A stretch of DNA of 64,000 nt, taken from positions 35,135 to 99,134 of the forward strand of contig OY969603.1 in the NCBI GenBank assembly GCA_963701315.1, given 5' to 3'. The first letter of the stretch is position 1. Every line of letters begins with the position of its first letter. Below are positions 1-64,000 of the stretch, piece after piece. The stretch is from an uncultured Acidobacteriota bacterium. GTDB taxonomy: Bacteria; Acidobacteriota; Vicinamibacteria; Vicinamibacterales; Fen-181. The notes beneath the pieces are model-generated. The model was not told the origin of the DNA. It did not search any database and saw only the letters and a program-made list of their open reading frames with translations. The translations under genes and the position numbers were made by a program.

Positions 1-1552
1 CCCACACCGCCTCCTCCGCCCGCGCGACCATGGGGACCATCACCTTGAGCGTCCCGAAGGCGGACGCGCGGACGAGCGCGCGCACCTGCTCCCGGAACAG
101 CGTTTCGAACTCGGGGTAGACGCGCACACCCCTGCACCCGAGGAACGGGTTGTCCTCCCGCGGCAGGTGGAGATAGGGGATCGGCTTGTCTCCGCCGATG
201 TCGAGCGTGCGGATGATCACGGGGCGCCCGCCCGCCTCGGCTAGCGCCAGGCGGTACTGCGCGAACTGGTCCTCCTCGGTGGGCGCCTCGGTTCGGTCGA
301 TGAACAACATCTCGGTCCGAAACAACCCGATGCCGTCGGCCCCGGCGTCCACGGCTGCCTGGACCTCGCGGCCAGAGGCGATGTTGGCTCCGACCTCGAT
401 GCGGTACCCGTCCTCGGTCGTGCCCGGCTGCCCGACGAAGGCCTGGAGGTGGGCGCGGCGGTGCGCGAGCCGGCGCCGCTCCATCTGGTAGTACCGCCGT
501 GCCCGATCGTCCAGCCGCGTGACGAGCGCCCCGATGTCCGCGTCGACGACGACCTCCTGGCCATCGAACGCGGCGATCTCGAGCGTCGGGAGGTCCACCA
601 GGGTCGGGATCCCGAACGAGCGGGCCAGGATCACCGTATGGGACGTCGTGCCGCCTCGCGAGAGCACGAGGCCCCGGAGGTACCGCCGGTCCAGGGCGAG
701 GAACTCCGCGGGCGTGAGCAGCTCAGCGAGGCAGACCGAGTCCTCCGAGAGGGTCGTTCCTTCCGCCTCGACAGCCTCTGGGTAGGCCTGGCGCAGCAGC
801 TGCCGGCACACGTCGCGCACGTCGAGGGCGCGCTCGCGCAGGACCGCGCTGCCCAGGCCCGTCAGCAGGCCAGTGAACCAGGCCTCCGCCTCGGCGATCG
901 CGGCCGCGGCCGTGCAGCCGCGGGCACGGACCGTCTGGACCAGACGCCGCGACAGCTCGGGGTCGCGGGCGACGGACCGGTGGGCCCGGAGGATGTCCGC
1001 CTCGACGCCTACGGGGCTCAACTCCAGCCGCACGTCGTAACTCTCCGTCAACCGCTGGAGCGCGTCCTCGAGTCGCACCACCTCCGCCTCCGGCTCCCCC
1101 GCCGCGCCGAGGGGCACCGCAGATGGCACGACGAATCCGCCCAGCGACACGGCACGGCCCTGGCCGATGCCCTGCACGACCGGCGTGCCGGGCCGCACGA
1201 GGATGTCGGCCCCCCGGAGCATCGGCGGCAGGCTGACGCCGCCGGCGCCTGGCCCCGCGACCGCCGCTAGCTGATCGTCGCAGTGCGGGAGGGTGTCCTC
1301 AACGAAGGCGCGCAGCGCGACCATCGCCCCGCTCGCGTCCTCACCCTCGGCCCGCACGCGGCAGGGATCGTCCAACCGGATGTCGAGGCCGATCAGCGCC
1401 AGCACACTCTTCGCGTCGGCGGCTTCGCCGGTACGCTCGTTGGTGATCTTGATGGCGGCACCGAAGCGGCGGGCCACTTCCTCCAAGGCACTCGCCGGTC
1501 GCGCGTGGACGCCGTTCGGCAGCGAGCAGCGAAATCCGTACTCGAGGGTCAT
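1..1552 (-). CDS. Multiphosphoryl transfer protein, HPr-Enzyme I fusion (FryA/PtsA-like); runs off the window edge
   Basis: Not in the ORF track (no stop in window). Hand translation from ATG 1552 gives MTLEYGFRCSLPNGVHARPASAL (HPr His motif), GGTTSHTVILARSFGIP (EI phospho-His), GADGIGLFRTEML and IIRTLDIGGDK...EDNPFLGCRG. Confidence 0.93.
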   Translation of the reverse strand, partial: MTLEYGFRCSLPNGVHARPASALEEVARRFGAAIKITNERTGEAADAKSVLALIGLDIRLDDPCRVRAEGEDASGAMVALRAFVEDTLPHCDDQLAAVAGPGAGGVSLPPMLRGADILVRPGTPVVQGIGQGRAVSLGGFVVPSAVPLGAAGEPEAEVVRLEDALQRLTESYDVRLELSPVGVEADILRAHRSVARDPELSRRLVQTVRARGCTAAAAIAEAEAWFTGLLTGLGSAVLRERALDVRDVCRQLLRQAYPEAVEAEGTTLSEDSVCLAELLTPAEFLALDRRYLRGLVLSRGGTTSHTVILARSFGIPTLVDLPTLEIAAFDGQEVVVDADIGALVTRLDDRARRYYQMERRRLAHRRAHLQAFVGQPGTTEDGYRIEVGANIASGREVQAAVDAGADGIGLFRTEMLFIDRTEAPTEEDQFAQYRLALAEAGGRPVIIRTLDIGGDKPIPYLHLPREDNPFLGCRGVRVYPEFETLFREQVRALVRASAFGTLKVMVPMVARAEEAVW

Positions 1553-1561
1553 AGCACGCCG

Positions 1562-1855
1562 TCAGATCTTGGCGAACACGCCGTCCGGGTTCTTGATCGC
1601 CTGCTGGACGCTCACCTCGATCGTGCGCAGACGGGCGAACCGTTCCGGCCGGTCGACCACGATGTCGACGGCGAAGATCGCGACGTCGGCGCCGTCGATC
1701 TCCGCCTGGCTCAGCTCGTTCTCGACGCCCATGGCGCCCTGGGTCTCCACCTTGATCGTGTAGCCGAGTCGCGCGGCGGTGCGTTCGAGCTGCTCGGCGG
1801 CCATGTAGGTGTGCGCGACACCCGTCGGGCAGGCAGTGACGGCGACGATCTTCAT
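1562..1855 (-). CDS. PTS fructose-like EIIB component
   Basis: MKIVAVTACPTGVAHTYMAAE...IKVETQGAMG is the fructose-family IIB signature. Confidence 0.95.
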   Translation of the reverse strand: MKIVAVTACPTGVAHTYMAAEQLERTAARLGYTIKVETQGAMGVENELSQAEIDGADVAIFAVDIVVDRPERFARLRTIEVSVQQAIKNPDGVFAKI

Positions 1856-1937
1856 CGGACTCTCCCTCCGGCGCACCTGGCGATCTCGCCAGGTGGATGA
1901 CGGGCACGACGAGCGGGCGCCGGGCCGGCCGCCGCCG

Positions 1938-2985
1938 CTAGGCCTCGGGCGGCTGCTCGGTCAGCCGCTTCACGGCGTTGATCACCACGGCGGTCACCGT
2001 GCTGCCCGCCACGATCGCCACCAGATACCAGAGGCGACGGTCCACGACCGGCAGAACGATGGGCCCGCCGTGCGGCGCGTGATCGCCGACACCGCCCAGC
2101 ATGGCCACCGTGGCAGCGACCATCGATCCGAACATGATGGACGGGATGACGCGGACGGGATCGGCCGCCGCAAACGGGATGGCGCCCTCCGTGATGCCGA
2201 CCAACCCCATGCCGAGCGCGGCGAGCCCGGACTCCCGCTGCTCGCCGGTCCACAGGCGCCGGCCGAGGAACGTGGCCAGGGCGAGGCCCAGCGGTGGCGT
2301 GCAGATGGCGGCCGCGCACGCCCCCATCACGGCGTAGTTGCCTTCCTTGATCATCGCCGCGCCGAAGAAGAAGGCTGCCTTGTTCACCGGGCCACCCATG
2401 TCGAAGGCGATCATCCCGCCGAGGACGATGGCGAGGACCATGGCGTTGCCGGCGCTCAGCGACTGCAGCCAAGTCCCGAGGAGCTGCATGGCGTCGGCGA
2501 TGGGCGCCCCCACCACCTTCAGCATCACCACGCCGACCACGACGCCCGACACGATCGGGATGATCAGGATCGGCATGATGGGTCGCAGGACCTTGTGGAC
2601 GGGCATCTTCTTCAGGAGGTTCACGATGTGGCCTGCGAGCAGGCCGACCAGCAGGGCGCCGAGAAACCCGGCGTTGGTCGTCCCGGCCAGGTAGCCGCCC
2701 AGCAGGCCCGGCACGAGGCCAGGCCGGCCCGCCATGCCGTAGGCGATGAACCCGGCGAGTACCCGGGAGCGCCAGCTTGAACGCGGCGTCGCCAATGTCG
2801 AGCAGCGTTTTGAGCGCGGGCGCCTGCGAGAAGTCCGGGCCGCCCGTCGGCGTCATCGATCCGGGATGAAGTATCGTCAGCGCCGCGATCGCGGAGGCGA
2901 TCAGAATGCCGCCGCACGCGATCATGGGGATGACGTAGGACACCCCCGTCAGGAGGTACTGCTTGTGCTGCTGCAGGGTGTTCAT
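1938..2985 (-). CDS. PTS fructose-like EIIC permease (one extra base at 2762-2764, probable sequencing error)
   Basis: N-terminus LLTGVSYVIPMIACGGILIA (ORF 1852..3030) joins VLAGFIAYG...FDMGGPVNKAA...GITEGAIPFAAADP (ORF 1938..2795) if one C is removed at AGTACCC; 348 aa. Confidence 0.9.
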
Positions 2986-3072
2986 CGCGCTTTTCCTCGG
3001 AACCCCGGGGCCGAAGGGGAATTTCAACACAAAAGGGCGATTGATGGTAGTCTCCCTGCGGAGACCCTCTGG

Positions 3073-4704
3073 ATGGCAACGGTTGCGGAGCTGATGGCCG
3101 TCACGCTGCGCGAGGCGGGCGTGACGCGGATGTTCGGCGTCCCGGGCGGTGAGATTCTGGATTTCATCGAGGCCGCGCGGCGCGCCGGCATCGAGTTCGT
3201 GCTGACGCGGGACGAGACGACCGCCGCGTTCATCGCCGATGCCGAGGGTTTCCTCACCAGACGGCCATCGGTGTGCGTGTCAACGCTGGGCCCTGGGGCC
3301 ATCAACATGACGCTGGGCGTCGCCAATGCCTGGCTCGACCGATCGCCGGTCATCGCCGTCACGGCGACGCTCGCCGCGACGAGCCAGCCCTACGCCACCC
3401 ACCAGCAGATCGACCTGAACGCGGTCTACCGACCGTTCACCAAGGCGGCCATCACGCTCACCGGCTCGGCGACGGTGGCGACCATGCGGGAGGTGTGCCG
3501 CACGGCCGTGTCACCACGGATGGGCCCGGTGCACGTGGCGCTGCCGAGCGACGTGGCGCGGATGACCAATCCGGTCGGGGCGGCTGGTGCCTGGTCGGTC
3601 AGTCCGCCGTTCCCGCCCGCGGCCGCCAAGGCGGCGCTCAAGCGGGTCGCCGAGGCCATCGCGGGCGCCCGGCGCCCCGTGCTGCTGCTCGGCCTCGACC
3701 TCGATCCGCTGGGGCACCGGGAGGCCGTCCGCCGACTCGTCCGCCACTTGGGCGTTCCGGTGTTCGCGACGCCCAAGGCGAAGGGCATCCTGCCCGAGGA
3801 CGATCCGCATTTCTTCGGCGTGTGCGGCGGGGTCGCCGCCGATGCCGCGATCCTCGAGTTCTTCGCGAAGGCGGATCTGCTGGTCGGCGTCGGCTACGAC
3901 CCGGTGGAATCCGACAAGCTCTGGCACAACGCGCACCCAATCGTCTCGCTCGGGCCTGTGTCGATCGCCTCCGGCGCCTACCGGCCGCGGCTCGAGGTGA
4001 CCGGCAACCTGCTGCAGACGATCGACGCCCTCACCTCGCGGGACTACCGTCGGTTCGCGTGGACATGGGAGGACTTCCAGGGATTCCGGGCCGAGCTCGA
4101 CCGTCGCCTGCGGCCGTCCTCGGGACCAACCGGCCTGTCACCCTCTGCGGTCACGCGTTGCCTGCGTCAGGTGTGCCCGCGCCACACGATTGCCACGACC
4201 GACGTCGGCTCGGTCAAGTTCATCGTCTCGCAGGCGTGGCGCTGCTACGAGCCGGTGACATTTCTCGAGTCCAACGGGCTGTCCGCGATGGGCTATGGCC
4301 TGCCTGCCGCCATCGCCGCCCGGCTTCAGTTCCCTGACCGGCCGGTGCTCTGCACCGTCGGCGACGGCGGCCTGGGGATGCGCCTGGCCGACATCGAAAC
4401 CTGCGTCCGCCTCCGGCTGCCGATCGCCGTCGTGGTGTTCAACGACGACGGGCTGAGCCTCATCCGGGTCGTCCAGCGAAAGCGCGGCTATCCGGACTAC
4501 GGTGTCCGCTACGGTCACATCGACTTCGCTGCCGCAGCCGTGGCCATGGGGGCCCGCGGGTGCCGTGCCTCGACGTTGGAGCAGGTCGCGTCGGCCGTGC
4601 AGGAGGCCCTCGGCGCCGACGGTCCAACGGTCATCGACGTGCCGATCGATCCCGAGGAGTATCACGACCAGACCGCCAAGGCGGGGAAGGAGTCGACCGG
4701 ATAA
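3073..4704 (+). CDS. Thiamine pyrophosphate-binding enzyme (acetolactate synthase large subunit-like)
   Basis: FGVPGGE, RDETTAAF, TLGPGAIN, AMGYGLPAAIAA, and the TPP motif GDGG...VVFND. Confidence 0.9.
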   Translation: MATVAELMAVTLREAGVTRMFGVPGGEILDFIEAARRAGIEFVLTRDETTAAFIADAEGFLTRRPSVCVSTLGPGAINMTLGVANAWLDRSPVIAVTATLAATSQPYATHQQIDLNAVYRPFTKAAITLTGSATVATMREVCRTAVSPRMGPVHVALPSDVARMTNPVGAAGAWSVSPPFPPAAAKAALKRVAEAIAGARRPVLLLGLDLDPLGHREAVRRLVRHLGVPVFATPKAKGILPEDDPHFFGVCGGVAADAAILEFFAKADLLVGVGYDPVESDKLWHNAHPIVSLGPVSIASGAYRPRLEVTGNLLQTIDALTSRDYRRFAWTWEDFQGFRAELDRRLRPSSGPTGLSPSAVTRCLRQVCPRHTIATTDVGSVKFIVSQAWRCYEPVTFLESNGLSAMGYGLPAAIAARLQFPDRPVLCTVGDGGLGMRLADIETCVRLRLPIAVVVFNDDGLSLIRVVQRKRGYPDYGVRYGHIDFAAAAVAMGARGCRASTLEQVASAVQEALGADGPTVIDVPIDPEEYHDQTAKAGKESTG

Positions 4705-4788
4705 CCGGTCGTGGCCGGCCCAGGTTGGGCGGCGGAGCGCTCGGCCGACCCTCTCGGGCGGCGACGGGCGGAGCACCCGGAGTGTGGA

Positions 4789-5476
4789 TCAGCGCGCCGC
4801 GGCTGTCGGCGTGAAGACGAGGTAGTACCTGGTAGGGCAGGAACGATTCCTCCTTGGTCAGGCGGAAACCGTGCTGCTCGAAGTCGCCGATGACCTCCGT
4901 GCTGGAGAGCCTCATCTCAGGCGGCGGGCCGACGGACAGCGACCCCTTCTGGAAATCCACCACCACGATCTGGCCGCCGGGCCGCAGCGTCCGGCGAAGT
5001 TTCTCCGCGTAGTGCCCGCGGTCGGCGATGTGGTGCCACGTGTCGCAGATGAAGACGCGATCGACCGACGCGTCGGCGAGCAGCGGATCGTCGGGCAAGG
5101 AGAGGACCGTGCGAACGTTGTCGAGACCCGCAGCGCGGACGGCCTGGTTGAGATGGACGATCATGTCGGGGTTGATGTCGACCGCGTACACCCGGCCAGT
5201 CTCGCCGACGTGGCGCGCGAAGCGCAACGCGAAGTACCCGGATCCGGCGCCAATGTCGGCCACCCGATCGCCCTCCTTCAGCCCCAGCGCCATCACCACC
5301 TCGTGGGGCTTCTGATAGGCGTCGCGCGCAGGGTCCTCGAGCATGGCGATGTAGGCCTTGGGATCCTGGTGGAGTCGGTGCATCTCCTCCATCGTGGCCG
5401 GGGGCCGCTGAGGTGCCTGCGCGACGAGCGTGGCGCCCAGCGCCAGGACGCCGAGGGAGGCGGGGCCAGGTTTCAT
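4789..5476 (-). CDS. Class I SAM-dependent methyltransferase with signal peptide (one extra base at 4828-4829)
   Basis: VADIGAGSGYF motif. Removing one base restores the ending FLPYQYYLVFTPTAAAR* (stop 4789) and removes the overlap with the convergent gene. Confidence 0.85.
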
Positions 5477-5578
5477 GCGTCACTCCAAGTCAGGGGCGGA
5501 ACCGTCCCCCATCATACCGCGCGGGCCCGGCCGGGCGTTTTCCGCACACAGGGCGCCGCGGCCTGCTACCATCTCTTC

Positions 5579-7330
5579 GTGAGCTGCCGTGCGTTTCACG
5601 CGCCAGGCCGGACGGCGGTCGGCCTGGCCGCAGGCCTCTGCCTGCTCGTCGCCGCACCGGCCACGGCGTCGGTGCGCGGTGTCGTCTTCGTGCGCGTGAT
5701 CGGCGACATCGAGGTCGTGAGCGGCGCGGACCTGCCCGAGGGCTTTCAGGCCCGGGCCCAGCGGGCGGGCGTCGAGATCGCGACGGGGTCCGGCTTCGTG
5801 TTCTCGCCTCTCGGCCAGGTGCTGACCTGCGACCATGTCGTCAGCAGCAGCGAGCGGTCCGCGACGGTCGACGGGCGGAAGGTGCAGGTACGCCTCACGG
5901 TGCGCCGCATCCAGGTGCAGGTGCCTGGCGACCCGGAAACCGGCGCGTCACCAGGCCGGTACGACGCGACGGTGATCGCCGAGAGCGCCGATCTCGACCT
6001 GGCCGTGCTCTCGATCGCAGCGGCGAATCTCCCCAACTTCGACCTTGGGGACTCGGACGCTCTCGAGGCCGGTGACGCCCTCGACGCCGTCGGCTTTCCG
6101 TTCGGCGAGGACGTGGAGATCGGCCGCGTGGCTGGCGAATCCGACCTGCCACCCGAGGTGAGCGTGAGCCGGGGCACCTTCTCGGCCTTCCGTACCGATA
6201 CCGACGGGCTGCGCCGCTTCGTGCAGACGACCGCGCCGGTGAATCCCGGCAACAGCGGGGGGCCAGTCCTGGACGGGGACGGCTACGTGGTGGGCGTGGT
6301 GGCGCGTCGGCTGACGGGCACGAGCGCGCCGGCCCTGGGCATCGGGTTCGCCGTGCCGATCAACCTGGTGAAGCAGTTTCTGGAGTCTCGCGGGCTCGAC
6401 GGCGGGCTGCCGCGTCGACTGGTGCTCGGCCCGCCGCAGGGGCTCGAGGCTAAGGGCCTGCATCTGCGGTTTCCGGTGGGCATGGCCGACAGTTCGCCGT
6501 TTCGGGCGAGGGTCGAAGCCCTGGCCGGTCCGACGCTGGCCCTGCGCCTCGACCGCTTCCTCTCGCCGTGGGATGCGGCGCGGGTCGCCGACGCCTTCGT
6601 CCGCGGCCAAGCCATCGAACCCGTCGTGGCGGCGACATCCCCCGTCGAGCGCCTGCGCCAGATCGGGGGGCATCGCGGCGTGATGGGGCACGTGGCTGGC
6701 ACCCTGGCCGACGGGACGACGGTGCGGATGGAGTATGCGGTCATCGAGATGGGAGGCGAGCGGATCGTCGCCCGCTACGTCGGCTCCGCGGCGCAACTAG
6801 CCTACAGCGCCTCGGTCCTTCGCGCGTCGCTCGCCTCCATTGAGGCGGATCCCCTCCGGCGGGAAAGCCGGATCGGACTCGAACCTGCCGCGTGGGAGGC
6901 CTTCCAGACGGCTAAGTCCGGGTCCCCCCTTTCCGGGCTTCCGCTGCCGGCCGGCTGGGTGTCCGAGCCGGAGGGCGCCGCCGGGTGCCCTGGTCTCCCG
7001 GTGCCGACCGACGGCGTGTCGGCGTTCGCTCCCAGCGATTTCAGCCGGGTCCTGCGAGCCTCGGCGTTTGAGGGCGCCAGCGTCTCGCCCGGCGCGGCAG
7101 CGGCCGCCTGCGGGACGCCCGTCAGGGAGGTCGCGGGGCGCTACCGGCGCCAGGTGGAGTGGTTCGGGACGCGCTACCACGTCGAGGGCCAGTTCATCGC
7201 ACTCGACGGCCGGGAACTGCTCCAACTCGAGGCCGTTGCCCCAATGGATGGGACGGTGCCGCTGCACGACCTGTTCGCGGCCTGGACGGCCCGGGTCGCT
7301 CGGCCGCCCGACGCGCGGGCGGGGCGATAG
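5579..7330 (+). CDS. Trypsin-like (S1C) serine protease with a long uncharacterised C-terminal region
   Basis: TGSGF, LTCDHVV, DLAVL and VNPGNSGGP triad motifs; N-terminal signal-like segment; start approximate. Confidence 0.8.
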   Translation: MSCRAFHAPGRTAVGLAAGLCLLVAAPATASVRGVVFVRVIGDIEVVSGADLPEGFQARAQRAGVEIATGSGFVFSPLGQVLTCDHVVSSSERSATVDGRKVQVRLTVRRIQVQVPGDPETGASPGRYDATVIAESADLDLAVLSIAAANLPNFDLGDSDALEAGDALDAVGFPFGEDVEIGRVAGESDLPPEVSVSRGTFSAFRTDTDGLRRFVQTTAPVNPGNSGGPVLDGDGYVVGVVARRLTGTSAPALGIGFAVPINLVKQFLESRGLDGGLPRRLVLGPPQGLEAKGLHLRFPVGMADSSPFRARVEALAGPTLALRLDRFLSPWDAARVADAFVRGQAIEPVVAATSPVERLRQIGGHRGVMGHVAGTLADGTTVRMEYAVIEMGGERIVARYVGSAAQLAYSASVLRASLASIEADPLRRESRIGLEPAAWEAFQTAKSGSPLSGLPLPAGWVSEPEGAAGCPGLPVPTDGVSAFAPSDFSRVLRASAFEGASVSPGAAAAACGTPVREVAGRYRRQVEWFGTRYHVEGQFIALDGRELLQLEAVAPMDGTVPLHDLFAAWTARVARPPDARAGR

Positions 7331-7390
7331 CCCGGCAGAGTCCGCTCACCCGCCAAGTCTGCGCAGCCGGCTGGCAGCTGCACCCCTCGC

Positions 7391-8059
7391 TCAGGATGCG
7401 TAACGCCGCAGGCGGAGCGGCTCGCGCCCTCCCCGTTTGCGCGCGACGTACCACCACGCCAACCCCCCGAACCACGTGTAGACCCACGAGGGCGAGAGGC
7501 GTCTCGCGACCATGTCCTGGGCCTCCTTCGGGATGGGGTGACCCGTCACCAAGGCGGCCGCGGCCTGGTCGAACGCGGGGATCGCACGGGCTAGGGGTGA
7601 GTGCTCGATGCGGCGCCCCTCGAGCGCACCGCCCGTGCCGAAGGCCAGCGAGCCCGCCCACTCGACACCCGTGTCGCGGCAGAAGCTCTGGCAGACGGCA
7701 ACGGCGATCGCGCAGTGATGTGTCTCGGGGAATCCGCACTGCGTGAGGACGGCGAGTCGCTTTGGCACCAGAACGGACCGCGTGTCCGCGGCGGCCGCGT
7801 CGGCCCAGGTTTCGAGCAGTCGGGTCACCGGCGCGGGCAGCGTGTCGACGTAGAGCGGAAAGGACAACACGACCAAGTCGGCCCACGCGATCTCCTCCAG
7901 GAGCCCCGAGAGGGCGCCGGCCGAGCGGAAAGCCGGCGTGACGCGCTGCAGGCGGGTGGTGGCCCCCAGGCCTTCAAGGCGACTGAGGACGGCCTCGCCG
8001 AACGACCGCGAGGCGCTGCGTTGCGGCTTGGGACTGCCAACGAGCAGGAGGGCGTTCAT
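7391..8059 (-). CDS. Flavodoxin-fold NAD(P)H-dependent oxidoreductase
   Basis: MNALLLVGSPK..., ADLVVLSFPLYVDTLP, QCGFPE; ATGA overlap with the upstream gene. Confidence 0.75.
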   Translation of the reverse strand: MNALLLVGSPKPQRSASRSFGEAVLSRLEGLGATTRLQRVTPAFRSAGALSGLLEEIAWADLVVLSFPLYVDTLPAPVTRLLETWADAAAADTRSVLVPKRLAVLTQCGFPETHHCAIAVAVCQSFCRDTGVEWAGSLAFGTGGALEGRRIEHSPLARAIPAFDQAAAALVTGHPIPKEAQDMVARRLSPSWVYTWFGGLAWWYVARKRGGREPLRLRRYAS

Positions 8060-8619
8060 GCGGCGGCCTCCGCGTGCACCAGGCGCCTGGCCAGCGCCAG
8101 AGGGTCGTCTTGCGACGTGACGATGGCGACGGCGTGCGACGGGCTGTAAAAGTTGAGGGCGTTGCGCGTGACGAGCCGGGTGAACAACGCCTCGCATTCG
8201 GGGTCCGGCTGCGACAGGGTGCCCAGGGCGAGCAGTCGTGGGTAGCCCGCGTACCGCGGGGCGTGGTGGACCTCCCCGCCGACGCGTCGGAAGTGAGGCA
8301 ACAGCAACCCGATCATCCGGTCGAGGACGGCTTTGGCCAGCGAGCCCCACGTGCCGAACCGGGCGGGCGTCGCGATGGCGAGCGTGTCGGCGGCGATCAC
8401 CTGTCTGGCGAGGGCCCGAGCGTCGTCGGCGATCAGGCACTCGCCCGGCCGCGTCGTCCAGCAGCCGAAGCATCCGTTGCAGGCTTGGACGTTCAGGGTG
8501 CGCAACACGACTCGGGTGACCCGGTCACCACGTTCCATCAGCGCGGTTTCGAGAGCGTCGGCCGCCCGCGACGACGGGTGGTCGGGCGAGGGCGAAGCGT
8601 CGAGGAGGATGGCGGACAT
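8056..8619 (-). CDS. Flavodoxin family / iron-sulfur flavoprotein-like protein
   Basis: CNGCFGCWTTRPGECLIADD (Cx2Cx2Cx7C) followed by ADTLAIATP...KAVLDR. Confidence 0.8.
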   Translation of the reverse strand: MSAILLDASPSPDHPSSRAADALETALMERGDRVTRVVLRTLNVQACNGCFGCWTTRPGECLIADDARALARQVIAADTLAIATPARFGTWGSLAKAVLDRMIGLLLPHFRRVGGEVHHAPRYAGYPRLLALGTLSQPDPECEALFTRLVTRNALNFYSPSHAVAIVTSQDDPLALARRLVHAEAAA

Positions 8620-9254
8620 GAGAGCCTTTCTGCGTGGGCGCCGAGCGTCAGGGCGTCGACGGAGATGCGGAGCACCCGCTCGGTGAGGGGCTCGAGACCG
8701 CCGACCGCGAACGGGAGCAGACGGAGCGGCCCACCCTTCCACAGCTCCGCGAGCCCGTGGACCAGCGACCACAGGCTCACCGCGATGACGACGGGATCGC
8801 CGGGCGGCAGCTGATTCGCCCGCTGGCACGCGCCGACCGCCGTCACCAGGCGCCCCCACGTCGCACCCGGCTCCGGGTGGACCGCTTCGCGCGGATCCGG
8901 CCGGGAGGCTGCCGGGGAGGTGATCGCCGCGTAGTAGTCGGCTCGCTCGACCGCAAAGGTCACGTAAGCCAGCCCGATCGCGAGCAGCTGCTCTCTCGGG
9001 TCCTCGCCAGCGGCCTCCTGCCGGCGCGCCATGCGTCGGTCCATTTCGTCGAGGCCTTCGCGCGCGAGCGCGCCAACCAGGTCGGCGCGGTCCCGGAAGT
9101 GGTGGTAGGGTGCCGCGTGGGACACCCCCAACGCGGCCGCCACTTCACGGAGCGACCAGCCGTCGAGACCACGTGCCGCGGTCAGGCGGAGCGCCTCGTC
9201 GAGGAGCGCGCGCCGGAGGTTGCCGTGGTGGTAGGTGTCGGTGGCCGTGCTCAT
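8538..9254 (-). CDS. TetR/AcrR family regulator (WHG-type C-terminus)
   Basis: YHHGNLRRALL...SLREVAAALGVSHAAPYHHF HTH; WSLVHG. Confidence 0.92.
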   Translation of the reverse strand: MSTATDTYHHGNLRRALLDEALRLTAARGLDGWSLREVAAALGVSHAAPYHHFRDRADLVGALAREGLDEMDRRMARRQEAAGEDPREQLLAIGLAYVTFAVERADYYAAITSPAASRPDPREAVHPEPGATWGRLVTAVGACQRANQLPPGDPVVIAVSLWSLVHGLAELWKGGPLRLLPFAVGGLEPLTERVLRISVDALTLGAHAERLSCPPSSSTLRPRPTTRRRGRPTLSKPR

Positions 9255-9262
9255 CAGGGCTG

Positions 9263-9295
9263 AACTTTACAGTGGAAAGTTTACAATGTCAAGAT
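9263..9295 (-). promoter_or_regulatory. sigma70 promoter overlapped by TetR-type operator palindromes
   Basis: Minus strand TTGACA-17 nt-TAAAGT just upstream of the TetR ATG; imperfect palindrome AACTTTACAGTGGAAAGTT plus an adjacent related site. Confidence 0.65.
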
Positions 9296-9337
9296 GTGGA
9301 TGCGCCGCCCGAGGCGCGGGGCCCGGGCGACGCGTCG

Positions 9338-9925
9338 TTACCAACCGGCCAGCCAGGAGTAGAGCAGCGCGCCAAGGCCGGCAAGGCCGAGCCCGAACGA
9401 GCCCAGCCACATGATGCGATGGCGGAGCAGGGCGGCCACGGCGGCCAGCGCGATGGTGATCTGGAGCATGGTGACCGAGATGGCGAGGTGGTGGTGACGG
9501 TGCATCAACTCGCCGGCCTCGGCGGTCTTCTTGTCGTGTTCCTTTTCCAACTCGCGCGCCTGGGCCTGGATTTCCTTCTGTTCCGCCTCGTAGCGGTGGA
9601 TCGTCTCCTCCACCGTCGGCGGGACTTGCTTGCCGAGCACCTCGTAGGTCGTCTTCATCCCGGTCGCCACCGCGGCCTTCACGCCTTTGGCCTGGTAGTA
9701 CGCCCACTGGTCGGAGGCCTTGGTCTGCAATTCCCCCGCCTCGGTTTTCAGGAGCAGGGCCTCGTTCGCGGCGCCGCCCGCCAGCAGGGATCCGATGGCG
9801 GCGATGGCCGCGAAGAACGCGGTCGTCACGGCGATCCAGCGGACCAGATTGCCGGATTCCTTTTCAACTTCCTCGGCGACGGCCTCCCTGAGATGGTCGA
9901 GGTCGACTTCCTGTTCCTCGGGCAT
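9338..9925 (-). CDS. DUF4337-like membrane protein
   Basis: ASDQWAYYQAK motif, coiled coil, 3 TM segments. Confidence 0.8.
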   Translation of the reverse strand: MPEEQEVDLDHLREAVAEEVEKESGNLVRWIAVTTAFFAAIAAIGSLLAGGAANEALLLKTEAGELQTKASDQWAYYQAKGVKAAVATGMKTTYEVLGKQVPPTVEETIHRYEAEQKEIQAQARELEKEHDKKTAEAGELMHRHHHLAISVTMLQITIALAAVAALLRHRIMWLGSFGLGLAGLGALLYSWLAGW

Positions 9926-10237
9926 TCAACACTCCTCGTCTGGGTGGCGAGCCCGCCACGTCTGTTGACACGTCCGGTGCAGCCTATGATCGCACAAGCT
10001 GAGCCGGATCAACCTGTCGAGCGTCGCGAGCCGGGCCCCGGGGGCCACCACCCGAGTGCGGCGCCGGCCCGACGGGCCAGCCGCGGGCTGGCGGCTCGTG
10101 GTCGAGCCCGAGTCGACCCCCGGCCTGCCGGGCGGCGGTGCCTGTGCCCACGGCCGCCGCCAGGGCCCTGGGCGCCGCCGTGGCCACCGCACGGAACCGC
10201 CGGTGGCTCATCGCCCGGAGCGACCTGCGACGGCGAT

Positions 10238-11605
10238 TCACCGCGTGTAGCGGCCACTCGGCATCCGGACCGGTCCCGCGTGGAAGAACTTCTCGGGCGT
10301 CATGACGCCGTCTGTCTTGAAGACCATGCCGTTCTTCATGACGAACTGCACGTTGCGCAAGGCGTCGATGTCGGTGAGCGGGTCCCCGGCCACGGCGATG
10401 ATGTCGGCGAAGAACCCGGGCTTGATCGGGCCGCGGTCCTTGATGATGTCAGCCGCCTTGTAGCCGTTGATGGTGATGGCGCGAAGCACGTCGGCGTTCG
10501 GGATCTGGGCGGCCTTCCACGTCAGGAGGAAGTTGATCGTGAGGTCCCCTCTGGTGAGGAATTCGCCCGTCTTCGCATCCTTCATTCGCTCGTTCCAGTA
10601 GTCGAAGTCGGTCGAAAAAGTCAGCGGCACCTTCTTCTCCCAGGCGTCGTGCAGGCTGTCGACCGCCTGTTTGAACGCCGCCTCGCTGCCACGGTAGTTG
10701 GTGAAGGGCGTGTCGGTGCCGTTCAGAAAGATGCCCTTCTCGGCCATCTGCCGATGGTGCTCCGGTGTCAGCGCATTCCCGTGCGCGATGATGTAGATGC
10801 CGGCGTCAATCGCCCGCTGGGCCCCCTCTGGGGTCTGGACGTGGCCCTCCACCTTGCACCCGCCCATTGCCGCCTCGCGAATCGCCAGCTTGATGTCCTC
10901 GACCGAGTAGCCCCACGGTTTGCAGTCGATGCACAGCTTGATCGTGCGTGCGCCAAACAACATGTTCTCTCGGACGGCGCGCTGAATCTCGTCCGGGCTG
11001 TTGGCGTCGATGTACTCCGGGTACATGATGTTGTGGTACTTGTACATCTCGGGCGTCGGCCAGTACTGGCCGCCGGTGCTGCCGATCATCGGCCCCGACG
11101 GGATCACGGTCGGTCCCGGCATCCACCCTTCCTCGATGGCCTGCCGGACGGCGACGTCCGCGTAGAGCGCGTTGTTCCCCACGTCGCGCACGACCGTGAA
11201 CCCGGAGTTGAGGAGTTGGATGGCGTTCGACGCTCCTTCAACGGCTCGCAGGGGCGAAGATTCCATGATGTAGGTCAGGTAGTAGTAGTCGTTCTCCGGC
11301 CGCTCCTTGTAAGTCAGCGTCATGTGCGTGTGCGCATCCACGAGGCCCGGCATGACGGTCAGTTTCGAGAGGTCGATGACCGGGGTGCCAGGCGGGATCG
11401 GGACGTTCGATCCCACCGCCTTGATCCGCTCTCCCTCGATCAGGATGACTTGGTTGGTGGCCACTGTGGCGGTTTCCGGGTCGAGAAGCCGCCCCGCCTT
11501 GATCGCCGTCAGTGGGGCCGCTGGGTGGCCTGGCGCCTGGGCGCCCGCCACACCTGCCACCATCCACACCACGAGCTGGCACGCGAGACCGATGCGCGTA
11601 GACAT
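10238..11605 (-). CDS. Secreted amidohydrolase family protein
   Basis: IDLSKLTVMPGLVDAHTH, GFTVVRDVG, GPIKPGFFADIIAVAGDPL. Confidence 0.9.
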   Translation of the reverse strand: MSTRIGLACQLVVWMVAGVAGAQAPGHPAAPLTAIKAGRLLDPETATVATNQVILIEGERIKAVGSNVPIPPGTPVIDLSKLTVMPGLVDAHTHMTLTYKERPENDYYYLTYIMESSPLRAVEGASNAIQLLNSGFTVVRDVGNNALYADVAVRQAIEEGWMPGPTVIPSGPMIGSTGGQYWPTPEMYKYHNIMYPEYIDANSPDEIQRAVRENMLFGARTIKLCIDCKPWGYSVEDIKLAIREAAMGGCKVEGHVQTPEGAQRAIDAGIYIIAHGNALTPEHHRQMAEKGIFLNGTDTPFTNYRGSEAAFKQAVDSLHDAWEKKVPLTFSTDFDYWNERMKDAKTGEFLTRGDLTINFLLTWKAAQIPNADVLRAITINGYKAADIIKDRGPIKPGFFADIIAVAGDPLTDIDALRNVQFVMKNGMVFKTDGVMTPEKFFHAGPVRMPSGRYTR

Positions 11606-11703
11606 GCGTTCACTCCTGGAAGACGGAACATGGACCTGCCAGGTCACGGGCGGGCTGACGGTATGCCTTCGGCGCGGCGTTGTCAATCGCGCGCCCGTCG
11701 TTG

Positions 11704-12228
11704 CTAGGCGGCCGCGCGACTGACGGAGTACTCGAGGCGGACTATCCCGGTCTTGTAGACGAGGTGGCCGGTCAGGCGCAGCCTCGCTCGGTTCGCCGGC
11801 ACCGCGAGGAACGGAACCCCTCCGCCCAACAGGACGGGCTCGATAGCCACCTCCACGCTGTCCACGAGCCCGGCGTCGAGGAACCGGTTGAACAGCTCTC
11901 CGCCACCGAACAGCCAGAGGTCTTTCCGGGAACGGGCGCGTAGCGCCGCCACCGCCTCCTCGACGCCCTCGCTGATGACGGTGACCTCGGGATAGGGTTC
12001 CTGACGCAGCGTCGTCGAGAAGACGACGGTCCTCATGCCGGGCATAGTCGTGCGGTTGGCACGGACCATCGTCTCAAAGGTCCGCCGCCCAACCAGGAGC
12101 GTGTCGAACTGCGCGACCAGCGCTCCGAAGTCCATCTCCGGGTCCATGACGATCCAGTCCGCTTCACCGTTGGGGCCCGCGATGTACCCGTCCAGGCTCA
12201 TGGCCACCGCGTACCGAATCCGTGCCAT
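11704..12228 (-). CDS. Dihydrofolate reductase / RibD C-terminal family protein
   Basis: AMSLDGYIAGPNGE, LVGRRTFE, FGGGELF, PVLLGGG. Confidence 0.9.
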   Translation of the reverse strand: MARIRYAVAMSLDGYIAGPNGEADWIVMDPEMDFGALVAQFDTLLVGRRTFETMVRANRTTMPGMRTVVFSTTLRQEPYPEVTVISEGVEEAVAALRARSRKDLWLFGGGELFNRFLDAGLVDSVEVAIEPVLLGGGVPFLAVPANRARLRLTGHLVYKTGIVRLEYSVSRAAA

Positions 12229-12377
12229 CCGCCCCCTCCAGTCGTCCGCTCCGGCGCCCGGCACGCATGAGCCGCACGCCACCATGTGCCAGTCCCAGGA
12301 GGTGATGCCGCCCGTTCTGCGCAAAACGCCGTACGCATGAGTGGCCCTTCGGCCGCACCATCGACGGGCCGCCGATC

Positions 12378-12926
12378 CTAGGCCGGCCCCCGCTTTCCAC
12401 TGGGCCGTGTCATCGTATATATGACGTCGTCCAGCACGAAGACGAGCCGCCCCTTGCTGTCGAGGTGATAGTCGAACGTGCCGGTGTCGCAGTCAACGCG
12501 CAGCGTGGGCGCCTCCGGCGGTCCGAGTCCGAGGCTCCTCGCGAGGGCCGATTCTCTTCCCGACGGCAGGGAACCCTGAAAAAGGCCCTTCGGCGGGATG
12601 AGGACGGTGCCGTAGGTAGCGTGGGCGCACCCGACCGGCGACGGCCCCCGGACCCGGCTGGCCTCGAACGCGATCTGAGAGGGCAGGAGCGGAGTTTCCG
12701 CCTTGGTCAACCGGTGCGGTGGCGTCCAGGGGGCGGCGGCTGCATCAACGACCCGCCACACGCCCGCAAACATCAGGTCGGGGGACGGCCCCATCGGCTG
12801 GGCATCGCCGCCAGCGGCCGAGCCAAGCAGCAGGAAGCCCCCGCCCACGGCGACGAGGCACCCGAGGGCAAAGACCCGTCCGCCGGGCCGCGGCCCGTAC
12901 CACGAACCCAGGAGTGTGACTCGCAT
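12378..12926 (-). CDS. Hypothetical exported protein
   Basis: Hydrophobic signal-like segment then a globular region (P.GLFQG..., VDCDTG.FDYH); start uncertain. Confidence 0.6.
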   Translation of the reverse strand: MRVTLLGSWYGPRPGGRVFALGCLVAVGGGFLLLGSAAGGDAQPMGPSPDLMFAGVWRVVDAAAAPWTPPHRLTKAETPLLPSQIAFEASRVRGPSPVGCAHATYGTVLIPPKGLFQGSLPSGRESALARSLGLGPPEAPTLRVDCDTGTFDYHLDSKGRLVFVLDDVIYTMTRPSGKRGPA

Positions 12927-13148
12927 CCCGTGCCCTCCTCGTTCGCACGTCCTTTTCCGCGCCGACACGTCGCTGGGGCATTCTCGCACACCCGGTGGCG
13001 GGGTGTCGGAAGCCCAGCCGTAACGGCCCTGCTATAATCGGCGTCGCTCCGCGCGGTCGTGGCCAGCGTTTCTCGCACCGACGTGGCGTGCCTGGCGAGC
13101 GTGAGAGACCGGCGACCTACGTGCAGATCCGCGTCGCGGGGGCGACCG

Positions 13149-13646
13149 ATGAACTACCTGTTCGTCAAGGCGGTGCTCGCGTTCCTCGTCTTGCCTGGGC
13201 TCGTCGGCTACGTCATTCCCTGCCTGATCGGCACACGACGAGCCTCGACAACGCCACTCGGCTGGCTTGGACTCGGCCCGTTGATCCTGGGGAGCGCGCT
13301 GTTGTTCTGGTGTGTGCGCGCCTTGTACCGGGAGGGCCGCGGCACGCTCGCTCCGTGGAACCCGCCACGCCACCTCGTCGTCTCCGGCGTGTACGGGCTG
13401 TCGCGGAACCCGATGTATGTCGCCGTCGTGCTCGTGCTGTGGGGTTGGGCCGTCTGGTTCTCGTCGCGGGCCCTCGTCGTCTACGCGTTGGTCGCGATGG
13501 TCGTCTTCCACCTCCGAGTGGTGCTCGCCGAAGAGCCGTGGCTGGCTCGCCGGCACGGAGAGCGGTGGATCGGATATCGGGCGCGCGTGCCGCGCTGGCT
13601 GGGGGCCCGCCAGGTGGTCGGTCGCCGCGGGACGCCGCCACGCTGA
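13149..13646 (+). CDS. Isoprenylcysteine carboxylmethyltransferase / PEMT family membrane protein
   Basis: GRGTLAPWNPP..LVVSGVY..SRNPMY, EEPWL...YRARVPRW. Confidence 0.88.
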   Translation: MNYLFVKAVLAFLVLPGLVGYVIPCLIGTRRASTTPLGWLGLGPLILGSALLFWCVRALYREGRGTLAPWNPPRHLVVSGVYGLSRNPMYVAVVLVLWGWAVWFSSRALVVYALVAMVVFHLRVVLAEEPWLARRHGERWIGYRARVPRWLGARQVVGRRGTPPR

Positions 13647-13758
13647 CGCCCGAGGCGTGCTGGCCTGCCGAGTCCACGCCGGCGCCCCGGCCGCTCGATC
13701 CAGGCGCCCGCATCTGCCTGAACCCCGGGTATGCACCGACTCCGACCACACGCGCCAG

Positions 13759-14346
13759 ATGACCAGGCTTGACCTGACCGCTCTGTACGTCGTCGGCTTG
13801 ATCGCCGCCGAAGCCCTGCGTGGGCTCTGGCGGCTGCGCCGAAGGCGGACCGGCCGGACTCGCCGCGGCCCCACCGGAATGTCGCGGCGCTGGGAACAGC
13901 TGGTCCTCCTCGCGATAGCTGTGGGCATCTGGCTGCTCCCCCTGACCTACGCGCTCACGCCATGGCTTCACTCCTTCGACTATGCGCTGCCCGTCTGGGC
14001 CGGGTGGGTGGGCGCGAGCGTGTTCGGAGTGTCGCTGGGAGTTCGGTCGGCGGCGCACCGGCGTCTGGGAACGCAGTGGTCAGGCACCCTGGCGACCGCG
14101 CCGGAGCAGACCTTGGTGACAGACGGGATCTATGCGCACGCCAGACACCCGATCTATGTGTCGCTGGTGGGATGGGCGGCGGCCCAGCCGCTGCTCCTCC
14201 AGAACCTGCTCGCCGGGTTCGGCGGGGCGGTCGCCGTGGCGCTGATCTGGCTGGTCCGCGTGCCTCGCGAGGAGGCCATGATGCTGGAGCGATTCGGGGA
14301 CGCCTACCGACACTACATGGCGCACACGGGACGGTTCCTCTCGTAG
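13759..14346 (+). CDS. Isoprenylcysteine carboxylmethyltransferase family protein
   Basis: LGTQWS, LVTDGIYAHARHPIY, REEAMMLERFGDAYRHY. Confidence 0.88.
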   Translation: MTRLDLTALYVVGLIAAEALRGLWRLRRRRTGRTRRGPTGMSRRWEQLVLLAIAVGIWLLPLTYALTPWLHSFDYALPVWAGWVGASVFGVSLGVRSAAHRRLGTQWSGTLATAPEQTLVTDGIYAHARHPIYVSLVGWAAAQPLLLQNLLAGFGGAVAVALIWLVRVPREEAMMLERFGDAYRHYMAHTGRFLS

Positions 14347-14757
14347 ACCCGGCCGCGAGGCCCCCGCCCCACGCCCACGGCAGGACGCGCGACGACCGGG
14401 ACCACTCCCACGTCGCGACACCAGGTGTCCGCGGGGCGGGAGGGATGCCAGTGCTCCGCACGGGCGTTTTCCGCTCGCGTCTCACCCGGCGACCCCTGCC
14501 GGCACCGTCCCCCGGCCGTGCGGCGCCAGCGGGTTGCGCGCCTGGGGGCGTCACGTTGGGGGGCGCGTGCGCCAGTCCTTGGCCTGTCTGCCGACCAAAC
14601 GGCCAGCCGAACCGTGTCTGATGAGGCGCCACGCCGAGCGACCCTGCAATCGGCGTACGGGCGAGAAGCAGGCGGGTTGGCCTGACCGTTCGCTGCGATT
14701 CCGCAGCCGCGGGACATCCGTTCCGCGCCACGTCCTCCCAGGCGTGAAGGAGGTTGC

Positions 14758-15426
14758 ATGAACACGACACACCCGACCGCTGCAGCGGTACGGATCTCGA
14801 TGGTCCTGTCGTCGTTGGCTGTGGTCGCCGCCCATCCCGCCGTGCACCCGGCCGCGGCGGCGCGCCAGGCCGGTATCTACATCGCGGCCGCCGGCGCCGA
14901 CGGCGGGGAGAATCTCCACCTGATCGTTGGCGCCAGACCGCATGAGGTGAAGACCCCCGTCATGGGCAAGATGATGCTCTCGGGCGGTCTGCTCAAGCCG
15001 TCGATGCTCCTCGTGCTGGCCGGTCCCACCGCCGACGTGCGCGTCGCGACCCCGACGCCGGCGTTCTACTTCTACTTCGACACGGCACCCGCGGAGCGCC
15101 CGAGCGATCCCATGGCGGCGATCAGCCAGATGATGGGTGGGGACGGGATGCCGCAAGGCGCCAAGACCGCGGCCGACTTCACGCTCGTACGCCTCACGCT
15201 GACCGAGGAAGGACGCCAGGCCAATCTCGGAAAGCTCGGGTCCACCAGCGCCAAGCCCAAGGATGCGATCGAGTGCGTGCAGGAGCGGCTCGCGCAGGGC
15301 CAGTACCGACTCCGGCCAAAGGACCCGCTGCCGCCTGGCGAGTACGCGTTCTTCTTCACCAATGCCATGGGGGCGGCAGCCGGCGCAGGGTCTGCGTGGG
15401 ATTTTGGCATCGACACCACGAAGTAG
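14758..15426 (+). CDS. Hypothetical exported protein
   Basis: Strong RBS (GAAGGAGG), signal peptide, C-terminal LPPGEYAFF...AWDFGID. Confidence 0.75.
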   Translation: MNTTHPTAAAVRISMVLSSLAVVAAHPAVHPAAAARQAGIYIAAAGADGGENLHLIVGARPHEVKTPVMGKMMLSGGLLKPSMLLVLAGPTADVRVATPTPAFYFYFDTAPAERPSDPMAAISQMMGGDGMPQGAKTAADFTLVRLTLTEEGRQANLGKLGSTSAKPKDAIECVQERLAQGQYRLRPKDPLPPGEYAFFFTNAMGAAAGAGSAWDFGIDTTK

Positions 15427-15560
15427 GTCGACCGAGCGGGGTGCCTTCGAGCACGGAACGGTGAGGCGACGGTCGGGCGCCGGCAGAGGGGTGTCGCGCG
15501 GCGACAGGCGCCTTCCGCCGTCCGCCGCGGCCCTGAGAGACGCGGGACCGTTGGCGCGCC

Positions 15561-18500
15561 TCACACCTTGAGGACGTCGTCCTTCCGTGCAACGGCCGCG
15601 TAGAGCGCGGGAGCCATGAAGATCGACAGAAACAGCCGCGAGATGAGGCCGCCGACGACGACGATCGCGAAGGGCTTCTGCGAATCGCTCCCGATGCCGG
15701 TGGACATCGCCGCGGGCAGCAGGCCGAAGCAGGCCACTAGGGCGGTCATCATGATCGGTCGGAGCCGCAGCATCGCCGCCTCGTAGGTGGCGGTGACGAT
15801 CTCATGGCCCTCCCGCCGCAGCTTGTTGATGAACGAGTACAGGATGACACTCGTCTGCACGGCGACGCCGGTCAGCGCCAGGAAACCGAGACCGGATGAT
15901 ACGCTGAAGTTCGTGCCGGTGAGCTTGAGCGCCAGCAGGCCGCCGACAGGCTCCGTCACGAGCACGCTGAAGACGATGATGATCGGGAACTTGAGATTGC
16001 CGTACAGCGCGAACAGGATGAGGAGAATCAGGACCAGCGTGAGCGGCATGATGACCTTCATCTGCTCGCGCGCGGCCAGGTAGTCCTTGTACTCACCGCC
16101 CCAGTCGAAGCGGTAGCCGACGGGCAGCCGGACGGCTCGCTGGACCTCCTCGCGGGCCTGTCCGATGGCGCCGGCCAGGTCGCGTCCGTCGACGCTGAAC
16201 TGCACGCCGATGTACCGCTCGTTCCCCTCGCGGTAGATGAAGGACGCCCCGTTGTCGACGTCGACCCGACAGAACTGGCTGAGCGGCAGGTTCTGGCCGT
16301 CGGGCGTGGTCACGAGCAGGTTGCGGATGACGTCCGCGTTGCGGCGGAACGGCTCCTGCATCCGCACGACCAGGTCGAACTGCCGCTCGCCTTGGATGAC
16401 CTGCGACACCGCCGACCCGCCGATGCCCGCCTCGATGAGCGTATTGATGTCGGCGACGTTGAGGCCGTACCGCGCGATCGCGTCGCGGTTGGGTTCGATG
16501 ACCAGGCTCGGCTGGCCGAGCTCCCGGACGATGGAGACGTGCTCGATGCCCCGCACGCCCGAAATGACCCGCTTGACCGCGTCGGCCTTCTCCTCGAGCG
16601 TTCGCAGAATCCGGCCCGAAGATCTTGACGGCGAGCGAGCTCTTCAGCCCGGTCTCGGCTTCGTCCACCGCGTCCTCGGCCGGCTGCGTGTGATTGAAGA
16701 TGACCCCGGGAAATGCCGCCAGCTTCTCGTCGATGGCTTCGATCAGCTGCGGCTTGGTTCGGATCGAGCCGGTGTGCCAGGCCGGGTCGTCGTAGGGCTT
16801 GAGACCCACGTAGAATTCGTTGTTGAAGAAGCCCGTCGGGTCGGTACCATCGTCCGGGCGGCCGAGCTCGTTGGCCACCGTGGTCACCTGCGGGAAGCTC
16901 CGCAGGATCGCGCGAACTTTGGGCGAGAGTTTCGCGGCTTCCTCCCACGAGATGGTGTAGGGGGTCGTGGCGCGGATCCAGAGCGCGCCTTCGTCGAGGT
17001 GCGGCATGAACTCCGCGCCGATGAACGGGATGAGCAGCAACGACGCGGCGAAGACCCCCAGGCACACCATGACGGTCGCCAAGGGGCGCTGCAAACAGAC
17101 CTTTAGCAGCCGCCCGTAGGCGTTGCGCACGCGCTCGTAGAGGCGGACGTTCGGCTCCCGGACGTTCCGCGCGAGGAAGAGCGAACAGAGCACCGGCAGG
17201 AGCGTCAAGGTGAACAGCAGCGACCCGACCAGCGCGAAGGACATCGTGCTGGCCATCGGGTGGAAGAGTCGTCCGGACGGCCCGGTCAACGCATAGATGG
17301 GCAGGTACGCCGCGATGATGACGGCGATGGCATAGAAGATCGGCCGCTCGACGTCCCGGGCTGCCGCACGAATGATGTCCACCACCCCGCTCCGCTGGTC
17401 GGCGTGCGCGGCTACCTCGCGGAAGATGTTCTCGACCATCACGACCGCAGCGTCGACGATGATCCCGAAGTCGATCGCGCCGATCGAGAGCAGGTTCGCC
17501 GGGATGTTGCGCCAGTCCAGGCAGATGAACGCGAACAGGAGGGAGAAGGGGATCGTCACTGCCACGATCAGCGCCGAGCGCGCGCTCAGGAGGAACAGCC
17601 CGAGGACGAGAAGGACGAGCACCATGCCGCGCACCAGGTTGGCCTCGACCGTCTTGGTGGTTTCCTGGAGCAGGTCCTGGCGGTCGTAGTACGGCACGAT
17701 CTTCACGTCGGGCGGGAGCACCCGCTCGTTGAGCTCCTTGGTCAGCTGCTCGACCTTCTTCAGGACCACCTGCGCCTGTTCGCCCGTCCGCATCAAGATC
17801 ACGCCTTCGACGGCGTCGTCTTGGTCGACGTAGCCGAACTCCCCGAGTCGCGGCGCGTAGCCGGTCACCACCTCGCCGAGGTCGCGGACCCGAATCGGGA
17901 TGCCGCCGCGGGCCGCGACGACGATGTTGCCGATGTCATCGGTCGTCTTCACGAGGCCGAGGCCGCGGACGTAGTAGAACTGGCCGCCTTGTGTGTAGAA
18001 GCCACCCCCGGCGTTCGCGTTGTTGGCGGCGACCTGCTGCATCACCTGCGACACGCTCACGCCCCGTGCGAACAGCCGGTACGGATCCAGCAGGACCTGG
18101 TACTGCAGCGTCGCGCCACCGAAACCGGAATCGTCCGCCACCCCCTGAATCGCCCGGTACCGGCGCTCGAGGACCCAGTCCTCGATCGTCTTCAGCTCCA
18201 GGGGCGCGCGGTCCGGGCTCTGGATGACGTAGCGGTAGATCAAGCCGCTTGGGCTGAACAAGGGCGAGATCACCGGGGTGACGCCCGAGGCCAGCTGCGC
18301 GTTGGGCAGCCGCTCGAAGGCCTGCTCGCGGGCAAAGTACGGATCGGCGTCGTAGTCGAAGTTCATCGTCACCGACGACAATCCGTAGAGCGAGATCGAC
18401 CGCAGCGCATCCAGTTTCGGGATGCCGTTCATCTCGACCTCGATCGGGATCGTGATCAGCCGCTCCACCTCCTCCGCGGCGTGACCCGGCCACTGCGTGA

Positions 18501-18648
18501 CGATCTCGACGTGGGGCGGCGACAGGTCGGGGTAGGCATCGATGGGCAACTTGCCGAAGGAGATGACACCCCAGACGCTGAGCGCGAGGATGGCGATGGT
18601 CACCATCAGGCGCTGCGACAACGCGAAGGAGACAATGCGGTCGATCAT
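15561..18648 (-). CDS. CusA/CzcA heavy-metal RND efflux permease (one extra base at 16608-16609)
   Basis: LPIDAYPDL, AIDFGIIVDAAVVMVEN, RLRPIMMTALVA. The two ORFs join as KIFGPDLRTLEEKA after removing one base; 1028 aa. Confidence 0.93.
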
Positions 18649-18651
18649 GGG

Positions 18652-19791
18652 CTACCGCTCGTAGGTCTCGGCGAACTGCAGGAACAGGCCACCCTCGGCG
18701 ACGATCGTGTCGCCAGCTTGCAAGCCCGAGAGGACCTCGAACCACGCCCCGCGCTGGGCGCCGACCCGGACGGAAGTGCGGGCGAAGCGTCCCGGTTGCA
18801 CCTCGCGGTAGACGATCGGGAGGTTCTCGCCGGTGTAGAGGACCGCCGAGGTCGGCACCGTCACGACGTTGTGGCGGGTTGAAGTGTGGATGACGAGCTC
18901 GACGAACTGATCTTTCTTGAGCACGCCAGCAGGATTGGCCGTGACCACGCGCACCGGGGTGGTCCGCGTGGCCGGATCGAGCATGGCACCGACGTACGAC
19001 ACCGTGCCGCGAAAGGGCATGGGCGAGGCCTGGAGACGCACGTCGACCGGGTTGCCCGTGGACACGACCGGGACGTCCGGGTCGTGCAGGTGGCCCTGTA
19101 CCCAGACCGTCCTCGTGTCGCTGATGAGGAAGCAGGTGGTGGTCGCTGCCTGCACAAGCTGCCCCGGCAGTACCAGCTTCTGCACGATGACGCCGGCGAT
19201 GGGTGCCCGGACCGCCATCTCGGTCCCGATCGGCACGTTTTGCCGCTGGGCCTCCTCGATCTCTCTCGCCGTGACCCCGAAAATGCGCAACGCCTGCAAG
19301 CCGTTCTGCACGTCCGTGAAGGCGTCGTTGTAGTCCGCCTGGGCGGACTCGAGATCCTTCGGCGCGATCACATGATGGGCCAGCAGGTCTGCGCTCCGGT
19401 CGAGCGTGCGCTTCGACAGGTCGAGCCGATTGGCGGCCTTCTTGTACGTGGAGACCGCGCCGGCCAAATCAGGGCTCGACACGTAGAGCAGGGGTTCGCC
19501 CGCCGCCACCCGATTGCCCAGATCGACGACGATGCGAGAGATCGGCCCGCTCACCTGGGTGATGGTCTGGGTGGTGTGGTCGGCGTCCCAGTCCACCGTG
19601 CCCGTTGTCTGGACGTCCGTCGTCCAGGTCGTCACGCCGAGGCGTATCAAACGCAGCTGGGACAGCTGGGCTGGGGCCACCGTGAATAGCGCAGGGCGAT
19701 CGGCGGCGCGCTGGTCGGTGTCGGCACGGGGCGTCTGGCTGCAGCCGGTCGCCAGCAACACGAGGGGCAGGAAGACAGCAGCCGGTTTCAC
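18652..19791 (-). CDS. RND efflux periplasmic adaptor (CzcB/CusB-like), lipoprotein
   Basis: LATGC lipobox, VRAPIAGVIV, LDPATRT, EVLSGLQAGD. Confidence 0.92.
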   Translation of the reverse strand: MKPAAVFLPLVLLATGCSQTPRADTDQRAADRPALFTVAPAQLSQLRLIRLGVTTWTTDVQTTGTVDWDADHTTQTITQVSGPISRIVVDLGNRVAAGEPLLYVSSPDLAGAVSTYKKAANRLDLSKRTLDRSADLLAHHVIAPKDLESAQADYNDAFTDVQNGLQALRIFGVTAREIEEAQRQNVPIGTEMAVRAPIAGVIVQKLVLPGQLVQAATTTCFLISDTRTVWVQGHLHDPDVPVVSTGNPVDVRLQASPMPFRGTVSYVGAMLDPATRTTPVRVVTANPAGVLKKDQFVELVIHTSTRHNVVTVPTSAVLYTGENLPIVYREVQPGRFARTSVRVGAQRGAWFEVLSGLQAGDTIVAEGGLFLQFAETYER

Positions 19792-21096
19792 TGGAGGACC
19801 TGCTTTCCGACCACGAAGTTGACTTGCTCGATGCTCGTCATCCAGGCGGCGACCGCCTGGCGATAGGCGAGCTCAGTGGCCCGGTACGTCCGTTCCGCGT
19901 CGAGCAGGTCCAGCAGACCCGTCGCGCCCCTGGTATACGCGTAACGGCTGATCTCACGCGACTGGCGTGCCTGCTCCAGGTAACCGGACTCGTAGAGGGA
20001 CACGACCTTTTCGTTCGTGTTGAACGACGCCTGCGCGTTGACGACATCGGTCAGGACCGAGATCCGAGTGGCCGACTCTGTCTCGCGGGCCTGGTCCGCG
20101 GCGAACCGGCTGCGGGCGACCTCGCCTTGGTTCCGGTTGTGGATGGGGATCTCGAACGACAAGCCGAACCCGAGCCCATTCATGGGCCCGCTGCGGTCGG
20201 TACTCGACCTCCCAGGTCACATCGCGGACGCGGTCGGCCTGCGCGAGGCTGAGCGTGCTGTCGGCCACCTTGGTGCCGACCCGGGCCGACTGGAGGTCGG
20301 GCCGAGCGGCGAGGGCCTCGCGCTGCAGGACCTCGAGCGAGACCGCGGTGGGCCGATGCGCAAGCTCGCCGGAGATGTCGAAGTCCTCCGCCACCGTGTC
20401 GTACCCCGCGAGCTGGCGGAGCGACGCCTTGGCCTGAATCAGCGCGACCTCCGCGGCCGACACGTCCTGCTCGAACTGCAGCTTCTGCAACGCGATCTTC
20501 AGGTAGTCGCCCTCTGCCAGATCGCCGCTTGATGCCCGGCGTTTGTTCAACTCGACGACCTCGGTGAACTCCTTCAGATCCTGTTGCGCGAACTCGAGCG
20601 TGGCCTTCGCCAGCAGGACGTTCACGAAGGCCTGGCCGACCTGGAACCGCACCTGGCGCTCGGCGTCGTCCACGGTCCGGGCCGTCATCTCGGTGGTGTC
20701 CCGTGCCACCTGGACGCGGCGGTCGCGTTTGCCGCCGCGCTCGAGCAGGTAGCTCACCGACTCGGTGAACGTCTGGTTGTTGGCCAAGTTCGAGAACGTG
20801 AGCTGGCCCGGCGTGAAGACCGGGAAGTCCTGGTTGGTTGATGTGAACACCAGGTTCGGCTTGAGGCCGGCCGTCGTCTCTTCGGCGCGTGACTCGTCGA
20901 TGGTCAGACGTTGCGCTCGAAGCGACTGATTGCGCTGCAGGGCCAGCGCCACTGCCTGGTCCTTGGTCAGCAGGCGGACCGGGGTCGCGGACGACGTCGG
21001 AACCTGACCACTGACCGATGCCGGAACCAGGATCGTGAGCACTACGGCTGAGGCGGCGAGACTCGTGTAGTGAGAGGTGAAGAAGCTGTGAGGCAT
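19788..21096 (-). CDS. TolC/CzcC family outer-membrane efflux channel (one extra base at 20199-20200)
   Basis: ERGGKR, ARPDL, IPIHNRNQGE, LLDLLDAERTY. The two ORFs join as VEYDRSGPMNG after removing one base; 435 aa. Confidence 0.9.
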
Positions 21097-21170
21097 ATCA
21101 ATTCAGGCCCGGCCGTCACTCGCGCGGCCATCAGGGGGTTCGACCGACGAAGGTACAATAAGTATTAAAC

Positions 21171-21187
21171 AGCAAGGCGGGTACCAA
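21171..21187 (-). promoter_or_regulatory. Putative sigma54 (-24/-12) promoter of the RND operon
   Basis: Minus strand TTGGTACCCGCCTTGCT (GG-N10-GC), followed by an AT-rich stretch, about 75 nt upstream of the TolC ATG. Confidence 0.6.
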
Positions 21188-21605
21188 TTGTCCAGCTGAC
21201 CAAGCCGGGCCCCAGGACGCGCGACGGGTTGGCACAGCCTCGGCATCGATGGAACTTCGGCTTCCCGCCGCCCGCCCGGGTCCCAGCGCGGCGGGGGCGG
21301 CGTCATCGGCAAGTGGCGGCGGGTGTCATCGGCGCGGGACAGTGGCGACCGACTCCGCCGGGTGCAGCCCGGTGATCCGCGGCCTGGGCAACGTCCTTCC
21401 AACCTCGGCCAGAGCGACCCGGCCTCGTCTGAGCGTCCCACCGTGCGGAAGGGTTCGGGTCAGCCGCATGGGGGATGCGCGGGTTCGACGTGGGGCCCCC
21501 ACGCACACCGGGCAATCCTCGCCGCCGCCTTCGGCCGACGCCACCGTGTCGCCACGCCGGGGACGGTCTGGACCGCGGCGGCTCAGGCTGACCCAGCGCT
21601 CTCCG

Positions 21606-22658
21606 CTAGACCCGGCGCACCGGTTGCCGGCTGTCTTTCAGCAACCCAAGTCGCAGAAGGCTCTCGGCGGTCGCGACGAGGCACTCGTCGACCGGCCGCG
21701 GCTCCCAGGCCAACACGCGTCTCGCCTTCTCGTTCGTGGCGTTCTTCCGCTTGCCGAGTTCGGGCAGGATCTGTTGGACCGACGGGTCGCGCAGCGCGGC
21801 CAGGCGCACCACCCAATCAGGCAGTTGCCGCGAGGGAACTCGCCGCGCTGCGCCGCCCATGCGGTCCTTCAACATCCTGGCGATATCGCGCAGCCACACG
21901 AAGCTGCCGGCGACGGCGAGGAACCGCTCTCCCTTGGCGGCCGGGTGCGTCATGGCGCGCAGGTGCAGGTCAGCGACGTCGCGCACATCGACGACGCCGA
22001 AACACATCCGCGGGCAGCCAGGCATGGCGCCGTCCATCAGGCGCTGCACGAAGAGGATTGATGTCGAGTAGTCGGGGCCAAGGACGGGACCGAACACGCC
22101 GACGGGATTGATGACCGCCAATTCCAGCGGACCGCCTTCGCGGCCGATGAAGTCCCAGGCGGCGCGCTCCGCGAGCGCCTTCGATTTCACGTACGGGCGC
22201 ACGTCGTCGCCGCTGAGGTCCGACCAGTCCGACTCGTCGAACGGCGTGTCGCGGGGCTTGTGGCCGTAACCGATCGCCGCGAAGGAGGAGGTCAGCACCA
22301 CGCGCCGGACGCCGGCCTCTCGCGCGACCCGCAGCACCCGGAGGGCGCCCTCGCGTGCCGGCGCGATCAGGTCTTCTTCGTGGCGGGGGATGGCCGAGGG
22401 GAACGGCGAGGCCACGTGCAACACGTACTCGCAGCCGGCGACCGCTTCCGGCCAACCCGCGTCCCGCTCCAGATCGGCGGCAACAACCGACAGGCTCGCC
22501 CCTGGTTCGGCGCCACCCTCCTTCAGCATCGCGCGGACGTCGGCCTCACGCGGCAGGGTTCGCACCGTCGTGCGCACCCGATGCCCCGCCGCGAGCAGTT
22601 GCAGGATGCAGTGGCTGCCAATGAAGCCCGATCCGCCGGTCACGAGAACGGTACTCAT
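21606..22658 (-). CDS. NAD-dependent epimerase/dehydratase (aldehyde reductase / DFR-like SDR)
   Basis: VLVTGGSGFIG, VLHVASP, TSSFAA, YVKSKALAE. Confidence 0.92.
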   Translation of the reverse strand: MSTVLVTGGSGFIGSHCILQLLAAGHRVRTTVRTLPREADVRAMLKEGGAEPGASLSVVAADLERDAGWPEAVAGCEYVLHVASPFPSAIPRHEEDLIAPAREGALRVLRVAREAGVRRVVLTSSFAAIGYGHKPRDTPFDESDWSDLSGDDVRPYVKSKALAERAAWDFIGREGGPLELAVINPVGVFGPVLGPDYSTSILFVQRLMDGAMPGCPRMCFGVVDVRDVADLHLRAMTHPAAKGERFLAVAGSFVWLRDIARMLKDRMGGAARRVPSRQLPDWVVRLAALRDPSVQQILPELGKRKNATNEKARRVLAWEPRPVDECLVATAESLLRLGLLKDSRQPVRRV

Positions 22659-22937
22659 GCGGACCCCTCGCTGATCTCGATTGTCCGCCAAGTGGTGACC
22701 GGCTTCAACCGTATCGGCCCGCGCGGCCATCCCCGACCGGACCCTGAGGAACCCTGCCGGAGGGCGGGGAGGGTGCCGGCCCGCACGGCGCAGAATGGTC
22801 CGGAACGGGCGGGCGTCCACATCGAAGGTCGCACGAGTCGTCGCGGCAGGACGCAGCCGAGGGGGAGGGGCACGGTCCCTCCAGCATCACCCCTGCCGTC
22901 GCCCGGCGGATCAGTGGCGTCCAGCCCGACGACGCGG

Positions 22938-23741
22938 CTATTTCTTCTCGTCTCCCTCCAATGGCCCGGCCTGCTGTTCTCCGAGCACTGCCTCGATCAG
23001 TGCCCTGAAGTTTGCGAAGGGCTGGGCGCCGGTCAGGAAGCGAACCGGCTTGAGCCGGCCGGTTGCAGGATCGGAGACGGCCAGAAAGAAGCTGGGGGTT
23101 CCAGAGACCCCCGCCGCTTCGGCCAGGGCCATGTCCCTCCGAATGTCAGCGCCGAACCTGTCGGAACCGAGGCACGCCTCGAATCGCTTGGCGTCGAGCC
23201 CGAGCGCCGCCGCATGCGAATCCGTTTGGGCAACGGTTTGCGGGTTGGCGAACAAGCGGTCCCGCATCTCCCAATACTTTCCCTGGTCTCCTGCACAGCG
23301 GACCATCTCAGCGGCCCGGAAGGCGGCGCTGTGGAGGGACTCGAGCGGGAGGTCGATCACGGCGTACTTCAGCTTGCCCGTCTGGATGTAGGTCTTCTCG
23401 ATCTGCGGGTACGTCTCACGGACGTAGCGAATGCAGTATGGTCACTGATAATCGGTCAGCTCCACCAGCGTGACCTTTGCACCAGCCCCGCCTTTGACCG
23501 GTCGGTTGCCGAGATCGAGGGTCACGCTGGGAGGCGGTGCCTGTCGCCCGCGTAGCGGCGCCAGCAGAGTCTTGATCTCGTCAAGGTCCTTCTGCATGAC
23601 GTCGACCTGCGTGCGGAGGGCGTCGAGTTGCTTCTGCCAGTCGGGGACCGGGACCGTCGGCGGCTGGGCGGCGGCGGGGTGAGCCAGCCAAACGCCAACC
23701 AGAACGAGTCCAAGTGCCACGCTGAGCGGGCGAAATCTCAT
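22938..23741 (-). CDS. DsbA/thioredoxin-fold exported protein with U-P-Y-C active site (probable selenoprotein)
   Basis: ORFs 23442..23774 and 22938..23360 are in one frame, separated only by TGA in ELTDYQ-TGA-PYC; downstream DQGKYWEM, GVSGTPSF, GAQPF. Confidence 0.88.
23403..23436 (-). promoter_or_regulatory. Bacterial SECIS-like hairpin
   Basis: mRNA after UGA: CUGC..UACGUC-[CGUGA]-GACGUA..GCAG; the GU-containing apical loop starts 21 nt after the UGA. Confidence 0.7.
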
Positions 23742-23979
23742 GCCACCGTCCTTTTCTGGAAACGCATGACACAATAGAGCGTCGGCGGCGCTCCGTCAAG
23801 CGGACGGATGCAACGCCACGCGGAGGTCGGCCGGGCTTGGCCTTCCGCGGCCGCGCCCGATCGCACGAGCACCCGTCGGCCGACATCGTTCGAGTGGCGC
23901 TTCACCTCTCACTCTGGCCCCCGACGGACTGCCCGATCGCTGCACGCGGGTCGGCACCTTCGAGCGTCACATGCGCCTG

Positions 23980-24849
23980 ATGGCCGGACCGTCGACGACA
24001 CGCCTCGCTGCGCTGATTGTGGCATCCTGTCTGGCCGTTCCAACGGTGACCCTGGCGCAGACCGAGGTGCGACCTGGGGATGACCCGCCCGGACAAGGCA
24101 GTCTGCCGGACGCGTCGTTCGAGGGCGCGTTTCGCAAGTACACCCCGCCGCAGACCGTCTACTCGCCCTACTACTCCTGGGACGCCAGCATGGGCCTGAC
24201 CATCACGGTGTTCCGGGCGGGGCCGCGTGCGTTTGAGTTTTCGGGCGTCTTCCAGACCGTCGGGACGGAGAACCTGGGCTCCCGGGTGGGCGTGGGCGGC
24301 ACGGGCTACCTGCTGAAGTTCGGATACGTTCGCGCCTACTCCGACGACGTGGCCCTCTCGGTGGGGATCGCGCATTTCAGCTCCCACCTGACGCGCGATC
24401 TCGACTCGAAGACCGACGAACAACGACGGGCGGGCATCCCGATCCCAACCGTCGTCGATCCGTCGGAATACAACGTCCTCTTCGTCAAGGGACGTTTCAC
24501 GCTGTCGCGCTGGCCGTTTACGCCGGAGCTCGAAGCCATCGCCCAACCGATCAACTTCCGTTTTAGCCTCCGGCGCGGGCCGTACGTTCGGCCAGTCTAC
24601 GTCGGCACGCGGTGGCTGCTGCGGCGTGGCCGCCGTGCACTGGTCTTGGCTGAGACGCAACACGAGATCGGCACGAATGCCCTCAATGCCTTCTCCTTGT
24701 TGCTCTCACTGCGCGGAGCGAGTCAGCCGGAGGGCCGCGCGCAGATCTTCGTCACCGCCTCCCCCGGCCACAATCTCCACGTCAGCCCCAATATCGGCGC
24801 CTTGCGGGACGGCATCGCCGTGGGCATCCGGCTGCGGTTCCGCGGATAG
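23980..24849 (+). CDS. Hypothetical exported protein, possible outer-membrane beta-barrel
   Basis: Signal peptide, alternating amphipathic strands, HFSSHL motif, C-terminal GIRLRF. Confidence 0.6.
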   Translation: MAGPSTTRLAALIVASCLAVPTVTLAQTEVRPGDDPPGQGSLPDASFEGAFRKYTPPQTVYSPYYSWDASMGLTITVFRAGPRAFEFSGVFQTVGTENLGSRVGVGGTGYLLKFGYVRAYSDDVALSVGIAHFSSHLTRDLDSKTDEQRRAGIPIPTVVDPSEYNVLFVKGRFTLSRWPFTPELEAIAQPINFRFSLRRGPYVRPVYVGTRWLLRRGRRALVLAETQHEIGTNALNAFSLLLSLRGASQPEGRAQIFVTASPGHNLHVSPNIGALRDGIAVGIRLRFRG

Positions 24850-25133
24850 CTTGCGCCACCCAGGGCGACTCGATGTCATCGGCGCCCGCCCCGTCCGTGC
24901 ACGGCCTGACCAGGAGGGTTCACCGGGGAATCGGGTACGCCGCGATGCACCCGTCGAGGACGGCGGCGAAGAGCCGGCCAACGTCGGCGGCGAGCGAGCC
25001 GGCGATCCCGGACACATAGGTGCGCGCTTCCAGGGTGAACGGGTCCCCGGAGGCCGACGCCACGGGTCGATGACGCTTGAAGCGGGCGGCAGAGGGCGCC
25101 ATCATGAGGTGCAACCTGCGAGGTAGGGTGACG

Positions 25134-25685
25134 ATGACGATGGACACTGCAGAGGAGTCCCTGCGGGACGCGTGGCGTATCAACAACCGCGTGTCGACAT
25201 TCCTGGTCGAGGGCATCCCCTCGGCGCTCTGGGGCGCATTGCTGCCGGGCCGGTCCCGGAAGACGGTTGGGAGCATCGCGGCCCACCTGCACAACTGCCG
25301 CGTCCTCTGGATGCGCAGCCTTGCGTCCTCCACCGGCATTGCCATCCCCGCGCAGGTCGGCGCCACCTCTGCGAAGGCCGAGGTCGTCCGCGCCCTCGAG
25401 CGGAGTGGCGCACAGATTGGGCTCATGCTCGAGGCCGGGATCCGGAACGGCGGGCAGTTTCCGGGGGTTGCGAGCGCCTTCTTCTATGGCGCCATGCCGC
25501 GCGATGTCATCCTCTTCGTGGGCTACGCGCTCTCCCATGAGGGGCACCACCGGGGTCAGATCCTGATCGCGGCCCGGGCCCTCGGTCAACGGCTGCCGAG
25601 AGAGGTGGTCGACGGGCTCTGGCAGTGGTCGACGCGCCTGAAGGAAGCTCGGGGCACGACCAAGGCAGGCGCGCCAAAGGGCTGA
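25134..25685 (+). CDS. DinB family protein
   Basis: IAAHLHNCR and HEGHHRGQI metal-binding His motifs. Confidence 0.85.
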   Translation: MTMDTAEESLRDAWRINNRVSTFLVEGIPSALWGALLPGRSRKTVGSIAAHLHNCRVLWMRSLASSTGIAIPAQVGATSAKAEVVRALERSGAQIGLMLEAGIRNGGQFPGVASAFFYGAMPRDVILFVGYALSHEGHHRGQILIAARALGQRLPREVVDGLWQWSTRLKEARGTTKAGAPKG

Positions 25686-26149
25686 CGCTTCCCCGATCCC
25701 GTGTCGCTGTCGGATGCCGGCCCGCTCTCACGGTCTGCGGATCGCGGAGGGCAGATCGCCCAGGGAATGTTCCCGTTCCTGAGAGCTGCGGGCGACGAAA
25801 CCCATCGAGGAAGGTCGACGGAAAGGCCTTGACGGCCGCGGCGTCGTGCATGCCCAGCGTTCCTGCAAGGGCCGCCGGTCGGGCGCGCAGCGCCTCGACG
25901 GTCTGCCGCTCGCTCAGGCCGCGGGCCCGCGATCCGGATTCTCGCGGCCACCGCACTAGAGGGTCATCGACTCGGAGAAGGTGACTGAGGGGACGGTCTT
26001 CCGCAGCGCGAGCGTTTGGTCGAGGACGTTCCGGTCGGCCTTGGTCAGGGGGGTCTGCGCGCGATCTCGGCTGCCGGGCGCCCTTCTCGCGGGCTTGCGC
26101 CCTCCGCTCCTCGATCGACGCCAGGTACCGGCACCTGGCTCCGCGCGGC

Positions 26150-27091
26150 TCAGCGATCCTTTGCGGCAGTAGGGTTCTCGACCGGCAGGCCTCGAAGGAC
26201 CCAGTCCTCGAATGATCCATCGTAGAGGAGCACCGAGTGCCCAAGGGTGCGCGCCGCGAACAGCATGGCTGTGGCCTGCTGCCCGATGTGACAGTAACCG
26301 ATCACTGTGTCGCCCGGCTTGACGCCTGCCCGGTCGAAGGCCGCCTCAATCTCCGCCGGACTCTTGAGCCGCGTCCCGGCGCCCACGAATTCGCTGAACG
26401 GAGCGCTGAGGGCGCCGGGGATGTGCCCTGCCACCTTCGGCCCGCTCCGCGGGCCTCCCGCCTGCGTTCCGTCGTAGAAGGAGGCTGCCCGCGCATCGAC
26501 GAGCGCGAACCCCGGCGTGCCTTGGTGTGCCCGGACGAAGTCGGCATCGACGACGATTGGCCGGAGGGTGAGCGGGCGGAGAGTGGCGGGCACGACGGCT
26601 GGCGTCTCCGTCGAGGTGGGTAGGCCGGCGGCCTGCCAAGCGGCCACCCCCCCGTCCAACCACGCGACGCGTAAGAACCCGGCGTAGTCGAGAGTGAAGA
26701 CCGCTCGCGTCGAGGCGGACCACCAGTCGTCAGATTCCACCACGACGACGCGCGAGGTGTCGGACAGACCGAGCGCGGCCAAGCGATCGTGGAGGAGGGC
26801 CGGGGGTAACATCTCGAGCGAAAGACCCCGGCCTCCCGCGTCGGTGCCGGCGAGGTCCGAGGCGACGTCGACGAACCGCGCGCCTGGGAGGTGGCCGGCA
26901 TCGTACGTCTTTCGCTCGCCGACTTGCAGGACGACGAGATCCGGGTCACGCAGGTGCTGGGCGAGCCACGCGGGCGTGACCACGCGATCGTCACGGCCGT
27001 GCGCGATGGACTGCGCGGCACCAGTCGCCGCGAGCGCCGCGCACAGCAGCACCGCGAGTGATGTTCTCGTGTGCGTTCTCCGCGGTTCCAC
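26150..27091 (-). CDS. Sulfurtransferase (tandem rhodanese) with signal peptide
   Basis: YDAGHLPGA, WLDGG, GHIPGA, active site YCHIGQQA, LYDGSFEDW. Confidence 0.92.
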   Translation of the reverse strand: MEPRRTHTRTSLAVLLCAALAATGAAQSIAHGRDDRVVTPAWLAQHLRDPDLVVLQVGERKTYDAGHLPGARFVDVASDLAGTDAGGRGLSLEMLPPALLHDRLAALGLSDTSRVVVVESDDWWSASTRAVFTLDYAGFLRVAWLDGGVAAWQAAGLPTSTETPAVVPATLRPLTLRPIVVDADFVRAHQGTPGFALVDARAASFYDGTQAGGPRSGPKVAGHIPGALSAPFSEFVGAGTRLKSPAEIEAAFDRAGVKPGDTVIGYCHIGQQATAMLFAARTLGHSVLLYDGSFEDWVLRGLPVENPTAAKDR

Positions 27092-27306
27092 GGACCACCC
27101 CCCTTCGATCGGCCCTGTTCTTCACTTATAGCACCGGCCGCCCGCCCTCACCAGGCTGTCGGCGCCGGGAGTCGACCAGCCCGTCCGTGGCCGGCGGCGG
27201 CGCCGCCTCCAGCTGAGGAGGTGGTTGGCTTCGGGCATCGGCCAGGCGATACACTCGAAGCAGGTTCGCGGCGGTGAAGCCGCCAGTTTGGCCGCGAGGG
27301 TCGCGA

Positions 27307-27743
27307 GTGAAGCGAGACATTCGCCTGCACGGTCTGTCATCCGACCATCATCATGCGCTGACCTTGGCGCAGCAGATCACCGAGGCTGCGCGTCACGGCG
27401 ATGTGACCCGGTTGCTGGTGACCGAGGCGCGCCGTCGGTTTGACGAGGAACTGTCGCCGCACTTCGCGGTGGAGGAAGAGGAACTGCTGCCGGCACTCGC
27501 ACGGGCGGGGCGCGGGGATTCTGGTCGACCGAACGCGCGCGGAGCACGGAGCCTTGCGCACCTACCTGGCTGCCGCCGAGGACGGCGACACGCGTCAGTT
27601 GGCGGAGTTTGGCACCCTTCTGCGAGCCCACGTCCGTTTCGAAGAACGGGAGTTGTTCCCCGCCTGCGAAGCCCTCGTCGATGGCGACGTCCTCACCCGC
27701 GTCGCACAACGCGCTCCCAAGGGGAAAGGCCCGTCGGTACTGA
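27307..27743 (+). CDS. Hemerythrin-like (HHE) protein (extra bases at 27519-27520 and probably 27736-27737)
   Basis: LSSDHHHAL, PHFAVEEEELLP, AEH, AHVRFEERELFP across two frames. Removing two bases gives 144 aa ending PSY*. Confidence 0.75.
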
Positions 27744-27813
27744 GCGGTCCGGCGGCGTTCCGCGAGTCGGGCGTGAAGCGCACGACACCGAAGGCGTCGG
27801 CCCCACTTGGCCG

Positions 27814-28419
27814 TCATTCGGCGGGTGGGTGCTCGGGCTTCGTCGCGCGTACTTCGAACCGCGACTCGAGGTGATCCACCGAGGCGGCGAATCGCTCGAA
27901 GGCGTGTTCTCCAACCTCGCGTCGCTCCAGCTCGTCGAAGTCGCGAGCCAGCCGCTCACGGTCCTCGCTGGCCTGAAATGCCGTGGCAGTGACCCTGGCC
28001 AGGCAGTCGTCCTCCTTTGCGATGTGCGACCGAATCAGGCTGATGTACGACCAGGCCTGCTGGACGAACGTTTTTCGCGCGTCGGTATCGTCGTCGCACG
28101 CCCGCTCGGCGTCTGCCGCCATACTCCGGACGCGTGTGCGTCCCAATTCGTGCTCGCTGACCAATCCACAGCCAGGGAAGAACGTCTTTTCTTCGATGGC
28201 CGGAAAGAGGACGCGTTCCTCCTTCAGGTGGTGCGAGAGGTCGGCGAACTCGTGCAGGAACCGGAGAAGCTCGCGGGCTACTGCCTGGTCCAGTCTCCTC
28301 GTGAGCCGGATCTCCTCGCAGAAGCGTTCGAGCACGACGAGCGCTCGCTCGATCAGACGGTGTTCCCGGGCCAAGGCGGCGTACGGTGACTGGTCGGTCA
28401 GGCTGGGTCCGGATTCCAT
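27814..28419 (-). CDS. Hemerythrin domain protein
   Basis: REHRLI, HHLKEERVLFP, SEHELGR, SHIAKEDD; GGAGGA RBS. Confidence 0.85.
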   Translation of the reverse strand: MESGPSLTDQSPYAALAREHRLIERALVVLERFCEEIRLTRRLDQAVARELLRFLHEFADLSHHLKEERVLFPAIEEKTFFPGCGLVSEHELGRTRVRSMAADAERACDDDTDARKTFVQQAWSYISLIRSHIAKEDDCLARVTATAFQASEDRERLARDFDELERREVGEHAFERFAASVDHLESRFEVRATKPEHPPAE

Positions 28420-28853
28420 GCTGGTCCTCCGACCAACTGGCGGCGCTCAGGGCGGTCGGTTCCATGGTAGCATCGCCCACCTTCGTCCACGGGCGCCAGC
28501 GTCGGCATCCGGCTGAGGCGGCCTGCGCCGGGGCCATCGCGTGGTGACACGGCGTGGTCGCACCAGCTTCGTGGACACCATCCGGACGGGACTCTGGCCT
28601 CTGGACCCCCGTTGCACCGCCAAGACGGCGGCAGCCCCACGGCTCGGCGCGGCTAGGCACGGTTCATCGTCTGAAGCAGCACGCCAAGGCGGGGGTGGTT
28701 CCGGATCGGGTCGGGGAACGGGAAGGTCCTGATGGACGTGATGCCTGGGTCGCGCCCGTCGATGGCCCGGGCGGACGCCCGGCCGTTCAGTGAGTCGACG
28801 ACGTCCGACGTAATGGCCATTCCCGTCACCGGACACCACCGGGTGCCCCGCAT

Positions 28854-30109
28854 TCACCGCGGAGCGACATCGGGGTCTGCCAGGTGTTCTGACTTCCACC
28901 GCATCGCCATCAGTATGCGGTGGTATCCGCTTGGGTGGTCGTAGAAGAGACACTCCTCCAATGGACCAGGCGCGAGCTTCCGGTAATCCGCCAACTTCAG
29001 CGCCACCTGCGCGAAGCCGTCCGGCTGGCGAGCCGCGTTGAGGCCGAAGATGTCCGCCTCGGTCTCGGTCGTGCGCGTGATCGTGTTGCTGGCGGGCGTG
29101 GCCAGCAGGAAGAACAGGCTCAGTACGACGATCAACAGTGGTAGCCCTGCCACGTCGTCCGGACCGCGGACACCCCACCGCCGCCCCCATCGGGCACAGG
29201 CCTTCCCGTAAGCCCAGGTGGTGACGGCCAGTCCCACGGCCACCAGCAGGCTGATGTAGATGGTCAACTTGTACACGTGGTTGAGCACGTAGTGACCGAG
29301 TTCGTGACCCATGACCGCCTGGATCTCGGCCGGTGTGCAGCGGTGCAGGAGGTTGTCATTCAGCGACACGCGGATGGTGTTGAACGCGCCGCTGACATTG
29401 GCGCTCACCCGCGTGCTCTGCCTCGAAGCGTCGAACTGGTAGACGTTGTCGACCGGCACGCCATTTGCGCGCGCCATCGACAGAATGGGCTCCCGGATCC
29501 GAGCGTCGCTCAGGGGTTTGTAGGTATTGAACAGCGGCGCGACGAACACAGGCCAGATGACCATGAGCAGGCAGAGCAGCACCGGCGTGGCCGCCGCGGC
29601 CGCCACCCACCAGCGACGGGGGAAGCGACGGATCGCCGCGTACAGAAGTGCGGTCACGGGGCTGAGGACCACGAGGGTCACCACCAGCGACTTCACGTCG
29701 TCGAGGAACCACGCCCCGGCTGTCTGGGTGGACAAGCCGGTACTGGTGCTCGCGGATGAACTCCACGTAGAAGCTCCACGGCAGTCCGACGACCCACAGA
29801 AGCACCAGCATCGGGACGGCGAAGCACACGGCCTGAAGGAATCGCCGTCGGAAGATGCGCTCGGCTAGGTTTCGAAGGAGTGCGACAACGCCCAGTCGGT
29901 AGAGCAGCCAGGTCAAGAAGGCGGTGATGAGCGGCTCCCACAACAGAAGCCAATACCCGCCTTCGAAGTACGCATCCGACCGCTGATGCTGTGCCGCCGG
30001 CACCGAGGCCAAGACTCTCTGGGTTTCGGCCAGCGGATTCGAACCCCTGGGCCGAGAGCCCCACCGCCGCACCACCGACGGACAGGGCTACGAACAGATG
30101 TTCCAACAT
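28854..30109 (-). CDS. M48 (Ste24-like) zinc metallopeptidase (extra bases at 29739-29740 and 30038-30039)
   Basis: HELGHY, EADIFG, YDHPS. Three frames join into 417 aa (AQGFDPLAE; REHQYGLSTQT) after removing two bases. Confidence 0.88.
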
Positions 30110-30282
30110 CACGCCCTCCCGACCAGTCGGCCTCACCCCGCCAGACGCCGCGAGCGTCTCGTCCCCAAAAGGTCTAATTCTGACGGTGCGGCGGAACCGG
30201 CTAGGGTCGAGCCGCCGCGCCATCATCGCGCGACATTCTACCTCCTGTGTGCTTCAATGGTGGGCCACCGAGAGGACGGCCG

Positions 30283-30729
30283 ATGTCGACCCACGAGCAG
30301 AGAGCACTGGTCAGCGAGTACATCGCCTGGGTGTGGAACCAAGGCGACCCGACCGCGCTTGAAGAGCTGACCGCTCCATCGTTCTCGTACCGCCTTGGCG
30401 ACCAACCGCCCCGCGACCGGAAGGCGATGCGCGAATTCCTCGAGAGCACGAGAACTGCATTCCCTGACTGGCGCGTCGACATCGCGGATCTGGTCCTCGG
30501 CGAGGAACTCGTCGCTGTCCGCTGGGTCGGAACGGTCACGCATCAAGGGCCCTTCTACGGCATCCCACCAACGGGCCGTCGAATCCGCGTGAGCGGCATC
30601 AACCTGTATCGGATCGCGGACGGCAGGGTCTACGAGGAGTGGGAGCAAACGGATTCACTGAGCATGTTGCGACAACTGGGTGTCCTCCCGCCAGAACCAC
30701 CGGCTCTCGCGCCTGACGCGGGCCGGTGA
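30283..30729 (+). CDS. SnoaL-like ester cyclase
   Basis: RTAFPD, GTVTHQGPFYGIPPTGRRI, IADGRVYEEW. Confidence 0.88.
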   Translation: MSTHEQRALVSEYIAWVWNQGDPTALEELTAPSFSYRLGDQPPRDRKAMREFLESTRTAFPDWRVDIADLVLGEELVAVRWVGTVTHQGPFYGIPPTGRRIRVSGINLYRIADGRVYEEWEQTDSLSMLRQLGVLPPEPPALAPDAGR

Positions 30730-30910
30730 GGGCTCGCGCAGCAGTACGCGCCCGCCCGTCGCGAGCCGAGACGGGCGGGCGCGGCGTCCTCTTCCCAGCC
30801 CTCACCGTGGGAACGCAACGCCCGCTGGCTCTCGAGCGGCCAGCAGCAGCCGCGGCGGTCAACGTGCTGCGTCTCGTCACGCGGTCCGACGGCTCGACCG
30901 GCGCTGGAGG

Positions 30911-32644
30911 CTATTTCGGCCCAGCGGTCCGGCCGGCCGGGCGTCGCGGGAAGACGACACCGCCCACCCGGACCTGGGTGGCGACACCATTTGCGCCCCG
31001 AGTGAAGACGATCGTCTCGTTCTCGTAGAGCCCGTGGGCCGGATACCGGAACACATCGGTCGAGACCTGTTCGAGCGACTCACGGTCGAACCACTCGATG
31101 AGACACATCAACCGACCGTCACGCGCGTTGATGAACAGGATGTCGTGGTCCCACCCGTAGTCGCCGATCAGGCCCTTCCACGAGTCCGGGATCACGGCGG
31201 CTGTCTGCCCTGTGGTGCCGCGCTTCAGCACCACGCCGCCGACCGTGATGCGATCGTCTCCGGGGACGATCCTGGCGCCGTATCCAATCCGGTCGTCGAC
31301 CACCATGGTGTCGTTCAGCTGTCGCAGCCGCAGCTGATAGCCTCCCCTGACGCCTCGCAGGTACAGTTCGCCGTGCTCTTCGACGAGGTCAATCGCGTCG
31401 TCGCCGTCGCCGTATCGCCCCGCTCGCCGGTGCATCACCGCTGCGGGAATTGGTGAAGTCGTTTCGATGGCCCGCGGCACCTGCTTCGTCTTGGCAGCGT
31501 GCATCTGACGGAGCGCCTCGTTGGCGATTCGCGCGGCGACGGCGTTGGCCGAGTCCATGGTCGTCACCACGACGGCACCGATTCCGTCCTCGGGCATGGC
31601 ATCGACCTCGGTTGCGAACCCGTAGATGGCGCCGGCGTGGCCCACGACCCGGTGGCCGTTGATCGTGCTCAGCACGAATCCGATCCCGAATGGCGACCCG
31701 GGGCCGAACTGCGGGGTCCACATCTTCTCCAGGGTCTCGGGCTTCACCACCCGCTGCCCGTCCGGGGCCTGTCCGTGGTTCAGCAGGACCATGATGAAAC
31801 GAGCCAGATCGATGGGCGTAGAGTACATGCAACCAGCGGGCGCCATGCCTAGCTCAAACGTCGGTGCGACGAACGGCGGCCGCTCGTAGCTCCACATGTA
31901 GGCCTTCGCCAGCTGCTGCCGGATGGCGGGCTCGGGTTCAAACGAGCTGCTACGGAGCCCGAGCGGTCGGAGCACCGCGTCCTTCAGATACCTGGCGAAC
32001 GGCTGCTTGTTCATGTACTCGAGCGTGTAGCCGACCACGCCAACGGCGGCGTTCGAGTACTTGGTGTGGGTTTCGGGCTCGTACACGAGCGGGTACCCGT
32101 TGATGCTACGCACCGTATCGGCCAGTGTCGGTCCGGTTGGATCGAAGTAGTGGCCGACCGGAGGCTCGCGCATCAGGCCGGACCGGTGCGACATCAGTTG
32201 TCGCAGGGTAATCGGCTTGCCGAACTGATTCGCCGGCTTGAACTCCGGGAGGTAGCGCTCGACGGGCGCGTCGAGGTCGATCCGTCCCGCCTCGACCATC
32301 TGCATGATGCCGATGTCCGTGAATAGCTTTGACACCGATCCGATCCGATAGACGGTCGTCGCCGTCGCTGGGATCTTCCGATCGGGATCCGCGAAGCCGA
32401 ACCCGCGCGCCCACACGATCTCACTGCCGTCGACCAGGGCGACCGAGAGAGCCGGCAACTGTTTGTCGCGGACTTCGTGCTCGATGAAGGGCTCGAGCGC
32501 GGCGACGGTCGCCGCGTAGTCCTTGCGCGGCGGGACCGTGGGAGGATCCGTTGTGACCGCCCACAGGCTCGATATCAGCATGGCGCCCGCAACGACGGTC
32601 GTTGACGCCCTCTTCCTCAGGAATCCGGAATCCCCGCCGACCAT
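30911..32644 (-). CDS. Serine hydrolase, beta-lactamase/AmpC-like family
   Basis: IGSVSK (SxxK), LMSHRSGL, YSN, GHAG; start approximate. Confidence 0.88.
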   Translation of the reverse strand: MVGGDSGFLRKRASTTVVAGAMLISSLWAVTTDPPTVPPRKDYAATVAALEPFIEHEVRDKQLPALSVALVDGSEIVWARGFGFADPDRKIPATATTVYRIGSVSKLFTDIGIMQMVEAGRIDLDAPVERYLPEFKPANQFGKPITLRQLMSHRSGLMREPPVGHYFDPTGPTLADTVRSINGYPLVYEPETHTKYSNAAVGVVGYTLEYMNKQPFARYLKDAVLRPLGLRSSSFEPEPAIRQQLAKAYMWSYERPPFVAPTFELGMAPAGCMYSTPIDLARFIMVLLNHGQAPDGQRVVKPETLEKMWTPQFGPGSPFGIGFVLSTINGHRVVGHAGAIYGFATEVDAMPEDGIGAVVVTTMDSANAVAARIANEALRQMHAAKTKQVPRAIETTSPIPAAVMHRRAGRYGDGDDAIDLVEEHGELYLRGVRGGYQLRLRQLNDTMVVDDRIGYGARIVPGDDRITVGGVVLKRGTTGQTAAVIPDSWKGLIGDYGWDHDILFINARDGRLMCLIEWFDRESLEQVSTDVFRYPAHGLYENETIVFTRGANGVATQVRVGGVVFPRRPAGRTAGPK

Positions 32645-33181
32645 GAAGCCTCCTTCTGGACCGACCAGCGGTCGGCCACGGTTGCCTGGTGGCGGCACCT
32701 CGTGACCGTTTTGAAGACGATGTCGGCCGCACCGGGCCTTCGCGCTCCCGCGACGCTCCCTCTGCGATAGTCCGCAGGGCGTCGACCATTCGACGTCGCT
32801 TCATGCGACGTTTCCGCGGATACCGCGCGAATCATACACCCTGCGCAGTGGGGTGGATGGGCAGCGCTGCGGCGGGCCGGGTGCCCGTGGCGGTCGTAGA
32901 AGCTGTAACCCTTGGGGTCGAGATCACGAGGACGTGCAGGCAACAACTGGGAGGAGCGGATCGGCCCTCGCAGTGCGGTGCGCCGAAGAACGGACCCTCC
33001 GGCGTTCTCTCAGGCGAGGCGGGCATCAGGCGCGGGCTCACCGCGAGGATCCCCGGCCGCCATCGTCACTACCTGCCCGCTACGGGAGACCGAGCGCGCG
33101 CTGCAGCCGGCGGTGGAGCCCACGAAGCGGCTCGTCATTCGTCCGCAGGAGACGCCTCGGCGGCCGCAAGCGCGCTGAGGC

Positions 33182-34825
33182 TCAGGCGGTCCGCAGGCGG
33201 CGTTCCACGAATGAGCGCGGTTCGAGGGGCCGGCCGCCCGGAAACCGGCGAGCCTCGCGGCGGGACGTCCACAACACCAGGGGGCCGGCGAGGCGCGCCA
33301 CGATCGATGCCGCCGCGCCGAGCTCGCGCTGGATCTCGAGGCGCAGATCGCGGATGCGGGCCGAGACCTCGCGGTTGGTGTCGGCCAGGTACTTCTCCAT
33401 CGCCCACAGCGCGGCGACGTACCCGCCGCGCAGCTGGCTGGCCTCCAGCTCGACCCGCGCCCGCACCCGCGCATCGCTGTCGCGTCGATACGCCTTCCAT
33501 CCTTGGAACATCGTCCGGATCATGCGGTAGAGGCTCGGCCCATTCCGGTCATAGTCGAGGCGGAAGGCCTCGTCGAGGAGCGACTTCGATTCGTCCCGGC
33601 CGATGGCCGGGTGAACGAAGTTGAACTTGTACTGGCCGTGGATATCGGCGAGATCGACGTCGAGCAGCCGGCCCTCCCGCTCGACCTCGCGGTACAGCGG
33701 AGTGCCGGGGACCGGGGTGTAGAGCATGAACTGGTGGCAGTCGGCGTCGTGGGCGACGGCGTCCTCGATCTCCGCGTGGATGTTCCCGGCCGTGTGGTGC
33801 TCGAGGCCGATGATGCTCGACCCGTGCACGCGGATGCCGTGGAGTTGAAGCTCGCGGACGAGCGCGAGGGTGTCGGTGCCGCCGAGCTTGGCGTACCCGC
33901 TGTTCCGCGATTCCAGCCCGAGCCAGATCCAGGTGACGCCGAGGTCCACCAGCTCCCGGATGTCGTACTTCGCGATCGCATTGGCGGAGGCGAAGACGAA
34001 CAGCGACCAGGCGTGCATGCCGCGCTTCATGCAGTCGATGAGCTCGAGGACGCGCTCTCGGTAGAGGAGGAAGTTCTCGTCCATGATGAAGAAGGTCCTC
34101 ACGCCGAGCGCCGCCTCAGCCTCGCGCATCACGCGGTAGATCTCCTCCCCGCGTGCCAGGAACGTGACGACGTGCCCCTTGCCTCCGAAGAAGGCGGAGG
34201 TCGTGCAGAAGTTGCAGCCGATCGGGCAGCCGACCGAGGGGATGATCGTCGCCGCCGGGTTCCCTGCGCCGTTGCTGGGCGGCAGTCCCATCACGCGGAA
34301 GTCGAACGACGACTTGAGCGGAGGGTGGCGCACCGGATCGTCCGGTGACACGCCGAGGTACTCGCGAAACCAGCGGATGCCTTCGCCTTTGACGATCTCG
34401 TCGGCGTCGATTCTCGAGGGCAGGTCGGGGATGGCGGCGACGTGGCCGCCGACCACGACGCGCGAGTGCGGCGAGTACTTCCGGACCAGGCGGCACATCT
34501 CACGCACCTTGCCGACGTTCACGATAATGCCCGAGATCCCGACTACGTCGTAGTAGGTCGACTGAAGTTCCGCGACAAACGACTCGCGGGTCGGAAAATC
34601 GAGCACCGTCGAAGCGGCCGGGATGTTGTTCTGGATGAGCGAGATGCCCCACGACCGGTGGAACATGCGAAGCGAGAACGGCCCCTGCTCGCGCGTCACC
34701 TGGTTGTGGTAGAGCTCGGCCGGGTTGATGGCACGGCTGCCGAACTCGTCATCGCACGCGAACGGACCGAACACAGAGGACAGCAGGACACGGGCCTCCG
34801 CGCCCTTCGGATGGCGTGACATCAA
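33182..34825 (-). CDS. B12-binding domain radical SAM protein
   Basis: VVVGGH, GEG, CPIGCNFC (Cx3Cx2C), MDENF, TPVPGTPLY. Confidence 0.92.
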   Translation of the reverse strand: MMSRHPKGAEARVLLSSVFGPFACDDEFGSRAINPAELYHNQVTREQGPFSLRMFHRSWGISLIQNNIPAASTVLDFPTRESFVAELQSTYYDVVGISGIIVNVGKVREMCRLVRKYSPHSRVVVGGHVAAIPDLPSRIDADEIVKGEGIRWFREYLGVSPDDPVRHPPLKSSFDFRVMGLPPSNGAGNPAATIIPSVGCPIGCNFCTTSAFFGGKGHVVTFLARGEEIYRVMREAEAALGVRTFFIMDENFLLYRERVLELIDCMKRGMHAWSLFVFASANAIAKYDIRELVDLGVTWIWLGLESRNSGYAKLGGTDTLALVRELQLHGIRVHGSSIIGLEHHTAGNIHAEIEDAVAHDADCHQFMLYTPVPGTPLYREVEREGRLLDVDLADIHGQYKFNFVHPAIGRDESKSLLDEAFRLDYDRNGPSLYRMIRTMFQGWKAYRRDSDARVRARVELEASQLRGGYVAALWAMEKYLADTNREVSARIRDLRLEIQRELGAAASIVARLAGPLVLWTSRREARRFPGGRPLEPRSFVERRLRTA

Positions 34826-35026
34826 GCGGAACCTCTGGGTGAAGCGGACGCCGTGGAGGCAGAGTACAACTGTCCCCGTCGAGCAAGCGTACTTGGCGCC
34901 GGGAGAGGAGGCTGTTCAATCCGAGACAGGCCGGCGAGGGGAGGCGCGAGCGCCCAGGGCACACGCCTCCATCCCTTGGTCGGGCCGGCGCCGGCGATGA
35001 ACCAGCCGGTCGGTGGGGCCGTCAGC

Positions 35027-35237
35027 CTACGCGGTCCTCACGTTCTCGGCCCTTGGCCCCTTGGGACCGGTCCCGCAGTCGAAGGTCACCGCGGCGCCTT
35101 CGCGGAGCTCGTCGAAGGGCGTGTCGGCGCAGGCCGACTGGTGGAAGAAGGTACTCGTTTCCGTCGTCCGCCGCGATGAACCCGAACCCTTTCGCGCTCA
35201 CCATCCGCTTGATTGTTCCCCTCATCGTCGTTGCCAT
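35027..35237 (-). CDS. csp: Cold-shock protein (one extra base at 35150-35151)
   Basis: KGFGFI (RNP1). Removing one base gives EYFFHQSA...GPKGPRAENVRTA*, 69 aa. Confidence 0.9.
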
Positions 35238-35319
35238 GTCCTGTCTCCTGTCGTTTGTCGATTGAACCGACTCCGTCGTGGTTGTGAATAGAACGAACGC
35301 GCCACTGCCGCCTCTCAGC

Positions 35320-35637
35320 TCACACGGCGAGCCTCGCTGCGTGCCTGGTGACCAAGCGCGGATCGAGCTCCGCCACGCGGCACCAGTGGAAGAGCATCGG
35401 AGAACCAGCCAGGAAGAGGCGCGCGCTTTCGCGGTCCGTTGGCGAGCCGGCAGCGTTCGACAAATCCCGGAGCGCGCGGGCCAGCACGTGCATGGCCAGA
35501 TGACGGTAGGGCCTGAACGCGTCGTCGTAGTCCTCCCGGTCCCTGCCGACGATGATCGAGTCCATCCTCCGCTCCAACGCGGCGCGCCCGCCGCCCCCGT
35601 TCTTGCTACCCGCCGCCCGCTCCTTCCGAGGAGGCAT
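35320..35637 (-). CDS. Small hypothetical protein
   Basis: YRHLAMHVLARALRD...SARLFL...WCRVAELDP looks coding and is co-oriented in the cluster; start uncertain. Confidence 0.55.
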   Translation of the reverse strand: MPPRKERAAGSKNGGGGRAALERRMDSIIVGRDREDYDDAFRPYRHLAMHVLARALRDLSNAAGSPTDRESARLFLAGSPMLFHWCRVAELDPRLVTRHAARLAV

Positions 35638-35863
35638 CCGGGCTGGCGCGGGTTCGTGCAGCCTTCCCAGGCGAGAGCTCCGCGAGGCGCTTCACCGCCT
35701 TCTCCCTCAGCGCCGCAGCGTCACGGGCAATCGAGGCCTCGCCCGCCCGCTCGACGCGAGGCACGCGCCGGTCGAGCGCGGCGATCAGTTCCTGGAGTTC
35801 ACGTGCGAGATCAGCGGGGTTCACCGTCACACGGCGCCTCCATCTGGACGCGACAGACTGCAC
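35606..35863 (-). CDS. Small hypothetical protein
   Basis: ELQELIAALDRRVPRVERAGEASIARDAAALR helical segment; start uncertain. Confidence 0.5.
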   Translation of the reverse strand: MQSVASRWRRRVTVNPADLARELQELIAALDRRVPRVERAGEASIARDAAALREKAVKRLAELSPGKAARTRASPDASSEGAGGG

Positions 35864-35869
35864 GACCGG

Positions 35870-36523
35870 CTAGTCGTGGAGCACGAGGCTGAGCAGCGAA
35901 CTGTGGATCGTGAGGCCGCTCCGGTTCGCAAGGTAGCCGAGCTTCTTGAAACGGTTGATGAAGAAGTTGACGCGCGAACGGGTGGTCCCCACCATGTCCG
36001 CCAGCGTCTGCTGGGAGATCTTCGAGACGATACGCTGCTTCCGGTCTTCCTCGCCGAAGCGCGCGAGCAGCAACAACGTGCGGGCCAGCCGCTTCTCCGC
36101 CGAGTTGAACAGGAGATCGATCAAATCCGCCTCGATGCGGACGTTCCTCGTCAACAGGTGCGCGATGAAGCGGTCCGACAATCCCGGCTGCTCGTGCAGG
36201 AGCTTCGTCATCGCCGCGCGTTGGATCACGAGGACCATGCTGGCGGCACTCGCCTTGGCGCTTCCGGTCCGGACTCGCTGGCCGGCTAGGGTCCCCTCGC
36301 CGAAGAAGGTCGCCGGGGGCAGCACGGCGACAATCGCCTCCCGACCGCGCCGGGATAGGACCGACAGCCTCACCTCCCCGGCCTGGAGGTACATGACCGT
36401 GTTGCAGGATTCGCCCTGCGAGTACACGGTCTCTCCTTCGCGGTATCGCACCATCTTCCGGTCGAGACCGGAGGAGTCGAGGAACCGCCTGGTGTCGAAC
36501 GGCTTTCGGCCGGTTACGCGCAT
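35870..36523 (-). CDS. Crp/Fnr family transcriptional regulator
   Basis: FFGEG, NSAEKRLARTLLLL, ISQQTLADMVGTTRSRVN HTH. Confidence 0.93.
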   Translation of the reverse strand: MRVTGRKPFDTRRFLDSSGLDRKMVRYREGETVYSQGESCNTVMYLQAGEVRLSVLSRRGREAIVAVLPPATFFGEGTLAGQRVRTGSAKASAASMVLVIQRAAMTKLLHEQPGLSDRFIAHLLTRNVRIEADLIDLLFNSAEKRLARTLLLLARFGEEDRKQRIVSKISQQTLADMVGTTRSRVNFFINRFKKLGYLANRSGLTIHSSLLSLVLHD

Positions 36524-36590
36524 CTGAGGATGGCTCCCCGCGGCCGGCCCGGCGTGTCTGTTCAGAACGGGACACTCCGTCCGCCCTTGC

Positions 36591-36776
36591 TCACTCCGCC
36601 GGAGGCTGAGGCCCGAGGCGGATGCCCGCGATGTCGGGATCTTCCGCACCCGGCTCGCGCGGTGTGGCGGCCGGACGCGACGCGGCCTCGGCCCGGCGCG
36701 CGGCCTTCTTCTGCCGGTTCTCGCGCTTCGCCTTCTCGCGTTCCCGCTTGAGGAACGAGGGTCTTCCCTGGCTCAT
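36591..36776 (-). CDS. Small basic hypothetical protein
   Basis: SFLKREREKAKRENRQKKAARR...EDPDIAGI; RBS GGAGG; directly follows the RRM gene. Confidence 0.7.
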   Translation of the reverse strand: MSQGRPSFLKREREKAKRENRQKKAARRAEAASRPAATPREPGAEDPDIAGIRLGPQPPAE

Positions 36777-36833
36777 GTCCCTCCTGACCGGCGGGGCGGG
36801 GACAGGTTGCGCCGGCCCCGCCCACGTCGAGGA

Positions 36834-37151
36834 CTACCAGCGCGGTTCGGACCGGCGCCGGCTGCCGCCATAACCGCCCGCCCCGTATCCCCCGGATCGT
36901 TCCGGCTTCGGACGGGCCTCGTTAACGGCGAGGTTGCGGCCGTTGAATGGCTGCGCGTTGAACTGACTGATGGCCTTCTGCGCGTCGTCATCCGTGGCCA
37001 TCTCGACGAACGCGAAGCCGCGTGCGCGACCGGTCGCCATGTCACGCATGACGTTCACGGTTTCGACCGTGCCGGCCGTCGCAAACAACTGCTGGAGGTC
37101 GGCCTCGCCGACGTCGTACGGAAGGTTGCCGACGTAGAGTTTCCTGCCCAT
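36834..37151 (-). CDS. RRM (RNP-1) RNA-binding protein with Gly-rich tail
   Basis: KLYVGNL (RNP2), RGFAFVEM (RNP1), VNEARP. Confidence 0.95.
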   Translation of the reverse strand: MGRKLYVGNLPYDVGEADLQQLFATAGTVETVNVMRDMATGRARGFAFVEMATDDDAQKAISQFNAQPFNGRNLAVNEARPKPERSGGYGAGGYGGSRRRSEPRW

Positions 37152-37862
37152 GGGTTCATTCTCCTTCCCGCGTGTGACGGGAGGTGGTGATGGCGGACCG
37201 TCAACGTCCGTTCATCGTTCAACGAATCGACCGGATCCGGATGCGGATCGCGAGCGGGATGGAGAAGGGCCCTTCCTGAAGGTGCCGTGTGCGGTGAAAC
37301 GAGTTGGTGCGGCTCGATTCGGGCAGAGGCAGCAGTACGGAAATGCAGTTGTCCACCTGACCCAACAAGTGTACCACGTTGAGGCTCGCATTGATACAGC
37401 AATCGAGCCGATCCCTCAGTGCTGTCGCACAGGCGATGCCGCGGCGCGATGGTCCCTCGGTGCGGTTGTTCAGCGTGTGCAAGAGTGCGCTGACGCGGCG
37501 CCGGCAACATCGATGCGATTGCGAGGTTCCCCCCCGGGAACAGGCCGGCCGTCCGTCGGCGCGAGCCTCCAGCCGAGGGGGAGGAGACCCCGCACGTCGA
37601 ATTACACCGTGACTCCGTCGGCCCTTCCGGCATGGCGCATCGCCAAGCGCTGGGGGCGCGCACGTGACAACGTTGCAGCGTGGCGCACACGCCGCCGTCG
37701 AAGCCAAGCGGCTGTTCCTGGACGCGGTGTCGATGCTCGAACAGCTCGACGGTGAGGGCGAGGTGCACGCGGCCGAGATACCGCGGCCCGAACCCGAACT
37801 GGTGCGCGAACGGAGCCATGGTCGAACCCCTGACAGCTGAGGCTGGTCGGCGGACGGACGCC

Positions 37863-39389
37863 TCACGCGGCCGGGACCTCGAGGTCGGGCATCGGCCTGG
37901 CAGCGAAGAGATGTCGGCAGGGACGCGCGATCACCCGCGCCCACCGGGCGGCCCGGTTGATGCGGGCGCTGTCGGTGGCGATGCCGGTGTTCGCGTACAT
38001 CTGCCGGTACAGCTTCGAGATGAGCACGAACGCCAGGCGGGACCGGAGCGACTCGACGCAGCGCGACCGTTTCCAGATGTCGCCGATCGAGTAGAACCGA
38101 TCCCATACGCTCTGCGTGCGCTCTCGGATTTCGTCGCTGCTCATCGTTGGATGCGGCGTGTACAGCTTCGGCCGGTCCGCCTCGGGGATCAGCCAGTGCC
38201 GGGTGATCGGGACGCCACTCACGTCCGTCTCGTGGCCCTTGATCGAGGCTTCCCACCGCGCGAAGTCGACCGTGCCAGGGAACGGGGTCAGGGTGACGAA
38301 CTGCGCGAAGGTGAGGTTGGCGCGCGTCGCCAGTTCCAGCGTCGCCTCGAACGTCTCGGGCCGGTCGCTCGAGAGCCCGAAGATGAACGACCCGAGCACG
38401 TGGAGCCCGTGGGCGCGGAAGGCCCGGAGGCGCTCGGCCAGGGCATCTCCAGCCAGGTTGAAGTCCTTGTAGATCGACTTGAGGCCCTCGGGCGTCACCG
38501 ACTCGACGCCCACGAGCGCGCCCGCGATCCGCGCGCGGTGCATCGCATCGAGGAACGCCGGATCCTCCGCGGCCTCCATCGTGATCTGCGTGAAGAAGAC
38601 GAGATCGTCGGGCAGGCGCGCGAGCCGTTCCATGAGCTCGAAGCGCTCGTCCCGGATTCCCTTCAACTGTAAGAGGTGCGCTGGGTCGCGGCGACGCGCC
38701 GCCGCCGCGAGATCGGCGAGCGTGACTGGGTAGAAGTTGTCGTCGGCCAGCGCGATGAACCGGAATCCCATGCGGCGCAGCTCGACGACCTCGCGCACGA
38801 CGCTCTCCACGGGACTCGTGCGCGGTTCCTGGCCGTCGGTCCGCCAGACCGAGCAGAAGGAGCAGTGCTTGGGGCACCCGCGCACGGTCTGCACCGAGGC
38901 CCACATGTACCGATCACGAGGCAGCAGGTCCCACCGCGCCCTGGTGAAGCCTGCACCCGCGACCTTCCCGCCCTCGTACAGCGGCGCGGGCGTGCCAAGA
39001 CCACAGTCGGCCAGCACCCGGGGCCACGCCCCCTCCCCATCGCCCCTGACCACCGAGTGCGCACCCCCCAGCTCGTGCGCCTCCTGTGGATACAGGCTCG
39101 CGTGAATCCCGCCGAACACGACGTAGGCGCCTCGGGCCCTGGCGGCCCGCCCGACCTCGTAGCCGCGGCGCGCGTTGGCCGTGTGAATGCCGATGCCGAC
39201 GACATCGCCACGGCGAAACATCGAAGGGTCCGACTGCTCGATGGTTTCGTCAACCAGGCGGGGGTCGCCGAAGGCCGAGGGCGTCGCGCCGGCAAGCACG
39301 TACAGCCAGCGCGGTGTGATGACCGCGGTTCCGAAGGCCGTCGTGCTTGGGTTGATCAGGTGAATCGTCCTCTCCAGGATGCCTCCCAT
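37863..39389 (-). CDS. B12-binding domain radical SAM protein
   Basis: VVFGGIHAS, GCPKHCSFC, ADDNF, GSFIFG, TPFPGT. Confidence 0.92.
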   Translation of the reverse strand: MGGILERTIHLINPSTTAFGTAVITPRWLYVLAGATPSAFGDPRLVDETIEQSDPSMFRRGDVVGIGIHTANARRGYEVGRAARARGAYVVFGGIHASLYPQEAHELGGAHSVVRGDGEGAWPRVLADCGLGTPAPLYEGGKVAGAGFTRARWDLLPRDRYMWASVQTVRGCPKHCSFCSVWRTDGQEPRTSPVESVVREVVELRRMGFRFIALADDNFYPVTLADLAAAARRRDPAHLLQLKGIRDERFELMERLARLPDDLVFFTQITMEAAEDPAFLDAMHRARIAGALVGVESVTPEGLKSIYKDFNLAGDALAERLRAFRAHGLHVLGSFIFGLSSDRPETFEATLELATRANLTFAQFVTLTPFPGTVDFARWEASIKGHETDVSGVPITRHWLIPEADRPKLYTPHPTMSSDEIRERTQSVWDRFYSIGDIWKRSRCVESLRSRLAFVLISKLYRQMYANTGIATDSARINRAARWARVIARPCRHLFAARPMPDLEVPAA

Positions 39390-39846
39390 CACCGATGCCG
39401 AACGGATATGGGGATAATCCATCACCCCCCGGCCTCCAGGCCGGCCGAGTGGGCCGAGCATCGATTGCCGCTGTAGCGTACCCGCTGCCGTGAACGCCAG
39501 ACTGTTCACTCTTGCACACCGGCGCTTCGGCCCGTCCGTTCGAGACACGTCACAGCTGGACGGTGATCGAGACGTTGTCGGATCAAGGCCAGGGATCAGG
39601 TTGGGAGCCAATGTGCGCTCGACGAACGTCGAGAATCAGGCAGTTTCACGCGCTCGCCCACAAAAGAACTCGCCCCGGCCTTGGCGTAAGCCGATCACCC
39701 TGTTCGCCTTTGCCCACGCTCTGAAGCCACTCGCCGACCTGTAGCAGATAGAGGCTGCTGCCCTCCGGCTGTCCGAGCCAGGGAGTATCCGGGACACCGG
39801 GACGTGCCTCAGGCGCAGTGATGCGCGCCTCAAGGACACGCCTTGT

Positions 39847-40032
39847 TCATGGACGCCTGAGGAATCTCGAGTAGAAAGCTGCGAACAGCAAGACAATGCC
39901 GATATTCACTGTCAGCCGTTCCCAGAATCGGTTTCTGAAGAACGCGAGATCTACACCGACTATGAGGGCTGCCATCGCCAGGGCGTAAAGCCCGATAGCT
40001 AGCAGTCTGCCCATTTCAGCGGGAATCGCCAT
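39847..40032 (-). CDS. Small membrane protein
   Basis: Two TM segments joined by FFRNRFWERL. Confidence 0.6.
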   Translation of the reverse strand: MAIPAEMGRLLAIGLYALAMAALIVGVDLAFFRNRFWERLTVNIGIVLLFAAFYSRFLRRP

Positions 40033-40474
40033 TTTGAGTTCTCCATCACGTCATCTGCCGTCCCAGCCGATTCCACCGGGACCCGATTCCTGTCCGGAAC
40101 TTCCCGCACGGGCTCCCGATGGCCCGTCTCAGAGCGCATTTGCCAGTGACGACGACTGGTGTCGCGCCAGACTCGTTCAGCCGTTGCAGGGTGCGGCGAA
40201 GCTCCGCTGCGCCCCAAAGCCGAACTCTGACGTGTCCGCTGGGCGCCTGGCGGAGTGTCTCGCGATGGTAGTTGCTCATCGAGACGAGTTCGGACACGGG
40301 GAGGTCGCACAGGGGAACGCGTGGCGGAAAGCGCGAACCAAGATTTTCCCGACGCTTCGTCGATGCCGGCTGGTTGAGGCTCAGATGAACCTCATTCACG
40401 CGGGATGAAGATTCGACCCCCTCTTCAGACGCTGCGGGGGGTTCAGGCTCTGACACAGAGAAGCTCGCCCGGCC

Positions 40475-41155
40475 CTACCACACGCCCGGAAGCAGCCGGT
40501 AGCGTGTCCGGGTGCAGTACTCCTGGTAGCCCGGCAACTCGCGCCACAGGGCGCCGTCTTCCAGCACGGTACGGACAAGGAAGGTGGCCATCAGCATCGT
40601 GATCGGCGCAAAACTCCATGCCGAGCCAAGAATCAACGGCCACCCCGGCAGTATCACCAGTAGGCCGGCATACATGGGGTGCCGCACCACTCGATACGGT
40701 CCTGTGGTGATGACGTGCTGGCCAACCTCGCCCGCAATGCGGACGTGCCGTTCGAGGAAGCGATTCTCGACGATTGCCAGGTAAATGGGTACGAATCCCA
40801 GCAACTCCAGCGTGAGGCCAGGCCATATCCAGGCCGGACTGAGTTGCGACCAGCCGTAGCGGGCGTCGAGGCCGGCCACCGCGTAGAAGCCAAGGAAGCC
40901 CATAACCGCCGCGGCGAGCACGAATCTCTCGAATCGCTTGACGCCCGGTTGCGGCTCCAGCCGCCGGCGCACCAGTTCCGGGTTCTTGCGCCGCATGACG
41001 GCGAAGCTCACCCCGGCGATCAGCAGCATTGAGCCGACGTAGAGCCAGCCGCGCCACCATTCCAGGCGGCCCGCGAAAGCAAATGGTAGCAGGAAAAGAA
41101 GCCCGCGGATGATGGCCCGGAGCGCCAGCTTCCAACTTGGGGTCTGTGCCGACAT
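40475..41155 (-). CDS. Isoprenylcysteine carboxylmethyltransferase family protein
   Basis: VITTGPYRVVRHPMY, RTVLED..L..ELPGY.EY...RYRLLPGVW. Confidence 0.88.
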   Translation of the reverse strand: MSAQTPSWKLALRAIIRGLLFLLPFAFAGRLEWWRGWLYVGSMLLIAGVSFAVMRRKNPELVRRRLEPQPGVKRFERFVLAAAVMGFLGFYAVAGLDARYGWSQLSPAWIWPGLTLELLGFVPIYLAIVENRFLERHVRIAGEVGQHVITTGPYRVVRHPMYAGLLVILPGWPLILGSAWSFAPITMLMATFLVRTVLEDGALWRELPGYQEYCTRTRYRLLPGVW

Positions 41156-41159
41156 TGAA

Positions 41160-42811
41160 CTAGGATTTCCGTTGTGGCCGTTCCGGATCGACGCCTTTAT
41201 ACACCCGCCGCCATCCGCGTGGGCTGAATATCTTCTTGGCCGACTTGTAGGGTGCCAGAACCGTACAGCGCAGCCCACATCGCGGCCAAACGTGCTGGAA
41301 GCAGCCTGATCCTGGCGCATTGCTCGGACACCTCTCCCGTCTTGCTCCCTCTCGTCGCCCCCCGACAGTCTCCGGCGGCCTCGTCCGTCAGCCGGTCGGG
41401 ACCGGGAGCGCCCAGAGCCGCCGGAGCATCGACCCGAACAGGCGTCGAGTCAGGTGGCTCTCCGCCAGGAAGAGCCAGTAGTACCGCGCGTGCCGTACCA
41501 GGCGTCCACCCGTCTTGACGAGGCGCTGCTGGAGACTGGTCAGCGACCAGCGCTCGATCTGGCGGGGCAGGACGAGCCGCCGCCAGAGGTTCCCGAGGTT
41601 GTAGGCCAGCACGCTCAGTTGCAAGCGGACCTCATTCGCCCGGAACCGGTGACACGACAACCGCGTCCAATGCGCCGCCTGCTTGCCTTCCTTGATCCAT
41701 TGCTCGGCCGTGCCACGCTTGTTGCAAAACCGCACGACGGCGCGATTGGGGAGCGGGAGATTCGTCACGATGAAGCCGACGCGCGGGAACAGCTCGCCGA
41801 CGTGGTGCTCGACTTTCGCCACGACCCGTCGGGGCGTGGTCCAGCTGTCCGCCTGATACTGGAAGCTCTTGTAGCGGACGAGCGGCTTGAGACTGGGCCG
41901 TCCCGGCGACCGAAACAGGAGGTCCTCAATCGCCAGCTCCAGGTTCTTGTTGGCCGGGATGCGGATGGCGTAGCCCACGCCACGTGCCTCCAGCGCCTCG
42001 TAGATCTCGGGCCGCGCAAAGGCCGCGTCCGCCCGAAACGCGACGCGCTGGCCCTCGGTCTGCTGGCGCTCGATTTCCGGGAGGAGCAATTCCTCCCAGT
42101 CGTCGGCGCTGGCGATGTTCCCCGGCCGTAGCTTCGCCGCCAGGCAGTCGCCGCGATCGTTGAACAGAAACAGCGGGTGGTAGCACACCGACTCGAAGTG
42201 CCCGTTGTAAGCCCCGCCTTCTTGCTGCCCATGCACCGGGCTCTCGCTGGAATCCATGTCGAGCACGACGCGGTCGGTGCGATCCATGATTTCGGCCTGT
42301 CCGATCAGGTCGCGGTTCACGGCCATTAACCCGACGAGGTTCTCCTCGCGCGTTAGCAGCTCGGTCTCGAACCAATGCAGCGTGGAGGTCAGAGCCGCAC
42401 TCCGGTCCCATCGTTTGGGTGATCCGATCAAACGAAACGTCGGATCCGTCGAGAGCCGCTGGGCGTCGTTGAGGTCTTCGTAGCCCGCCAAGCGGCTGTA
42501 CACCGATTGCCGCAGGAGATCGGGCAACCGGAACTGCGTGTTCAATCCGTGGCGGGAGTCGCTCAGGTGCGCCGCAATGATCGCTTCCAGCCCGAGGCGT
42601 TCATCCAACTCGCGGACCAGGATCAGGCCGGCATCCGAGGTGACGCGCGACCCCTGAAAGGCGACCTTCAGAAAGCCGTTGAAGGTGAACTGAAAGGGCT
42701 CGGATTCTCTTTCACCCACTGGGTGTCACCCTCCGTGGCGGGGCTGATCGCGCCAGCGGCTCGACGCCTGTTCTGCGGGGAAGAGTACCACGACCAAATC
42801 GGAAATCCGGG
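41160..42811 (-). mobile_element. IS1380 family insertion sequence
   Basis: Imperfect terminal IRs CTAGGATTTCCG (41160) and CGGAAATCCGGG (to 42811), about 1.65 kb, enclosing the transposase; no clear target duplication. Confidence 0.8.
41388..42719 (-). CDS. IS1380 family DDE transposase
   Basis: TSDAGL, GYEDLND, LDMDSS, RADAAF, RGTAEQWIKEGK. Confidence 0.95.
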   Translation of the reverse strand: MGERESEPFQFTFNGFLKVAFQGSRVTSDAGLILVRELDERLGLEAIIAAHLSDSRHGLNTQFRLPDLLRQSVYSRLAGYEDLNDAQRLSTDPTFRLIGSPKRWDRSAALTSTLHWFETELLTREENLVGLMAVNRDLIGQAEIMDRTDRVVLDMDSSESPVHGQQEGGAYNGHFESVCYHPLFLFNDRGDCLAAKLRPGNIASADDWEELLLPEIERQQTEGQRVAFRADAAFARPEIYEALEARGVGYAIRIPANKNLELAIEDLLFRSPGRPSLKPLVRYKSFQYQADSWTTPRRVVAKVEHHVGELFPRVGFIVTNLPLPNRAVVRFCNKRGTAEQWIKEGKQAAHWTRLSCHRFRANEVRLQLSVLAYNLGNLWRRLVLPRQIERWSLTSLQQRLVKTGGRLVRHARYYWLFLAESHLTRRLFGSMLRRLWALPVPTG

Positions 42812-42919
42812 CTCAGAGCACATTGCACCCAAAGTCCTTCCTTCTTCAAGCGAGTGCGCTGACACTACTCCATCCCCCTCATCGGTCTTGGTTCTCTTTG
42901 GGTGCCGCCATGACGTTCG

Positions 42920-42979
42920 CTACCCGCCCGGCACCGGTAGCGCCTCGACTCAACGAAGCATGCTCGCGAACAGCCGACC
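42920..42979 (-). pseudogene. 3' remnant of a second IS1380 transposase
   Basis: Translates RLFASMLR*VEALPVPGG*, matching the end of the intact copy (RLFGSMLRRLWALPVPTG*). Confidence 0.6.
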
Positions 42980-43243
42980 CTGCGGTTGTGGACCAGCCTT
43001 CTGGTCACCGATCAGGCGCCGACACTGACCTCGCGCGCCTGTGCGCGTCGAGGCCATGTGGTTCACGCTCGACGTCGCGGAAGGCGTCCGCACGGAGGCG
43101 CAGTGTGCACACGCGCTGCTCCCAGGCCCGGGATGGTTCGGGGGCAGATTCACCACGAATTCCCACGTCCTAGGCACCGATCCGGGGGTGGCGGACCGAC
43201 GCCCAACTCCGAAGTGGGGGATAGGGGCTGACCGGCATCCGCC

Positions 43244-43296
43244 TGTCAACGCTCGATAGAAATGTCCCCTTCCTTCCCTCGATAGAAATGTCCCCT
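43244..43296. mobile_element. Orphan IS end (IS1202/ISNCY- or IS21-like)
   Basis: TGTCAAC terminus followed by two exact 19 bp repeats CTCGATAGAAATGTCCCCT (43252-43270, 43278-43296); no transposase adjacent. Confidence 0.55.
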
Positions 43297-43545
43297 GAGC
43301 AGGTTGACGATTATGGGCTTGTGGGAATGTGGGAACCCCCGGGGCGCGGGATTTCCAAAGCAGCGTGGGCGCGCGTGCTGGGCGCGTCCACGCCGTCACG
43401 GGCCACGGCTCAAGGGCAGACTCTGATGGCGTGCTCTATTGGGATGAGTGGTCCTTCTCGGCGGTGCAGCGCGCTGACATGTCCAGAGAGCCGCGCCAGA
43501 ATGAACCAGGAATCCAGCGATTTCCTGGGGGTCTGCGAGCGGTTG

Positions 43546-43591
43546 TGGTTGGGGGCGCCGGGATTCGGCCCCGGGACGTCCTGCGCCCAAG
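43546..43591 (-). repeat. Degenerate copy of the tRNA-Pro 3' half (att site)
   Basis: Matches 60390-60434 with 3 substitutions and 1 extra G; preceded by GGTTG like the other two copies. Confidence 0.85.
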
Positions 43592-43654
43592 ATCGGCCTC
43601 CACGGCGCTTCGGCGGACCAGCCGCAGCCGTAGCGCCAGTGCCGTCCCTGAGTC

Positions 43655-44044
43655 CTACTTCTTCCGCTTTGCCGACCAGTTCGACGAACCCATGTCGCCG
43701 AGTGTGACCGTGCCCGTGATGCTGTCGCCGTCGACCTTCCCGCTGAAGCCGATCGAGACCTGCTGGCCCCCCATGTCGACGTGGAGGACGTACTCAATAG
43801 TGCCGTTCTCGACGGTGCCTTCGAGCTTGTCCTCGCCGCCCATCGGGTTCGACTGCGTCCCTGTCAGCTTCTCGCCTTCCTGTTTGTAGGTGGCGAGGAG
43901 CGTCATCGGACCCTCCGGTCCCTCCATGGAGATTTCCCACGTACCGGTCACATCGATCTTCTTTGCCTGTGCCGCCTCCTGCGCGACGAGTCCCGCCGAC
44001 AGGCCGAGCATCACCACACCAGCCACGACGATCAGGCGTTTCAT
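43655..44044 (-). CDS. Hypothetical exported protein
   Basis: Signal peptide, DVTGTW...KLTG...FSGKVDGDSITG...WSAKR. Confidence 0.8.
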   Translation of the reverse strand: MKRLIVVAGVVMLGLSAGLVAQEAAQAKKIDVTGTWEISMEGPEGPMTLLATYKQEGEKLTGTQSNPMGGEDKLEGTVENGTIEYVLHVDMGGQQVSIGFSGKVDGDSITGTVTLGDMGSSNWSAKRKK

Positions 44045-44325
44045 CGTATCCCCTTTCGAGTACCTGACAGCATCCGGGGAGGACGTCAGGCCTCTCCTAG
44101 GCCCAGAGACCATAGCAGGAGGTGTAAGGGCGCAGTCGTAATGATTGGTCGCCGCTCTGTAAAGAACTGTCAGCGTGGAACAACCCGTCCAGACGCAATC
44201 GATACGGCGGTTCGGGCCCTCTGGGAGCCGACCACAGGCGTGGAGCCGCGGTCTCCGGTTGAGGGTTCCCTAGTCGGGCGGCGGTCCGACCAAAGCGCGC
44301 TGTTCCCCGACCGTGCTTGCCCGGG

Positions 44326-45450
44326 CTACGGATCGCGCTTCACGGCCGTGCCCGTCGAGCGGTGTGGGGCGGCCTGGTCTCCCGCGAACACCACGTCGTG
44401 CACCGAATCGATGCGAATGCGTGACCAATCGGCGCGCACGGTCACGACGACGGCTTCGCCGATGCGCGAGACGGGCCCGTGCTCGAATCGCGTGTGCCGG
44501 AACAGGGTGACGCGCTGACCTGCCTCGAGGCCGGCGTTCTGCCCTTGATCGATCACCATCAGCCGTCCCGGCGCGCCCAGCATCTTCCCTTCGTCGCCAA
44601 ACAGGACGCGGGCAGGCCTGTCGAAGTCGGGCGCCCCGTCGGCCTTCGGCAAGGGAAGCGGCTCGGGCGTGAACGCCTCCAACTCGTCTCCGAGCATGAA
44701 CTCGTCGCACGCGTACACGACCGCCACGATGGAGGTCGCCTCCGACACCTCGACGACCTGCACGAGTCCGGCCGAGTGCACCCCGGTGGGGACGGCAGCC
44801 TCGTCCCATAGGAAGTCGCTCGCCCGGTAACTGCGGCGCACGACGAAGTTCTGTCCGACAGCCAGCCCGTCGGCGCTTCCGGCGTCGAGCAGGATCGCAT
44901 CGCCCGGAGCGTACATCGTGCGTTCATCCTCGCGAAGCCCGGCAAGTCGCGCGACGGTGATCGGCTCGACAGTCGGGCGGCCCGGGCCGCACACGGAGTC
45001 GATATCGTGCGGTGCCACCGCGGCAGCCTGCACGCGCGGGCGGGGCTTCGGCACGACGACCGTGCGGACCGGCGGCGCCTGGGCCACGACGTTCACGGTT
45101 TCCTCTAGTCCCGCCAGCCCGAGCTGGTCGTTCACGACGACAACTTGCTGTGGTGGGACCGTAATGCTCTCGTGGGTCGCCGTCGCAAACCCGGCGAGTT
45201 CAAACACCGCGGTGCACGGACCGGACGGCAGACCGGTTACGACGTACTCTCCTGCGCCACCCGTTACCGTCGCGATGACGCCGCTCGATCCCGCGCAGGT
45301 GATCGACACGGTCACGCCAGGCAGGGCTGCCCCCGATGGGTCGGCCAGCCGACCGCCGATTCCGCCGCCCTGGCTCCCCTGCGCGAGTGCGTACGAGGTG
45401 GCGCCCAGCAGTACAACAGCGGCCGAGAGAGAAGCCCGACGAAGCAACAT
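44326..45450 (-). CDS. Exported protein with carboxypeptidase regulatory-like domain
   Basis: GRLADPSGAALPGVTV...FELAGF...LGLAGLEETVNV, then a FlgT-C-like beta region. Confidence 0.75.
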   Translation of the reverse strand: MLLRRASLSAAVVLLGATSYALAQGSQGGGIGGRLADPSGAALPGVTVSITCAGSSGVIATVTGGAGEYVVTGLPSGPCTAVFELAGFATATHESITVPPQQVVVVNDQLGLAGLEETVNVVAQAPPVRTVVVPKPRPRVQAAAVAPHDIDSVCGPGRPTVEPITVARLAGLREDERTMYAPGDAILLDAGSADGLAVGQNFVVRRSYRASDFLWDEAAVPTGVHSAGLVQVVEVSEATSIVAVVYACDEFMLGDELEAFTPEPLPLPKADGAPDFDRPARVLFGDEGKMLGAPGRLMVIDQGQNAGLEAGQRVTLFRHTRFEHGPVSRIGEAVVVTVRADWSRIRIDSVHDVVFAGDQAAPHRSTGTAVKRDP

Positions 45451-45862
45451 AACGACCTCGAGGCAGCCGCGCGGGTTCACCGGTCGACGATGTGCAACGG
45501 CAAGGGCCCCCGCCGCTCCCGCGACCGACCGACACACCACCTCGTCTCTGGTATCGGCGGATGTCTGCCGCCGCATCAGGCGCATTTCGGTTCCGGTGGC
45601 TGAGTGTCCACCGCCCGGACGAATCGCGGAGCCCGCGTACCCATGGCAAACCGGAACCCCGCTTGATGTCGGCCTGCCTGCTGTTCCTGGCCGGCTGCTC
45701 CGCGATCGTTTCTTGCGGCCGTTCTCCGGTCACTCGCCCGGCGTCGCTGACCGAGATGGCGAAGTCGGGGCTCGTGAGGGTATACATCGACTCCGAGAGG
45801 GCCCTTGGTGGATGGGCCACGCCTCTGACTCGCGGGATGAGCCAGTGCGTGAAACGTCTCTG

Positions 45863-46849
45863 TCAGGAGCCGAAGCGCAAGGTCACATCCACCGTCCGCG
45901 CGGCCAGGTTCGGCGTGATCGTGACCGTCATCCCGCCGAGGCGGCTGCGAAGTTGCCCGTCCAGGAATTCATACGGCTGGTCCTCGTTGTAGACGTCACC
46001 AGCCTTGAGCTTCCACAGGCCCCTGATCAGGCGTGCCGATTCGTCATCGACCCCTTCGAGGAAGAGGGTGCCCATGCGGAACGGCGGCCCTTCCTCCACG
46101 TTTACGTCGAAGGCCACGCCCCGAGACCGGTCGTCGAACGCCGGAACGGGATTGATGCGCGCTCCCAGGTAACCGTACCGGCCGTAGGCACGCCTTACCG
46201 CTTTGAGTCCCTCGTCGAACTTCAGCCCGCTGGCCACTTCGTTCCGACCGAGCGGAATCAGTAGGTCGAGCTGCGCGGCTTGGAGGACGTGGTTTCCGGA
46301 CCACTTCACCCCCTGCCATGTGTAGGCGGCGCCCTCGTCAATCGTGCCGATAATGACGACGCCGGCGCAGCCCGAGCCCGAGGCCGGATCTCCGAGACGC
46401 CCGCTCACCTCGCGAACGCTCTCGCGGAGATAGCCTCGTTCTCGGTACAGTGGCGCGAGCGCTCCCTGGAGGAAGGCGAGATTCCCGCTCCGCGAGTATT
46501 CGCGCGTCACCAGGGGGATCGAGACGCGCCGGACCTCAGCCTCAAGGGCGGGTTGGACACCCGTGAGCTTCACGTCGCACACGGGAAGTGAAACGCCGCT
46601 CACTTTGAACAAATGGGCGCGCGCACCGGTCGTGACATTCAGCGTGGGAAAGTAGTCGACTTTGCCCGGTAGTCGCCTGTCGGCTAGGAGGGTCGACAGC
46701 GCCGCGGTAACCTGGTCAACGGCCTCACTCGTGTCCGAGATGCGGCCGTCGAAGGCAGGGAAGCGCAAGCGGACCGCCGCGGACACTTGCTCGTCGCTGA
46801 ACCAGGGGAAGTTATCGAACACGACTGGCGTCTCGGTCGTTGCAGCGCC
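45863..46849 (-). pseudogene. POTRA-domain protein, 5'-truncated
   Basis: VVFDNFPWFSDE, LYRERGYL, IDEG..Y, YGRYGYL, VEEGPPF; no signal peptide or plausible start before an upstream in-frame stop. Confidence 0.6.
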
Positions 46850-47394
46850 TTGATTTCAATGAACTGAGCGAATTTCAACTCAGCTTCGATTCGTAACCCT
46901 CGCACTTTGGCAAGGGAGCGAGAAATGCCTACCCTGACGCGGAGCCTGCCAGTCGTCGCTTGTCGTGTTTTTGCCGTGGGTGGCAAATGGGCAATCCAGC
47001 CCCGACTTTTCCGGGACGTGGACCCAGGTCGGGTCTTACATCGACGCGTGGGCCGAGGTGCCAGCGTACACGTTGTTCGGATGCGGGTTATGCCTTTGGA
47101 TAGGATGTTCGGCGCTATCCGTCAGCGACGCACTGGTCAGTATCATCTCCTTTGCAGCGGCGATCTTGTCGATCCTGTACCATGTGTTCAGCGTTCGAGC
47201 AGCCAAGCGTGCGCTGATGAAGATCAGGCGCGCGGCGGGACGGAAGTAGTGCTAAGTCATGCTGACATGCTGAACTGCTGCGATGGCACGGCTACGGTCT
47301 GCTATTAGCCAAGCCCCGAGCGCAACCCTATCGCTATCGGCGTTCCGAGCGACTTCGCCGGCAGTGCTGACTGCCGAGCCGATCTGCCGGTCGT

Positions 47395-47805
47395 GGGCCA
47401 GCACGCCCAGCGAGCGTCCACGATCGTCAGCGGCGATCGTGCGTCGTTCGAGCAGGCCTTGCGCGCAGAGGGACTTGACGTCGCTGGCCATGCGCTCGCC
47501 GTCGCCGCGGTAAAGCCCTCCGCACAGGTCGCGCTCAAACACGACCCGAAAGCTGCCGGCCGCCACGAGTGTCCCGCCCTCGGTGTCTCGCATCCGATAG
47601 CCGCGGTCGCGAGTCGGAACCACCTCACGCTCGTCGCGCCCGGCAGCGCGAAGTGGTTCGACCGCACAGTCGTTGACCGGCGGTTCGGGTCCCGGGTGTC
47701 CGTGTCGCGCATCAACGAGCGCGCGGACGCGTGGTCGCGTGGAGCCGCGCGATCGGCTTCGCGCGCACGTTCATCATCGCGATCGACATCAAGCCCGCGC
47801 GACAT
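47395..47805 (-). pseudogene. Frameshifted remnant of a mobile-element hypothetical protein
   Basis: MSRGLDVDRDDER... continues in another frame as RDRGYRMRDTEGGTLVAAGSFRVV..RDL; decayed. Confidence 0.4.
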
Positions 47806-47900
47806 GGTGTGCCCGAGGCGGCGAGGGCGCGATTCGCGCCTGAAGAGCGGCGGCGTTGCACGGAAAGCGAATGTGGTTCGCCGAGATGGCGCCGATGGGA

Positions 47901-47930
47901 CAGGAGGCAACAGGAAGCAACAGGTGGCTA
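47901..47930. repeat. Three tandem 10 bp repeats
   Basis: CAGGAGGCAA CAGGAAGCAA CAGGTGGCTA. Confidence 0.7.
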
Positions 47931-47989
47931 CGGTCGGCCACAATCGACCGGCGAGAAATGCGACGGATGCCACGCAACAAACGCCAGGT

Positions 47990-48380
47990 TCAACACGAGC
48001 GCCTTCGCAGACCGGCCGACTGGCCAATTGAGGAGCCAGTCGTGCCCATCTCCGAGGACGGCGACGGGGCCCCTGGCTTTCTGCACGACACCGCTGTCGC
48101 CGTCGTCACGTCCGGTCGTGTCTGCGCCAACGCCGGCCGGCCAGGTTGTCCAAGCGAATGCGCAAGAGCCACTTGCCTCGGCCATGGAGCGGCGTCATGG
48201 GTGACGGGAGGGCGCGACTCAGCGCGTGCACGGTCGAAGGCCCGCCTCGACCGGTGCATACCGGGCAACGTCGCGTTGAGGTAGGGACTCGTCTGTTCAA
48301 GACTCGCGTGTCCGAGCATCTGCTGCGCCTCGTGCAGTGGCCAGCCGCCTTCGAGGAGCCTCGATCCTGCTTCGTGCCGT
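47990..48380 (-). pseudogene. Tyrosine integrase C-terminal remnant, interrupted by the RIT element (upstream piece at about 51805-51840)
   Basis: Rejoined flanks read INLHFHDLRHEAGSRLLEGGWPLHEAQQMLGHASLEQTSPYLN (HxxR, LGH, Y). Confidence 0.85.
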
Positions 48381-48500
48381 TTATGCCGCGCGCGGCATAA
48401 GCGGCATTATGCCGAGCCCGTGATTATGCCGCGTGGGGTGGCGCGAGCACCCATCCGCGCGGCGGGTCCCGCCCTTGCGCTGGCGTGGCGCGCGGCATAA

Positions 48501-49493
48501 TCAGAGTCCCTCCAAGAACGCGAGCAGCTCGTCCTTCGGGCGAAAGCGCGCCCGCCCGCACGGCAGCGGCGAGGTGCGCGCCAGGGCTTCCGCCTTCAGC
48601 CGCAGGTCCGCGTGCAGGTACATCTGGGTCGTTTCGACCGACTCGTGTCCGAGCCAGAGCGCGATGACGGCGCGGTCGATTCCGTGCGTGAGGAGGTCCA
48701 TCGCGGTGGTGTGCCGCAGCACGTGCGGGGTGACGCGCTTGGCCCGCAGCGACTCGCAGTGCGCCGCGGCGGCCCGGGCGTGTCGGGCGACGAGACGCTC
48801 GACGGCATCGCGACTGAGCGGCCCGCCGCGGGTGCTGGGAAAGACGGGATCCGACGGCCCGCCCGGATGGCGGCGGAACCACGCGTCGAGCGCCGCCGCC
48901 ACCTCTCGTCGAAGCGGGGTGCAGCGCTCTTTCCGGCCTTTCCCCGTGCAGCGCAGGTGCGCGCCTGGGCCGAGGATCACCTCGCTGCGTCGGAGCCGCG
49001 TCATTTCCGAGACGCGCAAGCCGGTCTGGAGGGCGACGAGGATCAGGGCCCGATCACGGAGGCCGATCCAGGTGGAGAGCTGGGGCGCGGCGAGCAGGGC
49101 GGCGGCCTCCGCAGGCGTCAGGAAGGCGATGGTCTTCCGCTCGAAACGCCGGCTGGGCATCGCGAGCAGCCGCTGACAGGTGAGGGCGTGGGCGGGCTCC
49201 TGGAGGGCCACGACCTGCGCGAACGCGTGAACGGCTGCGAGGCGGGCGTTGCGCGTGCGGCTGCCATTGTGGCGGTCGCGCTCGAGGTGATCGAGGAACT
49301 CACCGATGAACGCCGGCGACAGGTCGTCCATGGTGAGGGCGGACGGCGCCCGATGGAGACGGGCCGCCGCGAACTGCAGCAGCAGGCGGAAGGTGTCGCG
49401 ATAAGCGGCGATCGTGTGGGGACTCGCTTGACGCTGCTGCGTCAGTCGCTCGGTGAAGAAGCGTTGCAGCCATGCGGAGAAGGGCGGCGTCAT
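48501..49493 (-). CDS. ritC: RIT tyrosine recombinase C
   Basis: SPHTIAAYRDTFRLLL, TGLRVSE, GKGRKER, TPHVLRHT, WLGHES..TTQMY. Confidence 0.93.
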   Translation of the reverse strand: MTPPFSAWLQRFFTERLTQQRQASPHTIAAYRDTFRLLLQFAAARLHRAPSALTMDDLSPAFIGEFLDHLERDRHNGSRTRNARLAAVHAFAQVVALQEPAHALTCQRLLAMPSRRFERKTIAFLTPAEAAALLAAPQLSTWIGLRDRALILVALQTGLRVSEMTRLRRSEVILGPGAHLRCTGKGRKERCTPLRREVAAALDAWFRRHPGGPSDPVFPSTRGGPLSRDAVERLVARHARAAAAHCESLRAKRVTPHVLRHTTAMDLLTHGIDRAVIALWLGHESVETTQMYLHADLRLKAEALARTSPLPCGRARFRPKDELLAFLEGL

Positions 49494-50437
49494 GGCAGGC
49501 GCTCCGGGTCGGGACTGGCCAGGCGGGCCGCGACGCTCGCCAGCATGTCGGGGAGGGCTTCCAGGTACCAATAGGTATCCTGCACGTGCACATGCCCGAG
49601 GTACGTCGACAAGATCGGCAGATCCCGCTCGACTGGCCGGCCGGCGCGATACCAGGCCAGGAGGGTCGTCGCGGCGAACCGATGGCGCAGATCGTGGAGA
49701 CGGGGCCCACGCCCGTGGCGATGTCCGGGCGTCGGCGCGCGCAGCCCGGCCTGGCGGGAGACGAGCGCAAAGGTGTGGCGGGCACTATCCCCGGTCAATC
49801 GGCGCCCGTGCTCCGAGACGAAGAACGCGGGCGTGGTGGGGTGCGGGTGCACCCGACGGCGCACCGCCTCGTAACGGTGGAGCGCGTCGATCGTCGACGC
49901 GTGGACGGGCACGAGCCGCGACTTGCCGAACTTCGTGTGGCGAATCGAGAGGAGGGCGTCGTCGACGCCCACATCCGCGCCGTCGAGCGCGAGCGCTTCG
50001 CTGATGCGGAGTCCGGTCGCGGCCAGGAGCCCGAACACCGTTGCGTAGGTCAGCGCGCGGAGCGCGCGCGGGGAGTGCAGGCGGCGTGCGGCCGCGAGGA
50101 GTCGCGCGATCTCGTCGTCGGTATAGATGTACGGACGCCGCCGCTGATACCGATGCGGCAGGAGGCTGGCCGGGGGCACCTCGGTGCGCGGATCCTCGGC
50201 CTGGCGCCACGCGGCGAACCGCCGCGCGATGCCGAGTCGCCAGGCCCAGGTGGCGGGCTGCGCGGTCGCGGGCGCCATGGCCCACCGCACCGCCAGGTCC
50301 CGGGTGATCACGTCGCTGCCTCCGGCTTCTACAAACTCGACGAAGCGACGGAGGAGTCCGCCGGGGGTACGGCAGGCGACGCTGAACCCGCGACGCAACG
50401 CCAAGTACTCCTCGAGCGCGGTGGCCAGGGAGGTCAC
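49490..50437 (-). CDS. ritB: RIT tyrosine recombinase B
   Basis: PYIYTDDEI, TGLRISE, TKFGKSR, LHDLRHRFA, LSTYLGH..TYWYL; ATGA/GTGA overlaps. Confidence 0.93.
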   Translation of the reverse strand: MTSLATALEEYLALRRGFSVACRTPGGLLRRFVEFVEAGGSDVITRDLAVRWAMAPATAQPATWAWRLGIARRFAAWRQAEDPRTEVPPASLLPHRYQRRRPYIYTDDEIARLLAAARRLHSPRALRALTYATVFGLLAATGLRISEALALDGADVGVDDALLSIRHTKFGKSRLVPVHASTIDALHRYEAVRRRVHPHPTTPAFFVSEHGRRLTGDSARHTFALVSRQAGLRAPTPGHRHGRGPRLHDLRHRFAATTLLAWYRAGRPVERDLPILSTYLGHVHVQDTYWYLEALPDMLASVAARLASPDPERLP

Positions 50438-51657
50438 TGGGCACCTCCCGTGTCGCCGGGCCACGGCTGGATGACCGTGCGCAGGCGCTCGAGGTCGACC
50501 TTGGCGTAGATCTCGGTGGTGGCGGCTCCCCGATGTCGCAGCACCGCCCCGATTTCGCCGAACGAGGCGCCGTGCCCCAGCATGCGGACGGCCAGGCTAT
50601 GACGCAACAGGTACGCGCCTTTTCGCGGCGGATGCAAGTCGGCGCGGCCCAGGGCCTTCTGCACCACGGAGGTCACGCCGCCGGCGCCGCGAAAGCCGCC
50701 GCGCGGGGCACGAACGCGCAGGAACACGCGGCGGCAGGCACTCGCCGGCCGGTCACGACGCAGGTAGGTCGCCAGCGCCTCCCCCACGTCCACGGGTAAC
50801 GGCAGACGCTCTTGGCGCAGCCCCTTCTTCGCCCGGATGCACACCGTGCCGGCGCGCCAGTCGATGTCGTCCAGCTCCAGGGCGACGACTTCTCCGCCGC
50901 GGAGGCCCAGCCGCGCCAGCAACAGCAGGATCGCCCGGTCACGACGGTCCGTCGCGGTGTCGCACGGACAGCGGGCGAGCAACCGCTCGACGTCGGCGGG
51001 TGGCAGCGACTTCGGGATCGTGCTGTGCCGCCAGTCGCGCACGGTGAGCACCGCCGGACTCAGGTCCCTCGTGTAGCCTTCCTGGAACAGATAGCGCAGC
51101 AGCGCCCGCAACACCCAGACCACGTGCTTGGCGCGCGGCCGGCGGCGTTTCGCCACCTCCTCCTGCAGGTAGGAGGAGACGCCGGCCGCCGTGAGGCTGA
51201 CGGACCCGTCCGCGCACAGATGACGCGCCAGGAACGGACGCGCGAGGTCCACATGCGTCGCGATCGTCGTGGGACACAGCCCCCGCTCGACGCGCAGGTG
51301 CCGCTCGTAGCGTGCCAGCCATGTGTCGACCGGAGAGGCGGCTGCCGGAGCACGCCCCGCCGTCACGCCGGCGCTCCGGAGGTGCGCCAGGAAGTCTCGC
51401 AGCGTGCGGCCGTGCCGAGCCCGACCGGCGCGTTGGGTCTGAAAGAACTCCTCGAGGGCCGCCTCGTCCAGGGCGCCCAGCGCAACGGGTCGCTCGGCCA
51501 CCCATCGCGCGAACGCTTGGAGCCCGTACAGCTTGGTCTCAATCGTCCGGGGCGTGTACCCACGACCCACCAAGGCGTCCGCAAACGCCTGGTACAAATC
51601 GTGGCGGTCAAACGGAACCGTCGTCGCCGCCGCAAGTCCGGGGACCCGATTCGGCAT
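50434..51657 (-). CDS. ritA: RIT tyrosine recombinase A
   Basis: RDRAILLLLARLGLRGGE, AYLLRHSLA, VLRH...TTEIYAKVD. Confidence 0.93.
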   Translation of the reverse strand: MPNRVPGLAAATTVPFDRHDLYQAFADALVGRGYTPRTIETKLYGLQAFARWVAERPVALGALDEAALEEFFQTQRAGRARHGRTLRDFLAHLRSAGVTAGRAPAAASPVDTWLARYERHLRVERGLCPTTIATHVDLARPFLARHLCADGSVSLTAAGVSSYLQEEVAKRRRPRAKHVVWVLRALLRYLFQEGYTRDLSPAVLTVRDWRHSTIPKSLPPADVERLLARCPCDTATDRRDRAILLLLARLGLRGGEVVALELDDIDWRAGTVCIRAKKGLRQERLPLPVDVGEALATYLRRDRPASACRRVFLRVRAPRGGFRGAGGVTSVVQKALGRADLHPPRKGAYLLRHSLAVRMLGHGASFGEIGAVLRHRGAATTEIYAKVDLERLRTVIQPWPGDTGGAQ

Positions 51658-51879
51658 GTCGTCCTCCCTCCCGGCACCTCGTGCCCTGGGAAAACGACAA
51701 CCGGATTATGCCGACTGCGGCAAGAAGAAACTCAGTGGATTGGAACGACAGGCGCGCAGGTGGGGCGTGCTATCGGCATAATCACGGGCTCGGCATAATG
51801 CCGCAAGTCGTGGAAGTGCAGGTTGATTGTCCGGCCCTGTTCCAGTGAGGCAGGAGGCGGGCGCGTGCATTCCCGTCTG

Positions 51880-52035
51880 GCGGCGCGACTCGTTTACCGC
51901 GCCAGAACCGGTCGAACACGTGCGGGGCGGCTTCAGGCGGCAATCGACATCTCGTGTTGGCGGTCACCACCTCCACGGCACCTGAGACCTCGACGGCGGT
52001 CACGTCGATGCGGCCCCGTCTTCCGACACGATCTC
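51880..52035 (-). pseudogene. Histidine kinase HATPase_c-like fragment
   Basis: GRIDVTA...VEVVTANT..LPPEAAPHVFDRFWRG. Confidence 0.4.
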
Positions 52036-52199
52036 GGACATGACTCGAACCGCGAGAAGACCAGGTCGCACGCTGCTCATGATCGCTGCAAAGAACCCAG
52101 GGGCTGCCTCCAGCTTGCGTATTCCGCGACGTAATGAGCTCGTCACTTTGCGGCCGGCGACCGAGATTCACCAGCCGGTCGGGCTTGTGGGCCACTGAG

Positions 52200-55100
52200 C
52201 TACCGCACGCCAGCCCGCAACTCCTGAATGTGGCTCGCCTTGATCACATCGCCTGTGAGCGTCGCCTGCCCATATACGTTGGCCGCAAGGCCAAGCGCCG
52301 CGCGGGCGGCGTCGAGCGCCGCGCGCAGTTCGGTCAAGTGCACCGCCTTGATCGTCGTGCCCCCCACCGCCGCGTCGGTGTAGCTGCCGGGGTTCAGCCC
52401 CGCCAGCGACCGAACGGCGTTGACGGCCGTCCTCAGCTCCGCGAGGTGAACGGCTTTGACGATGGTTCCGGCGGTGAGCGGGTCGTCGGTGAACATCAAC
52501 GTCGTCGCAATGTCGACTGCGCTGTTCGCGGAGACGGAACCGCCCGCAACGCCTCGCACGCGATAGAGATAGGCCTGGTTCGCCGACACGGCGGTGTCGG
52601 CGTAGGACGGACTGTTCGACGTCCCAATCTGAGTAAACGAGCCGCCCGCCGCCATGCGATCGATCTCGTACGATGCGGCGCCCGCCGCCGCCGCCCACTG
52701 CAGGTCCACCTCCGTCGTCGAGACCGCGCTGGCACTGAGCCCAGTCGGGGTGGCTGGCCCGGCGCCCGACGCCTGCGCCGAACAGGTTGCGATGGCTCCG
52801 CCATTCAGACCGGCACAGGACCACGTCCACGGCCCGGAGCCCGCCGCCGGATAGGGCGTGCCCGCCAGGCAGAGATCGGTTGCCAGCGCGGGAGCAGACG
52901 TGCGCGTCGTGCCGTCGGCCGCGCCGCACGCGCCAGCAACGGGCGTCACAATCTGACAGTTCGTGCTGTTCCCCGCAAGGCCCGACAGGCTGGTGATGTG
53001 GCCCGTATTCTGCGCGGCCACATAGAGCGTGCCTTGATTGTCGACCGTCAGGGCGCCAGGCAGGGTGATGCCCGGGACGCTCAGCGTCGTGATGATGCCG
53101 GTGGTCCCGTCCACTCTTCGGACAACGTTTGTGTTGGACTGCGATAGGTAGATGTCCCCCTGGTCATCCGCCGCCAGTCCGACGATTGACCCCGTCTGCG
53201 CCTTCGTCGCCAGGTCTCCGTCTCCAGCGTATCCGTTCAGTCCGATGGTCCCGGCGACGCGCGTGATGATCCCGGTCTGATGGTCCACGCGGCGAACGAT
53301 CGTCCCGTCCTTGAAATAGAGATTGGCGTGTGAATCTATGGCCATCGCGCCGACTTGACCCGACAGGACGGCACTCGTCGCCTGACACCCGTCTCCCAGC
53401 GCGTCCTCGGCCGTGGCGCAGACCGTGCCACCGCCCGCGTAAACAGAGATCCCGCCGCTCGGCGTCAGCCGGGCGATCCACGCCTCTGTCCCGTCCCAAG
53501 GCGAGACATATCCGTTGCCCGCAGAGTCCACTGCGGCGGCCACCATCGCGCCGCCCAGATTGCTGCTGTAGCTCGTCCCATTTGCCGGGAATCCAGGCCC
53601 CCACATGTAGGCGAAACCGATGGCGGTGGTCAGAACGTCGCCGACGCCGTTGACCGCCATACCGTAGATGTTATCCGAATCCCAGAACGCCCAAGCGCCG
53701 TTCGACAGCTTGTAGATGCCGATCGTGCGCGGGGAAGTCCTGCGAACGGCCACGAAGAAGTCCGAGTACGAATCCCACCCCATTGCCACAATCGGTGTTT
53801 CAGGTGCGGTCAGTGACGTCACTGTGCCTGCGGCGCACGCGGTCGACGTCGCCGTGGTCGAGCAGTTCGCCGTGGTCCCGCCGTTCCCGCCACCGCAGGT
53901 CCACGACCAGGGGCCGTTTCCGGAGAGGGTGGCGGGTGATGCCGTGCCGGCGCTACAGAGCCCGGAGGCGGGCGGCAACCCGAAGCTCTGACCGCTCGCC
54001 ATGCCGCACGCTCCGTTCGTGACTCCTTGACCGAGCCCGGCGCTACACGCCGCGTTGGTGCCGCCGTTCAGTCCGGTACAGCCCCAGGTCCAGGGCCCCG
54101 AACCAAGGACCGGGAGCGGGTTGCCGGCGAGGCAGAGGTCGGTTGCGGGACTCGCAGTCGGCGTCGTGCCGTTGGATGCCCCGCATTGGCCGTTCACCAC
54201 CGTCGAAGGCGGGTTGGCGGTACAGAACGCCGCCGCGCCGCCCTGAGAACCGGCACAACTCCAGTACCACGGCCCGCTGCCCTGGACAGTCGAAGAAGCG
54301 CCGACCGCACAAAGGTCACTCGAGAGCCATGGCGGGGTACTGAGAGTCTGGTTATTGGCCGCCCCGCATTGCCCGATTACCGGAGCATCGGTCGCGAACG
54401 CGTTGAGGTTCGCCAACTCGTACACCTTCGAATTCTCCGTGTCGGCCACCCAACCGTTGCCCGCCTGGTCAATCGCGATCCAGTCGATCACGGCAGTCGA
54501 GAGACCGCTTGCGGCCGAGCTGACGGCCAGCTGCGACAAGCCGGGCGGGACCTTGTAGAGCCTGGATCTTGTCGCGACATACACGGTTCCGCCGGCATCC
54601 AGCGCCAGGCTGGCCGGCTGCTCGAGGTTCCGCCAAGTGCCTGCGCCCTCCCAGACCTTGGACCATGCGGCCGGGTTCGTGGCATTAGCAGGTGTCACCA
54701 TCCACGCGGCGCCATTGCAGCCGAACGAACCGTAGAAGCTCGGAAAACACGTGCCGCCGCCACCCGTCGCCACGTAGAGACCGCCGGACGCATCGAGGGC
54801 GAGGGCGTTAATCTGTCCGGTGTACGAGTCCGGGCAGGTTCCGTGTCCACAGCTGGCGACCGTCGTCCCGGCGCCGCCGCTCGTTTTGAACTTCACGACG
54901 GTCCCCGAGACTTGATCGGCCACGTAGACGAAGCCCGATCCGTCTATTGCCAATGGGCGGCCGATCTCGACGCCAGTTGGCGGACTCAGGCAGGTGGTTG
55001 CGCGTTGTGTTGAGGAAACGGAGCCGAGGGGCAGGACGGGCGTCGTGGCCCATACGCAGTTCGACAGGGGATCAGTGACGTAGAGGTTTCCGGCGCCATC

Positions 55101-55694
55101 GATGGCCGCCGCTGTCGTCATCTGGGCTCCGACGCCGAGCGCCGTGCCGTCGACCGTGTAGACTCCGTACTGTCCCTTGTAGAATCCCGTCAGGTAAACG
55201 TTCTCCTTCGCATCCACAGCCAGTGCGGCTGGCGCGATGGGGGTCGTCGTCGAGGTAGTGTTGGTCGTTCCTGGCGGCAACGTCCCGCCACCAATGCCCT
55301 GAAGGTACACCGTGGACACGATCGCGCCGGTTTGACTGACGAACATGACCGCGCCCATCCGGGTGCCCGGAAAGGCCGGCGTGAAGGTCACCTCGACGGT
55401 GCACGTGTTGTTTGTGCTCCACGTGCCGGGAAGACATGATCCCCCGGTCATCGTGAAGTCGGCGTTGAACTGGCCCTGGGTGACCACCGCCGGCACCTGG
55501 GCGAGGGAAAACGTCTGACTGAATTGGTATGTGAGTGTCGAAACGCTGGACGATGCCACGCTCACGGTGCCGAAGTTGGTGCTCCCGGAGACGAGCGCCA
55601 CTTGTCCGTAAACCGGCCGCGCGACCGCGAGCGGAACCAGCAACAGGCAGCAGAGCACGTACGGTCGGGGGACAGCGATCAGAAGCGTACGCAT
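52200..55694 (-). CDS. Large secreted repeat protein (Ig/ASH-like N-domain, NHL-like propellers, four Cys-rich repeats, FN3, triple-repeat C-domain)
   Basis: Signal peptide; CTVEVTFTP..PG.R.GAV; many AIDxxGNxYVxD repeats; 4x GxCG...LCxxG...GPWxWxCxGxxGG; PATPTGLSA...YLYRVRG. Confidence 0.88.
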   Translation of the reverse strand: MRTLLIAVPRPYVLCCLLLVPLAVARPVYGQVALVSGSTNFGTVSVASSSVSTLTYQFSQTFSLAQVPAVVTQGQFNADFTMTGGSCLPGTWSTNNTCTVEVTFTPAFPGTRMGAVMFVSQTGAIVSTVYLQGIGGGTLPPGTTNTTSTTTPIAPAALAVDAKENVYLTGFYKGQYGVYTVDGTALGVGAQMTTAAAIDGAGNLYVTDPLSNCVWATTPVLPLGSVSSTQRATTCLSPPTGVEIGRPLAIDGSGFVYVADQVSGTVVKFKTSGGAGTTVASCGHGTCPDSYTGQINALALDASGGLYVATGGGGTCFPSFYGSFGCNGAAWMVTPANATNPAAWSKVWEGAGTWRNLEQPASLALDAGGTVYVATRSRLYKVPPGLSQLAVSSAASGLSTAVIDWIAIDQAGNGWVADTENSKVYELANLNAFATDAPVIGQCGAANNQTLSTPPWLSSDLCAVGASSTVQGSGPWYWSCAGSQGGAAAFCTANPPSTVVNGQCGASNGTTPTASPATDLCLAGNPLPVLGSGPWTWGCTGLNGGTNAACSAGLGQGVTNGACGMASGQSFGLPPASGLCSAGTASPATLSGNGPWSWTCGGGNGGTTANCSTTATSTACAAGTVTSLTAPETPIVAMGWDSYSDFFVAVRRTSPRTIGIYKLSNGAWAFWDSDNIYGMAVNGVGDVLTTAIGFAYMWGPGFPANGTSYSSNLGGAMVAAAVDSAGNGYVSPWDGTEAWIARLTPSGGISVYAGGGTVCATAEDALGDGCQATSAVLSGQVGAMAIDSHANLYFKDGTIVRRVDHQTGIITRVAGTIGLNGYAGDGDLATKAQTGSIVGLAADDQGDIYLSQSNTNVVRRVDGTTGIITTLSVPGITLPGALTVDNQGTLYVAAQNTGHITSLSGLAGNSTNCQIVTPVAGACGAADGTTRTSAPALATDLCLAGTPYPAAGSGPWTWSCAGLNGGAIATCSAQASGAGPATPTGLSASAVSTTEVDLQWAAAAGAASYEIDRMAAGGSFTQIGTSNSPSYADTAVSANQAYLYRVRGVAGGSVSANSAVDIATTLMFTDDPLTAGTIVKAVHLAELRTAVNAVRSLAGLNPGSYTDAAVGGTTIKAVHLTELRAALDAARAALGLAANVYGQATLTGDVIKASHIQELRAGVR

Positions 55695-55845
55695 TGAGTA
55701 GTCCTCTCCTTCGACAGGGTAGTCACGGTCGCCGAAACGCAGACGTGGCTCGGAGAGCGGCCACGAGGCACTCCACAGCTGAGGTTGTCCTCATCAGTAT
55801 CCTAATGCGAGAGTCAACGGGGGAGCGTCGATTCCGTCCCCGAAC

Positions 55846-56030
55846 TGCGCGATTCTCGATGACGAGATCGTCTGCGTGGGATGGAGAAGGCCGACCGCGT
55901 TTCAATCGCCTGCTGTTCAGGCTTGGCCGGCTTGTGTTCGCCGCGTTCGACCTGCTTTGGCACGACGGTCGGGACCTGCGCCGTGCAGTTGGTGCAGCGC
56001 AAGCGGCAGCTCGCCGAGTTGACTGCTCAG
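55846..56030 (+). pseudogene. ATP-dependent DNA ligase fragment
   Basis: AILDDEIVCV / DGEGRPRFNRLLFR...FAAFDLLWHDGRDLR / LVQRKRQL across frames. Confidence 0.6.
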
Positions 56031-56174
56031 TACGAGCCGATCAGGGACGATGACAGGCTCACGCCTACGTGGAAGCTTCTGAGCGGTATCGCCGCGGAAT
56101 CCGTGAGCCAATTCTCCGCATCCTGACACAACCTGAGGCACGCCCATCGTGCAGCAACTCGAGACCAGGTGGAA

Positions 56175-56615
56175 GAAGCGTCGCGCGGCTCGCCCGCAAC
56201 TTGGGTGTCGATGCGAAGACCGCGGGCAGCTACATCGACCTCCTCGTGGACCTGCCGACCGCCCGCCGGCTCCTGCCGTGGCACGCCAACGTCAGCCAGC
56301 GGCTCGTGAAATCGCCCAAGGTGTACGTCCGCGCCAGCGGTCTCGTCCACGCGCTGCTCGCCATCGGCGACAAGGACACCCTCGTGTCGCACCCCGTCCT
56401 GGGGGCCAGTTGGGAAGGGTTCGCGATCGAGCTGGCGCTGGCCGCAGCCCCCGAAGGCACGGGCGCCCACTTCTACCGCACGAGCGCCGGCGCCGAGATT
56501 GACCGGTTGCTGCACCTGCCCGGCGGCGAGCCGTGGGCGATCGAGATCAAGCGCAGCGTGTCGCCTCGTCCCGAAAAACGCTTCCACCACGCCTGTGCGG
56601 ACCTCTCGCCCGGCG
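56175..56615 (+). pseudogene. AAA ATPase DUF4143 C-terminal fragment
   Basis: LVKSPKVYVR.SGLVHALL, GASWEGF, FYRTSAGAEID, AIEIK; ATPase domain absent. Confidence 0.75.
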
Positions 56616-56820
56616 CCTGGCCGACCGCAGGTACCTGGCTCCACCGTCGACCCGCGGCGCGGAAGTTCGGCGCGAAAGCTGGTTCCGGGTTTGGTGCCGG
56701 CTTCTTTGGGGAACCAGGGCTACGGGTGGGGCCGCCAGGGGAAAGCGCGCCGCTGAATGTGATCCAGACACCCGCACCTAAGTGCTTGCCATTCAGCGGC
56801 TTCGCCAGCGATTTCGAGAA

Positions 56821-56967
56821 GGTTGTGGTCGGGGCGCCGGGATTCGGACCCGGGACCTCCTGCGCCCAAGGCAGAAGATCGACCTACTGCAAGTAATTGT
56901 CAGCACAAGACTTCGAGACGTGATGTCGACTTATCCCCCTTCTTGTCCCCCGGGACGTGTTCACCCC
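56821..56967 (-). repeat. att site: exact tRNA-Pro 3' half (56826-56873) plus a 94 bp island-end arm
   Basis: Ungapped direct repeat of 58686-58832 (offset 1865 bp; 9 mismatches, all in the arm). Confidence 0.95.
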
Positions 56968-57360
56968 GTTCATCGGGCCACCAGTCGAGGCCAGTCTCGA
57001 GTTCGTAGACGGTCTGACCAGCGCAAGAACCGGTGCGCCGAGGCACCTTCACGGTCGTGGGACGGCGAGTTGCTCGGAGATTGTGCGTGCCGCGGTGTCG
57101 CGGCGGCGCTCGCCGAGATCGCCGGGCACCTGCGCTGGGAAGCACACCCGACCGAGACGCTGGGAGTTGCGCGTGGCCTATCTCTCCAACTCCGTGCGGA
57201 CGCGCGCCTCTGGGTCCGAGAGCGCGAGTTCTGCCCGGTGAGTCCTGGTGAGTTGCACGAACGGCTGTCGTGAGGCAGACACAGGAAGTGAACGCTCGGA
57301 CCAGGTCCGCCGCCTGCACCTGCCGTGGCCAGTCTCCCGGCGTGCGACGCGTCGCGGTCG

Positions 57361-57395
57361 TTGACACCTGTCACGTGATGCGTTACACTCGGGCG
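57361..57395 (+). promoter_or_regulatory. sigma70 promoter/operator of higBA, probably leaderless
   Basis: TTGACA-17 nt-TACACT-6 nt-ATG; palindrome TGTCACG-N5-CGTTACA over the spacer and -10. Confidence 0.7.
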
Positions 57396-57677
57396 ATGAT
57401 CAAGACCTTCGCGGACAAGAGGACCGAGGACCTGTTCGTGAGGGGGGTGGCGAGAGGTTGGCCAGCCGACGTCGTTCGTCGAGCCGTGCGGAAGCTCGAA
57501 TACGTCGACTTGGCCACTTGCCTGGACGATCTTCGGACGCCGCCGGGCAATCGGCTTCACGCCCTGAAGGGGGACCGTCAGGGCCAGTACGCCATTGCGG
57601 TGAACGACCAATGGCGTGTCTGCTTCCGGTTCGTCGACGGGGACGCCTACGACGTTGAAGTGTGCGACTACCACTGA
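57396..57677 (+). CDS. higB: HigB toxin (RelE/ParE superfamily, plasmid maintenance killer type)
   Basis: MIKTFADKRTE, DDLRTPPGNRLHALKGDRQGQYAIAVNDQWRVCF, VCDYH. Confidence 0.95.
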   Translation: MIKTFADKRTEDLFVRGVARGWPADVVRRAVRKLEYVDLATCLDDLRTPPGNRLHALKGDRQGQYAIAVNDQWRVCFRFVDGDAYDVEVCDYH

Positions 57678-57686
57678 GAGCAGCGC

Positions 57687-58001
57687 ATGAGCATTCCCAA
57701 TACGCGGCAACTGAAGCGCCGGCCGACGCACCCGGGTGAGATGCTCCGCGAGGACTTCCTTCCCGATTATGGGCTGACGGTGGCCGGTCTGGCAGGGGCA
57801 CTCGGCGTGTCTCGCCAGTCGATCAACGAATTGCTGAGGGGACGCCGCGCCGTGAGCCCGGAGATGGCGCTTCGCCTCTCGCGGCTGTTCGGGAACTCGG
57901 CGGAGTTCTGGCTGAACGCCCAGCGCGCCGTCGACTTGTGGGACGCCGCCCAGGCGATCAAAGACGAGGTCCATCGGATCAAGCCGTTATGCGTCGCCTG
58001 A
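57687..58001 (+). CDS. higA: HigA antitoxin (Xre HTH)
   Basis: PTHPGEMLREDFL, LAGALGVSRQSINE, EMALRL..FGNSAEFWLNAQ. Confidence 0.95.
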   Translation: MSIPNTRQLKRRPTHPGEMLREDFLPDYGLTVAGLAGALGVSRQSINELLRGRRAVSPEMALRLSRLFGNSAEFWLNAQRAVDLWDAAQAIKDEVHRIKPLCVA

Positions 58002-58685
58002 GGCTCAGGGCAGGGCTGGCCGCTGCGCAGACGCGAAGTGCGTCTCCGATCCCATCATTCCCGAGTCACATGCTGATGACCTGCAACGACAACATGGCGA
58101 CTCGGCAACGCAGCCGATAGCTGATGACCGCCGTCTCGAGGTATGCCCGCGGCTTCACGTCCGTACCGTGATCCTACCCGATCGGCACCGCCGCGCAGCC
58201 TGCCGTTCCCGGCGTGGCCTTGCCGACCGGCGAGGCGAATGGGGCTCTGCGCCTGCCGAGTCCGCATACACCGCGCTCGACAGCACGCCGGTTCAGTCAC
58301 CTGGTCTGGCCGATCGGGACGGCGTCGTGCACTCACCGAGGTTCGAGGAGCGCGGTGCTAGGCTCACAGGAACCGTCGGTCGATCGCCCAGATGGGCGCT
58401 GGAGGCCCGTCTCGGTCGCAGGCCGAACGACACGGCCTACGGGCGAGATTACTGGAGAAGCATCGCAGCTCCGCGCGATTGTCGAGGCGACGCCGCCCAT
58501 TCTGAACGGCGGCCTCGTGTGCCCACTCTGGCCAGGACGGGGACGTTCGGCTTGTCCCGCTCTCCCCGAGGTGTCCCAGGAAGGCCCGCGGTCGGGGGAC
58601 AAAAAAGGGGGGATACCTCGGCGCAGCGCGTCGTCCGCGCGCACTGCGCCGTAAGAGACGTGGCTGATTTCCTGGTGTTTCCGAT

Positions 58686-58832
58686 GGTTGTGGTCGGGGC
58701 GCCGGGATTCGGACCCGGGACCTCCTGCGCCCAAGGCAAAAGATCGACCCGCTGCAAGTGATTGTCAGCACAAGACTTCTGGACGCGATTTCGACTTATC
58801 CCCCTTCTTGTCCCCCGGGACGCGTTCACCCC
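58686..58832 (-). repeat. att site: exact tRNA-Pro 3' half (58691-58738) plus island-end arm
   Basis: 48 bp identical to 60390-60437; arm shared with 56874-56967; inverted arm motif at 58593-58615. Confidence 0.95.
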
Positions 58833-58964
58833 CCGTTCCCCCACGCCAGAGCACTCGACCCGACGACGGCACCAGCGAAATCCACGACAGCCTCGCCGAC
58901 GACGCCGGGTTAGTACGCTCGCTACTCGACTGTAGTTCTTGTTCCGAGTACAATTGTTCGCGGA

Positions 58965-59648
58965 ATGAGTACAGACAGGAGCCATACTGGCGACGCGGGG
59001 ACACTGTTGTTCGGGAAGACGCGTCGACAGGTGCTCGCTTGGTTGTATGGCCATCCCGACGAGCGCTTCTACCTGCGTCAGCTGGCGCGGCAGACGTGTG
59101 CGGCACAAGGCGCGATGCAGCGGGAGCTCACCCTTCTGTCGCAGGTCGGGCTCGTCACTCGAACGGCGGAGGGCCGCCAAGTGTATTTCCAGGCCAATCG
59201 TGAGTCGCCGATCTTTTCCGACCTACAGCAGGTGCTCGTCAAGACGGCGGGTGCGGTTGAAGTCGTTCGCGAGGCGCTGCTTCCACTGTCCGGCGCAATC
59301 CAACTCGCGTTCATCTATGGCTCGGGCGCCAGGGGAACGCTGAAGGCTGCGAGTGATCTTGACCTCCTCGTTGTCGGCAGCGCCGCGTTTCGTGATGTTG
59401 CCGCCGCGCTGGATGATGCGCAGCGCCGATTGGGGCGCGACATCAACCCGACCGTGTATCCGACCAACGAATTCGTCCGCAAGATTCGCACGGCGCATCA
59501 CTTCTTGACGACGGTACTGCGCGAGCCCAAGATCTTCGTCATCGGGAGCGATCATGAGCTTGGCCGACTGGCAGAAGAACGGGTGGCTGCTCCAACACGA
59601 CACAAGCGCCCAGGAGATCGCGGACCTGCTCGCCGTCGTCGACCGTGA
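58965..59648 (+). CDS. wHTH-fused minimal nucleotidyltransferase (MNT antitoxin-like)
   Basis: LFGKTRRQVL..FYLRQLAR wHTH; YGSGARG..ASDLDLLVVG (GS-x10-DxD); LGRDINP. Confidence 0.88.
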   Translation: MSTDRSHTGDAGTLLFGKTRRQVLAWLYGHPDERFYLRQLARQTCAAQGAMQRELTLLSQVGLVTRTAEGRQVYFQANRESPIFSDLQQVLVKTAGAVEVVREALLPLSGAIQLAFIYGSGARGTLKAASDLDLLVVGSAAFRDVAAALDDAQRRLGRDINPTVYPTNEFVRKIRTAHHFLTTVLREPKIFVIGSDHELGRLAEERVAAPTRHKRPGDRGPARRRRP

Positions 59649-59997
59649 TCTCGCGGACAGCGCGGCCGAGCAGATCAGCGCAGACTGGCGGATGAACATC
59701 GCGTACAACGCGGCGCTGCAGGCGGCTACTGCTGCCCTGGCGGCCTCCGGGTACAGGGCCGCACGGGAACAGCACCACTACCGAATTATTCAGTCTCTCC
59801 GGGAGACCATTAGCGCAGCGCCTCAACAAGTCGCGGCGCTTGACGCCTTCCGAAAGAAGAGAAACATCACTGGCTATGAGCGCGTCGGCGCCGTTTCCGA
59901 TGCTGACGCAGCGGATATCCGAAAGCTCGCCGTTGAGATCAGGGACGAGGTCATGGCGTGGCTTCGGCGGTCCCGACCCCACCTCCTCCGGCCCTGA
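59554..59997 (+). CDS. HEPN domain protein, partner of the MNT
   Basis: AYNAALQAA.AAL...GYR...HH, RKKRNITGY (R-x4-Y variant); overlaps the MNT gene. Confidence 0.8.
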   Translation: MSLADWQKNGWLLQHDTSAQEIADLLAVVDRDLADSAAEQISADWRMNIAYNAALQAATAALAASGYRAAREQHHYRIIQSLRETISAAPQQVAALDAFRKKRNITGYERVGAVSDADAADIRKLAVEIRDEVMAWLRRSRPHLLRP

Positions 59998-60330
59998 GCG
60001 TCACCGCCGCGAAGGGTTGCCCCTCCCATCGTCGGTGTGGCCCTCGGCGACCGCCCCGGCACGCCGCCACGCGCCGTCCACGGAGGTTCAGATTTCCGCA
60101 CGAGGTCCCGCTCGCCCACAAGTGTGGCAGAGGCGCGGTTGCTTGAGGAACTGCGGCCAGTGTGCCGGCGGCTGGTAAGAGACTACTCCTACCATGCGCT
60201 GATGCGCTGAAAGCAATCGTGGGTGGCGTACAGACCTGATTGTGGACTTGATCCTCGCCGGCTGGCTTTGCGGGAGTAGCGGCCCAAAGGGCAAGGCGGC
60301 GACCAGTAGATAGCAACCCTCCACACACAG

Positions 60331-60356
60331 ACGGGGCACCGTTTCGGGCGCCCCGT
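60331..60356 (-). terminator. Hairpin downstream of tRNA-Pro, possible terminator
   Basis: ACGGGGCGCC-CGAAAC-GGTGCCCCGT followed by a weak U-tract (CUGUGUGU). Confidence 0.4.
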
Positions 60357-60389
60357 TGGAAATCCGTTTCAAACTCGGAAGGCGAAAGG

Positions 60390-60466
60390 TGGTCGGGGCG
60401 CCGGGATTCGGACCCGGGACCTCCTGCGCCCAAGGCAGGCGCGCTACCAGGCTGCGCTACGCCCCG
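60390..60466 (-). tRNA. tRNA-Pro (UGG)
   Basis: 77 nt cloverleaf CGGGGCG/CGCCCCG, D arm GCGC, anticodon arm CCTGC-CTTGGGC-GCAGG, T arm CCGGG-TCCGAAT-CCCGG, encoded ACCA. Confidence 0.97.
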
Positions 60467-60820
60467 ACAGGAATGCAAGGCTGATTCTAGGGCACTTTGC
60501 TACTCGGTGCCACTCCCGCTCAGCCAAGTCCAGTCGACCGCGCCGTCGTCGTGAGAACCGTGGCGCGGTTGCCGACCGGGGCCCCACATGCGCCGGCCGA
60601 ATGATCCCCGGGACGAAGACAGCCAAACCCACGCCTGTCCTCGTGTGGGCGCGAGGCAGACTGAAATAGCGGGATCCGAACTCTCGGACACGCGCAGTCG
60701 CGTCGAGCTGCCTGGCGTTGGGGCGACCGACCACCACGCACCGCGCTGGGTGCTCTCACGCAACCCGATGGCGCGGCGACGCCGGCTCGGTCCGCATGCC
60801 GAGCCGGCAGTTGCGGCAAC

Positions 60821-61207
60821 CTAGCCGTTCTTCCTGGCTGTCTTCTTCGCCTTGCCTCGCGAGGTCCGAGACTTCCTGGTTGCGCGAGAAGCCGCCGAGT
60901 TGGTAGACGGAGCGTCGCTCGCAGCGCTTGCCTCGGTCTTCGCCTGTCCCTCTCTCTTGGCTGCCCAGTACGCCGTCATGCGCCGGCTCGCCGCCAAACG
61001 AGCCTCGGCGGACATCCGCGAGCGCTTGCGCCGAGGTGGCTTGACGGGTGCGGCGTCGGCCGCTGGCGTCACCTCGGTGACCTTCCGTAGCCCGGGAAAC
61101 ATCCGGCGTATGGCGGCGGCTTCCTCTTCCAGTTCTTTCAGCCGCGCGACAGCACCGAGACGGGCGAGGCGGTGTATCTCCTGCGAGCCGATAGTGTGTG
61201 TTGGCAA
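60821..61207 (-). CDS. Small basic protein, possible nucleoid-associated protein
   Basis: N-terminal helix LARLGAVARLKELEEE, RMSAEARLAASRRMTAYWAAKR, K/R-rich tail. Confidence 0.7.
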   Translation of the reverse strand: MPTHTIGSQEIHRLARLGAVARLKELEEEAAAIRRMFPGLRKVTEVTPAADAAPVKPPRRKRSRMSAEARLAASRRMTAYWAAKREGQAKTEASAASDAPSTNSAASRATRKSRTSRGKAKKTARKNG

Positions 61208-61463
61208 GTCGTCATCTCCCCCTATTCCACGTTTTACCCGACCTTCACTTCGCCATTGTAACCAGAAACGAGGCGGCCCTGCCGGATCTGCTGGGACATC
61301 GCTCGCCCCCAGTTCGTCGCCAAGGGTTCTTCGCGCGGTCTGCCAGGGCCCTCCGGCCGTCGAACCTGCCGGGAGATGACCGCGCCCGAAGCCCGATTCG
61401 TGCGGGTGAGGGTGTGTTCGGAACTCGCTGCGGTGGGTGGGTCGATGGCCGCCTTTGGCGTCG

Positions 61464-61871
61464 TCATCGTCCCTTCAGCCGCCTCAGGGCCCGGCGCTCG
61501 CGCTTGTCGGGGCTCCGGTGGACCTGCGGTCCGAAGGAGCGACGGAAGGCGCGCTCCAACTCCCGCTGCTCGACTTCCTCCGGCGTCGGGGGAGGCGTTC
61601 GGTCGTCGTACAGCCCCCGGGCGACCGCCTTCGGAACGTGACGATCCGCGACGGCGCAGACGACCACCACCTGCCGCCGTCCGGGAGGACGGGTGATCCG
61701 GATCTCATCGCCGACCCGCACTTGGCGATGGGGCTTGCTGGCCTGACCATTCACGTCCACCTTTCCGCCGTTGCAGGCTTGCTGGGCCTCCGAGCGAGTC
61801 TTGAATAGGCACGCGACATCTAGCCAGATGTCGAGTCGGACGGCGGCAGGCGCGGGTGGACGCTCAGTCAT
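61464..61871 (-). CDS. hslR: S4-domain ribosome-associated heat shock protein Hsp15
   Basis: VRLDIWL..ACLFKTRSEA...GGKVDVNG..KP...VGD; SPDKRERRALRRLK. Confidence 0.9.
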   Translation of the reverse strand: MTERPPAPAAVRLDIWLDVACLFKTRSEAQQACNGGKVDVNGQASKPHRQVRVGDEIRITRPPGRRQVVVVCAVADRHVPKAVARGLYDDRTPPPTPEEVEQRELERAFRRSFGPQVHRSPDKRERRALRRLKGR

Positions 61872-62297
61872 CGCCACAGCTTTCCAGCATCCGTCAACCT
61901 GCCGGAAGCCTTCCCACGAGCTTCAGCAACGCCACCGCGTGTATTGAGGCCAGACACGTCTGTTCTGACATCAGACAGACTGCTCGTGTGTTTCAACGGC
62001 CCAGTCGGCGACGACCACACGCCTCAGCTCCGAACCTCGTTGTTCTCACGGTCTTGCGGCGTTTCGCATTCGGTTGACGGTTCGGTTGTCCGCTGGCCCG
62101 CGAGTTGCTCTCAAGGAGGGTGCTCTCATCGTTCCTGCGTGGGGAACCAGACGAGCACGATGACCCGCGTGAGCGGGCCTTCGGAATCCCTACCGGGTCG
62201 GTCCGGCCGTCGCAAGCCGACGCGCACATGGGCCGACCCGAGCCCCCTCCGCAGAATTCCCGGGCGGGCGCCTCTGGCGTCCGCCTGGGCCACCCAC

Positions 62298-62897
62298 TCA
62301 GCCCAGCGACTCCAGATACCCTCTCAACTGATTGAACGCCAAGCCGCGGTGGCTTACGCGGGCCTTTTGCGCGGCCGCCAGTTCCGCCAGCGTGCAGCCC
62401 GAGGGTGGGTGGAAGAACACCGGGTCGTACCCGAAGCCGTGCGTCCCTCGTGGTGGGGCGGTGATGTGGCCTTCCACCGTGCCGCGCGCCTCGAACAACA
62501 CGCGTTCGCCCTCGGCGAGGGCGAGCGCGCACACGAAGCGCGCCGGGCTTTCGGGCTGGCTCCGCTCGGACAAGAGTCGATAGATCAGCGCAAACTTCTC
62601 CGGGTAACTCCGGGCCGTGTCGCCGCCGAACCGCGCGGAGTAGATGCCGGGCGCACCGTCGAGCGCGTCGATTTGCAGCCCCGAGTCCTCAGCAACCACC
62701 AGGCCCTCAGTGGCGGCCGCGTAGTAGAGGGCCTTGAGCCGGGCATTCTCGGCAAATGTCGCCCCTGTTTCCTCCGGTTCGGGGATCGGCGGAAAGTCGC
62801 CGAGCGCGAGGACCTCGATCGGGAGACCAGCCAGCACGCCTCGGATCTCGCGCAGTTTGCCAGCGTTGGTCGTGGCGAGGACCAGGGTTGGCGTCAT
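62298..62897 (-). CDS. rdgB: Non-canonical purine NTP pyrophosphatase (RdgB/HAM1)
   Basis: LATTNAGKLRE, ENARLKA, EDSGL, GAPGIYSAR, GFGYDPVF, VSHRG. Confidence 0.96.
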   Translation of the reverse strand: MTPTLVLATTNAGKLREIRGVLAGLPIEVLALGDFPPIPEPEETGATFAENARLKALYYAAATEGLVVAEDSGLQIDALDGAPGIYSARFGGDTARSYPEKFALIYRLLSERSQPESPARFVCALALAEGERVLFEARGTVEGHITAPPRGTHGFGYDPVFFHPPSGCTLAELAAAQKARVSHRGLAFNQLRGYLESLG

Positions 62898-62904
62898 GGC
62901 GGCG

Positions 62905-63642
62905 TCAGACGGAGGCGGCCACGTCGTTGCCGATGATGGTCCGCTGGAGCACATTGAGCTGGCGGATTCCCTCCTGCGCGAGGTCGAGCAGCGTGTTCAG
63001 CGCATCGCGCCCGAACGGCGCCGTCTCGGCCGTGCCCTGCACTTCCACGAAACGACCGCCGCTCGTCTGGACGACGTTCATGTCGACCTCCGCGTGCGAG
63101 TCCTCCTCGTAGGCGAGGTCGAGCAGCGGCGTGCCGTCCACGATGCCAACGCTCGTGGCGGCGACGCACTCGCGCACGGGTATGGCCGACAGGACGCCTT
63201 GGTCGCGCAGTTTCCGGAGCGCCAGCACCAGTGCCACGAACCCGCCCGTGATCGACGCCGTCCGGGTCCCGCCGTCGGCCTGGATGACGTCACAGTCGAT
63301 CCAGATCGTGCGTTCGCCGAGATCGCCGAGGCGCGTCACAGCGCGCAGCGACCGACCGATCAGGCGCTGGATCTCCTGTGTGCGCCCGCCGACCTTGCCC
63401 GCCGACGCCTCGCGCTGATTGCGGGTCGTGGTGGCACGAGGCAGCATGCCGTACTCGGCGGTTACCCAGCCCTTGCCCGAGTTGCGGAGGAAGGGTGGCA
63501 CTCGGTCCTCGACGCTTGCGGTGCAGATGACGCGTGTGTCACCCGCTTCGATGAGGACGGAGCCCTCCGCGTGTTTCACGAAGTCGGGCGTGAGGATGGT
63601 CGGGCGGAGAGCGTTGACGGACCGGTTGTTCAACCTTGGCAT
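62905..63642 (-). CDS. rph: Ribonuclease PH
   Basis: [56 protein letters not shown]. Confidence 0.97.
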
Positions 63643-63649
63643 AGGCCTC

Positions 63650-64000
63650 TTATCGGATTGGCGGCGTTTGAGCCGGTGTGTCGCGGGCTGGTTCCGGCCC
63701 GCTCGGGGGCGGCAGAGTGCCGGGAGGCGGCGTGGGCGCCGCCGCCGGCGGTTCGGAGCTCGGTTCCTCGACCCACGCCAGGTTCTTCGCGAGCGGACGG
63801 CGCAGATCCACGTGGCCGGCGAGCGTGTCCACCTCGTGTCCACCGACCAGGATCTGGACGGCAGCCACGGCAGGCAGGTTGGCGGTGAGCGCGTCGACCA
63901 CCGCGTAGACGGTCAGCACCTCGTCGAGGGTGCCGCCCGAGTGGCCGTTCGTCACCTCCGAGCTCAGGTCCACGAATGCCTCGCCCCGGTCGCTGAGGTA
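63650..64000 (-). CDS. GerMN domain protein (partial; starts outside the window)
   Basis: AFVDLS...[37 protein letters not shown]; usual neighbour of rph. Confidence 0.85.

Follow-up and report, generated by a model that had tools for sequence, protein, structure and literature searches.

Copies of the 3′ half of a tRNA gene are of the kind made by tyrosine integrases. Among known systems, the tandem elements closest to the locus studied here are the CIMEs of the ICESt1/ICESt3 family in Streptococcus, which are portrayed as having lost their integration and transfer genes while keeping attL and attR, and as arising through integration, decay and accretion, with integrase-less, att-flanked elements in tandem among those described (PMC5704250). 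Site-specific islands in tandem at a small-RNA gene, accompanied by repeated 3′ fragments, are reported for the tmRNA gene of Dehalococcoides (PMC3146451). Toxin–antitoxin (TA) loci are reported to lie preferentially in genomic islands ('refractory to gene efflux'), and the same account states that the chromosomal TA loci that were tested did not always prevent deletions (PMC2654758).

We analyzed a window of 64,000 nt from contig OY969603.1 of an uncultured Acidobacteriota bacterium, in which three units of ~1.65, ~1.82 and 13.2 kb are bounded by copies of the 3′ half of a tRNA-Pro gene (Table 1). Like CIMEs, which are stacked at the 3′ ends of tRNA genes or other targets and pass through integration, decay and re-integration (PMC5704250), the array is best read as familiar island decay and not as a new cassette system: it was probably produced by tandem accretion followed by decay into CIME-like remnants, with the TA pairs as the last survivors.

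The intact tRNA-Pro(TGG), which a tRNA scan returned as the sole tRNA gene in the window, has a promoter-like site at 60513-60484 (promoter scan). A repeat finder placed four in-register copies of its 3′ half (family D1) at spacings of 13279, 1865 and 1699 nt, in agreement with the preliminary description of this DNA as regards both the unit spacing and the repeats themselves, two of which are exact (58691 and 56826) and one degenerate (43546). The copied stretch starts in the 5′ strand of the anticodon stem and ends with the CCA. Together the two exact cores show 0 changes from the tRNA in 96 nt, the second matching tRNA positions 29-77 in BLAST when extended to 56826-56874, and an alternative alignment of the degenerate copy covers 51 nt at 92% and has a single indel. 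The flank beyond the degenerate copy resembles the sequence after the intact tRNA-Pro in four relatives (G002, G005, G015 and G017) and that after the most distal fragment in G016, and we take it to be the presumptive original downstream flank.

Table 1 Features of the tRNA-Pro array, in window coordinates
Feature	Position	Strand	Evidence or description
Flank beyond degenerate copy	43466..43545	-	84% over 107 nt to G002; 8-sequence alignment
Degenerate tRNA 3′-half copy, far array end	43546..43593	-	95% over 40 nt
Unit 3, 13.2 kb	43594..56825	.	Starting flank 85-87% identical to post-tRNA sequence in G006, G011
CarboxypepD_reg protein, unit 3	44326-45585		
POTRA protein, unit 3	45863-46822		
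Tyrosine integrase C-terminal fragment	48106..48400	-	PF00589 positions 133-168; tblastn E 4e-10 to 2e-8
Three-recombinase element, 'recombinase in trio' type	48402..51804	-	PF00589 in three tandem genes
NHL-repeat protein, unit 3	52200-55694		
DUF4143 C-terminal fragment, unit 3	56069-56896		
Att core, units 2/3 boundary	56826..56873	-	Exact tRNA 3′-half copy, 49/49
Arm 2, tRNA-distal end of unit 2	56874..56967	.	Motif at 56926-56951
HNH endonuclease scrap, last 59 codons	57094..57273	+	tblastn 35/59 identities, E 1e-15
HigB toxin	57396..57677	+	PF05015 E 4e-17
HigA antitoxin	57687..58001	+	TIGR02607 107.7 bits (cut-off 47.7); PF01381
PIN-domain gene scrap	58016..58158	-	tblastn E 2e-7, 10/14 + 18/33 identities
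Inverted copy of arm motif, across 58691 core from arm 1	58591..58620	.	Inverted repeats I1, I2, I6, I8
Att core, units 1/2 boundary	58691..58738	-	Exact copy of tRNA positions 30-77, 48/48, BLAST
Unit 1, 1651 bp	58739..60389	.	Hairpin end, ~390 bp with no recognized gene, MNT/HEPN-like pair, arm 1
Arm 1, tRNA-distal end of unit 1	58739..58832	.	91% identical to arm 2
wHTH + minimal nucleotidyltransferase, MNT-like	58965..59648	+	PF01909 25.3 bits (cut-off 21)
HEPN-fold partner, 147 aa	59554..59997	+	Structure model, PDB matches, Atlas clusters
tRNA-Pro(TGG), intact, attachment target	60390..60466	-	ARAGORN; Rfam RF00005, 63.5 bits

With 100% identity across several genera, the tRNA-Pro would be a ready anchor for homologous or homology-facilitated recombination, and an array built by unequal crossing-over or en bloc uptake of tRNA-Pro regions from foreign DNA, without integrases, would also suit a repeated block of up to 150 nt and the fact that for the flank after each copy there is a relative whose intact tRNA has a similar sequence behind it. 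We regard such an origin as highly improbable. In two units of this array, and likewise in G016, G007 and G002, the copies begin with tRNA position 29/30, and a fixed start in the anticodon stem is expected from integrase crossover (integrase sublocations). Moreover, integrases adjoin such copies in three relatives, and the content of the units is unrelated, which together with their diverged arms means that this is no recent duplication.

These arms make up the tRNA-distal ends of units 1 and 2, where a shared end sequence of 94 bp had been noted; it proved real, at ~91% identity. Without the core the arms are 91.4% identical over 93 nt (or in 81/90 columns) and similarity drops beyond, the inner limit of the likeness being almost equal in the two units (~94 nt); with the core included, the repeat (family D2) spans 150 nt at 93%. 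Read in the direction of the tRNA, each tRNA fragment is preceded by the arm. It contains a 26-nt G5-ACAAGAA-G5 motif (58791-58816 in arm 1) that a genome search located in just three places, all in the array; the third copy is inverted and, with arm 1, gives an attP-like arm-core-arm layout around the 58691 core. The motifs are putative integrase-binding sites. Unit 1 has an arm at one end only, its tRNA-proximal end being without the motif and having a hairpin, and the flank at 58640-58690 resembles those that follow the G016 tRNA copies and an orphan fragment at genome position 1852358. Since the arms are ~9% apart while the cores are identical to the tRNA, units 1 and 2 stem from two elements that were related but not the same, and judged by their sequence they look young though already gutted.

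No further copy of the arm or of its motif was found elsewhere in this genome, in 400 genomes of the order and 400 of the phylum, in two metagenome scans or in viral, plasmid and phage collections, and none of these collections yielded an ancestor island combining arm and integrase. The search of relatives and metagenomes that had been proposed for the arm did not reveal a family of units that share it as their boundary and differ in cargo. Only one relative, G002, has the same arm-core junction, and an intact integrase lies beside it (a 359-aa frame with its stop 38 bp before the core).

Neither small unit encodes a recombinase, as the preliminary description had stated: none of 47 six-frame genome matches to PF00589 falls inside genome positions 91960-95523 (units 1 and 2), the four longest frames other than the TA genes are without a Pfam match, and in tblastn with eight integrase or excisionase queries from relatives no match within 56874-60389 was stronger than E 0.4. 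An integrase linked to the arm, which had been suggested as a check, is present at the G002 junction, but its best match in the genome studied here is only 31% identical; no close relative of it, and no cognate integrase, is evident in this genome.

The cargo of the two small units is unrelated, again as first described, with an MNT/HEPN-like pair in unit 1 and HigB–HigA in unit 2, both intact. The wHTH-MNT protein of unit 1 carries a G-S...D-x-D motif; it scores 25.2 bits against PF18765 (below cut-off), weakly against MarR_2 and only 22 bits against the MntA model (cut-off 60). Its 147-aa partner had no match in Pfam and NCBIfam searches. The best PDB matches of its structure model (pLDDT 93.9) are HEPN structures, led by 2hsb at E 3.4e-3 and followed by sacsin HEPN, ST0689 and MntA-HepT chains, with none at E <= 0.001, and PF05168 occurs in 14-29% of the members of its nearest Atlas clusters. 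A conserved R-x-x-R-N-x-x-x-Y replaces the canonical R-x4-6-H. The partner adjoins MNT in 22/40 homologous loci, and MNT/HEPN-like pairs with 31-57% identity are spread over many phyla (37 loci). Approximately 37% of unit 1 is without a recognized gene, and no gene scrap was identified in it.

In unit 2 the fraction without a recognized gene reaches ~67%, and higBA is accompanied by two gene scraps. The HNH scrap, from which the HNH motif itself is absent, has a homologue in G016 (L012:15523-16290, PF13395/PF01844) to which it was also aligned as DNA; the PIN scrap corresponds to residues 22-69 of a 179-aa homologue (L019:7244-7783, PF01850) and carries a single frameshift and a single in-frame stop. 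A promoter scan of the region returned 4 promoter-like sites against 0.3 expected. One, TTGACA-17-TACACT at 57361-57389, precedes higB together with a palindrome and is conserved in G016, which bears out the promoter earlier ascribed to HigBA, and another precedes the MNT gene (58926-58954).

Close relatives of higBA occur in 6/40 relatives (72.6-82% nucleotide identity, ~630 nt), with an extra match of 515 nt at 77% on a short contig. Their settings differ, comprising a tRNA-Pro array in G016, an attC cassette array in G034 and loci without a tRNA gene. The operon is 80-82% identical between genera, compared with 72-77% for neighboring chromosomal genes within a genus, which indicates that higBA moves horizontally. 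The TA operons might be mobile themselves, having landed in pre-existing att/arm remnants or replaced older cargo by recombination, and one TA pair per unit would reflect TA mobility, not island decay; the varied settings of higBA and the spread of MNT/HEPN-like pairs over 37 loci and many phyla would fit. This is very unlikely, however, given that within the units the operons are not flanked by a transposase, a target duplication or repeats, that the scraps beside higBA match leftovers of deletion within a larger island, and that G016 and G000 keep both the orientation of higBA and the neighboring core flank.

Unit 3 contains no recognized TA pair, so the earlier statement that each unit carries one TA module holds for units 1 and 2 and not for unit 3. 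Its recombinase trio has 31-nt terminal inverted repeats and four genome copies at 99.7%, and is an independent transposable element, not the integrase of the unit 3 island. On one side of it lies the C-terminal integrase fragment, which is 43-45% identical to integrases or their fragments that adjoin copies of tRNA-Pro in G018 and G028, and on the other a short upstream piece with an H-D-L box at its end (~51805-51833). This truncated, interrupted integrase and the scraps of unit 2 are marks of deletion decay; the DUF4143 fragment is a further scrap in unit 3.

Every stage is represented in relatives at this tRNA, from islands with an intact integrase through units of 1.7-1.9 kb with integrase fragments to TA-only units of ~1 kb. 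Among 15 units in the 11 relatives with delimitable units at the same tRNA, 3 have a complete PF00589 catalytic domain, 2 have fragments only (186 aa in G015 and 134 aa in G028, within 1.7 and 1.8 kb units) and 10 have none. In G007 a catalytic-domain integrase gene lies ~140 bp from the tRNA with an HTH_17 excisionase-like gene, and in G018 two integrases flank a tRNA-Pro fragment. At the small end, G016 has HigBA in a 1.0 kb unit (82% nucleotide identity to unit 2 higBA, same orientation and promoter) and G022 has DUF433+DUF5615 in 0.94 kb. Units of 1.7-1.9 kb do occur as integrase-bearing remnants, an outcome named beforehand as contrary to the cassette idea, but varied small TA cargo exists as well. 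The HigBA units of G016 and G000 have in common with unit 2 only the genes, the promoter and ~25-70 nt beside one core, not the arms, so the whole unit is not what is conserved. An autonomous form of such a TA unit exists at a tRNA-Lys gene (L044), where a 407-aa integrase, MNT, HEPN and a tRNA 3′ fragment fit in 2.6 kb; integrase-less MNT units also occur at tRNA-Lys (L051, L068 and L050), these compact tRNA-Lys units being from Proteobacteria MAGs. A tRNA or tmRNA gene is present in 9/37 MNT loci, with a second partial tRNA copy in 4/8 probed.

Several observations count against decay in place. Diverged arms with perfect cores fit the integration of already integrase-less elements at least equally well (tRNA-driven gene conversion could be an alternative keeper of core identity), a common arm limit at ~94 nt is not expected from two independent deletions, the 58691 core retains an intact attP-like site, unit 1 lacks an identified scrap and no ancestor island combining arm and integrase was found. 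Units 1 and 2 might instead be non-autonomous cassettes, each made up of an att core, arms and one TA or defence pair, with excision and integration supplied in trans by a transient element or by an integrase gene located elsewhere, and accumulating in integron-like fashion at tRNA-Pro. Besides the sharp arm limit despite unrelated cargo, the 9% divergence of arms around perfect cores and the motif that occurs three times, only here and once inverted to give symmetry at 58691, this would accommodate the compact TA-only units of G016 and G022, the MNT modules at tRNA-Lys in Proteobacteria MAGs, the second tRNA copies in half of the probed MNT loci and the horizontal movement of higBA. We nevertheless consider it unlikely: unit 2 holds pseudogene scraps and much non-coding DNA, just two arm copies exist across all the genomes and collections searched, the junction-linked G002 integrase has no close homologue here, the G016 and G000 HigBA units share no arms, unit 1 is armed at one end only and both operons are self-promoted, unlike integron cassettes. 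Of the preliminary description, the tRNA-island reading survives in its tRNA 3′-half bounds, tandem stacking, missing recombinase and shared arm, but not in its streamlined cassettes; a minimal, integron-like and undescribed system fits poorly with the scraps, an arm confined to this array, the lack of a cognate integrase and the prior description of CIMEs.

Under accretion and decay, three or more elements would have integrated site-specifically, one after the other, into the 3′ half of tRNA-Pro(TGG), crossing over in the anticodon arm, and each event would have rebuilt the tRNA and displaced the previous 3′ half outward. A working integrase would afterwards have been lost from all three elements, and units 1 and 2 would have kept both att sites and the end arm with its putative integrase-binding motifs while deletion trimmed the rest, leaving one intact, self-promoted TA operon per unit. 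Because cells that lose the antitoxin gene to a deletion die or stop growing, deletion end-points would probably pile up at the TA pair, which would thus be retained by addiction. Both units are most likely immobile in this genome now, and can still be lost through recombination between the direct repeats of 48-150 nt.

SCC-like elements at the staphylococcal orfX/rlmH site are likewise recombinase-less, flanked by direct repeats, arranged in tandem and movable by a recombinase in trans, but they differ from this array in recombinase family (serine), target and cargo. Compared with CIMEs, the small units here are far shorter (1.65-1.8 kb) and stripped down to one TA pair each, with no evidence for conjugative or mobilizable ancestors and no functional partner element in the array. 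Integron arrays, including the TA cassettes of chromosomal integrons, also stack small recombinase-less units at one site, some of them with TA genes, and the G034 homologue of higBA (74% nucleotide identity) is a real attC-bounded cassette. In contrast, the array at tRNA-Pro is without intI/attI and attC hairpins, direct copies of the 3′ half of a tRNA form its boundaries, and its units have their own operon promoters, gene scraps and long non-coding stretches, with an arm common to two only. Minimal islands of integrase and TA genes at tRNA genes, represented by L044, resemble unit 1 in an MNT that is 47% identical and in bounds formed by a tRNA and its 3′ fragment; L044 differs in carrying its own integrase and in the orientation of its TA genes, which run along the tRNA direction there and are opposed to it here.

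The tRNA-Pro(TGG) gene of the window is followed downstream, toward lower coordinates, by three copies of its 3' half, the copied portion starting in the anticodon stem (5' strand) and extending through CCA, at successive spacings of 1699, 1865 and 13279 nt. As the preliminary description stated, the copies at 58691 and 56826 are exact and the one at 43546 is degenerate; they delimit unit 1 (tRNA-proximal), unit 2 (middle) and unit 3 (distal), and no more tRNA-end copies were found near the array. Rfam over 43000-61000 recovered the tRNA alone. Synteny with seven relatives, at 70-77% nucleotide identity, is kept on the 5' side of the tRNA (61.5-64 kb). The ~80 nt past the degenerate copy resemble the sequence directly after the intact tRNA in the relative G002 (84% over 107 nt) and in G005, G015 and G017, as well as the flank after the most distal fragment in G016. 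Judged by this likeness, the stretch was taken as the putative original downstream flank, which would place the array at 43594-60389. The original neighbor is definable only as far as this flank: the products of genes downstream of tRNA-Pro in 8 relative loci have their matches at scattered sites in the window's genome (the G005 gene adjoining the tRNA matches genome positions 501-2492), and nothing near the array corresponds to a second candidate native flank (CGGCT-rich; G002, G003, G006 and G007).

Features of the tRNA-Pro array and of two comparison loci (window coordinates unless a locus is named)
Feature	Position	Strand	Description
tRNA-Pro(TGG)	60390-60466	minus	Sole tRNA gene in window; Rfam 63.5 bits
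tRNA 3'-half copy	58691-58738		48/48 identical to tRNA positions 30-77
tRNA 3'-half copy	56826-56874		49/49 identical to tRNA
tRNA 3'-half copy	43546-43593		Degenerate; 95% over 40 nt, one indel
Unit 1	58739-60389		wHTH-nucleotidyltransferase gene and overlapping 147-aa gene
wHTH-nucleotidyltransferase (MNT)	58965-59648		PF01909 above cut-off; G-S...D-x-D motif visible
147-aa partner	59554-59997		Overlaps MNT gene; HEPN fold by model
Unit 2	56874-58690		HigB, HigA and two gene scraps
HigB	57396-57677		PF05015, E 4e-17, 62.9 bits (cut-off 27)
HigA	57687-58001		TIGR02607, 107.7 bits (cut-off 47.7)
HNH endonuclease scrap	57094-57273		Last 59 residues; 35/59 identical, E 1e-15; HNH motif itself gone
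PIN scrap	58158-58016	other strand	Residues 22-69 of PIN protein; frameshift and in-frame stop; E 2e-7
DUF4143 fragment			C-terminal; start of unit 3
Tyrosine integrase C-terminal end	48106-48400		Unit 3; PF00589 positions 133-168
Trio element	48402-51804		Tyrosine recombinase genes, three in a row; perfect terminal inverted repeats of 31 nt
IS transposase	41388-42719		PF13701 (DDE_Tnp_1_4); ~0.8 kb past degenerate copy
Mini-island, Proteobacteria MAG contig	L044 2536-5254		Complete, 2.6 kb
attC series	L027 (G034:C86) ~3790-8480		At least six typical attC sites, 0.57-1.7 kb apart

The insertion sequence beyond the degenerate copy ends near 43244-43296, ~250 bp from the last tRNA fragment, and has a pair of 19-nt direct repeats there (43252 and 43278). 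In G035, a genome of a different family, a copy with 79% identity is found 547 bp from tRNA-Pro. G035 was considered as an ancestral empty site on the strength of this homologue and was rejected, as an IS transposase (PF13701) carries no information on synteny. At the other edge of the array, positions 60320-60389, including a G+C-rich hairpin, resemble by eye the sequence after tRNA-Pro(CGG) (genome 1862387-1862446) and after tRNA-Pro(TGG) of G028 and G022; from these likenesses, the tRNA-proximal ends of such islands seem to mimic native tRNA trailers.

The two small units carry unrelated toxin-antitoxin (TA) cargo, as first described, and each operon has a promoter-like site of its own. Unit 1 encodes a minimal nucleotidyltransferase of the sort that defines MNT-HEPN (type VII) systems, although its score against the MntA equivalog (22 against a cut-off of 60) is far too low for an MntA orthologue. 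Its 147-aa partner has no Pfam or NCBIfam match, and a PDB sequence search returned nothing meaningful. The modeled structure is a helical bundle (pLDDT 93.9) whose best PDB structure matches are HEPN proteins, MntA-HepT or HEPN-MNT toxins (best E 3.4e-3 with TM 0.59/0.67; top matches TM 0.54-0.67; none at E <= 0.001), so that a HEPN fold is predicted, and homologues adjoin an MNT gene in 22 of 40 related loci. The canonical catalytic motif of HEPN RNases is R-x4-6-H. The partner has in its place a conserved R-x-x-R-N-x-x-x-Y, with the Y invariant in 10/10 aligned homologues, and its activity may therefore differ; we call the partner MNT/HEPN-like, and it is perhaps not a typical RNase. About one third of unit 1 has no recognized gene. 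Within this gene-free part, ~90 nt (60027-60120) match genome 3130841-3130933 at 77% identity and three sites in G012 at 85%, with no Rfam match.

Unit 2 holds a type II HigBA pair (HigB/RelE-fold toxin, HTH antitoxin) with the toxin gene first, higB lying upstream of higA at a distance of 9 nt; the promoter and its palindrome are kept in G016. What the HigBA units of the two genomes have in common is the gene pair, its promoter and a stretch of 25-70 nt next to one core (the tRNA 3'-half copy), whereas the arms and the rest differ. The tRNA-Pro array of G016 contains a full-length version of the gene behind the HNH scrap, and a homologue of the PIN scrap is encoded beside tRNA-Pro of G003. 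These were the only signals kept from tblastx of the non-coding parts, which otherwise gave mostly compositional noise. With two scraps and about two thirds of its length lacking a recognized gene, unit 2 is not the clean, minimal cassette first proposed.

The reported lack of a recombinase in the small units held up in every search: none of the genome's 47 six-frame PF00589 matches falls inside units 1 and 2, their other long frames have no Pfam match, and tblastn with 8 integrase or excisionase proteins from relatives found nothing in either. Unit 3 retains the end of an island integrase. This integrase matches, at 43-45% identity, integrases or integrase fragments located next to tRNA-Pro copies in G018 and G028; it is truncated at its 5' end and has its H-D-L-R-H box interrupted by the abutting 3.4 kb trio element. 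The three genes of this element are the only intact PF00589 genes inside the array. It is an independent transposon, present in four 99.7%-identical copies (the others at genome 391152-394554, 6758233-6761635 and 6824307-6827709), and its three adjacent genes, inverted repeats and multicopy state are those of a recombinase-in-trio element. In 4/4 copies, a palindromic sequence borders one end, the opposite end directly adjoins codons of the H-D-L-(R-H) box of a tyrosine integrase, and insertion thus seems specific to this conserved box, in either orientation. Unit 3 also encodes an NHL/teneurin-like repeat protein of 1164 aa (52200-55694) with internal DNA repeats (family D3, spacings of 177-183 and 1080 nt), and a 739-nt stretch of the gene recurs at 79% identity at genome 3364441. 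Elsewhere, a tyrosine integrase gene broken into two pieces (genome 2121090-2121627) points toward the 3' end of tRNA-Pro(GGG) and is 65% identical over 104 aa to one G018 integrase beside a tRNA-Pro(TGG) fragment.

tRNA-Pro(TGG) is present in 40/40 relatives, and extra partial copies in 11 of them delimited 15 units among the fetched loci. A complete PF00589 catalytic domain occurs in 3/15 units (G002, G007 and G018) and integrase stumps alone in 2/15 (186 aa in 1.7 kb in G015; 134 aa in 1.8 kb in G028), with no PF00589 in the remaining 10/15. Seven units measure at most 2 kb: the TA-only units of G016 (1.0 kb; HigBA, 82% nucleotide identity to the window's) and G022 (0.94 kb; DUF433 with DUF5615/PIN-like), a G006 unit with an antitoxin-like HTH_37 gene, the two stump units, and two gene-free 0.2 kb repeats in G003. 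The G016 array comprises three units with a Gp49-HTH TA pair, HIT, two HNH genes, HigBA and a split TonB receptor, and no integrase at all. In the G003 locus (L019, contig C10, 6443-6986), two tandem repeats of 237 bp come after the intact tRNA-Pro, and then a PIN gene; each repeat ends in a 29-nt copy of the tRNA from T-loop to CCA, a crossover point that differs from that of the anticodon-stem copies. The 5' 40 nt of tRNA-Pro are duplicated in G015 (L016, 8422-8461) and G035 (L022, 18432-18474), 1.7 and 16 kb away, which suggests elements inserting at that tRNA with opposite polarity; an integrase stump is present in the G015 unit.

MNT genes also lie at tRNAs outside the order. The MNT protein search gave 37 loci from many phyla (31-57% identity), 9 of them with a tRNA or tmRNA gene within 4 kb, and a second partial tRNA-Lys copy was found in 4/8 probed loci of this kind, bounding units of 1.15-3.4 kb. 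The mini-island in L044 reads tRNA-Lys(CTT), 407-aa integrase, wHTH-MNT, HEPN (PF05168, E 6e-4) and a 24-nt tRNA 3'-end copy, with a second integrase-like frame past the tRNA fragment. Loci L051 and L068 carry DUF6933 and MNT without an integrase, and L050 carries MNT, HEPN and a PIN gene.

The end sequence ("arm") shared by units 1 and 2 was confirmed at 91.4% identity over 93 nt (81/90 columns), beyond which similarity drops. It precedes each exact core in tRNA orientation and so marks the tRNA-distal end of each unit. Both arms contain a 26-nt purine-rich motif 55-80 nt from the core, and on the other side of the 58691 core, 70-100 nt away, there is a looser copy in inverted orientation; the 7.04 Mb genome has no sites beyond these three, all at the array, and the tRNA-proximal end of unit 1 lacks the motif. 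With an arm site, the core and an inverted arm site, the unit 1/2 junction looks like a complete attP, which should be the expected product of a tandem of two related elements. An orphan 38-nt fragment at genome 1852358-1852395 (L001 4359-4396) matches the 3' end of tRNA-Pro(TGG) rather than that of tRNA-Pro(CGG), which is situated 10 kb from it. Downstream, the fragment's flank and the one after the 58691 copy share 84% identity over 82 nt, with the core counted in, and the 10 kb between the fragment and tRNA-Pro(CGG) hold FeoAB, a glycosyltransferase and an IstB fragment, with no integrase.

Searches for further carriers of the arm found neither the arm nor a family with varied cargo, with the caveat that records of the window's own genome or very near ones were possibly absent. 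BLAST gave only matches judged to be chance in 400 other genomes of the order (five of 24-36 nt, E 0.001-0.01) and in 400 genomes of the phylum (one of 45 nt, E 8.7e-4). Arm motif plus core was not found in metagenome contigs, nor junction plus core (two scans), nor arm motif plus core in viral contigs, and blastn with 58560-58870 gave no arm match in plasmids and phages. The short junction (six arm bases, a pyrimidine and the core) occurs in 2/401 genomes, twice in the window's and once in G002, where an intact integrase gene stops 38 bp short of the core, at the distant end of an island of 49 kb. The best match of the G002 integrase in the window's genome is 31% identical. An origin as an integrase gene's 3' end was considered for the arm and rejected as not demonstrable: aligned with the end of the G002 island, it shows only ~50% identity over 75 nt and a faint P-x-D-x-K match by eye.

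The simplest account of the array is successive integration at tRNA-Pro, decay to cis-mobilizable elements (CIMEs) that would have kept only their att sites, and then more integration at that site, a course described for tandem integrative elements (PMC5704250). The preliminary description instead had minimal cassettes mobilized in trans. Three features speak for this: arms that differ by 9% beside two perfect cores, arm similarity that stops at the same point in both units and the attP-like symmetry kept at 58691, which could mean recent integration of elements gutted beforehand, by an integrase acting in trans. We judge this unlikely, though not negligible, since the gene scraps of unit 2, the integrase stumps in relatives' units and the lack of a family of arm-bounded cassettes favor decay. 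The earlier observation is confirmed and its interpretation partly supported. Under decay, TA pairs would outlast other island parts by being hard to delete, and the surviving pairs fit their known association with islands and resistance to loss (PMC2654758). We also think it improbable that TA-only, tRNA-bounded units form a genuine, widespread class of non-autonomous integrative elements; members of such a class would retain just an att core, an addictive gene pair and arm sites (one or two), tRNA-targeting integrases from passing islands would move them in trans, and they would gather at tRNA hot spots in several phyla. Among sequencing reads, one run contained 10% of the words; with two runs of the same study, the organism reached ~2-3x in contigs of 190-276 nt, none of which spans a unit junction. 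Read joints at 85% likeness fell in the multicopy trio element or came from other organisms, and nothing was drawn from them.

The array is a clear example of islands piling up and decaying at one tRNA in a little-studied soil or sediment lineage, with TA pairs as the longest-lasting parts, consistent with persistence through being hard to delete. The comparative series (integrase plus TA mini-island, stump units, TA-only units and integron-cassette higBA) may be useful for island delimitation. A recent pipeline delimits att-bounded islands only above 2 kb (bioRxiv 10.64898/2026.01.13.699239), leaving units of this size uncounted; were the TA-only class real, surveys dropping att-delimited intervals below 2 kb would miss it, and if mobilized in trans, the units would be among the smallest integrative elements known.

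Compared with known systems, the array differs from an integron, to which it had been likened, in three defining features. Integrons have intI and attI beside the array, attC hairpins as bounds and mostly promoterless cassettes under a common promoter, whereas here there is no intI or attI, the units are bounded by direct tRNA fragments and arm, and each operon has its own promoter-like site. The attC sites of G034 (inverse core ...CTAAC, core GTTAG.., bulged hairpins of -40 to -56 kcal/mol) look quite different from the array bounds; a higBA homologue (74% nucleotide identity) sits between two of them, indicating that this gene pair also moves as a true integron cassette in the order, and the 10.8 kb contig has no PF00589 match. 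As in CIMEs, units 1 and 2 have attL/attR-like flanks, exact 48-49 nt tRNA 3'-half copies on both sides, and no integration, excision or transfer genes. The HNH and PIN scraps of unit 2 show decay, with no feature marking the ancestor as conjugative or mobilizable. We interpret the units as CIME-like remnants in a tandem tRNA island array. A literature search on integrase-less tandem TA islands returned unrelated TA papers only, which is not proof that the pattern is unpublished. Rather than the undescribed system first suggested, the array probably belongs with the tandem integrative elements and CIMEs of PMC5704250.
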